DNA from: Blastocystis sp. Blastoise
Lineage: Eukaryota; Protista; Bigyra: Opalinata
Direction: 5' to 3'
Length of the DNA stretch: 64,000 nucleotides
Assembly (NCBI GenBank): GCA_039096225.1
Contig: JBBPEB010000019.1
Location: 1 to 64,000, forward strand
This document shows positions 1-64,000 of this stretch, one piece after another (position 1 is the stretch's first letter; every line of letters begins with the position of its first letter). The position numbers and the translations under genes were made by a program. The notes under the pieces were generated by a model. The model saw only the letters and a list, made by a program, of their open reading frames with translations, made no database searches and was not told where the DNA came from.

Positions 1-846
1 TCTCTTTTATTCATCATCTTCTTATATTTATGTTTTTACTTTTTTTGTTTTTTACAATTTGTTTTCACTCATGCAACGCAATTTACTGATTCACTAAATT
101 TTTTTATTTTTTTCTTTTTCATCTACTATCATTATATATTTAATTGCATTCATTTTAACACAAAAATCATCCTCTAATTTCAGATAGAACAGTTTTAAAA
201 TTCACTTTCTTTTCTTATTCTTCATAGAATTCTTTTTCCTTTTTAGAATTCTTATCATTCTTTTCACTCATTTCTCACTCTTCTCACTCACTTTCTTTCA
301 CATTCAATATTCTGATTCATTCATCTCTCTTTTTTCAGCTTCCTTTCTTCCTGTCCTGTCTTTATTCAATCTCAAAAAACATTTTATATCTCTTTTTTAT
401 CCATTTTTTTATCATTTTAATACTCTTACTTTCATTTTTAGTCACTCTTTCTCATCTAATTTAGTTTATCTCCTCATTCCATAACTTTCTTATTTAATAA
501 ACATTTTTCAATTATTACAAAATTTCATACTTTTACGAATTAAAATATTTAGCAACCAGAAAATATAAATCATGAACTATTTTTTTAATAACATGATTAA
601 ACACAACACTAATTAGAAAAAAAAATAATTGACGAATGATAAAGTACATAAGTAGATAAAAGAATGGTACATATAAGAAATCCACTATATAATTATAGCA
701 ACAACAAAGCATAAATAAATAAATATATATATATATCAACAATAAATAAAAGAACTATTCATATTAATAATTTGAAGTATTATTCTACTAAATAAATAAG
801 AAAACGGAAATTACTAAATAAAAATATATGATTCAATAATGTTTGT

Positions 847-1272
847 TTATTCTGAAAGTTGTTTAATTTGTTGAATATAATCTGGAGCTCTTAACATTTC
901 TGTTGTTCCAATAATAATATTCTTATTATACTTTAAGCCTTCAGAATTGATTTGTTTTAATTCATTATAGCATATGCCTCCAGCGACAAAAACAATAACT
1001 CTCTCTCCTGGCATAATATGAGGCTTTTCTTCAGGTAATCCATACCAGGCCATTTCCTTATGAATAGAAGGAGTATCTCCATCAAAGAGTCTCTTATTTC
1101 TGGCAGCACCTCGAACACTACTGATTTTTGTATGAATAGAAACAGAAGGATAGTTCCCGCGTTGCTCATATTCTTGGCGGGATAAATCACCACTCAAATA
1201 TAAATCAAGAATATCTACTATTTGTGATATATATCGAGTTTTAATTACTTCATTATTACGATCCTTTTTAGC

Positions 1273-1347
<75 letters not shown>

Positions 1348-1657
1348 TGTTGCCATTTCTTTTTGACTAACCAATAAAGAGAAATCCTATATTGATATAT
1401 AATATACAACATATATATATATACTTCTGACGTTTTAATCTTCATATATTTAATATTACTAATATCATCAAAGGATAATAATTGAATTTTTCCCAAGGAA
1501 ATAAGTTCTCTAATTTCTTTATCTGGGACATTATATAAGATACAATAAAGAAGAATAAGACGAATCTATATAGGTTTTAGTATATTATATAGAACTATAG
1601 AATAAGAATAAAACCAAATGAGCATACCTTATCATCTTCTCTATAGATATATATATA

Positions 1658-1688
<31 letters not shown>

Positions 1689-2788
1689 TATACTTAAATT
1701 GTGGATTGCCAACAATATCTTTCAAGGATGAATATAAAGTGATTCTATATATATATGGCTATATATATTTATATATATATATATACCTATTAATAACTGT
1801 GCCCATATCATCACAAGCAGTACATAAATTTTGTTCCTATATATATAATTATATCTATATATATATGAATATATATATATACCATTTCAGTAATAGCTTT
1901 AAGGTTCTTTGTAGCGAATTCAGTCATACATTTCTTCGTCATATTAAAGTGAATAGCTAATTTATCCTTCTGATCACGAATTTCAGGCAATTTCTTCACT
2001 AGATCAGCCAATGTAGAAATATCATTCTATATATATATTCATATATATTGATATATATATATATATATATACCTTTTGAGTATCAAGATATTCTATGAGT
2101 TTGTCATAAGCAGTTTTGATATTACCTATATATATAAATATAACTATATATATAACTATATATATATATATACTTTGTGTATTCAGAATATGCATATATT
2201 TATAATGTTCATAAATAGTATCTTCACGATTAAATATATACGTCTTCTCTCCATCTTTATACTAGAAATATATATATATGTAATAAATCGATATATATAT
2301 ATATATATATATACTTCTCCTTGATCATTAATAGGTAGAACATCCATAAGTAAGCTCTATAGATATGATTGGATAATGAATGTACGGAGTAGAAATATAT
2401 ACTTGATACGTATAATCATGAAGAAGAGGAGAGAGAGGGTCAACTGAACGATCTACTAATAATAAAACACCATGATTCACAAAATTATGATCTGTATGGC
2501 TTTGTTTATAATCTTTCATTAATTGCTCAAAATGTTTGGCAATATCTTCACATGGAAATCCTTTCTATATGATTATATTATTATATTTATATTATTATAT
2601 ATAAAACTATACTTTATTTCGAATAACAGGATCTTCATCCATAACTACACATATTTCTACTAACTATATATATATGTTAATAATAGTATATATATATATA
2701 TATATATATACATACTCGTTTCGCTATTTGAAGACATAATTCGTTATTAAATTGACGACCAAAGAGCTGTACACAACTCTTCTGTATA

Positions 2789-2881
<93 letters not shown>

Positions 2882-3777
2882 CAAAGAATAATATATAATA
2901 TACCTAAAGAAAATAAATTTTCTTCTAATAATTTGACATCAATGTCTAATGTATCAACATCCTATATATATATATTATTATTATTATTATTATATATATC
3001 CTTATTAAAACAATAATAATAAACATAATAATAATAAACAAAATAAAATAATAAACAAAAACATAATAAAATATAAACATAATAATAAACATAAACACAA
3101 TAATAAACAAAATAAAATAATAATAACCATAATAATACCTTGAGGTGTTTGCCTATAACTTTATGTTGTTTCAAGTTCTGTAATGTTTCTTCTTCAACTT
3201 TTCCAAGGAAACGAATATATAAGTCATCATATAGATATGTATCAACAGATAAATCTTTCATTCCACAATATAAAAACCTATATATAGATTATTATATATT
3301 GCAAATATATAAAATCAAAAATATAAAAATAAAAATAAAGCATACTTGTCCCAACAACCTCCTTCTTGGAATTTCTGACTTAAAACACCAAAATCTTTAT
3401 ATAACATCTCAAGATTCTCAGAAGTAGGAGTAATAAAATATAAAGCTTTAACACCATGAACTTCATCACGGATAGATTCAATATGTTCTATCACTAAATA
3501 ATGAAAATTATTAATAGAACAAAAACTAATAATCAAATAAATGAATAAAATAATAATAAATATACAAATGCAGCCATTCTCATAAAGTGTAAAGGCTCCA
3601 ATCGTAGAATTAATTAATTCTTTAGTTTTGTTATCAACGATTAGTATGTATGATTCATTCTTTAAGCATCCAAACACATTTGATAATAAAACTACAGATA
3701 ATGTTTAGCAGAAAGGTAATAAAACACATACAATCCTTCACAGATTGATACACCGAAGATCTTAGTTTGTTTTCCAT
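847..3777 (-). CDS. Sec1/Munc18 (SM) family vesicle-fusion protein, multi-exon
   Basis: Manual splicing from ATG 3777 ([10 protein letters not shown]...) through GT-AG introns gives SM motifs: [75 protein letters not shown]; TAA at 847-849. Confidence 0.9.
2791..2880. repeat. (TA)45 microsatellite in a Sec1 intron, abutting the 3' splice site
   Basis: Directly visible; a similar tract lies at 1276-1342. Confidence 0.95.
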
Positions 3778-4027
3778 AATAAATATTTGATTAATTTATA
3801 ATTAAATAGTCTGCAAAACAATATAAATTAAAATAACAATTCTTTCTTTCATTTTGTTACGATTGTCCCATCATCAAAACGGTCTCCCACGGTATTTCAT
3901 TAGATATTCCCAAGGATCTCTATATTTCTTATGTTTTTTTACAAATATTTTTAAATATTTCTTTTATAAATCAGAAGGTTATTTCAATTTTATTTACATT
4001 TTTTGATTCGTACAGTGAATAAACTCA

Positions 4028-4363
4028 ATGCAAAGTATATTTATAAAGCTCATTTTTGTTATTTAATTGTATTTTATCCGTAGATCCTCATGAATATCAG
4101 CAAATGAAAATAATTAAAAGAATGGTAAAAACTGTAGATCGTTTGTCAGTTACTATAATGGATCTTACAAGTCAAATGAATGTACATATATATTTTTTTT
4201 TCTAAATTTCTGTGTTTCTAGTTCTATTTATATGTTCTTATATATATAGCAATTAAATGAGTATAAAACAGATATAGATTATGTTAATGAAATATGGACA
4301 AGATATAATACAAAAATTGATTTATCACTTAAAGCAAAACAAAAAATTGAAAAAGGAATATAA
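4028..4363 (+). CDS. DAD4: DASH/Dam1 complex subunit Dad4-like, 72 aa, 3 exons (4028-4034, 4084-4181, 4250-4363)
   Basis: Spliced product MQNPHEYQQMKIIKRMVKTVDRLSVTIMDLTSQMNQLNEYKTDIDYVNEIWTRYNTKIDLSLKAKQKIEKGI; canonical GT-AG introns; M-x-NPHE..Q start, size and helical pattern match Dad4 as I recall it. Confidence 0.75.
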
Positions 4364-4764
4364 TATTTTTTTAAATACATAAAATAGAATATATAAGAAA
4401 AATATATCAAATATATATATGAATACTGTTTAAAAACGAGTATAGACTTTTATCAAATTAGATTTTTAAAAGATGGATGGTATCAAGAAATATTTTTTTT
4501 TTTTAACTATTTTTATTATTATGGTTGTTGATTTGTAGTTATTATTAAAATATATATAAATTTGTTTTGTTTGATTTCTATTCAAGTTTAATACATATAT
4601 ATTTTTAATAACAAAATATATATTTAAAAATAACAAAAGAAATTTATGTAAATATGAATGTGATTGACAAAGAAATATAGTATTATAAAAAGAAAGGTAA
4701 GTATGAAAATAAAGGAGGTTTTGATGTATATATATATATAGTATATAAAAGGATGATGATTCAA

Positions 4765-6643
4765 TTAATTCAAATCATCAAAGGCTCCTACTGCAGGCGA
4801 ACTTTCTACTTGGGTATCATTTTCAATAGGCTTTACCTTATCCTATATAGATTGAATAAATAATATTTAAATATATTCATATACTAATTTTATAACTAAT
4901 AAAAAAATGTATTATGAATAATATTGTTAATATAATATATATATAACTAACAAATAAATAATATTGTTAATATAATATATATAAAACTAGCAAATGAATA
5001 ATTTTAAAAGTTCATAAATAGATACATTATTATGATGATAACCATAAGTATTATATAAAGAGCTGATCGTACCAGATAAATAAGTAGCTTCATAAGGTAA
5101 ATAGAGCTTAACATTGTTTTTCTTTAAAGAAATAGATTGTAAGAATTCTAAATATCTCATAGAAAGCATATATTGGGATTGACTCTTAGCATATGCCTTC
5201 ATAACACTATTAATCATATTTAAGGATTGACTTTCAGCTCTAGCGATTTCAATACGAGCTTGAGAGGCACCTTCAGAGATTTTTCGAGTGGATTCTTGTT
5301 CTGCGAGACCATTATTCTGTTTTACAATCTTGGTACCTTCTGAACGAATCTTTAAAGCAGCTTTCTTACCTTCAGCAACAATAAATTGACCACGACGTTC
5401 TCTTTCAGCAATCATTTGAGCCTTCATAGCATCACGAGTAGAAGATCTAGGAATCATATCTAATAATTCCATACGTTCAACACGAATACCCCATCCTAAG
5501 AAACGAGGAAGGAAAGCTTCCTTCATATAACTATATAATATATTTATAATAAATATATTATATATATAATATATATATAATAAAATAATCATATAATAAT
5601 AATAAAATATAATAAAATAATCATATAATAATAATAAAATATAATAATATAATACATATAATATATATATATAATATAAATAATATAATAAATATAATCA
5701 TATAATAAATATAATCATATAATAAATATAATATAAAAAAAATAATATAATAAATATAATATATAATCGTTAATCTTATCTTGAGAAGTCATACATTCTT
5801 GGAAAGTCATTCGACCAAATACTTCTTTTAATTGAGTTTGAGCAACGTTAATAATAGCAGATTGAAGATCATCAACTTCATATATAGCTTTCTTAATATC
5901 AACAATTCTATAATACATCAAAGAATTTACATCTAATAAAATAGTATCCTTAGTATAAACCTATATATATATATATTTAGTTTATTATCTATATTATTAA
6001 ATAATAATTATAGAATCAACATTATTTAAATGTATAAACTTCTTGTCTAAGAAAATCAAAGACATTTTCTCTCTTATCAATAACATAATTAGAAGTACTC
6101 TCATCACGAATAGAACCATCTACACCAATATAAGTCTTTGACCAAGTGAAAATTCTTGGATTATCAATGAAAGGAGCCTTAATATATTATTTTAAATAGT
6201 TTATTTTCATATAATTTTCAAATATATATATATGCTAAATAAAAGATATAACAGAAAAAAAGATAGCAAAAAAAATAGCAAATAAAACGATACAACAAAA
6301 AAAAAACAATAAAGCGATAACAATTTTAAAAAACAAAAACAAAACTTACAATAACATGAATACCAGGATTTAATACTCTATGGAACTTTCCAAGACGTTC
6401 AATAACAATACCTAAAGAAAGTAAAATAAATCATAACAACAGAAAAACAAATTATTTTTTTTGAAATACCTTCAGTTTGATGAACAATGTAAAAAAATCT
6501 CGTAATAATGTATAATATCTATATATGATATGAATATTATATACTCCTAAAGTATGATGTTTAAAGCAAAATGTCTAGAAATATACTATAAGCAATATAG
6601 CAATAATAATAACGGCGATATAAATTCCAGCTAATTCAGCCAT
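4765..6643 (-). CDS. SPFH/band-7 (stomatin-like, QmcA/SLP-type) membrane protein, multi-exon
   Basis: N-terminal TM (MAELAGIYIAVIIIAILL), IVIERLGKFHRVLNPGIH, YYRIVDIKKAIYEVDD, WGIRVERMEL, QMIAERERR...AEGKK; last exon ends DDLN-TAA at 4765. Confidence 0.9.
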
Positions 6644-7718
6644 GTTAGTTTTATACGATCAGCCAAAAACGATAAATAGTATTAATATACTCTTTTTAAA
6701 AAAAGATAATCTCTTTTAATAGATCAGTCAGACTGAATACATAAAAATCACTATAAAAAACGGCTATTTTGATTTTCAAGATTATTTTCTAATTTTCCTC
6801 ATAATTTATCTGTTTATCACGGTTCTTCAATTCGAGAACTCTGTTTCATTAAAAAAAACAAGTCTTTATCATCATGTTTCGTTATTTGATTTGTTTCTTT
6901 TTATTTCATCCAATTGACTAATTCTGAAGTTTCTAATTATTGATTTGAACTCATTTCAATATGAGTATCTCGATATTATAGTTCTTATGTAATTCAATTG
7001 ATTCTTTAACATGTCACATTCAATCAATTTTCAAGAATAAAAACATATATATATATATAACAAAAATTGTCACCAATATAATTCAAATGGATTTGCCGAC
7101 ATTTATTCACACTTGAATACTCTTCATGATGATCAAACTGATTTATTCTTACATTCTCATTGCTATTTTCTACAAACAAGATAAATTCATTATTAAATTT
7201 TACAAAAATATTCATTAAAAAAATCAAAATAAACATATATTTCATTTCTTATTCAATAAAATAACTATATCAATTTATAGAATCTATTGAAAATCATATC
7301 ATTCAATTTTATATAATAAAATTATGTACAGATGACTACTACTAACAGATCTTTTACATAAACTCGCAGAATTCTGTTATTTTCAATCTTCTTTTACTGA
7401 TAATTTTTTCTCTACTACACAGTTCTGTCATTAAATCACTAGATGGAACTATTTCATCATTTGAAGCACAACAATTACTTATGAATTACACTATTTCTCA
7501 TAATTTAACTATATTCAGAAGCATCAAGACTATTCTCTTATTCATAAAAATAATTGTTTAACTTATAAACAATATATATCTTTGACTAATGAATAATAAC
7601 AAAAAGATAACGTATTTCCGTGGAAACTTACTGTCATTCCCTAATAAAAATGAAAATTTAGAAAACAATAAATGTTTATTATAAACGCACATTTTTTTTG
7701 TATTCTTAATACTCAAGA

Positions 7719-10700
7719 ATGTTATATAAATTCTTTATTTTAGCATTCTTTCTATGTTGCACAGTCTCCAGTAAGTAACTATAAATATAAAATAAATTAA
7801 AATCTTTAGGTGAATATCAATCATCTGAAAGTGAATTATGTGTGAATGTTACAATCATTCGAAATTATGGTTCTAATGCATACAAGGAGTTCATAACTGT
7901 TTATGAAGAAAATACTACAGAAAAACAACTTCAATTTAAAATCATGTATACTTTAGGAGATCCATTAACACAAAATTTTACTACTTGTCTACCTGAAGGA
8001 CTTTACAAAATTGTTTTAATTGATTTGTATGAATTATTAAATAGAATCCATTGTTTTTTATATTGAAATTTCATTTCTTTTAATTTTTTTTTTAATTTTT
8101 TGTGATTATTTTCTTTCATTCTTTTCCTTTTTATAATTGTTATTTCTATAACTGTACAATTATTATTATTTTAATTTATTTTCTACAAATTATTTAATAC
8201 TATTTTTAAATATTATTTTAAATATCTATAAAGGTCAGAAATGGGTTGGTCTGATGGTTCTGATTTTACGTTATATATAAATAATTATTTATTATTATCA
8301 GATAGATTAGAATCCAATAATAAAAAGACTCTTCATTTCAATAGTATATTTTTATTATTATATTATTGTAGTATATTATTATGATTCTATTATGATTATA
8401 TTATTTTATATTATTATTTCCAAAAATATTCTATTACATTATAAAGTAATCCAATTATCACTATAACTATAGCATATTTCCTTATGAATCCTTCGGTTAA
8501 ATGGAAATATAAGAATGTTATATTAATGAATCAGAATTGGTTAGCTAGTAATTACGATACATCAGATTGGGCAGAATATGAATCGAATTCGTTTCCAGGA
8601 TTTGAGACATCTTTACGTTATTATCGATATGAAAATAAAGTATCATTTTCTTTAGTAGAATATCCATTTTTTATCTTTGGATTTCGTTCTCGTGAAGGTA
8701 TTGTCGTTTATTTAAATTCAAAAGAGATTTATAGAAATAACTTCGATAGTAATACTGTAATTAATCCTTTTACTTATGCCAAACGAGAAGATACTTTACA
8801 TATATATCATTATATATCCATTAAAATATCTCAATTGATTAAAGAAAATGAGAATTTTGTTTTAGGTATTGAAATTCATCCTGCATATGAACATATGCCT
8901 GTAGAAGATCATTTTGAAGCATTTATACTTCCAATATATGGAAATAAAATAGAACGATTTCTTTTATCAGAAATTCTTATAGATGATTCTTCTCATTCTA
9001 TTATTCCTCTTTCTTCTCATTCTATTAATTCATATGATTTTAAAAATTCATCATATTCATCATCACATTTGTCTTCATCTTCATCTTCATCTTCATCTTC
9101 ATCTTCATATTTATCTTCGTCTTCATCATCTTCATATTTATCTTCATCTTCATCTTCATCTTCATCTTCATCTTCATCTTCATCTTCATCTTCATCTTCT
9201 AATATATTAATTTCTCTTAAAGATCATAATAAAAATACTTATTATAATTTTAGTAATGATTATGAAAATGTTTTTCAATTCATTCTTACCAATCGTTTTG
9301 AATGGATTAATGCAATTGAAATCACTTCAGGACCTATTTCTGAACTACTTCTCAATTCTAATAATCATCAACAATACTTTTATATGCATATTTATGCTTC
9401 ATTCTCTATAAATGATCCAAAACAATTCATTCATTCTATTCTCTTAAAACCTTTTACAAGTGAAAAACAAACACAATTCTATAAATTTCTAGATCTAGAT
9501 ATAAATCAATATTATTCTGTATTTTATATTTATTTTCAAACTTCTTCAATTTCCTTACCTATTTCTTATCTCTCTTTATCTGAAATTCATTTTTTCTCTA
9601 TTGATGAATCTTCTATCTCTTCCTTTCAATATACAACTAATATACTTAATCTATTTATAAATACATATTTTTATTTTGCTCCTTATTCTTCTGGTTATAC
9701 TTCATATACTATTCTTGATAAGAATGAACTTCCTGATGGAATCCAATTCTGTCATCAAACAGGTACATTCTTTGGTATACCTACTTCAACTATTTCTATT
9801 GTTCTTGCTATTGAAGCTACTCATAGTTTATCTCAAACTACATCTACATTCATCTTACAAATCTATGTAATTGACCCTCATCCTTCTCTATATATTCCAT
9901 TAATTATAGAATATCTTAATAATAATCAACAAAATAATATTACTTCTCTACTTAATACTACCTCTATTTATAATTATTCTTTTATTAATAATAATACACA
10001 ACCTTCCCTTGATAGTAATACAACATATCTATATAATGATGTCAATTTAGATATGGTTCTATTAACTAATAATAATAATACAATTATTACTTCTTTCACA
10101 GGTACATTCTCTCCTTTTCTTCAAAAACTCTATATTCCTTACTCTCTATTCTATGTATATCTCCTTCAACTCAATAATATACCTTGGTCATCTTCATCTA
10201 TTCTCAAAATCTCTTATATAGAAAGAAATACTATATTTCCTTTACTTCAATCAAAACTCTTTATCAAACATCCTATATCTATTCCTATCTCTTTAGAATA
10301 TATTATCTATCCTCATAATGAAACTTTTCTCTGTAATATATATAACCCTTCTTTCTCTTCTAATTGGTATTCACTTGATTATATTCCAGATTCTCAATGG
10401 TTTACTTGTTATAATAATATACTTTCTACTTATCAACCAAATACTTCTTCTATACTCAATAATATTCATCTATTTCGTAAAATATTTCATATTAACGATA
10501 CACTTTCTCTGTATTCTTCTATTGAAATACATATACAAGCTCCTCCTGGTTTAATTCTATATATAAATGATCATCTTGTTTATAAATCAAACATTACTGT
10601 CGATTCTATAGTAAATACAACATATCCTCTCTCTTCTTCTATAGACTCTATTATACGTGTCATTACACTTTCAACAATCTTTATTCATCAAGGAGATAAT

Positions 10701-13700
10701 CTTCTTTCTTTTGCATATATATATCCTTCAGATCTATTTAATCATTTATCAATACAAAATACATATATGTCTCTCAAATTAAATATTCATAATGAATTCA
10801 ATAGTTTATCTTCTTCTTATTCTCTTCAAGGAAAAACAGATAAAGACTCTAGTTTATCCTCTCTTGTAGATGGAAATTATAATACTTCTTGGAAATATAC
10901 TTATATTGCTAAAGAAGAAACATCAATTCCTATAATTATATATATGGGAAATTCATTTGATTCTTATTTTGTTGATGGTTATTGTCTTGTTAAGAATTTT
11001 GATACATATAATAATGATATTATTAATTGGTCTTTCTATGGTTGTGAAGAACAAAATGAAGATGAAAATATTAATTCTTATTCTCAAGGGGATAATGATG
11101 AAAATATTCATATAGAAGAAAATACTCAAAATAATTATTTTTATGTATTCAATAATATGAATAAAAATTTAAAATGTACTCTACTAGATACAAAAAGTAA
11201 TATATATTGGACACAATCTATAGAACGTCGTTGTTTTCCAACTGTATCTCATAATTCTAGTTATCGTATATATCAATTTATCTTTGATCGTGCTTATTAT
11301 CTTGAATCTCAGAATTTTCAATCACTTAATGAAATTGAACTTCTTGTTTATAATAGAAATATTCATCTTAATATACAATATCCATCTAATACAATTCATT
11401 TTCATAAATATGAAACCGTTAAACCAATTCAACCTATTATTACAAAGAATACTCTTTATTCAAATTCATTAAATAAGATATCTTCACCATTGTATCCATC
11501 TTTTTATCTACCTTTATATTCTATTCCTTCTTCTCAAGAAAATTATTATTTTGGCTATCCATTAACAGCTACAAAAGATATAGTACTTCAATTTGCAGGT
11601 ATTTATATTGATTCAAGTAATGGATATATATATGGGCAACCTTTTACATTCACTATACCTGTTAATTATACTATTTATATACAAGATTTATTCGAAAATA
11701 AATATACATTTACATTTTTATTAACAGTATCTTCATGTAAAAATAATTATTCTTTGATATATCTTTCATTTCATACAAATAGTCTAAAGAATAAAACAAG
11801 AATGTATTATATGTTACAACGTTATAATACATCAACAAATCTTTATGATGATATACAATATTCTATAAATGTCCCACCAAATTCTATTTATAATGAAGGT
11901 ATTTGTGTTCAAGAAGGTACATATCAAATTATACTTAGTGATTCTATGCATTCTAGTTGGAATGGAAGTTTTCTTTGTATATATAATAATGATTATTCAT
12001 TAAATATTTGTGGTTTATCTACTCCTGATAATATTGTTGTTCGTTCTTCTTTCATTGTACAACATCTTTATAATGAAGATGATTATTATTGGTATAATCT
12101 TAATAATCAAAATCAATTTTCTCCTTCTAATAATTGGCAATGTACTACACCTGATATGAATATACAAAATAATATAGATACTCCTTATCATCATAATTCC
12201 TTCAAACAAGATCAGTACTTAATATCAAAAACTTATTGGACATATACAACTCCTGAATATTTAGAATATACTAAAGGAATTACACAATATTTTATACTTC
12301 CTATTACTGTAGATAATATTGATCTTTATAGTGCTCTTTCTATTACTTTTTTTTATTTAGAAGGCATTCTTCTTTATATTAATTGTCTTGAAATATATAG
12401 AGATCATTTACCTCTTCAAGATGTTACTAATAATACTTATAGTACTAATAAAGTTCCTTTCTCTTCTAGTCAATATACAACTATTTATATAGCTACACAA
12501 TATTCTGTATTTAATTTACATAATGGTACAAATTATATTGCAGTTGAGATTCATCGTTGTCGTTGGCCTTATTATGATAGTTACTTCTCTCTCTCTTATA
12601 CTCTTATTCATGATCGTAGTTATATGGTTAAAGATGGAATAGTATTATATGATCCATCGACTATTGATGTTAGTTGTCTCTATGCTTTTGATAATAATAC
12701 ACAAACATTTTGGGAAGAAGATAGTTGTTCTAATCTAATAGTTAGCTATCATTTTAAATCTAATAAATTTCAATATATTAATTCTTATAGTATTATTAGT
12801 ACAAATCATTGTAATAATCATCATCCTTCTGAAATCTTATTAGAAGGATCTACAGATAATATTCATTTTTATTCATTACATTATTCAGATTCTATTCATT
12901 TCACTTCATATTCTCAAGAACTTACTTTTGATTTCTATACTCCTTATGTATTTAATACTTATAGATTTACTATTTCTCAATGTTCTAATGATTTATTACC
13001 TGAAGATGATCCTAATGAATGTAATATTCCTGGTTTTCATATTGCAGAAATTCGTCTTTTCTCTAAGCGACTTCATGGACTATGTAAATCAGATGGATAT
13101 TGGGATGTAGCTGTTTATGGAAGTTATGGATTTCAAGATTGTGAAGGATATTTAATTGGTCATAAACGTCGTTATTGTAATGAACAAGGTGAATGGGATA
13201 ATGAAATTATAGATACTTGTCATATTGGACCACCTACTTATTTTATGTATCCACAAACTTTATATACATATTATGTAGATCAAGCAATAAAACCTCTTTA
13301 TCCTGATATAAATACATATAATCTTACATTTTATGAAGTTACTCCTCTTCCTCTTGGACTCTCTCTTGATCGTTCTACAGGAATTATATCAGGTATTCCT
13401 CTTAAAGGAGATAATGAATATACTGCAGTATTACAAGTAGTTAATGATATTGGATATTTAAATACAGTCCTTTTCTTTTCTATTATTGGTACTCAATCAA
13501 AATTATATTGTGAACCTGATTTTATATGGCCAATGACACCTATTAATACTACTGCTAGTAGACCATGTTCTGAAGGACAAATAGGTGAATTTACTAGATA
13601 TTGTGAATTTATAAATATACCTACATGGAAACCTTCTAATAATACATGTCATTATCTTCCTGATTATGTTACTGTTATCTATAAATCAATTTATTTTACT

Positions 13701-15458
13701 CTCTATGTAAATAAAAATGTGTCTATTATACCTATTACAACAGGAATTATTAATTCATGGACTATTTCTCCTTCTTCTCTTCCTCCAGGAATAACTTTCT
13801 TTGAAGGTATTTTTTCTGGTATTCCTACAAATACAACTTCAGATGTATTTTATACAGTAACTGCTATTGGTAATAATACTTATTCATTTGTATTATGTCT
13901 TTCTGTAATACAAGTATATTGTCCTATAGATGGAGAATGGCCATTAACACCAAGAGCAACTAATGTTACTCTTCCTTGTATTCCAGATTATTATGTTGGA
14001 TATCGTCAACGATTTTGTTCTGATGATACTATTCCTATTTGGAGTCCTATCTCTACTTATTGTATTCTTAAAGCACCAGAAATATCTTATTCTATAAATA
14101 CACTCACTGTATATTTCCATGATCAAATTATACCTCTTGAAGCAACATGTATTGGTTTATGTTCACTATGGACTATAACTCCTTCTCTTCCTCAAGGATT
14201 ATTCTTTAATAAAACAAATGGATATATATCAGGTACACCTATTGCTTCTAATAAAGGACTTAATTATACTATTTCGGCTTCAAATATTAATGGATCTTCT
14301 AATTGTTCTGTATATATTCATGTTATTTATATTAGTTGTCCTCAAGATGGTATCTGGCCAGAAACAGGAAAAGGATTATATATGGTATATACTTGTAAAG
14401 AAGAAAATAAAGAAGGAACATTAATGAGACATTGTTTTAATACAATGCCTCCCACATGGAGTGCAGTTACAGGTGTTTGTACTTATAAAACACCTTCTTT
14501 TCATTATAATAATCAAATTAGTTTTCATTTCTATAAGAATGTTCCTATTATTCCATTAATACCTACTACAACGGGTTATATTACTTCATGGTCTATTTAT
14601 CCTCAACCTGCAGACTCTCTAGTATTTAATACATCAACAGGTATGCTATATGGTACTCCTATTCATGCTCTTCCATTAATTCTATTCGAAATCACAGCTT
14701 CTAATCCTCATAAATCAAATAAAACAACTATATCCATAATTATTGAAAATGTATTTTGTATTGCTGAAGATGATTGGATCCTTAATAATGTTAATGATAT
14801 TCAATATAGATTTTGTAGTAATACTAATTTAGAATATCAAGAACGTCATTGTTTATTTCAAAACAATGCAGGTATATGGTCACCAGTATATAATGAACGA
14901 TGTATAGCACATACTGAAACTACAATTCCTCTTCGTGATCATTATTATATTTATTATTCGTTATCCATATATAATATCAGTCAATCTCAACTAAAACCAA
15001 AAGATCTATATGCTCTTTATAAAGTTTTTTATATCCTATTCAACTATTATAATACACCTTCTACATTATTACATATAGAGAAAATGACAGATACGATTAA
15101 TGGTACAGGATTTACTATTGAATATCTTGTGAACTGTACCTCAAATGATTATTCTCATATTCTAAATACACTTTATAAGCTATCTCCTTCTCTTCTTCAA
15201 GAATCATTATCTTATTATTCCTCCTTCTTTAATTCAGTTTCTCTTTCTTTCTCTATACAATCTATCTCAGTTATAGCTTATCATTGGATACCTACACTTC
15301 TTGATATACTTCTTCTAATCTCTTCTATACTTTTTATAAGTATACTTCTTTATTTCTTCTATAGAATCTATCAACATTATACTCGTCAAAAGAGAAATGA
15401 TCTTCGAAAAGAACGAGGCATTATTATTTATAAACAAGAACGGACACCTTTATTGTAA
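7719..15458 (+). CDS. Giant type-I surface protein (~2450 aa): signal peptide, 3x[beta-sandwich + discoidin/F5-8C-like + He_PIG Ig], 5 Cys-rich HRM-like modules alternating with He_PIG, TM, ExxxLL tail
   Basis: ATG 7719 MLYKFFILAFFLCC; introns 7771-7809, 8027-8233, 8344-8472 join to the 2324-aa ORF. Motifs: GIVVYLNSKEIYR..LGIEIH, LPxGLxxxxxTGxIxGxP repeats, CxxDGxWPxT..C..R.C..W..C repeats, TM LLLISSILFISILLYFFY, C-terminus ERTPLL. Confidence 0.85.
9055..9200 (+). repeat. (TCATCT)n hexamer encoding a poly-Ser tract inside the surface protein
   Basis: Tandem TCATCT units read in frame as long Ser runs broken by HL/YL. Confidence 0.9.
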
Positions 15459-16037
15459 TTTATTTTATTTTATTTTTTTTTTTTTTTGCTTTATTTTTTT
15501 TTATGCTTTTTTTATTTTTCTTATTAAATTTTTTTTTATTATCTATATTTTTTTATTTTTTTTTTTTAAATTATTATATATTTATATTTTTTTATATATA
15601 TTTTTTATTTTTTTTTATATTTAGTAAATTCTTTTATCTATTTATCTCCTCAAATCTTTGTTAATCCTTTGTGTTTATATTTATATATATATTTATATAT
15701 ACTTTGTTTAATATCCTTTTTTTTCCTCAATAATTTTTATGTTCATTTTGTTTTCTCTCTCTACTTTTTGATTGAGATATTCTATATATAATTATATTCA
15801 TTTTATACTATTCTTATTCTATTTCAAATATTCATCACTGAATACTGTTTTATTCATATATATATTGATTACTTATATGTTTTTTATTTATTTATTATTT
15901 TCTTTTTATAATACATTTTATGTATTATTCATAATAATAAATATTACTTCCTTAGTACTATTTTTTTTTAATATAATATATACATTTTAATTCGTTTTTA
16001 ATGTATTTTATTTTACTTTTTCTCGTCTTTCCAGTAA

Positions 16038-16081
<44 letters not shown>

Positions 16082-16876
16082 TATTCATGACTTACTCTGT
16101 TGATATATACAAATATTTAGATATATATATATAGTTGTATTATCAAGTTAAATAAGATATAATAATAGTTCCAATCCTCTCTCTTCAGAATGGACTCTCC
16201 AACTATTCATTATATTTATATACTTCCTTTCCCTTGACACAATCTAAATAATTGGTTACAATATATTATATTCATTCATTGAATATCTCACATTCTCTAT
16301 TTTTTTTTTATTTTGTTTCCTTTTATTTGTATATATTTTCTTTTCTTTTTATTTTTTAATTTTTATATTTTTGCGATTATAATGAGTTTTCTTTTTTCCA
16401 TAATATTTATGATGATAACTCTTTATAACTTTTATTTTAATTAGCTGATTTATCTATTACATATCTATTTATTCTTTTTTTATATTATTTGTTTTTAACT
16501 ATATATCATTTAGTTTTTATTATATATATATCTATTTGATATGAAGTAACCATTTCATTTACTTTATTTTTTGTTCCTTTAATTATTAATTTTTAAATTC
16601 TATAATTTCAAAGTATTTTCTATAAATACATATATGATTAATTACTAGCTTTCAGAATGTTATTTTATTGCTTGTCTATTTATATTGTTTCGTTTGTGAT
16701 GCTTAGTAACGAATTAACGTAATTTGAATCATTATAAAACACATAACTCTTTTCAATAACCATTTCTATATATTTGTTAACGTGAAAAAACATATCTACT
16801 AAATCATATAGTATTATAGATTTCTAAAATCAATAGAATGTTATTAGCTAGTCATGTTTTGAAAAATAAATATAAA

Positions 16877-16949
16877 GCCCGTCTAGCTCAGTCGGTAGAG
16901 CGCCAGGCTCTTAACCTGGTGGTCGGGGGTTCGAGCCCCCCGGTGGGCG
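16877..16949 (+). tRNA. tRNA-Lys(CTT)
   Basis: GCCCGTC/GGTGGGC acceptor, TAGCTCAGTCGGTAGAGC D arm, CCAGG-CT-CTT-AA-CCTGG anticodon arm, GGTTCGAGCC T arm, T-run downstream. Confidence 0.97.
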
Positions 16950-17506
16950 CTTCTTTTTGTTATTCAATTTGTTTTGTTTTTTTTTGAATATATTACTAGA
17001 CTCTTATTTTATATATGTTAATACTTGAATGATAATAACCAATCATAAACTATTTTTTTAATAAGATATTATTCATATATATACTGATGATAACAAAAAA
17101 AAAATTAATAAAAACAATGTTTTACACATGCATTATTTCTTTTATTCGGTCTGAACTATCAAAAAAATATATTAAAAATCCTTTTTATGACTATCTTCCT
17201 CTCTGTATTGTTTTTATGTCATGAACACTATTTTTACGTAACCCATCGAAAAGCATAAAATATAAATTATCATTTAAATGTTATTTTTAACTAATCCTAT
17301 GTTCATTCTACTCTTCTATGCATATATTGAATAATTTTTATATGTTTTCGTTACTAATACAAGAAAACAAAAGCATAAAATAGATCTACCACAAAACAAT
17401 AATTTTCCCTTGGGAATAAAAATAAAAATTCAAATGAGAGGGCAGAATTTGCCAGGGTAAATAATAAATAATTTTTGTTTGTGTAACAGATTTGTTCAAA
17501 ACTGGT

Positions 17507-19623
17507 ATGGATTCAACTCCTACTGATTTCTACACTTGTGAATCTGATATAACGTCTTCTTCCTCTTCTCAGTTTGATTCAATTCTTTCAGATTCAGATA
17601 GTCTTTCAGATTTCGTGATCAATCGTCAAAGTTTAAATAACTTTGATTTAATGAAAAAGAATGGTATATTAATGAAACTTGTTTTTATGAAAAATTATGT
17701 ATAAAATAGATGAAAAGAAACGTTATTATAAAAACGTGCAAGTTACAAAAAATAAAGAATGTATCTATTGTTCTTTAATTGATTCAGATCATCCAATCAG
17801 TTATGTTAATGAATTTATTACTTTAAATCAAGCAGGCAAAGGTCACTATTCAACAGTATGTAAAATGAACACTTTTTTTCTATCCCATTGTTCTCTATAT
17901 GTTCTTATTTATTAGGTGTATGTGGTAGAATCAAAACTAGATCATAATCTTTATGCAATTAAAAATTGTGATACATTTCCCAACTATATTATTAGGTAGT
18001 TTTTCAATATTATGCAAAATTTATTTATTTTTTTATTTTTTTAATAGAAATTACCTCATATCTGAAGTTGAAACCATTGAAGATATTGGACCTAATCAGC
18101 ATATTGTTACATTATATAGAGCTTGGGAAGAAGAACAGAGTATTTTTTTTTATTATTTTTATATAAATTATTTTATGTATAGATAATTTATATCTTCAAT
18201 TTGAGTATTGTTCTAGAGGAACACTTCGCGTAAATAATATATTTATTTATTTATTTTTGTTTAAATTTTTTTGAATGTTTCATCTATTATTATAATTATT
18301 ATTATCATATTAATCGTTATTTATATTTAATATTAATATAACTAAAAATAGGATTTGATTAATATAATGAAACCACAGAATTTGATTCCAGAACGTTCAA
18401 TATGGATCTTTTTATCTCATATTTTGCATGTATATACTCTTTCAACTACAATGAATAATATATATATATATTATAATTATCATGTTATTCTTATAATTCT
18501 ATTTTCAACATATACTATAAAGGCATTACGTCAGGTACATCAAAAAGGGTACGTTCATCGTGACATAAAGCCAGAAAATATATATATTGATGAACAAGGA
18601 AATTATAAACTTGGAGATTATGGATTATGTACAAAAGTGAATATCCCGCGGGAGGAAGGGGATCGCCGTTATATGCCTTGGGAATCACTTAATGAAAATG
18701 CTCAGTATTATCATGATATATATAGGTATCTTTATTTATATATATATAATAATTTATTATTATTTTTTTTTAATTTTTCTTCTAATAATAATATTATGAT
18801 GTTATAGTTTGGGTGTGATATTATATGAATTAATGAGTTATGCTAATATATATGGAGAAGGAGAACAATGGACATTATTAAGGCAGGGATATGTATATAT
18901 ATATATATATATTGTTTTTAATACTTTTATATAGTTGATAGATCTTCCAAGTATATATAGTAAAACATTAGTGAATCTAATGAAAAAGGTAATTCTATAT
19001 TTTATTATTTATTATTATTATTTATTATTATTATTTATTATTATTATGTTTATTATGTTTATTATGTTTATTATGTTTATTATGTTTATTATTATTATAT
19101 AATTATATATAGATGATAGCAACAGACCCAAAACAGAGACCTTCTGTCGAATCCATTTATTCTTATTACAAACGAATCAAAAAATATCAAAAAATGAAAG
19201 ATACCTTCGTTATCTCTGTAAGACTTTTTTATTGATTCTTTATTGATTTAATTATTTATATATATTCCTTGATTCATTAGTTATTTAACAATAGTATTCA
19301 TTCTATTCCTTGTATCTCTCTTAGATTCTCCCTATAAAAACATTCAATAATCGAAAAGCCGATGATCCTGACCCTCTTTATGTATATATTTATTTATTAT
19401 TGTATATAGTATTTATTTATTATTTATTTATTATTTATTATTTCATATATTTTAAATAATATTTATTTATTATTTATTATTTCATATATTTTAAATAATA
19501 TTTATTTATTATTTTTAAAAAATTCTATAAATAAAAAAAAATCATTATATATATATATATATAAAGACACCTCGAAGTACATGTGTGACACCAGTGTATC
19601 GATCAAAAAGACGTGAATTCTAA
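17507..19623 (+). CDS. Wee1/Myt1-like protein kinase, multi-exon
   Basis: GKGHYSTV, YAIK, HIVTLYRAWEE, LYLQFEYCSRG, HRDIKPENI, KLGDYG, EEGDRRYM (Wee1-family activation segment), DIYSLG, WTLLRQG; 3' exons less certain. Confidence 0.82.
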
Positions 19624-20282
19624 AAGTATTCTATCTGCATATCACTTTGATCTTCTGTATAGCATATGAACCTATTCTCTTTATAACAACTTTTCTCTTT
19701 TTCTTTTATTTTATTTTCCATTTTTCATCAAACTGTTGTCTCCTTATATCTACTCTAGAACACGTTTGCGCATTATTCAATATATATCATTCTTTTTCTA
19801 ATGATAATATAAATCATATAGAAATCATATATACACATTTTTCTAGTTTCCTTTTTTTTTTTGTTCTCTTCTTTTTCTGCACTACTTTTTCTTTTTTCAT
19901 TTATCCATATAGAAATGATTCTCTCTCATTAGTTTATTCATTATTCATATATATTGTTCAACACATGACACATTTATATTCTCACCAAGATAATTCTATT
20001 GTTTTGCTATAAGTAGATTTCATTATATATTTATATATATAACATTCCAACTAATTTTTTTTTCAATAATTAGTAAAACAAAAAGAATAACCAAAACTTT
20101 TATCTTCATCATAAACAAAACAAAAAAAATCTCTGAAAAAAAGAAATAATCATGATTTTATAATCAGCATTTTTTGGTTTTCCTTTAGTTTCATACTTTT
20201 TGATTTCCTATTCAATTAGTATTATCTAAGATCGATATCTTATCTAATCTATCTTAAATAGAGTGAATCTTTAATTATAAAT

Positions 20283-21364
20283 ATGGAAGGTGATATTGAA
20301 ACAACTACTTCTTCAAGTACATTGATGACATTAGATGAACCTGTCTCTGTTACTATCGTATTTAATTTCTTTATTATTAACTTTTTTTTCTGCTCATGTC
20401 ATCATATCTTTTATTATAAAGTATTCTTTTTATTATATCCTATTTATATAGAAAAGAGACTTGAATTCTATTTGGGATAAATTAAAACATGTTATTATGC
20501 CTAAAACAAGTGCTGAAGATACACTTAAAAGTCTTAAAGATTGTATTTTATTTTGTTATTTTCAAATTTTTATTTTCTAATATATTTATTTATTTATTTA
20601 TTATTATTATTATTATAGGGGATTTATGGGGACCTATGTTTTTATGTTTAGCTCTTGCAATGTATGACTTTTTTTTTTTGTTTTTAAATATATATTTTAT
20701 TTATAGTATATTATCATTAAATGCCAAGTTTGGACAAGTTTCTCTTATTTTTACATTTGTATTTATTCTTGTTTGGGCAGGTGCTGTTGTTGTTACTATT
20801 AATGGACAATTATTAGGTGCTAAAGTGTATATATTCTTGCTATTTTATGAATATTTCTTTTTTTATTATTATTATTATTATTAAAAATATTATTTCCTTA
20901 TCAATCTATATATATATATATTTCTTTCTTCCAATCAGTTTGTGTTCTTGGTTATTGTCTGTTTCCTCTTGTTATAGTAGCTCTTCTCTGTACATTCTTC
21001 AGAAGCTTCCATCTTCTTAAATTCATATTTGTTGTTGCTGGTTACTTTTGGGCTAACAAAGGTATATATTTAGAGTTGTTTTAATTCATATATATTTATT
21101 ATATTTATTATATTTATTATATTTATTATATTTATTATATTTATTATATTTTTTATATTTATTATATTTATTATATTTATTATATTTATTATTATATTTT
21201 ATTATTATTATTCTTTTTTTATAAAAACTGAATAATATCTATATATATCTATAGCGTCTTCTCTCTTTATTTCTCAAATGATTAATGCTGAAAGAAAAGT
21301 ATTAGCAGTTTATCCTGTCTATCTTTTTTATCTTGCTATTTCACTTATTATATTCTTAAATTAA
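20283..21364 (+). CDS. YIPF6: Yip1-domain Golgi protein (YIPF6-like), multi-exon
   Basis: TLDEPVSVTI-KRDL, DWDLWGP, VWAGAVVVTINGQLLG, SFFQSVCVLGYCLFP, RKVLAVYPVYLFY. Confidence 0.88.
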
Positions 21365-21748
21365 GATTATAATATATATTCACTTCTGTATTCATCCAAG
21401 TTTTTATATTCGTTCTATTTCATTATTATTCTTTGAATTTCTATGTTCTAATCAATCAGACATTTATTATATATTATATTAGCAGTGTTCATAACTTTAA
21501 AATTTTTATATGTATTATAATATGTAAATATATATATATCATCAAAAAAATACATACAACAACCTTCAATTATTTACTAATTTTAATTAATTATACATCC
21601 TCAAATTGTTGAAAACTACTGTACGGATTCTCTTTTTTTATTTTTACTCCGTTTTTCATGATTAAATCACAATTTTATAAACAATAGCTAATCTTTTTCA
21701 GAACTATTCTATGTACATTTTTTTTCACATTTTTGAATCTTTTTTAAT

Positions 21749-23144
21749 ATGCAGATTATTTCTTCATTTTTGATTTTGATCTACATTGTTATATGTGGAA
21801 TTACCCTATGTCAGATCATTAAGTATTTTCATAAAACTTATAGATTATCTCTTGATAGAAATAAAAATGTAATCCAAGCCAATTCTGTCTTGTTGTCTAT
21901 ATATATTTCTATATGTGTTTTTTGTCTGTGTATATATAGCATATATAGTATCATTGCTCTATCTGTTTAGTAACTATTTTTTATTTATTCAGGTCGATCA
22001 GCCATTTTCATAATTTCTGAACTAGTCTCTGTATATTCAGATTTCCTTGGATTCTTCTTCTTCTCTCAATATGATTCCTGGTGGCAATATGCTCTCGAAA
22101 TCATCCCTAATGTCCTTTTTCTAATGATTCAATTATCATCTATGGTTCTTATGTATTTTTTTTTGTTTAATATATATGTTTAGTATTATGATTTTTTAAA
22201 TATTTATGATATTTATTGTTATATTTATTATATTTTTAATTAATTATATGTTATTACATATTAATATTGTCAACATGATTATAATTACTATTTTCTACAT
22301 TATAATATCACGGATTCTCACCTATAATAATCATTAGATTTGATTGGTTTCAAGATGATTATCCATTTACTACTCTTAACAAACGATTTACTATTAAAAC
22401 TAATAGTATAGTTATTAGTGTATATATATATATACTATAATTATTCTACTTATACTCACTTCTAGTTATATACATTGATTCTTTTGATAATTACTTTAAT
22501 TACAACTCCATATGAACTAATAGATCCACGTATTTCTCTTTAGTATTCTTCATTCTTATACAATCTCCTTTATTATAATTATATATTACTCTAGTCTTCT
22601 ATACTTCTCTTGCTACAAACTCATATATGATTCTATTAATGCTAATCTCTACTCTATATATATGTACATTATATTTATTCTTCTCCAATATAGAGTATAT
22701 ATAATTATTTAATTTCTTTTTATTATACTATTCTTATGTAAATAGCATATTCATTTTTTTCACAATTTATAAATAATTTATAAATATATTTATTATTGAA
22801 ATATGAATTCTATAGTTCCTATACTTATAATGACGTTTTTGTTGAACATAATCATAAATATATTCAATCAATTTGTTTTATTGTCTATTGTATATTTCTA
22901 AATATATTTAAATCGATCTTCCTTCATTATGGACTTCAAAGTAATACTTATATAACAACAAATGATGTATCTTATTATTTATATAGTTTATTATATTGTT
23001 ATATTATATATATTCCTATACATTCTATTCAATTTTATTCATTCATTTATATAGGCAATTTCACTGTTTTTCTTTATTTACTATATTATTTGTGAGATTC
23101 CCTTAATTGTCGCTGTTATGTCTCATTTTAAAACAGTTTCTTAG
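21749..23144 (+). CDS. Multi-pass membrane protein, possibly THH1/TOM1/GPR137-like, multi-exon
   Basis: Several hydrophobic exons with GT-AG junctions (CLC|RSAIF, LEIIPNVLFL, YYLCEIPLIVAVM-...-TAG 23142-23144); family assignment rests on weak motif resemblance. Confidence 0.5.
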
Positions 23145-23655
23145 AAAATATGTTTTTTTTCAATAAAACATTTATTTATTATTATTTAACTATTTCTAAC
23201 TACCAAGAAATCATATACATATTTAACCCAACATGTTTTGTTTGTAACTCACTAACTATATATATAATTTATAAAAGAAACCATGAATCTAAATAAGATA
23301 TAGTAGAACTAACCTTTAGTTCATTTTTACAATTTACTAATAATCATCATATATATTTTATACCAATTACCTTGATCATCAACTTTCATCTTATATAGTA
23401 ACTAGTTTATTAACTAGAACAAATTAAGTATGATTTTTATGTAAACTACTCACATAATTTTTAGAATCAATGAATATGAATTGATAGAATAGTATATCAA
23501 TAACTGAATGAATTCAAAAAAATGAATAAAAAAGAAAAAGTCACTTTAAAAAACAAAAATTTACGGGAATATCAAATCATTTCTTCTTTTTCTATAAAAG
23601 TTTTCGAGCAAATTCTAAAGTTCTTTATCTTTATAATTACTTATTATTGAATAAA

Positions 23656-24946
23656 ATGGAAAAGTCGATTCCCGATTTTGAACAAGATTGTATGTTTCTA
23701 ACTAACAAGAAGTATAACAATATATTTAGTTTACCCAGAAGGATTTGATTTTGAATTACATGCTAGGTATGTTATTGATATTTATTTTTCTTAATGTCCT
23801 TCATTTTCTTATTATATTCCTTTAGAAATCAATTATTAGAAAAGAAATTTGCACATCTTCCTACTTTACGTAAGACTGGTACAACTATTGTTGGTTTGAT
23901 ATATAAAGATGGTATTATGTTAGCTGCTGATACTCGTGCTACTTCTGGTACTACTGTTTGTGATAAGAAATGTATTAAAATCAACTATATAGCTCCAAAT
24001 ATTTATTGTTGTGGTTCTGGTGGTTTAGCTGATTGTGTTAATGTTTGTTTATTATGTAGTTCTCAACTTGAATTATTAAGAAGACAGACAAATAAACAAT
24101 CTCGTGTTGTCGCTGCAAAGACTATTCTTACTCAACGTCTTTTCCAATATCATGGATATTTACAAGCTGGTTTAATTCTTGGTGGTGTTGATTCCATGGG
24201 AACTCATTTATATAATATTTGGCCTGATGGATGGTATGCTTTGTTTTTTTATTTGTTTTATTTTTTTTTTTTTTTTTTTTTTATTTATTTTTTATTTATT
24301 TATTTATTTTTTTTATTTTTATTTATTTATTTTTTATTTATTTATTATTATTATTAATTTATATATCTATATATATAATATAGTTGTGATGAACGTAATT
24401 TCTTGACTAGTGGTAGTGGTTGCTTAGCTGCTTCATCTGTTCTTGAAACAAATTATAGAGAAGGATTAAATGTAACTATTTATTTAATTATATAATTATA
24501 TATTTTTTTTATTATATAATTATATATTTATTAATCATATATAATTATATTTTTTTTTTATTATATAATTATATATTTATTTAATCCTATATATAATTAT
24601 AACATATATATAAATTATTCTACATAGGAAGATGAAGCTAAAGAGTTAATAGCTGATGCAATTACTGCTGGTATTTTCAATGATTTAGGTTCAGGTGGTA
24701 ATGTAAATATACGTGTAATTCGTAAAGATGGAACTACAGATTATTATGAGAGTTATAGACATGAAAATGATATTTCTCAAGTTTATAATCAATATCAAAG
24801 ACCTAATGTCCTTAACCTTCCTCCTGGTGTTACAAGTATATTTTAACTTATTTTTAATTTAATTTACCTACATATATATATATATCTACTATTTACCCTA
24901 TATAGCTGTCATTTCAGAAACTATTACAAATCTTAATGAAAACTAA
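23656..24946 (+). CDS. PSMB7: 20S proteasome subunit beta2 (PSMB7/PUP1-like), divergent S1 pocket
   Basis: Propeptide [25 protein letters not shown]33, [34 protein letters not shown]; five canonical introns. Confidence 0.92.
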
Positions 24947-25121
24947 AAATCTATTTGATTTATAATTACTCAATAATTTATTTATTTATTTCATATAATT
25001 ATTATTTATGTACTATTTTTTAATTATTATTTGGATTTGTTTCTCCTTTATTTTTTTAAACAATGAATATTTTCCCATAAAAACCAAACATAATTTTTAA
25101 AAAAGAGTCTTAACAACAAGT

Positions 25122-26531
<1,410 letters not shown>

Positions 26532-27092
26532 ATTTATCAAAAAACGAAATAAGAATGAACTATCAAAAGAATAATAATCTATTCCAAGTCTTACATGAAT
26601 TTTATTCTTGAAAGTTCTTGATTCCTTCATGAGTATGATGTCGCTATCGTTTCTTGGATGAATTCATCTTTTTATAGCATAATAATAAGGATCCAACCGA
26701 CAAAAAGGGAAAAATAATTGTGATTATCTAGATAATTCAGGGAATAATGAGGGAAAGAACAGTGTTATTGGAAAAACTAAAATAACCATGATTCTAGCCC
26801 AACTTTTAAAAAAAAAGGAATAATAAAAAAAACGTATTATAAATATATTCGGCAAAAATCTATTCAGTATTGAAACAAATTGAATATCTATATTAGTTAA
26901 AAAGACATTATCTTTTAATCATTTAAAGTCTTAATTATAAAAGATATTTATATATGTATGTTGGTTCATCTATAGAGAATAGGATCTATTTATTTTCATT
27001 TCTTTTTGTTTCATTCATCGACATTTTTTCTTTTTTTTTCATCAATATTTTTTATATCTAACTCTTATATTTTATATAACGACATATATATT

Positions 27093-28708
27093 ATGGCTAC
27101 TCAACAATCTGTTTTAGTTTGCGATAAGGTACATTCCTTTTTTTTTATTATTTACTCTTTGTATTACTATTCATTTATATATGTTTTATAATTCTTTAGC
27201 CTGATCATCAAATTGGTGTTCAGTCTTGTTCTCCTATTGCATGGTCATATGATGGACAATATCTTGCTTATGTTTCAGGAACATTCTCAATTCTTGTTTA
27301 CAAAGCTGATGAAACCAAGAATTATATTCCTTTTGCTTCTCTTATTGGTCATGCACAAATTGTCAAAGCTTTACTTTTCCATCCTACATTACCTTATCTT
27401 ATTTCATGTGGTAATGAAGGATTCTTTATTTGGAATTACATTGAATCTAAATTAGTTAGTGTTATTGAGTATATTTTGTTTGTTTATTATAATTTTTATA
27501 TTTATTATAATTTTTTAATATATTTATGATACTTTTTTTAATATATTTATTAATATATATTATAATCATGATTATGATTCTTATTGTATAGTGAGAATAC
27601 AAATGAGGATGCTCATGAAGGAAGTGTCGAGTGTTTATGTTGGGGCTATGATGGCTCTGTTCTATTTACTGGATCTAAAGACTCTACCATCAAAATATGG
27701 AAAATAGATGAAAATTTCAAGTATATGGAAACCATTCAAGGTCATCGTTCTGTCCTATTAGCTCTTTCATTTAATGCTGTATATATTATTATGTATTATT
27801 ATTATTATGTTTATTTTGTTATTATTATGCTTATTATTATTATGTTGTATATATTATTATGTTTATTATTATTATTATGTTTATTATTATTATATAGGCT
27901 ACTAATATTCTTGTGAGTGCTGGTCGTGATAGTAGTATTAATATATGGGATACTATATCTTTATCTCCTAAGGAAATATCTAAGAGAGAAGATGATAAAG
28001 GTACAAATTGTGCTTTAATAACATCAATGGATGGTCATTTAGGAGATGTCAGTTCACTCTGTATCAACACAAATGGAACACTTCTCTTCTCTGGAGCACG
28101 TGATAACAGTATTCGTGCATGGGATCTCAAAACAAAAACATTTATCCGTGAAATAAAAGATAGAAATCAATTCCAAAAAGGTTGTCATCAAGGAGATGTT
28201 CGTAATATATATTTAATTAATAATGATCAATTCTTATTAAGTTTTGGTAATGATGGAGAGATGAAACTCTTTCAATTAGGTGATTTATCAAATACAAATA
28301 GTGATAGAGTCGGAGATATGATGGTTAGTATTGATGCTTTACTTAAGGGTTTTATTGAAAGTGATGAAGCCAAAGAAGTTATTAATGACCAACTTCTTTC
28401 TTCTTACACTATTTTCAAGAATCGTGGTGTCTTCCGTGCCGTTATGAATCCCTCTTTACCTTTCTTTTGTGTTTCTTCTGATTCTAATATTATTAAAATC
28501 TTTGATGTATCTTCTAGTATTACCCAACCTATTCTTAAACAAGAATATATTGGTCATAATGATGCTGTTACGGATATAGCTATCATGGATGATAAACATA
28601 TTGTTTCCGTTAGTAAAGATTATTCTATTAATATTTATAATGTTAACAATAACTCACGTGAATTCAATTTTGATTTCTCTTCTACTGTTCTGAATATTGC
28701 TTGTGTAT

Positions 28709-28747
<39 letters not shown>

Positions 28748-28764
28748 TTTTATTTTATTTTATT

Positions 28765-28795
<31 letters not shown>

Positions 28796-30126
28796 TTTTA
28801 TTTATTTATTTATTATATATATATAGGCTGATGATCTTTTATTTGTTACTGGAGTTGATTATGTTGTTAAAGTGTATTCTATTAATAAGCCACGTTATTA
28901 TAAGGCTATTGAAGATCACTATTTCACAATGAACCAACAAGTACCTGACTTTGAATATGAATTATTACAATATGTCGGTCATAGCGGTAAAGTTACTGCT
29001 ATTGATAGTAGTAAGGAATTAGGTATTCTTGTTACTGGTAGTGAAGATATATCTTTTTATTATTTTTATTATTTTTATTATTATTATTATTATTTTTATT
29101 ATTATTATTATTATTATTAATCTATTGATTTCCCTTAATTACTCTACTTCTCCGTTCGTTTCTGGCATATTCCTGATGATTTATCTGTAGTTCCTGTGAA
29201 TCGTAATAGAAATGAGATTCCTCAAGAGACTTGTTATCATACCGAAGTCCTTCATCATGGAGCTATCTTTGGCGTTAATATCAGTGATTCTGTTGATGGA
29301 AGTATCTATGTGTCTACTGTAGGCAATGATTATACCATGTTTACTTATAAGATGAACGATGAATATCCTGAACTCTATTGGACCCAACATAATGCACATA
29401 AAGGGTATATAACTTTTTATTATTATTTTTTTTTTACTATTATTATTATTTTTTGTTTTTGTTATTATTTTCTATTCTTATATTTTCTCGAATATTATGT
29501 ATATATATCAATTTGTGTTATATGAATATAGTGTAGTTACTTGTTGTATTTATGGTCATGGTGCTACTTCTCATATTGTATATACAGGTGGTTGGGATAA
29601 TAAAATCAATGCGTGGGATATTAAACAACGTAAATTAATTGTTTCTCTTCAAGTACATACTGCTAGAATCACCGAACTCGATGTCAGCCAAGACGGACAA
29701 TATGTATATTATTATATTTATATTTATTATTATATTTATATTTATTATTATATTTATATTTATTATATTTATTATTAGAATCACCTATAATTTATTATGA
29801 ATTCCTAAATATATATAAATATAAATTTAATTCTATTATTCTATTTGGTTTCAGCCTCTGCTGATCGTTCTATTTTATTATGGAAGATTTCTCCTACCGG
29901 TTGTCAATTACTTAGTAAATATGATTGTCATGAAGTCCCTCTAACTGTGGATTTCTTCCAAAATCAAATTATTGCCGGATATATCGGTGGAGTCATTCGT
30001 TTATGGCCTCTTCCCTCTAAAACCGATGCCTTTACTACCGCTTCTGTTCCGGTAACTGCCTCTACTCCTGTCGAAGAAGAAGAAGAACCAGAAGAAGAAG
30101 TCTATGATGCAGATACTCAACAATAA
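27093..30126 (+). CDS. Large WD40-repeat protein, multi-exon; contains an AT-AC intron
   Basis: Many GH...WD units (FTGSKDSTIKIW, SAGRDSSINIWD, SGARDNSIRAWD, TGSED|FSVRFW, TGGWDNKINAWD, SASADRSILLW); acidic tail. Confidence 0.88.
29049..29147 (+). other. U12-type (minor spliceosome) AT-AC intron
   Basis: 5' ATATCTTT, branch TTTCCCTTAAT at 29129-29139, 3' ...CTAC; removal restores the WD motif GSED-FSVRFW in frame. Confidence 0.85.
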
Positions 30127-30699
30127 ACATTGAAGTGAAAAACGTCCAAAAAAAAACATTCTCTTCTTTTGTTTATTTTAATATATTATAAATATATATA
30201 TTCATTCTTTTTTGTTACTCTATTTACTGGATAGTATCTAGTCTACAATTCTTATATATATATATATATTCTTTTATTCGATTCTACTTGTATTTATTTT
30301 ATCTTTGCTCAGCATTTCTTTATTGCTCAACTCTTCCATTGTCATTCAATTATTTTTTATAATATCCATTTATAAAAATCTATCATTTCTATTTCATTCT
30401 TTTTTATTAATTTTTATTTTAGTTTGTTATACAATTATTATATATACTCATCATCATAAGACATTAAAACAGTAAAGTCAGTCGTTATAACACTACAAAA
30501 TAAATCTAAAGTGCTTTTCAAATTTTTTTTTTAATACTTCAACTGAAAAACAATTCAACAGATTTCAGTCTTTCATGATTTTTTTTTTTTTTTTTTTTTT
30601 TTTGCATTTTTGAAAAATATAATTTCGTGTATTTCTTATCAAGTACTTCATTATTATTTATTTTTATTCATTTATTTAAATAAGTTTATTTAGGAGAAT

Positions 30700-32740
30700 A
30701 TGATAAAAGTTATAATAAACGACAACAAGCAAATCAAGTCCTATCAACTTGAAGACTCTATGTCATTTGAAGGCTTATCTGAATTAATCAAGGTATTTAT
30801 TTTTATGGCTTAATTATTACAATCATTATAATAGAGTGATATGTCCATTACAAAATCCATTTTTTTTTTTATTGAAGATCAACAAGTAGATCTTTCTAAA
30901 TCGATTTCTTCAGAATTTTCTGGACAAAACAATACTTTAGTTATTAAACAGAAAGAAGAAACTAACGAGACGATATCGTTCACCATTACTTGTCGTGTTG
31001 ATGAAACTTCAGCCAGTAAAACTATATTATCAGGTAATTCTATATTAATTTTGTAGACTAGTTTTCTATTATATTTTTAACTTTTATTTTTTAGATACAC
31101 CAAATCAATTGATAGATAATTCAATTAGTTTTTCTCAAAGTACAAAGAAGAATGGTATTTCTTATATATATACATTAAATGACTTTTTTTTAAATATATA
31201 ATGTATACATTAAATGATCATATTTTTAATATATAATATATATATAATCTATATAGATGATTCAAAATTTAGTTTTGTGAAGGATGATAAAGAGATTGAT
31301 ATTGATTTATTACCAAAAAATGTGAATGAAAAGAATAATTTAGTAAATGAAGATATTATGAATAGTTATGAAGAAGAGAAGAAAAATCATATGCAACAAA
31401 TATCAGATCTCAAAGAATCTTTAAGTTTATTAAATACTGAGAATACATCATTAAAGAATAGAAATGAAGAATTAATAACTGAGTTGTCTCAATTAAAATC
31501 TGAAAAGAATACAATAGAAATGGAGAATGAATGGAATACATCACGAATAAAAGAGTTAGAACAACAAGTAAAAAGTTTAACTCAAAGAAATACGATATCT
31601 AAAGAAGCTATTCAGAATATAAAGAAACAGAAGGAACAATCGAATGACGTTATTGTTTCATTACGAAAGAAGATGACAGAATTAAGTATGCAATATCAAG
31701 CATTATCTACTGCTAATGTTTCTCTTGAAGAACAATTTTTAAAGATGGATTCTCAAATATATATGAAGAAACAAAAAGATACAGAAGCCTTGAATAAGTT
31801 TTATAATATGCCAGTACCTTATGAAGATGAGAATAGTGTTATCTTACAATTAAAGAATGAAAGAGATTCATATTCTAAAGAATTAATAATGTTAAAAGAT
31901 AAATATGATGCTATTACTAATGAGAACAAGAATTTAAATCATGAGAAATCAATTATGATGAATAAGGTTCAATTATTAAATAATGATTCAAAGTATTATA
32001 ATGATACTATTAAAGATTATTGTGATCAAATCCAATCGATGGATGAAGAGAATAAGTTATATATAAAAGAAATAGAACAATTGAAAGAAGACTATGAACT
32101 ATTAAAAGCTTCTAAAGTGGCTATTGAAGAGAAATATAATTCACTTAGCAATGATATGATAGAAACAGAAAAAGTCAATTTAGAAGAAATGAATGTATTA
32201 GAGGAATATAAACAAGATAATCAACAATTATTACAAATAGGTAATTCATTAAAAGAAAAGATTAATATGATTCAACTACAGAAATTAGAGAGTGATCGAG
32301 AATTGAATGAATGTCGTCAACTTTATGAACAATTATTATATACTTGTCAATTATGGAAATATCGATATGCCAATGTTTATGATGATTATGATAAATGTAA
32401 AGATCAAATAAAAGATTACTGTACACAAATCGATTTATTACAACATCAAATAAAAGATATAGAAGATGAGCAAATCAATAACAAGAAGAATAATGAAGAA
32501 TTATTAAGTCAAATCACATTATTAACTGAAGAAAATAACTTATGTGAAGAAGAATTAGATTATGTTAAAGAAGAGAATAAAACATATAAAGATCAATTAC
32601 AAATCGTAGTTGAAGAAGCAGATAGATACAAAAAGAATTATTATATTGTTGTTCAAGCACTAAAGCGTTATGAATCCCCTATTACAGAAAATGATGAACA
32701 AATAACTATCAATAACTCAACTGAACAAGAAGATCAATAA
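30700..32740 (+). CDS. Long coiled-coil protein of unknown function, with short 5' exons
   Basis: ATG 30700 MIKVIINDNK; GT-AG introns; ~490-aa E/K/Q/L heptad-rich last exon. Confidence 0.75.
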
Positions 32741-32880
32741 TATTGTTATAATATGGTTGTAGTATTATTAGTTGTTTCAATATTATAAATATTTTTTTTT
32801 ATATCATAAATATTTTTTTTTTTTACTTTTTTATTTCTATTATAGGGTATGTATATTTATATATCGTTATATTTTTTTTT

Positions 32881-32960
32881 TATTTCGTTATATTATTTTT
32901 TATTTCGTTATATTATTTTTTATTTCGTTATATTATTTTTTATTTCGTTATATTATTTTT
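32881..32960. repeat. 20-bp tandem repeat (TATTTCGTTATATTATTTTT)x4 between convergent 3' ends
   Basis: Directly visible, with partial flanking copies. Confidence 0.9.
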
Positions 32961-33339
32961 TATTTCGTTATATTAATTAAATCTTTTTATTTTAAATATA
33001 TATCTCATTATATTCATTTATATATCATTATATACATTTATATATCATTATATTCATTATCATTCTTCATGTTTTCATTGTTCATACTTGGGTTTTATTA
33101 AAAGAAAACTGTGAAAAGTAAAATAAAATTCTATTTTGTATAGTTACTTTGTCATCATGATATCATACCTATATATAAATATTATAAACTAAACAACATC
33201 TTCTTTTTTTTATTTATTTATAATATAAAAACAAATAACAAAACACTCAATTTAAATCATACCTTATTTATCATAACAAGAATAAAATGCAAAGCTATAA
33301 AAAAATAAAAAGAATCAATAAAAGACAATATATATAGAA

Positions 33340-33882
33340 TTAATTAATAGTAATTTTTTTAGTTTCCATTTCAGTAGTTTTCGTCTTAGGAAGAGAAAGC
33401 TTTAAAACACCATTAGTATAATCAGCTTTAACATTTTCTACATCAACATCAGTCGGAACAGCCATACTTCTCTTATAACTACCGAAATGTCTTTCATAAT
33501 AATGATAATTCTTCTCATCATCATCTTCTTTTTTCTCACCTTTTCTTTCACAACTTAAAGTCAGCACATTATCTTTTAATTCAACATTAATATCATCTTT
33601 TTCCATTCCAGGTAAATCAGCACTTACTTCATAATTATCTTTATTCTCTTTTATATCCATACGACCAAAACCATAGAAAGGATTTATCATACCTTCATGA
33701 TCATCAAAAAGGGTTAATTCATCATGTTTTTCAGAATTCTTACCAGTCTTTGACTTCTTATTACCTTTAGACTTATCAATAGGATTCTCAATCATATGAT
33801 GTCTTAATCTCATAGGACCATAGATAGAAGGGAAGAAATCATCAAAAGGATCATTAAATAAACTATCAAATACAAATGACAT
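33340..33882 (-). CDS. Small heat-shock protein (HSP20/alpha-crystallin), intronless
   Basis: MDIKEN..ADLPGM..DINVE..ERHFGSYKRS..ADYTNGVLKLSLPK. Confidence 0.95.
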   Translation of the reverse strand: MSFVFDSLFNDPFDDFFPSIYGPMRLRHHMIENPIDKSKGNKKSKTGKNSEKHDELTLFDDHEGMINPFYGFGRMDIKENKDNYEVSADLPGMEKDDINVELKDNVLTLSCERKGEKKEDDDEKNYHYYERHFGSYKRSMAVPTDVDVENVKADYTNGVLKLSLPKTKTTEMETKKITIN

Positions 33883-34018
33883 CTTAATTATAAATTGATA
33901 ATAAGAACTTTTTATTAAAACTAAACTTTATGTTTTAAGTACAAATAATTTATGTATAATAAAAGAAACTTAAAATAACAAATCTTCTCACAAAAATATC
34001 TGTTTCATTTCTAAATTA

Positions 34019-34229
34019 TTCTAGAAATTACTGGAAGATTCTTTTTCATAAACCAATTATTCTTTTTGTTTCCATTCAATAGACGAATATCTTCTTTTTG
34101 TTCTTCATTTTGATCCTCCTTAAATAACCGTGACTTTTATTGATATAGTCGCTATCTTGTTCTAATTACCATTGTTCTCGAAACTTCTAGCTTTTTTTCT
34201 TTATTTTTCCTAAAAATTCCAGAACTGTC
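34019..34229. promoter_or_regulatory. Heat-shock elements in a bidirectional sHSP promoter
   Basis: TTCtaGAAatTACtgGAAgaTTC (34019-34041), perfect TTCtcGAAacTTC (34175-34187), TTCctAAAaaTTCcaGAA (34207-34224). Confidence 0.8.
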
Positions 34230-34331
34230 TTTGTTTATTATTTGTTTCTTATTATTGACAAAATTAATTTTAAATTATTAATTTTTTATTAAAAGTTAAT
34301 TAGCGCTTTATATTATAAAATTTCTATTAAA

Positions 34332-35375
34332 ATGAATTCTTTCTTTAATGATTATGATGATCTTTTCTTTAATGCCTATAATAATCATAGACACTTTGAT
34401 GATTTCTTCTGTCCTTCCTATTTTCTAAAGAGTATTATTCCTTATGAAGATGAAGAAAGTGCTAATAATATCGCAAATACGAAATCAAAGCATGTATCAA
34501 AAACAATTCCAATTTCGGGAAGTAAAAAAATAGATATAAATCAAGAAAAGGCGGATGGTAAAGAAAATAAGCCTACTGATACTAAAGTTGAAGATAATCA
34601 ATCTAATGAAAATAAGTCTGAAAATAAGCCTATTAATACTAAAGTTGAAGATAATCAATCTATGGATACTAAAGTTGAAGATAATAAGCATACTGATACT
34701 AAAGTTGAAGATAATCAATCTATGGATACTAAAGTTGAAGATAATAAGCATACTGATACTAAAGTTGAAGATAATCAATCTAGTGAAAATAAGCCTATGG
34801 ATACTAAAGTTGAAGATAGTAAACCTATGGATACTAAAGTTGAAGATACTAAGCCTACTGATACTAAGCCTATTGAACAAAAGAAAGAAGAAAAAAGTCA
34901 AGAAGATGGTGAACAACAAAAGAACCTTAAAGGAGATCAAAAAGTGAATAATGTCAAACATACAAAGAAATCAAGTAAGAGACATAATAATTCATTATTA
35001 ACTAAGAATATTTCAGATAATTATATGATGATAAATCCATTTTCTGGTTTTGGACGATTAGATATTAAGGAATCTAAAAAGAATTATATTGTTACCATAG
35101 ATTTACCTGGTGTTTGTAAAGAAGATATTGATGTAGATTGTGAAGATAAAGTATTAACTATTCAATGTCAACGTGATGATCATACTATTGACAATAATGA
35201 TATGGATTATCGCTATGTAGAAAGATCCTTTGGTTCCTTCAAACGAAATATTCAACTTCCTGATGATGTTAACGAAGATTCAATCATTGCAGAATTAAAT
35301 AATGGTATTTTACATATAATTATTGCTAAATCTGATCCTAAAGAAAAGCAAATGAAGAAAATTAGTGTTAATTAA
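34332..35375 (+). CDS. Small heat-shock protein with inserted repeat linker, intronless
   Basis: C-terminal HSP20 domain (LDIKES..IDLPGV..ERSFGSFKR..NNGILHIIIAK); shares MINPFxGFGRxDIKE with its neighbour. Confidence 0.93.
   Translation: MNSFFNDYDDLFFNAYNNHRHFDDFFCPSYFLKSIIPYEDEESANNIANTKSKHVSKTIPISGSKKIDINQEKADGKENKPTDTKVEDNQSNENKSENKPINTKVEDNQSMDTKVEDNKHTDTKVEDNQSMDTKVEDNKHTDTKVEDNQSSENKPMDTKVEDSKPMDTKVEDTKPTDTKPIEQKKEEKSQEDGEQQKNLKGDQKVNNVKHTKKSSKRHNNSLLTKNISDNYMMINPFSGFGRLDIKESKKNYIVTIDLPGVCKEDIDVDCEDKVLTIQCQRDDHTIDNNDMDYRYVERSFGSFKRNIQLPDDVNEDSIIAELNNGILHIIIAKSDPKEKQMKKISVN
34570..34872 (+). repeat. Coding 30-bp minisatellite (DTKVEDNQSM / DTKVEDNKHT)
   Basis: ACTAAAGTTGAAGAT core repeated eight times in frame. 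Confidence 0.9.
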
Positions 35376-36081
35376 ATATCTTGAATTGTTTTTATTATGT
35401 ATAATTCTACTTTTTTTAATTTGAATCTTTATAAATTTATTTCATTTATTTATACATATTTTTTATATGATAAATGAATTTACTTATTTCTGTCCTTTTA
35501 TTGCATTATTATTGCTTGTTTTCTATTAATTCTAGTTGATTGAACTATATTGTTTAGTTATAACAGTATTTATTTAAGATATAATAAACAGTAATCCAAC
35601 GACTTTGTATTATATAACAATAACAATAAAAAAAAATAAATAATGATCAACTATATTCATAAAATAGATAAATAAATAAAGTATCTATAGAAAAATAAAT
35701 AACAAAAATTTCATAATATACTAAATAATGACCAAAAATATATATGAAACAAATATATTTATTCGACTTTAGAAAATAAATCGATTTTTTAAAGAGTACA
35801 AAAGAAATAATAAAATACAATAACTATTTAAACTAGAAGAGAAAACAAAATGAAACAAAATAAATGAATAAATGAAGTAGAGAAATACTATACATATATC
35901 TACTTCCATTTGATCCAATAGCAAAATATTTAAAAAAAAAGAAAAACTTAATGGATATCAAAAGCAACTATTTTAAATATAAATGTATGAATATAGAATC
36001 TATAAAGTATAATATATATATGTCAATGTAAATACAAGAATTGAAGGAATCAAGTTTAATTGGATTGTTCTCTGTTCTATA

Positions 36082-37695
36082 TCATGATTTCCTTGAAGGC
36101 ATGCAGCAGGCAAAGAGTCCACGTGACCGTTTTGTACGAATTGATTTCTTTGAATTACCAAGTGATATTGCATCAACTAATAGATCATAGAAACATAAGT
36201 AAATAATATATATAATCGGATGATAAGAAATAAAAATAAAACATTAAATATAATATTTATTAGAATAAAATAACAAAAATAAAATTCTTGTTATTTAAAA
36301 ATATATATTATAAACAGTACTGTTTTATTTTTAAATATATAATGAATAATATTTTTTTTATATATATTATAAAATGAATTTTTATTAAACATATAATGAA
36401 TAATATTTTTTATATATATTATAAATGAATTTTTATTAAATATATATAAATAATTGCTTTTTTTTTAATATATTATAAAAAGAATTGTTATTAAATATAC
36501 ATATATAATACTCTTAAAGAAAATAATATTTAACATAAGTTTTGTTATTAAACTATGAATATAATTAGAATACACTATATACCTTTTTCTTTAGTAGTAG
36601 ATTTTCCAGGAAGAGGAGAAGAAGCTCTCGGTAGAGGTATCGATTCTTCTTTAGAAGCAGAAGATGCAGATGCTTCTACGGGAGATAACCGCGGGAATTG
36701 AATCAACATATTTTCACATATGTTTTGAAATACTTGGAATACAGCTAAGAAATATATATATATATATTTATATATTAATATATCTTAATGATAGAAAAGT
36801 AATATATGAAATCTTGATATTAACATATATATACATAGATAATTCGTTGCAGAACATATAAAAAGAGAGATATTAAGAGATTGAAGTGTTTGAGCAATCT
36901 CTTTTCGTCGATTATCATCAATTAAATCGCAATGAGTACCCACAAAGAACAATAGACTACCTATATATATACTAGTTCTTCATGACTAATAATAAGCATA
37001 CTTTTATTGTTAACACGTAACGTCGATAGTTCTATAGAAATAAATTCAATAGAATATCAATAAAAAAAAATACAATTATAAAACAAAATAATACAATACT
37101 TATACAAAATGATCAATTCGTCACTTAAAAAGCAGATAATTTTTTATAAGTTTGATTCAATTAAAATATATACCTTCTTTCCATTGTTCAAAGGACTTTG
37201 TATCGATAAAAGTTGACATATTAAACACAATGCAAACGACATTTGCATCAGATACCATTCCAAAAAACTAATAAACCATGAAAGAGAGACAAGAATAATT
37301 TACCTCTTTATTTGGAACTGGGCAACCTAAATTATTAAGCAATAAAAAAAAACAACAGAAAAATACCTTCAATATCTTGAATAATTGTATAAATTGATTT
37401 ACCACCAATGTCACTATAGAATGGAATCATATTATTTTCAGAATATTTATTGATTTTGAAGAATCATAACAACATACAAGACATAAGGAACAGAGAATGA
37501 GAATTTCGTTGGTGTTGTCTCTTCAATAAAGTTCTTCTCAACCAATTGAAGTAGAAGTGCAGTTTTTCCAGCACCTATAGTTGAATGAATATCACTTTTG
37601 TATTCAAATATGAAAGAAATACACTTACCTTTAGGTCCTGCTAGTGCAATTGTATATGGTTTCTCACTATTCTGATTGTTTGAATTCATTTTCAT
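36082..37695 (-). CDS. Atypical Ras-superfamily small GTPase, multi-exon
   Basis: Spliced P-loop GPKG|AGKT, effector TTPT, DIEG (DxxG), DANVVCIVFN, G4-like FVGTHCD, C-terminus GLFACCMPSRKS-TGA 36082. Confidence 0.7.
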
Positions 37696-38072
37696 AAAAA
37701 TAAGTCTTACAAAAGCACTTTATATATTAAAAAAAGGAAAAAAGTGGAGATAGTATGCCTGGAAATTTTTGAAATAATCAAGAAAATATGTCTGATTTTG
37801 CACTAAGAAGAAGAGTATGGAGAAGAAGTCAGTGATAAACACATTACGAATCAAAACAACGAATGTTTCAGAAGTCAACAGCTTTTCGATTAGAATTCAT
37901 TGGTAGACCTGACGAAAATATTCAGTTCTGAAAAAGTATGGCTTTTTTGTATAAAACAAAACACAAACGAATAAAATATAAGTTAAAAAAGCATAAAAGA
38001 GTACAGTCAATACTATTGTATAACGATATATATCATAATATGTTTACAGTAATTAAGAAAAAAAAATTAAAT

Positions 38073-41000
38073 TTATAAATCCATATCATCAGAATCATCA
38101 CTTAAATCACTTAAGTCACTGCTATCAGATTCTTCTTTAGCAGGTTTCTTACCTTTTTTAGGAGCAGCAGCCTTCTTAGGAGCAGCTTTAGTAGTCTTTT
38201 TAGCAGTAGCTTTAGGAGTTTTCTTTGCTTCTTCTTCTTTTTCATCTTCAGAATCACTAAGAGGAGAAATATCAAAATCACCATCAAGAGCAATAGTACG
38301 ATTCTCTATAATAAAAATTAATTATTTTTAATGAAATTTAATGAAATTTAATGAAATTTAAATGAAATCTAAATGTATATAATATATATAATATAATAAA
38401 AATAAGTATAATGATATAAATTTAAAATAATAATTAAAAAAAAATAATCATAATAAATACTCATGTCTTCTAATTGAGTCTTATATTCAGTAATGGTTTG
38501 TTCAGGATCAGGAAGAGCATATTTAGCGAATTCCATCCAAATAGGTTCTTGTTCTCTACATAATAATACATTACAAGCAGCAAAATGACCAACAGTCATA
38601 TCGAAATCTTTTAATTTACGTTCAACATAACCAGAAACTTCAACCTTTAATAAAGCCTTAGTAATACGATTTAATCTCTTCTTATTACGATCAACTTCAG
38701 CTTCAATCTATATATATAGAAATTAAATAAAAAAATTATATTTAAAAATAAAAAATATAATATATAGAAATAATAATCAATTCAAGAAATATGAGTTATA
38801 ATAATAATTATATATATATATACATCAGTAAGAGCTTGTTTAGCCTTGGATAATTTAGCTCTATTTCCTTTTCTCTTTTGAACATGGATCTCAAACATAG
38901 CAGCATCCTTCTTATGCCAAGAATCAGTATAATCATTCTATAGGATATATATATATAGATAGATATTTGCTATTATAGTATAATATTTTATTTTTGTAAT
39001 AATAATAAATATATAATAATAATAATAAATATATAATAATAATAAAATAATAATAAATATATAATAATAAAATAATAATAATAATAATAAAATAATAATA
39101 AAATAATAATAAAATAATAATAAAATAATAATAAATATATAATAATAATAAAATAATAATATAACATTATATATACAAGATAAGTATATCTTCTTTCAAT
39201 GAGGTCTAATAATCCTTGAGTTTGTTTTAATTGACGTTCCATTTCATAGATAAGTAACTTACCAGCAGTAGTAGGCATAAACTGAATAATCTTATACCAA
39301 TCATTACACATAGTAGCTATATATATAATATTATTATTATTATTATTATTATTTATGAACTATTATATATAAAATAAACTATATTCTATAAATAAATATA
39401 ATATATAATAATCATAAAATATATTATATTATATATATATACATGTATGATCTAAGCTCTTGCAAATAACAGCATTCTTACTATTTAATTCATTAGCAAT
39501 CTTTAAGTTTTCATAATTAATATCTAAACTCTGTTGACTTAAGTTCTTAAAACAATGAGACATCTTCTCAGCTGCTTGACTGTATCCATAAGAACGACTA
39601 ATAACAGTCTTAACGGCACTTAACGTCTTTTCATGAGTCTTTACTAAACGAGTAATCTTTTCTCTGAAGGACTTTAACACAACTTCAATTTCTTCAGGAC
39701 ATTTGATATGATTAAGATAGTTATTATATTCACTATAACCATCATTATCACTGTCTCCCTTGGCCTTCTTCTCAGTAGCACGTTGCTTCTTCTTTTGTCC
39801 ATCAAAGATACCAATAGCCTTCGTGATATCCGAAGGAATGAAGGAAACGACGTTATTCACAAGAGTATCCACAGCTTGTGCTTTCTCCCAATTGATCTTT
39901 TGAGTGGATAAAAACTCAACGACAGTGTTATCCGCACGAATATAAGGAATAGAAAGAAGATTATTAATCCAATGTTCTAAGTCTATATATATAATAATAT
40001 AAATATAATATAAATATATAATAATAAATATATAATAATAAATATATAATAATATATAATAATTATAATAATAAATATATAATAATATAAATATATAATA
40101 ATATAAATATAATATATAATAATAATATAAACATAGCCATACCTTTCATACGTAAATAGACGAAGTTGTTTGATTTATTACCTACAACCTTCTTAGGAGG
40201 CATAGGCTCAATTAATAAACCAGGATAACGAGCAGTGAGAATATTATAAAGTTGATCAAATTCACTGAAACGTCTTCTGACTTCGAATTCTTGTCCCTTC
40301 GTAGATACTTTATAGGTAGTATAAGGTTGGAAACGATTTCCTTCAGTCTTAGGATCATTCACCTATATATATATAGAATATCATTATTATAGATTCATAA
40401 TAAAACATATATATATATATATAACAACATTATTATAGATTCATAATAAAACAAATATATATATATACAACAACATTAAAGTCTTGAGCTAATATTTTAT
40501 CAGCCCATTCTTTATGTTTAGGGAAGAAATCAGGATCTTCAATATATTCATCATCATCTTCTTCTTCTTCTTCACTTTCTTCCTTCTCATTCTCTATATA
40601 AAGTATTATTATTATTATTATATATATAATAATATCATACCATCATCATCATCATCATCACTTAAATCATCATCATCATCACTATCACTATATATATATA
40701 TTATTAATATTAAAAGATTATATATATAATATTTTCTAAAAAAGCATTCCTCTATTAATTACATAAATAATATCTATACCTTTCCATCTTCTTTGATTTC
40801 TTAGGACGAGGAGAACCAGGTCGTTTCTTTTCTGTTTTCTTTTCAGCTTTCTTTTCAGTCTTAGCTTCAACTTTTTTTACTTCCTTTTTAGGAGTTTCTT
40901 CTTTCTTAGCAACTTCCTTTTTAGGAGTTTCTTCTTTCTTAGCAACTTCTTTTTTAGGTTCTTCCTTAACTTCAGGAACTATATACAATAAATTCATATA

Positions 41001-41279
41001 GGATTAACAGAAACTTATAAAAATAAACAAAGAATAATCGAAAATCAGTAAAAATATATATATTTAAAACATATTTATACGCCATTTAAATGACGTATAA
41101 ATGACATAATAATTATAGAATTAATTTAAAACATAATAGAATAAAATACCTTCTTCAACATCGGAAACATCAGAAACTACGTCTTCAACATCAGAGATAT
41201 CAGAGACATCAGAAATACTGATATCAGACATAGTGTCGCTTATATCAGAAACATCAGAAACATCACTTATATCAGACAT
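38073..41279 (-). CDS. Sorting nexin with PX + BAR domains (SNX-BAR/Vps5-like), acidic low-complexity termini
   Basis: PX motifs YTTYKV, VRRRFSEFDQL, RYPGLLIEPMPPKK, helical BAR-like region; ATG 41279 preceded by a likely 5'UTR intron (41294-41361, GTAAGT...TTTTAG); ends SDDMDL-TAA. Confidence 0.85.
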
Positions 41280-42730
41280 TTTGGTGAACTTTGCTAAAAA
41301 GAAAAGATAATAGAATACATAGATATTACTATGATTTAATTGAATATAAAAATAAACTTACGGAATTAATAATAGTTAATAGAATATAAGTATAATCAAT
41401 TCTAATAGAGAATCAAAATCTCATATAAATAAAAATGCCAATTGAAATAACGTTTCAATATTCGGATGTGACATTACAAACAATAATTTCATTTTTATTG
41501 GATTATCGTTCGAAGATATCCAATAGAATCACTATAATCTATCGATAGGTTGACATCATCCAATTCTTTTTCATCTCATTTAAGAACAAAGTTGCAAAAA
41601 ACATATTTATGAAAGACATATATCCTATAATAGTATCATTTATCATTTAGTAATCATAGTATATATGTCGAATTTAATAATGATTCAATCCAATTATTTA
41701 TAAAGAATGTTTACATATTGGGGATTATTGATTCTTCTTTAGGTTTCTCAACAACAAATAGTCCTCTTTTTATTCAACTTTAAAACTTTTGAAAAATAAG
41801 CTTTGATCATTTATTATCGAAATCTAAAAACGTTTCTATATATTTATTTTCTTTTTATTTACCATCTAGCTTTATGTGTAATGAATCTAAAAATATTTAA
41901 TAACATATAATGCTAGAAATAATGTCAATAGAATATTTTTATTTGAGTATTTACGATAAAAACTTTTTTGTTCATTCAGAAAGCATATTTATATGATATT
42001 TATTATATACAGCCTGTTTAGTTGGATGGAGAATATTTTTTGATAACACATTTTATTTTTAAAAACGCTTTATAATGTTATCGGCAATTGTTTATAAGAA
42101 ACTAGAATCATTTACGAAAAGATATACGATATATAAAAAGCAATTCCAATCAATCCCACTTATGATGAAAGAGAAGTCTCTTAAAAAGTAGCTCATCAGT
42201 TTATTAACTACAATTTAAATACAAAAATAATTTTATTATGAATATAATATTAAATAAAATAAAATAATTATGAAAGTCAGCTAAAAAGTTTAGTTCTTAT
42301 TATAATTTTTATTTCATTTTCCTATTATTTTTTTTTTTATTATTATTTTCTCTTATTTTTTTCTTTTAACACATACATATTATATGTATACTTGTTTACT
42401 TACTTTCTAAATGATCAAATTATAAAATAACAATAAACAATTGAGTCAAAATGATTTCATTCCAACTTTATTCATTAAGTATATCAATGATTCAATGTAA
42501 AATCTATCCAATATCTCACGTGTCAGAAAAAGCTGTGATAAAAACAATAATATTGTTTGTACAATAAATTTATTATGATTTGTTCAACTTATTACACTAT
42601 AAATTTAGATTTTCTATAACATATAATATTCTTTCATAAATATGGATTAGTATAGTTTACAATAATTATAGAAAAATCAATTAGGTTAGTTATATACTTA
42701 TAAAATAAATTAGAATTTTTTTTATCAGAT

Positions 42731-42802
42731 GGCACTATGGTGTAATGGTTAGCACGTTGGACTTTGAATCCAGCGATCCGAGTTCAAATCTCGGTAGAGC
42801 CT
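42731..42802 (+). tRNA. tRNA-Gln(TTG)
   Basis: GGCACTA/TAGAGCC acceptor (one A-A mismatch), TGGTGTAATGGTTAGCAC, TTGGA-CT-TTG-AA-TCCAG, CCGAGTTCAAATCTCGG. Confidence 0.95.
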
Positions 42803-43206
42803 CATTTTTCTTTTTAAAAGTGTTTTTTTTAAAATTATTAGAGCAGTCATATTTAATGATAAACATTTTTTTTTTAAGTGAAATATATAGTTTTTATAAG
42901 AAGTTCATTAATAAATTTAAAAATAAAATACTAAAATCTATGAAATAGAAAGAAGAAAATTAAAAATGATTTGAAATTGATTTAAAAGCAATAAATAAGA
43001 ATAAAAACATAAGAATAAAAACTACAAGAAAAGAAACACAGCTATAATTAAAACATAAAATGATTATTTAAAATCAGAAAAAAGGAAACTCTTTTCACTA
43101 TAAGAAAAATAGAGAAAAAAAAAGCATTTAGAGAGGAAAAATAATAAAAGAAAGAAAAAAAATAAAATATGTATATGATTTCAAAAAAGAAAGTATAATA
43201 AATAAT

Positions 43207-45204
43207 TTATAACCCATAGACTTCGATTTCATCTACAATAAAATCGACATATTTCTGATTATTTTCATCAAGGAGGACTTCTCCTCCTGTAAATATCTTT
43301 AATGGGACTTCGTCATCCGGGATTTTAATGAGTTCTGTTTGATTTCCATTGAGACATAAATCATTGAATGCAAAAGATCCTTCTCCATTAAATCCAATAT
43401 AATTATTATTAGGTTTAGTCATATCTATACCTAAGAGAAGATCATTATGAGAAGTATTACCATAGATAGGACCCGTTAATTGTTTATAGATAATATTATG
43501 TTGTTTAGGCTTTGATACAAATCGAGTAGGAGGGATCTCATAGGGGTTCTGTAACGTAAAGAGGAATGCTTGCGAATCATAGGCATCTTTGTCTATATAC
43601 AGAATGAATAGAATCAAATAGAAGTATAAAAGATATATATATATTAAAAGAAAAAAAATAGTATATATTTTATTATAATAAGATAATAAAAAAAAATATA
43701 TTTTATTATAATAAGATAATAAAAAATATAGATATTTTATGATAAGATAATTAAAAAAAAATATTTTATTATAATAAGATAATAAAATATATATATACAT
43801 TTTTTACTCCAAGGAATACTAGAATACCCACCAAATAAACAAGTATGCTTATCATTCTTCGCTTTTATAAATAATACGGTTTCACCATGATTATCACAAC
43901 ACTCATGAAAAGCATGCGCAGTATATCCATCTCTTGACCCTCTATAATAATAAATTATATTATTAAATAATAAAATAATTATAAATAATAAAATAATAAA
44001 ATAAAATAAAATAACAATAAATAATAAAATAATAAATAATAATATTAATAATAATAAAATAATAATAATAATAATAATAAAATAAAATAATAATAAAAAA
44101 ATAATAAAATAAAATAATAATAAAATAATAAATAATAATATTAATAAAATAATAAATAATAATAAAAAATAAATAAAATAATAAATAAAAAAAATACCTA
44201 TATAATAATTTAAACATTTTATTATTTCCAATCCAATTAGAGAATTCATAAGTTAGTTTTGTATTCATAAGTTTAGAATCAGGGAATATATAATTTAATA
44301 ATTTATAATGTCTCCATATATCAGTCTTATTAATATTAAAGTAAATAAATTCTTTTTCAATATTTTCCAATGCATCTATATCTTCTACAGGTATAATAAG
44401 TTCACCTGTTTGTATATACTGTTCAACATAATGAAAGTATTTAATATTATCTACAAATTGAAAAGCATGATTCACACTATCATAAGTAACACGATTATCT
44501 AGCTTACAGTTAAACATAGAATTATATATATTCAAAGAACGTAAATCTGAACGGCGAATAACATATAATTCATTATTAATATTAAATCGAATATCATTCT
44601 GAGTCCAATCGTACATCATCTTCTTAGTAACTATTTCAGAATGACGTTCTTTCATTTCAACATTACAAGGAATACCTAACTGACTTAAGGAATCTAATAT
44701 ATCTTCAAAAAGATCATCATTAAATTGATCAATATTCATTGGATGGCCTTGTATATAATCTAATATATATGGAAATAAAACTTCAGATTGATCTACATAT
44801 AAATATCCACCAACACGACGAGTTTCTGGATTCTGATACATTTCATATAAATTACTTTCAGGGTATGAACGAAGAATAGAAGTAGGTAAAGGATAATGCA
44901 TATTACCTTCTTTACAAACAAAAGTAACAAATCCAGGATTTACATCATACTGAACATCATCTTTCTCATGTATTAAAACCTCAGGTAAATCAGGAAACGA
45001 AGAAGGTGATTCCGTCTTTTGCTCAAGGTAATGCATTGTTTGAGATAAAAAATCATATACCTTATCGATAGCAGTCGATATAGTAACCATATTATGATAG
45101 AATTCATTGGTTTGCTCTGTTAACACATGCTTAATTTTTGTAATCTGACTAAATATATGTTGCTGATCACTTATATTGTTTCTTGGAACTGCCAGAGATA
45201 TCAT
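43207..45204 (-). CDS. BTB/POZ(KCTD-like) x2 + TLDc domain protein, 3 exons
   Basis: ILRSYPESNL..LYVDQS..FPYILDYI (T1-type BTB); second degenerate BTB; TLDc LLYR|GSRDG..FHECCD..FGGYSSIPW..AFLFTL..GPIYG..DEIEVY. Confidence 0.85.
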
Positions 45205-45783
45205 TTTGATATTTCCTTTAGTATTGTATTAATAACAAAATACAATAGAAAAAAACAAATTTAAATAAGTTCTATGGTTTTTTCTTTTTCTCCTCTTGTA
45301 TTATTGTTGATTAATTTATAATTCTGAGCGTAATATTTTATTTTCCCATAAAAAAATAATATTTTTTTATTTATCCTATCAACGTCTCTAGTATTTCTTT
45401 CTTATTGGATAAAACACAAGTGACAAAAAATAATCAAATTGTTTTCTTTCTTCTTTCAATGGTGTTATTGTTTTGAATGCGTCATTAAATTCCACAATAT
45501 ATAAGCTCATTATTATCATGCAAAAACTCTTTTGAATCAGTAAATTCTCCTATGCTTGTTTTACACTGATCATTTTACTATGAATTTACTATTTAAATCT
45601 ATGTTTCTATATTTTTTCTAATTCATTAATTGTACTCTCTTTCTTATAAAATAAGTTTGAATTCATAGTATTTATAAACTATGTTTTACATTTAAAAAAA
45701 TACTAACGAAATAATAAATTTATTTCTTTTTAAGAGAAAAAGAAATCAAAGAGAAAAACAATCAAAATAAGAAAAGAAAAAGT

Positions 45784-45856
45784 TGGAGAAGAGGGGCATC
45801 GATCCCCTTACCTCTCGCATGCTAAGCGAGCGCTCTACCATCTGAGCTACATCCCC
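45784..45856 (-). tRNA. tRNA-Ala(AGC)
   Basis: GGGGATGTAGCTCAGATGGTAGAGCG CTCGC-TT-AGC-AT-GCGAG ... CTTCTCCA; G3:U70 Ala identity pair. Confidence 0.96.
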
Positions 45857-46966
45857 ATTTCTGAAATTTTTTCTATAATTATCCTGATATATAGCATCTA
45901 CTATTGGATACCCACAATGTCTCTCATCATCGTTATTTGCTTCTTCTCTTTTATTCATTTAGATTCGTTTATATATATTAGAAACTATGTAATTGTCACG
46001 ATACTATAAAGGCTATTAAAATGAATGAGACTATTTTTATTAAAAACTATTTTCCAATTAGTCACCATTTCTATTAAAACCAAAACTTGACTTTATAAAA
46101 TTAGCGCATAGACAAAAGCAACCTTCTAATTATGAAATCATCTATTATTCTTGTTTGCCAGTAAATATATTTTTATAGACTTAAAACTTCTCTTAAACAC
46201 AAAAACAGTTTATTCATAATAATATATATGTTATATAAGAATCAATTTTAGTTGAATTTCTTTTCAGACTATGATCCCTATATCTTTTAAAATAGTCTAC
46301 ACGACTTAAATAACTTATATATCGTGTTTAACACTTTTATTCGATAAAAAAACGACTGACCTTTTCTACAATTTAAAGAGTTGTTCTGATATAGATCATA
46401 ATATGAATGAAATATTACCATTCGTTTTTAATACCTTTATATCCATGCCTTTATGAAATACTAAAAATATTTTTTTTTATTTATAAGATCTTTCAGGAAA
46501 TATACGGAAACATTTTTCTGTTTTATTATTTTTCCGAAGCAAGGTTCTGCCGTGTTTCTTTATATCTAAATATTCTTGAGTAATTGTATTAAGATTTCAT
46601 GTGTTTCGAAAACAAAAATGATTCTAACGTGACTTGTCGCAAAAAGCAACCATTCAAAATAGGTCATGGGCCCAAAAATAGTGAAATGCTTCTCGGACAT
46701 TCTAAAAATTTGATAAATAAATGGTTGACATTTCTTGTTTCTTATTGGATTATTTTTATCAAATAGTCAATCACATCAAGTATGCCGTGATTATCCAATA
46801 ATCTTTATCTTATCATGCTGACTTTATATGACCAAAAACAAATGGCTTCGATTTATCATACGTTTTGAATTCTTAATCAATGGCTAAAAGAAAAGCCCAT
46901 TGACATTATAAGATCTTTTTCAAAAGACTCTTTATTATTTATTTATTACTATTCGACTCTGGAAAG

Positions 46967-49900
46967 ATGAAGACACTCTTTATCTACTTATTCATTGTTG
47001 CTGTAATTGCTCAAACATGTACTTCTCCTAAAGTTTCTATCAATATGAGAAGAACTTATAAGAATGATGCTAATCAAGAAACTGTTCAAATTTGGCAAGG
47101 AAACTATAAAACGGGTACTCTTATTGCTGAATACAATGGACTTGGTATGGGTAACACTGTACAAACATATTCTCTTTGTTTGGCTCCTAGTCAACATACA
47201 CTTGTTGCTCTTGATAGTGCTAAGAACGGTTGGACTGATGGATCCAGATTTGATCTTGTTACTAGAGCTGGTGTCACTATTCTTTATGGTACACTTGATC
47301 GTTTCCAAAAAAAGGAATTTGTTTTCTATCCTGCTTTCTCGGTTAAATCTACTGATTCCTGGAAATATATAAACACTGCTCAAACAGGTAATCAATGGAC
47401 TCAAGCTTCTTTTTCTGATGCTGCTTGGATTGCTTATTCTCCTAGTAAATTCCCTGTTGTTTCTACTGTTACTAGATATTTCCGTACTCAAGTTGATTTA
47501 CCTTCTAATAAAAACTCTTTTGCTATTGGTGAGATCGGTGCCTTTACTAAAGATGGTGTTGTAATCTATGTTAACGGACAAGAAATTTATCGTCGTAATG
47601 TGCCTACTGGTGCTGCTGCTACTACTCCTGCTACAGCTATTGATACTGAAGCTTCTTACAAGAGAATCACTTTCCCTACAAGTGCTACTTATTTAACTGG
47701 CTCAAAAGTTACTCTTGCTATTGAAATACATGGTTCTAGTACTCCTAGTAGTGTTGCTGAAGATTTTATTGGCTATCTTATCTTTATATATGGTCCTTGT
47801 GCTGCTCGTCTCACAGATTATACAGCTACTGCTGAAAGAAATCCTGAAGATCCAAATGAACCTATTGATAAAATATTTGATGGTGATATTCAAACTAAAT
47901 GGTATGCTAATCCTCTTCCTATTTGGGGTCAAGTTCAATTCAATAATGGTAGAAGAGAATGGATTAATAGATATTCTGTTTCTGTTGGTAATTATGATGT
48001 TAACCGTAGACCTATTTCTTGGAAACTTCTTGCTTCTAATGATGGTAATACTTTTGTTGTTCTTGATTCCAAAAATTTTGTTACTTGGGATGGATTTAGA
48101 ACTACTCGTAATTTTGAATTAAATACTAATAAAGAAGCTTATAATATCTATAGAATTCAAATCTTAGCTACTAAAGGTACTGATATGGAATTAACTGAAC
48201 TTGAATTATCTGCTTGTACTAATGCTATTCTTACTCCTACTCTCTCTTATGGTACTACTTCTCTTAATTTAGTTACTAACTTAGATGAAAAAGTATTATA
48301 TCCTACTCAAAATGGTTTTGAAAACTTTGTTATTACTCCTGCTGTTCCTGCTGATTCTGGTTTAACATTTGATGCTGTTAGTGGTTCATTCAAAATATAT
48401 CCTACTGCAGTTATTGCTCTAACATCATTCTCTATCAGTGCTAGACATTATTCTAATCAACAAACATCTACTGTAACTATTTCCATTTCTGCTTCTGAAT
48501 GTGTTGCTCCTAAAGTTCGTTTTGATATTAAACAAGCAAATGGTAATGATAATACTAATGGTGAACCTGAAACTGTTACTATAATAAGTCCTAATAATGT
48601 TGAACTTGCTTCTAGTTCTCTCTCTGCTTCTGATATTGGCACTAATGAAAGAACAATCAAACTCTGCCAAGATCCTGGTGTATATACTGTTAAGATGACT
48701 GCTGCTTCTCTTGTTGGTTGGGCTTATAGTTCCTATGTTCAAATCAATTTATTTACTTATGATGGTAGCTCCTTTACTGCTTCTAGAGGTAAATTAATTG
48801 ATCAAATATCTGATTCCTTCAAAGTTAATATTAAATATGAATTACCTACTTCTACTAAAGTTCTTCTTAATGCTGCTTCTATTCCTGCTGGATGGAAAGA
48901 AACATCTTATGCTGGTGAATCTACTTGGGTTACTTATACTAAAACTCCTGCTATGCAATCAACTACTAAATATGCTCTTTTCAGATCAACTTTTACTATT
49001 TCTTCTTTAACAGGTATTCAAGGTTTTGAATTCCTTTATAGAGCTAATGATGCTGTAGCTGTATATGTTGATGGAAAACTCATCACTAAATATTGGATTA
49101 CTCCTAAAGGTGATGATTATACTGCAACTCCTAGTTCTGAAGGTCACCAAGATAAGGTTGAATGGAGAGGTGTTACTGGAGTCTTATCTGATCTTGCTGT
49201 AGGTACTCATGTTATTGCTGTTTTACTTGTTGATGGAAAGAATCCTTATGTTGCTAGAAATGTTGATTATGACTGTATGATTCGTCTTCTCTCTGACTCA
49301 AATACTGTCTCAAGAACATTTGATGCTAATTCTAGTGAATCTAATAAGGTTTGGGATGGTGCAAATGTTCTTTTCGATGGTTCGTATAAAACTAGATTTG
49401 CTGCATATATTGATAGTACTCATCCTGCTCCTCAATGGGCCTCTGGTAACTTTAAACAATGGAGATTTGAAGCTATTAATAAGTATTGTATTGTTGCTAA
49501 TTATGATGCTCCTAAACATGATCCCAAGAAATTCTCTCTTTTAGGTTCTATGGGAGGTTGGGATGCTGCTGATTATACTCTTTTAGATACTCAAGAGAAT
49601 GTTTCTTTTGATAGAAGATCTCAAAGACTTTGCTTCTATATCCCTTCTAATACTAAAGCTTATAATATTTATAGAATTAGATTTGAAGAAGTCAATGTTC
49701 CTTTCCCTGAAAATGATAAAGTAATTCTTGCTGAATTAGAATTATTTTTAATTGATTACAATAAAATTACTATCAGTCCTTTGTCTTATCAAAGTAGTTC
49801 TATTACTGGTTATTCTAATTCTCAAATCACTACTAATTTCCCTACTAGTGAATATTATCGTAACTATCAAATTACTCCTGCTCTTCCTACTGGATTAAAA

Positions 49901-51838
49901 TTATCTAGTTCAGGTACTATCTATGGTACTCCTATTGCTCCTTCTTCTTCTACTTATCAAATCAGTGCTGTTTCTATTATGGGTACGGCTGCTTCTACTT
50001 CTGTTTCTATTAATATCCAAACTTGTACTGCTCCTAATGTATACTTCAGACTTTCATTTACTAATATGGAAAGTGATTCTGAACAAAATGGATTCTCTCT
50101 TAAGGATGCTGCTGGTACTGTAATAGATTCTGTTGAAACATTCCCCAATTATATTGGTAGTTATGCTCGTGGTTATTGTAAACCAGCTGGTGTATATATT
50201 CTTGTTCTTACTGATACTTATAGAGATGGTTGGGGTAATGGTAAAGTAACTGCTTATGCTGAAGATAATACTGAAATTACTTCTTCTGGATTACTTAAAG
50301 GTGAATCTCCTAAAACTATTTATATTAATGTTGGATTTATTGTTAAATTTGGTCAAACTCAATGGAAATATACATCTACTGCTCCTTCTGCTGATTGGAA
50401 TTCTATTACTTTCGTTGATAGTACTTGGCAAACTGCTGTTGGTGGTTCATTTGTTGGAGTTTCTGGTAAAACACAATTCTATAGAACTTCTTTTACTATT
50501 AATGATCTTAGTTTATTCTCTCTCTATGAAATAACTTTTAATATTAAGGCTGGTATTATTGCATATATTAATGGTAAAGAAGTATATAGATATAATTTAG
50601 GTAGTGGTGTTATTACTCCTTCTACTAGTGCTACTGCTGAATTTGCTGAACCTACGAAAATTACTGTCTCAGAATCTTCTGCTTTTGGTAAACTTGTTAC
50701 TGGTAATAATGTTCTTGCTGTAGAAATCCATAATTTTGGTCCTACCGCTGAAACTACTTTTGATGCTCAACTTATGCTTTATCTTTCTGGTTCTAATAGA
50801 ATATTTGATGGTACTGTCTATGCTAGTGTCAAGGGATTAAAGGATAATACTTATGATGAAAGTGAACAAAAAGCTTTTGATGGAAATCTTAATACAAAAT
50901 ATTATGGTCCTGGATGTAATAAACAATATTATTTAGAATATACTTATAACTATAATCGTAAGGAATATGCTACTGCTATTGCTTTATCTCGTGGTACTAA
51001 TAATGGTCGTTTACCTTCTTCTTTTGCTCTTTCTGCTTCTAATGATGGTGTTAATTATAAGAATCTTGTCTCTTATTATAATCTTACTTTTGGTAATCAT
51101 GGATCTGCTGAGGGTACTCGTACATTTAATTTCTTTAATAAAGATTCTTATAATAAATATAGAGTTTCTCTTGATTCTCGTGTATGTGTTGAAGGATTAG
51201 AAATTGGTGAAATTGCTCTTATGTCTAATAAGATTGAGAGTTATTGTAAAGCTGAAGGTCAATATATTGATACTATCAGTGGACAATCTAGTTATAGACC
51301 TTGTGAAAACTATTATTATGGTGCTTATAGTAAATTATGTACTGGAGGTGTTTGGGGTCCTGAAGTAAGAAGTTGTGAAGTTGTTGCTCCTCGTGCTTTC
51401 AATTATACTGCTAAATCTTATGTTTTCAAAACTAAGAGAGATAATGTTACTCCTGCTCCTTATTATGAAGCTGCTGAACCTGTTTTCAATATTACTCCTG
51501 ATCTTCCTGCTGGATTAACTATTAATAGAAGTACTGGTATTATTAGTGGTAAACCTCAAAATGATTTTGCTGAAACTGATTTTGTAATTATTTTATATAA
51601 TGCGAAGGGTAAAAAGTCTTTTACTATTACTCTTAGTTCTATTCCTGCTGGTGGCTTAGAAGGTTGGAGTATTGCTGTTATTGTTATTGCCTGTATTGTT
51701 ATTGTTATCTTCATTGGGTTCATTGTTTTCGTTGTTATGAACAGACGTAAAGGTAAGAAAGGATCTCATAAAGTTATGAAGGCTGGTACCAAGGCTACAA
51801 CTCCTGCTAAACCTGCTGATAAAAAAGTTAGAATATAA
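46967..51838 (+). CDS. Type-I surface protein (1623 aa, single exon): signal peptide, 3x[beta-sandwich + discoidin/F5-8C-like], He_PIG Ig domains, one HRM-like module, TM, basic tail
   Basis: MKTLFIYLFIVAVIA; DGVVIYVNGQEIYR..LAIEIH; FDGDIQTKWY..RPISWKLLASNDG; LPAGLTINRSTGIISGKP; TM WSIAVIVIACIVIVIFIGFIVFVVM; strong T-ending codon bias. Confidence 0.92.
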   Translation: MKTLFIYLFIVAVIAQTCTSPKVSINMRRTYKNDANQETVQIWQGNYKTGTLIAEYNGLGMGNTVQTYSLCLAPSQHTLVALDSAKNGWTDGSRFDLVTRAGVTILYGTLDRFQKKEFVFYPAFSVKSTDSWKYINTAQTGNQWTQASFSDAAWIAYSPSKFPVVSTVTRYFRTQVDLPSNKNSFAIGEIGAFTKDGVVIYVNGQEIYRRNVPTGAAATTPATAIDTEASYKRITFPTSATYLTGSKVTLAIEIHGSSTPSSVAEDFIGYLIFIYGPCAARLTDYTATAERNPEDPNEPIDKIFDGDIQTKWYANPLPIWGQVQFNNGRREWINRYSVSVGNYDVNRRPISWKLLASNDGNTFVVLDSKNFVTWDGFRTTRNFELNTNKEAYNIYRIQILATKGTDMELTELELSACTNAILTPTLSYGTTSLNLVTNLDEKVLYPTQNGFENFVITPAVPADSGLTFDAVSGSFKIYPTAVIALTSFSISARHYSNQQTSTVTISISASECVAPKVRFDIKQANGNDNTNGEPETVTIISPNNVELASSSLSASDIGTNERTIKLCQDPGVYTVKMTAASLVGWAYSSYVQINLFTYDGSSFTASRGKLIDQISDSFKVNIKYELPTSTKVLLNAASIPAGWKETSYAGESTWVTYTKTPAMQSTTKYALFRSTFTISSLTGIQGFEFLYRANDAVAVYVDGKLITKYWITPKGDDYTATPSSEGHQDKVEWRGVTGVLSDLAVGTHVIAVLLVDGKNPYVARNVDYDCMIRLLSDSNTVSRTFDANSSESNKVWDGANVLFDGSYKTRFAAYIDSTHPAPQWASGNFKQWRFEAINKYCIVANYDAPKHDPKKFSLLGSMGGWDAADYTLLDTQENVSFDRRSQRLCFYIPSNTKAYNIYRIRFEEVNVPFPENDKVILAELELFLIDYNKITISPLSYQSSSITGYSNSQITTNFPTSEYYRNYQITPALPTGLKLSSSGTIYGTPIAPSSSTYQISAVSIMGTAASTSVSINIQTCTAPNVYFRLSFTNMESDSEQNGFSLKDAAGTVIDSVETFPNYIGSYARGYCKPAGVYILVLTDTYRDGWGNGKVTAYAEDNTEITSSGLLKGESPKTIYINVGFIVKFGQTQWKYTSTAPSADWNSITFVDSTWQTAVGGSFVGVSGKTQFYRTSFTINDLSLFSLYEITFNIKAGIIAYINGKEVYRYNLGSGVITPSTSATAEFAEPTKITVSESSAFGKLVTGNNVLAVEIHNFGPTAETTFDAQLMLYLSGSNRIFDGTVYASVKGLKDNTYDESEQKAFDGNLNTKYYGPGCNKQYYLEYTYNYNRKEYATAIALSRGTNNGRLPSSFALSASNDGVNYKNLVSYYNLTFGNHGSAEGTRTFNFFNKDSYNKYRVSLDSRVCVEGLEIGEIALMSNKIESYCKAEGQYIDTISGQSSYRPCENYYYGAYSKLCTGGVWGPEVRSCEVVAPRAFNYTAKSYVFKTKRDNVTPAPYYEAAEPVFNITPDLPAGLTINRSTGIISGKPQNDFAETDFVIILYNAKGKKSFTITLSSIPAGGLEGWSIAVIVIACIVIVIFIGFIVFVVMNRRKGKKGSHKVMKAGTKATTPAKPADKKVRI

Positions 51839-52426
51839 TTGTAAAAAATGTACTATTTAGTATATATATTGAATAATAATTATTTTTATTTATCTTTTTT
51901 ATAAATTGTTACTTTTTTTTAAAGAAAAAATAGCTATTATAGTTTACTCATGCACTATTTAAATATAGTTTGATAGCTTACGAATTATTTAATTATACAA
52001 AAATTATAATAAATATTTGTTTTGTTTTGATTTTACTTTTTTTTTTTACTTTCTTGATAAACTATACAAAGAGTTGATACATATTAGATACGAAATATCA
52101 CTTACTTAAAGAGTGATTCGTTGCTAATTGTGTCTGTTAAATGAAATTTTTTTAATTAAAATATACTTATGAAATCATCTAATTAAAACTTATATTCTTT
52201 AATATATGAACTCATTTCTTTGTTGGAGTATTCTTTCAAAAACACATAGAAAACACAATTTTTAAATCCTTTTTGTTTTGCATAGTTTTTTCTTTGACTA
52301 TATCCTCAAGATTTTCTAGTTTTTATTCGTCAAGGATTATCAATATTATTTATTCTAGTAGTAAATTAAATAATACCACAAAGAGTGTATTTTATTATAT
52401 AATTTTTGTAATAGCGCAATCATTTC

Positions 52427-54025
52427 ATGTCTGAATCAATTGACAAAAACTTGTATATATTTGAGCATTGTTCTTTCTGTCTAAGAATTATTATTTTTGA
52501 TATATAGGCTTCCATCGTCTGTTTCAGATACGATGGATGACTCCACAGACTCTTCTATAAAAGATAATCACTTGAACAGTAGACTAGAGTCAAATAAAAT
52601 AAATCCTATACATGTCGAAAATGAAAAGAAATATGATGAAATTCCAAAAGAATCACTTTTTATGTAATTGTTTTTTATTTATATTGATTATTAATTATAT
52701 ATTATTTTTGTTATATATATTGGTTAATATTTTTTTGTTATATATATTGGTTAATATTTTTTTGTTATATATATTGATTAATATTTTTTTGTTATATATA
52801 TTAATTATATATTATAGAGATAAGCAAATACTTCCTCAAATTGATATTGAGCAATGCATGAGAGACTCAAAACGTGTTTTAAAAGAGGATATTGAAAAAT
52901 CGAAAAAGAATAATATGGTGCAATGGACACTATTATATTTCTGTTACATAACACAACCATTCTTTCCTGATTATACACCTGAAATGTATATTGAATGATT
53001 CTATTTATATATCTTTTATTTATTAGTTATTAAAGATATGTCTATTTGAATTGCTTTTATATCTATATTTATATAGGACAAAAGATGAGGTATATATACT
53101 TAATTGTTATTTTCTGTAACTGATTAGTTTCTTATTCATTATTATATCTATAGTTATATATATAACATATAGTACAGTTTATATATATAAGATACTCTAT
53201 AGTTTATATAACATATACAATTAAGTTTATATATAATATATAGTATAGTTTAATATAATAAGCTATTTAGTTTATATAACGTATTCAATAAAGTTTATCT
53301 ATAATATATAGTATAGTTTATATATATAATATACTCTATAGTTTATCTATTCAGAATTAAAAGAAGACGAAATTCAACTTTATCATAGTAATAAGATCTT
53401 TTATAATTGTTTAAACACTTTATGGGTTTTCTTTATCCTTGATATCGTTCTATCGATATTCTACATGATATATTCCATATCTCTTTTAGAATATTTAATC
53501 TTTATTTATTTATTGTTTATTCTCTTGGGAATATCAATGTGGAGACCTTATGTTCTATTTGTTATATCCTTATTCATATACCTATTCTATCATATAATAT
53601 ATTTATATTGTTTTAGACTATATTTATAATATTTAAATATTATATTTTCGTTCTTCTTTCTGTATCCTTTATTATTCACGCTATTGTTTGTCTTCCTATT
53701 ATCACCTTCTGTCTGGATCTTGCAGATCAACCCAATCTATATATATCTATCTCTTTTACTCTATGTCATATTATTGAATTTATACTTATGGTTACTGTGT
53801 ACAATAAAGGATTTAATCTTACTTATAAAGGTATTTTTATAGTGTTTATTGCTTCCTATTTTTTTAAATATTTGTTGATTCATTTTTTTTTTGATCTAAG
53901 GAATGATTCCTATATATATAGATGTAAAAACAGTCTATTTTACTCATGTTTATTTGCATTTAGCTAAGAAAGAATACAGAAAACAAAGATTCAATTATAT
54001 TAAAGAACAGTCGAATTTTGTTTAA
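52427..54025 (+). CDS. Unknown membrane protein (several C-terminal TM helices), multi-exon
   Basis: ATG 52427 MSESIDKNL, GT-AG junctions, hydrophobic exons at 53400-53830, ends EQSNFV-TAA; exact exon structure uncertain. Confidence 0.55.
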
Positions 54026-54554
54026 AACATTCTTATTATATATCCTTTATTTAATTTCTTTATGTTTATTTAGTGAGTATGTGATTTTATTAAATTTCTT
54101 TTTTGTTTATATTTTTAATTGAATGGATATCTAGTATTGAATAGATATTCAAAGTTAAAAACTAAAGACTACAGTCATCAATAAACACATTTACATTAGT
54201 AATAAGCAAGCAATAAAATATAACAAATCTATTTTCACTTAAGATGAAATATAAAAATAGTAGAGAAAAAAGAAAAAACTTGGTATATATAATTAACATA
54301 AGACTGAGTACCAAAAAAGTATTCATAGAGAGTATGGTATTGAAAACATCCAAATATCTATATGAATAATAATATACATGGATTAAAAAATAGATAAATA
54401 ATTAATAAATAAAAAGATGTATCTTTAATAAAAATAATTATTGAATATGAATTATATATATATATATATATGATGAGTCTAAAATACAAGATATTAATAG
54501 AATAATATATATATAGAAACAAATCATTTTTTATATTATGGTTACAAGAGAGAA

Positions 54555-54596
<42 letters not shown>

Positions 54597-54599
<3 letters not shown>

Positions 54600-56545
54600 T
54601 TCTTCTTCTTCTTGTATTTCTCCGTATATTTCTAATTCTTCGACTTTAAAGAAATTAGATTCTCCCATTCCAGCACTATTCACAAATAATCGATTTGAAA
54701 CAGTAGTTGTATTGTCATAGGCTCCATCCCCGCGGAAATCCGTACACCCACCACGTTCACGATTACAATGATTATATAAAGCTAAATCTGTCACACGGTA
54801 ATTTCCAAAAATAGGGAGTGATGAAGGTGACATTTCCACGGTTAATTCTCCTTCATTAGGAAAAAATCGAGAAGGAGGAATATCGTGTGGATTTTTTAGT
54901 GTAAATATATATGCATCTGGATCTCTTACTACATTTACATCTATATATATAGAATTATATTATGATATATAGAGTAATATAATGATTTATAGAGTAATAT
55001 TATAATATATAGAATTATATTATGATTTATAGAGTAATATTATGTATATAGAATTATATTATGATATATAGAATTATATTATGATATATAGATTATATTA
55101 AGAAATATAGAATTATATATATAGGATATACAAGAAGTCCAAGATACTTTCGTGAACCCTCCAAAGATACATTCTTTGTTTCTAGTAATAGTTCTGACAA
55201 TAGTGAAAGTAGACCCTTTCTGATCGCAATACTTATGAAAGGCATTCGCATCAAAGTCATAGCGTGAGCCTCTAGGGATATATTAAGATTAAACTGAATT
55301 TATATATAATGAATAATGCAATTATAGAAAGAGAATAAAGAGAATAATGAAATAATAATAAAGATATTAAAATATAATAAAATATAATAATAAAGAGAAT
55401 AATGAAAATAATAATAAAGATATTAAAATATAATAAAACATAATAATAATAAAGAGAATAATGAAAAACATAATAAAGATAATAAAATATAAACATTAAA
55501 TAAACATATAAACATTATAATAAACATATAAACTAATAGCATACCTAAAGAGAAGAGTATATTTCTTGTCGGTTCCTGCCCATTCAGAGAGTATATCTGC
55601 CCATTCTTCTTTTAATATATGACTATATGGAAATATCGGATGATTATATTCACAAATCTTCCAAATAAACTCATTATCCATTTTTACATTTTTAAAGTCT
55701 CGACGAATCAATTGTAACGCCGCACGATCCTCATCTGATAACTCAATAGAGCCAGTCTCCAAATAAGAATATATATATTTAAAATAAGGAAGATGTTTGT
55801 CACATAGAATTGAAGAATTCTGAAAATCATATTGTAAACGCCCACTTGGAGGATCATCAAAATAACTATTTTTTATTCCTTGTCTCTCTAAACATTTTCG
55901 ATGAATCTGATAACGACTTCCATTCACAGTAATACTAAATGACTCAGCATTCCAACGACTACTGATTAATTCTCTTAGATGATAAGGATATAAACACATT
56001 GGCATAGGAAGACTCAAATAGAGAAAATCATCATGTAACTGATACTTGATTTCACGATCAAAAACACTCAAATCAACTTGTACTTTTTCTATATAATCTT
56101 TTGTTATAGGAAACACTTGATCACTATGATCCACATAAATAAATCCTTCACTTGTATAATTATCAGGATTATTAGCCAATTGAGTTAATAAACAATTAGG
56201 ATAATGTTTTAAAATAGACTTCCTTATTGTATATTGATTCTCACTTTGAAATATGAACGTTACTGTATCTTCATCTGGAGATAATTGTTGAGGCATAGGT
56301 GAAAAGTCATGAAGCTCATGATCTACTAACTTTTGGAAACAATCTTCAATTTCCATATGAATATTCATCAAAGCATTCATCACAATCCTTGAAGCAGTTG
56401 GAAAATCTAAATAACTATTTTCTAAGTGTGATTTCAACCGTGTTTTTAATTCATCGGTTGTTCCAAGTAATTTATCAATATTATCATCAATAAAATCATT
56501 TAATTCATGTGTAGTTTTCACTTGAAGAGTAGTTTGTTCTTCCAT
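54597..56545 (-). CDS. BTB/POZ x2 + TLDc domain protein, paralogue of 43207-45204, 3 exons
   Basis: ILKHYPNCLL..IYVDHS..FPITKDYI; LLFR|GSRYD..FHKYCD..FGGFTKVSW..AYIFTL..PIFG..EELEIY; same two intron positions as the paralogue. Confidence 0.85.
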
Positions 56546-57156
56546 TTTATCAATCTAATTCCTAAATAGAATAGTATCAATATAAATGAAGCATAAATAC
56601 GTTCTAGATGATGAGTATTTATAGTTTCTAAACTATTTAATATATTATCTTTTATGGTTGATGTAAAAAATTCAAATGAACACAACTAATGTGGATCTTT
56701 GGAACTTTTCATAACGCCGAAGTCTCCCATGTAAAATCGATTATTTTACCCATAAGATTTTATTCACTTTTTCTTAAATATGACACTGCTTTTCTTTTAA
56801 TCATTCATATTAACTCTTTGTCTACATTTGGAAGAATTTAACTGCGTGATCAAGAGTATATTATCTGATTATTGAAAGAGAAATCTTGAATGCTATGATG
56901 TAATTGGGGAATTCTCTTTTTCAAACCCAAAGAACACAAATATATATTTATTAATGATTTTCATATTTGCGAGTAAATGAATTAATTCAATAGTAATACA
57001 ATCTATGTATAATTGATCATGGTTTATCAATTGTCTTTTAAATTAATACTTTTTTTAGAATGAATAGTCATGTATGTACACAGTTATAGTAACGAATAGA
57101 ATGAAAAGAAATATTATCAACCATATAGTTAAGAAATACAAATAATAAAAAGAAGT

Positions 57157-57230
57157 AGCTCACAGCGGGACTTGAACCCACAATCTCCTGCTCCGTAGGC
57201 AGATGCCTTATCCAATTGGGCCATGCGAGC
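57157..57230 (-). tRNA. tRNA-Arg(ACG)
   Basis: GCTCGCA/TGTGAGC acceptor, TCTGC-CT-ACG-GA-GCAGG, GTGGGTTCAAGTCCCGC. Confidence 0.96.
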
Positions 57231-57422
57231 TTGTAGTCTTTTTCTTAGATATATACTTGAATGAATATGCCAAAGGTACATATATGTTTTTCTATTTGTT
57301 GTAAGTAGATGATTATTATTTATTTTTCTTTATATATTTCTTATAAAAGTCAAAAAAATATTTGGTTATTATCATTAAGCAAAACTACGTAATAATAGAT
57401 ATATATTAATAATTATACTTGA

Positions 57423-62089
<4,667 letters not shown>

Positions 62090-63935
62090 TCTGATTTATT
62101 TTAATATATTGATTTGTACGAATTAGAAACTAATGAAGATAAATGAATAAATAGTATAAAAAACTACTTTGATGTAAACGCGCCAATTTTTTTTTGTTTT
62201 GGTGGTATTTCATTTTCCTTTTTTTCTGAATTTCATTAATGCAACAATGAATGTGATTTAATGCAAAGGAAGAGAAAATGATTGCTTAATATAAATATCT
62301 GTTTTTTGGTGAATGTCCAAAACCACAATTTGATTATTTATAGTTAATAAGATGTTTTTCTATATTATCTGCATGTGTACACCAAAATAAATTATCTTTA
62401 AAGAATTAACGATAAAATATTACGTTTTTAGAATCTGAAATTGATGTCATTTTTGTAATAGAAACAAGAATAATATTTATCATTCATACTACAGACATTT
62501 TTATAAAGCAAGTTTTTCAAATTTATATGAGAATGGAAATAATCTCGTAAATATACTAATAACTATTAATATATTTACAGATATTTCACATGCCACCAAA
62601 GCATACAATCTTATAAAAACATAAATAACTTTAATTTTGATATACAATGAAAACAAGTAGTGAAATAAATCTAAGATATACTGTAAAAACACAATTTTTG
62701 CAATATAGGCATATTTTTATATTATAATAACGATTTATATATCTATTTTATGCATAAAAAAACAAATTAATGAAAATAATTATTTTAAAACTATTGAAAA
62801 ATAAAAAAAATATCATATAATGAGCATATCAGTCTTAATTAAATCATCTTTCGCATCTATCTAGGTAATAAGGTCTTTATATTTAAAAAAATACTGTTAA
62901 CAAAAACAAAACAAAAATTATTAGCATAATTTCAAAACTAAATTTTTTTTAGAGGATGAATGATAAATTTATAAATAAATCATAGTTGTTGTTCTATTTT
63001 GACATCTCGGCATTATATATAATTATTGGTTTAAAATAAATGAGAAGAATGATAATTTGATTATTTTTTTTTGTTTTTATCAGTTCTTTATTATTACAAC
63101 ATAACTCAAAAAACAATCAAGACTAAGTTACTTGTTCCGTTAGAATACCATGAAGAATCTGTTTCATCATTTAGAATGTGTCCCTCTTTGTTATATTAAA
63201 ATCAAATTGAAAATGATCATGTTCAATTCACTTTCTCTCTTATTTTTTTCATTTATGCACCAATACCAAATATTCAGAAAAACAACAGAATCACTCTATC
63301 ACTATTTCATCTCTCTTAATAAATTCATTGGTCTATCCCTATTTTATCTATAAATACTTTTTATAAAGTAATAATATAAATTATTCTAGTGTTTGTTCTA
63401 AAATATAGGGTTGAAATCTGATTTCTTTTAAATAACAGAATTACTCTATTCTTTAAGAATTGCACCATGATGACTAGTCTTCATATGTAGATATTAATGA
63501 TCAATTAGAATTCTCCTGATTGATCTTATGGAATCTTTGAAGTCAAAAGAAAAGAATCATAATTTTGAGACACAGTATTCAAATTCTCCATAAAAATTCT
63601 CTTGGGTATAAAGTAACCTGTCTAGTAGTCATTAATACCGACTAAAGACGAAACGTAAAAGTCTTCTAGGGAAGGCTGGTTATCCAGAGAAGCGATTGGC
63701 AGATCCTGCTCTGAAGTCAAAAGAAAATAATCATAATTGTTATAAAACAACTGCCTCCAGATGACTTTCATTCCCACAAAAATTATTGTTTTTTTAAGGG
63801 AGAAATTTCATCTGACTTTTTCAATCAGTTTATTGGCTATAAAAAACGAATGATGCATTCACATAGTTCTCTCCAAAGAAACTCCTTCTAAAGAAAATCA
63901 AAAATCTTTTTTTCATTAAAAATATATAAATTTCT

Positions 63936-64000
63936 ATGTTAGCTGCTACTACAAAGTTAACTTTAAAGTCTGCTGTTGCTTTAAAATCTTTTGCTACTTG
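63936..64000 (+). CDS. 5' end of a gene with a mitochondrial/MRO-type targeting peptide (truncated by window)
   Basis: MLAATTKLTLKSAVALKSFAT: ML start, K/S/A/T-rich, no acidic residues, T-ending codon bias like highly expressed genes. Confidence 0.6.
   Translation, partial: MLAATTKLTLKSAVALKSFAT

Follow-up and report, generated by a model that had tools for sequence, protein, structure and literature searches.

Blastocystis is the commonest eukaryote of the human gut, and hardly any proteins are known of its adhesive coat, which has been described as fibrillar, cytoadherent and associated with bacteria (PMC6115916). The nearest described genes are those of Denoeud 2011 (PMC3129679), a set of 26 He_PIG (IPR008009) membrane genes of ST7 that were proposed as horizontally acquired adhesin candidates; they had cadherin-like matches, some carried galactose-binding-like domains and one an F5/8C domain, and the tables of that paper do not contain IPR001879 (HRM). 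Single parts have counterparts in other systems. The CBM32 of the GH92 mannosidase NnGH92 (7NSN) holds a mannose analogue through E105, F122, D148 and R152 and had little effect on mannan binding in assays (PMC10167667). Dystroglycan and protocadherin-15 MAD12 run from cadherin-like Ig repeats through a ferredoxin-like juxtamembrane domain to one transmembrane (TM) helix, the same order as in the longer proteins described below, and staphylococcal SraP likewise carries its lectin on cadherin-like domains. A 2025 eLife survey, the search of which did not include stramenopiles, found HRM outside Holozoa only in Fonticula (PMC12716839).

Genes A and B lie in a 64-kb window (the whole stretch of DNA that was analysed) of the 33.3-Mb, 34-contig assembly of Blastocystis sp. 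Blastoise, a tortoise Blastocystis, and fit the 2011 description of a Blastocystis membrane protein with He_PIG and optional galactose-binding or F5-8 domains. The ST7 IPR008009 genes, compared by description, are very likely the same family. In correction of an earlier note on the window, the family is not unreported: Denoeud 2011 had already flagged its He_PIG/galactose-binding genes. That account contains no architecture, HRM, SEA-like domain, stalk variation or mosaicism, whereas at least 142 loci are recorded here. Searched in their main texts, Gentekaki 2017 and the current Lind preprint yielded no description of the family; a previous version of that preprint is indexed with a few mentions of 'surface coat' and 'immunoglobulin'. 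Modular grammar, family size, shuffling and the use of HRM appear to be undescribed in the literature searched. An Ig-domain expansion may be mentioned in comparative work on Blastocystis and Proteromonas.

The window has 21-33% GC and holds eukaryotic genes interrupted by introns. The main open reading frame of gene A (8484-15458) encodes 2324 aa, and a start at 7719 requires three GT..AG introns (7771-7809, 8027-8233 and 8344-8472). These introns were inferred from GT..AG borders, frame and homology, with the exons scanned singly and their lengths summed; the frame is kept throughout and the sum is 2454 aa, while exon 2 and exon 3 each match a part of the N-domain profile, one part directly after the other (6-62 and 65-103). 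Proteins A and B align with an E value of 3e-47 at 22% identity. Local module profiles define a common grammar, signal peptide, (N-S-D-I)x2, N-S-D, (H-I)n, TM, tail, in which N and S are beta domains, D is the CBM32-type domain, I is He_PIG and H is an HRM-like Cys module; gene B reads N-S-D-I, N-S-D-I, N-S-D, H, I, TM. Profiles, together with a putative signal peptide and one TM helix in each protein, confirmed the two type-I proteins with triplicated heads that the earlier note had read from the sequence, as well as its stalks of five Cys modules against one, alternating with He_PIG (5 H and 4 I in A, 1 and 1 in B). Its module identities, CBM32/F5-8C, He_PIG and HRM-like, were likewise supported by profile matches; Pfam returned He_PIG four times in A, and He_PIG twice plus F5/8C in B. 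Judged by its sequence, gene A is a degenerate copy, with a Ser-rich insert in D1 and an N2 without D..G or Cys; it carries 40 N-glycosylation sequons, and its stalk units are 137-142 aa long and 25-31% alike. The features are as follows.

7719..15458, + strand: gene A, 4 inferred exons, 2454 aa, type-I membrane protein, diverged paralogue
7719-7770, 7810-8026, 8234-8343 and 8473-15458, + strand: inferred exons of gene A (GT..AG, frame, homology)
7719..8343, + strand: A putative signal peptide and N1 (C..C, D..GW), intron-split (hydrophobic N-terminus; N profile)
8487..9875, + strand: A head unit 1, with S1 at 8487-8939, D1 with Ser-rich insert at ~8940-9602 and He_PIG at 9615-9875
9876..11735, + strand: A head unit 2, with degenerate N2, S2 at 10317-10778, D2 at 10797-11351 and a weak He_PIG
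11736..13067, + strand: A head unit 3, with N3 (read by eye), S3 at 12147-12611 and D3/CBM32 at 12621-13067
13077..14906, + strand: A stalk, five 4-Cys HRM-like modules (13077, 13503, 13914, 14331, 14751) with four He_PIG between them
14910..15281, + strand: A juxtamembrane SEA/MAD-like domain, beta-alpha-beta-beta-alpha-beta, no autocleavage motif
15294..15455, + strand: A single TM helix and 35-aa tail ending ERTPLL, with an acidic dileucine-type sorting motif at 15438-15455
46967..51838, + strand: gene B, single intronless ORF, 1623 aa, type-I membrane protein
47018..48493, + strand: B head unit 1, with N from 47018, S from 47345, D/CBM32 from 47804 and He_PIG from 48233
48500..50023, + strand: B head unit 2, with N from 48500, S from 48839, D from 49310 and He_PIG from 49769
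50024..51229, + strand: B head unit 3, with N from 50024, S from 50348 and D/CBM32 from 50795
51239..51646, + strand: B stalk, HRM-like module at 51239-51379 (first Trp missing) and He_PIG at 51386-51646
51677..51835, + strand: B single TM helix and 34-aa basic tail ending KVRI

Two AlphaFold models were confident (pLDDT 92.8 and 93.0). The best PDB relative of D, by sequence and by structure, is the CBM32 of 7NSN (E 2e-23; Z 19, rmsd 1.8), and comparison with several other CBM32 domains gave Z 17. Residues of the Ca site are kept in most of the 88 D domains (Asp in 85, Thr/Ser in 84 and Glu/Asp in 79), while equivalents of the sugar residues E, D and R are all present in 27/88, E and R in 42/88, and none in 20/88. 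Their retention differs by position: the E105 and R152 equivalents are each kept in 19/23 unit-1 D domains, unit 3 keeps them in 16/23 and 17/23, respectively, and unit 2 has instead the D148 equivalent together with His or Tyr. On this profile and model evidence, D is a CBM32 domain whose Ca2+ site is usually kept and whose sugar residues are often kept. It resembles the CBM32/F5-8C of Firmicute glycosidases such as NnGH92 in fold, in the Ca site and often in the E/D/R sugar residues; unlike the NnGH92 module, it is not joined to a catalytic domain, and the Blastocystis head presents it three times, in diverged form, at the end of a eukaryotic membrane stalk. D domains clustered by position in a quick tree that included one bacterial protein and cannot show a donor, with units 2 and 3 recovered at SH-aLRT 97 and 96; as each of these two units comes out as a single group, the triple head is old.

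The S sandwich gave weak PDB profile matches to the CBM67 of SaRha78A (3W5M) and a Pleurotus lectin (6KBJ) (E 0.045-0.36), BetaGal_ABD2 was matched in 11/38, and significant relatives occur in bacterial CotH/LTD proteins. S is a CBM67-like sandwich and differs from CBM67 and the CotH/LTD sandwich by the loss of Asp-Asp, which persists in 3/118 Blastocystis S domains, as against DD or ND in 23/23 scored bacterial relatives. A canonical Ca-dependent lectin was consequently rejected for S, the Asp-Asp Ca/sugar motif having gone in 115/118 copies, and only D retains a recognisable sugar site. The N domain is modelled as all-beta with one likely disulfide, matches no Pfam family and had Atlas matches that were all under 0.9; its PDB matches to nanobodies were set aside as a probable chance YC..WG similarity. 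The bacterial type that had been claimed for the head domains is supported, D and S having bacterial relatives, and a bacterial origin of these domains is plausible from the sequences. The bacterial matches found carry S, D or I singly.

The reading we prefer, with a probability of roughly 55%, is that A and B are variable multivalent glycan-binding adhesins, predicted to lie at the surface in the cell coat. Because each head has three CBM32 domains with pockets that differ by position, one molecule would probably grip several sugar types by avidity. Mucin, bacteria and plant fibre are candidate ligands, and the N and S sandwiches probably act as scaffold. Behind the head, the HRM-like and He_PIG modules would be strung like beads into a spacer stabilised by disulfides, whose length determines how far the head reaches through the coat, at an estimated ~7 nm per stalk unit from typical domain sizes. 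The same stalk modules also carry other domains of glycan-binding type (PA14, LamG and WSC). Points against this reading are the Asp-Asp motif lost from S, the minority of D domains that retain all three sugar residues and the 20 that retain none, the small effect of the 7NSN CBM32 itself on mannan binding, and the degenerate, possibly weakly expressed gene A.

He_PIG was recognised at E 1e-24 in A and 2e-10 in B and has a cadherin-like fold, with Z 11 to domains of BF4189 and SraP. Across 30 H modules, C3, C22, C35, C50 and W43 are invariant and W9 is kept in at least 90%; the Cys/Trp pattern described in the earlier note holds for gene A, whereas the first module, which is the only one in B, is without the first Trp in most members. 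Neither window protein, taken whole, reached the Pfam HRM cut-off, but the profile matched 20 of the 30 family modules (Sushi matched 1) and gave ~120 genomic matches over cut-off, with the paralogue P0005 at 31.8 bits against a cut-off of 26.2. In the PDB, the H profile retrieved the HormR domains of adhesion GPCRs first (BAI3, ADGRL3 and ADGRB2; E ~1e-3), then class B1 ectodomains (ECDs), then sushi domains. The 4-Cys/2-Trp pattern, W-P-x-T and R-x-C are shared with HormR (BAI3 4DLO, ADGRL3, ADGRB2) and class B1 ECDs; H differs from adhesion-GPCR HormR in having no leading helix, GAIN or 7TM and in serving as a repeated spacer that alternates with Ig domains. In the AlphaFold model, H modules reach pLDDT 92-97 and show two small beta hairpins without a helix (DSSP), the hit lists of fold searches being taken up by the neighbouring Ig domain, so that the class B1 hallmarks of an N-terminal helix and six Cys are replaced by no helix and four Cys. 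These best matches to Pfam HRM and aGPCR HormR are what a receptor sensing peptides or hormones, in effect a GPCR ectodomain without its 7TM, would lead one to expect, yet such a receptor is very improbable here: helix and six-Cys pattern are lacking, a stalk holds up to 21 copies, and behind the membrane there is no catalytic domain but, in most members, a tail of just 19-44 aa. The GPCR reading was also rejected on the single TM helix per protein, as the earlier note had said of the missing 7TM, and on the genome, where a search run without a positive control found no match to 7tm_2 or GPS. The H module, by sequence, is HRM-like and is used as a spacer.

Members with more than one H usually end in one last H and a juxtamembrane domain before the TM helix. 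In gene A this domain of ~115 aa, which the earlier note had missed, has a beta-alpha-beta-beta-alpha-beta order in the model (DSSP), and the top Foldseek match is PCDH15 EC9-MAD12, with VIA rows spanning 55-315. Pfam SEA gave no match, and a clear G-S-[VI]-V-V autocleavage motif was seen in 1/45 juxtamembrane domains, for which reason SEA autoproteolysis was rejected. Long-stalk members are modelled to bear a SEA-like juxtamembrane domain that earlier Blastocystis reports do not contain; the likeness to dystroglycan, protocadherin-15 and SraP is one of analogy only, the family being without the SEA autocleavage motif. The tails that follow may bear on function. Gene A ends in a [DE]xxxL[LI] motif, and 21/28 tails end hydrophobic-x-hydrophobic (V-[KR]-[VI] in B and most paralogues), features that, together with the bacteria seen on the coat (PMC6115916), would suit receptors for the capture or uptake of bacteria or polysaccharide particles in the manner of mannose-receptor-type lectins. 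We regard such a role as quite unlikely, as most tails, that of B included, have no Tyr or dileucine motif. In coat adhesins, the tails being short and non-catalytic, trafficking would probably be set by the C-terminal motifs, which are ERTPLL for A and V-[KR]-[VI] for the majority of the family. The P0032 and P0033 subfamily, common in metagenomes, has ~115-aa charged tails with Tyr-acidic and Lys-rich repeats.

A profile of the D-H junction, which occurs once per typical gene, counted at least 142 full-length loci in the genome, a lower bound from 150 scored candidates of 962, with the list saturated; a few of the 142 could, however, represent the other haplotype of a counted locus or a further junction within one giant gene. 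This bears out the expanded family that the earlier note had suspected, and at least 142 genes correspond to roughly 2% of a Blastocystis genome, for which Lind et al. (PMC10690189) gave totals of 6,154-8,547 genes. The architecture was found in ST1 and in many ENA/Logan metagenome contigs, one of them with the downstream motif of human-type Blastocystis. For the N-S-D head combined with the H-I stalk, the named matches are all Blastocystis and most matches are without names; gene B paralogues carry the name Blastocystis sp. Blastoise. As far as these sequences go, the family is genus-wide across Blastocystis, not lineage-specific as had been proposed. Stalks range from 1 to 21 H modules, and the longest (contig C13) holds an 840-bp repeat that is 100% identical and is either recent or partly an effect of polishing. 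The adjustable stalk of the earlier note can be retained for paralogues over evolutionary time; no sign of adjustment within a cell was found.

Evidence for exchange between genes comes from paralogue P0005, which is ~90% identical to P0002 and P0003 of the B subfamily up to residue ~1425 and from there 74-100% identical to P0028, the head of which is only ~30-40% identical to that of P0005. The same head/stalk mosaic recurs at other loci (P0026 and L007), and by these comparisons heads and stalks are exchanged between genes by recombination. The perfectly identical 840-bp and 2004-bp repeats could come from polishing, which is the one point in favour of an assembly or annotation artefact or of bacterial contamination; an origin of that kind is scarcely credible and already largely refuted by the eukaryotic neighbours, the introns, the mosaics at several loci and the same architecture in ST1 and many independent metagenome contigs. 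At the level of sequence, tandem duplication alters the number of stalk units and crossovers in the first HRM module shift heads onto other stalks; for the adhesins that we prefer, this shuffling may yield new pairs of specificity and length. With its defined grammar and its head-stalk shuffling, the family offers concrete candidates, testable one domain at a time, for what lies behind host range, the binding of bacteria and immune variation.

Expression data were compatible with unequal use of the two genes. Words of gene B were present at 0.91 in a probable RNA run and at 0.47 in a polyA gut metatranscriptome, and the 5' 5.9 kb of gene A was represented in those RNA runs by only one 159-nt piece, with no RNA contig over the stretch that holds the introns. 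There are thus hints, from contigs that cannot show levels or absence, that A and B are unequally expressed, and gene A may be weakly expressed. Unequal RNA coverage, at least 142 dispersed loci with mosaic recombination, patchy identity among close paralogues, many degenerate sugar pockets and the heavy N-glycosylation predicted from sequons in A-type copies would all agree with a variable coat or shield, a thick protease-resistant layer under antigenic variation in which the sugar pockets are largely relics. We consider this unlikely, for the CBM32 pocket residues are kept by position across distant Blastocystis lineages and no sign of mutually exclusive expression was seen; a shielding function is, moreover, compatible with the role as adhesins rather than excluding it.

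The earlier note had matched the Cys/Trp pattern of the module to the HRM domain of secretin and adhesion GPCRs. In a large search, the H profile retrieved 993 clusters with E values up to 0.001; about half of the top matches carry N, S, D or I, and the remainder include further Blastocystis H arrays, a chytrid protein, eukaryotic receptor kinases with HRM/sushi arrays and bacterial sushi arrays. Tandem arrays of the module are present in the chytrid as well as in other eukaryotes, with a gradual passage into sushi repeats, and an origin of the module from GPCRs is not supported. Because HRM arrays occur in the chytrid and in other microbial eukaryotes, the family is not a GPCR chimera, and a transfer of HRM from a GPCR to Blastocystis is unsupported. 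Most simply, the sequences suggest, H is an old sushi-related repeat and not a piece of a GPCR. Fonticula alba HRM proteins (PMC12716839), the chytrid arrays and environmental receptor kinases have HRM-like modules outside GPCRs too, in transmembrane proteins or in arrays, and the examples examined differ from the Blastocystis family in having neither the N-S-D head nor the alternation with He_PIG. For GPCR evolution, ~120 HRM matches over cut-off in one stramenopile, plus chytrid arrays, are of interest. A wider proposal, possible yet doubtful, is that Blastocystis owes most of its surface variability to this family. Between 140 and several hundred combinations of lectin head and stalk would then form a library that recombines, of which subsets are expressed and which would set the host glycans or gut bacteria that a strain binds. 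On the same proposal, the HRM-like spacer would show that the hormone-binding domain of animal class B GPCRs goes back to an old stalk module, related to sushi, in microbial eukaryotes.

Several HRM-bearing proteins outside the typical grammar were noted. The chytrid protein is from Gaertneriomyces semiglobifer (P0145; KAI8999380.1), P0108 (L031) is a 20-copy HRM array with an E value of 1e-144, and P0142, P0173 and P0199 (L033, L034) are receptor kinases from eukaryotes of high GC content, in which HRM/sushi-like arrays are combined with fn3 and a kinase domain of TKL/Tyr type. In the Blastocystis genome, HRM-only arrays, the largest with 16 modules or more, occur at L018-L022 (C22:506-520 kb, C24:322-332 kb, C13:982-992 kb and C33:1215-1225 kb), and some hold about one module per short open frame, which suggests one module per exon. 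Two giant open reading frames with H/I stalks, 7,594 and 8,813 aa long, lie at C18:34000-64000 and C33:566000-602000 (L011-L017); the giant protein on C18 has PA14, LamG, WSC and FAMeT-like domains, and the frame on C33 contains a 2004-bp unit whose repeats are 100% identical. The stalk is also found with other heads, as in P0120, in which He_PIG is combined with PA14, P0132, P0134 and P0138, which have similar spacing, and P0159, with four N domains in a row.

Elsewhere in the window, a Band 7/SPFH-like exon under the Pfam cut-off lies upstream of gene A (4987-5592, - strand). A head-to-head pair of small heat-shock genes occupies 33340-35375, with HSP20 in both and an internal low-complexity repeat in the second. 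Two similar BTB_2-type proteins are encoded at 43207-45204 and 55496-56545 (- strand), and exons resembling a TLDc domain come after the gene at 43207-45204.
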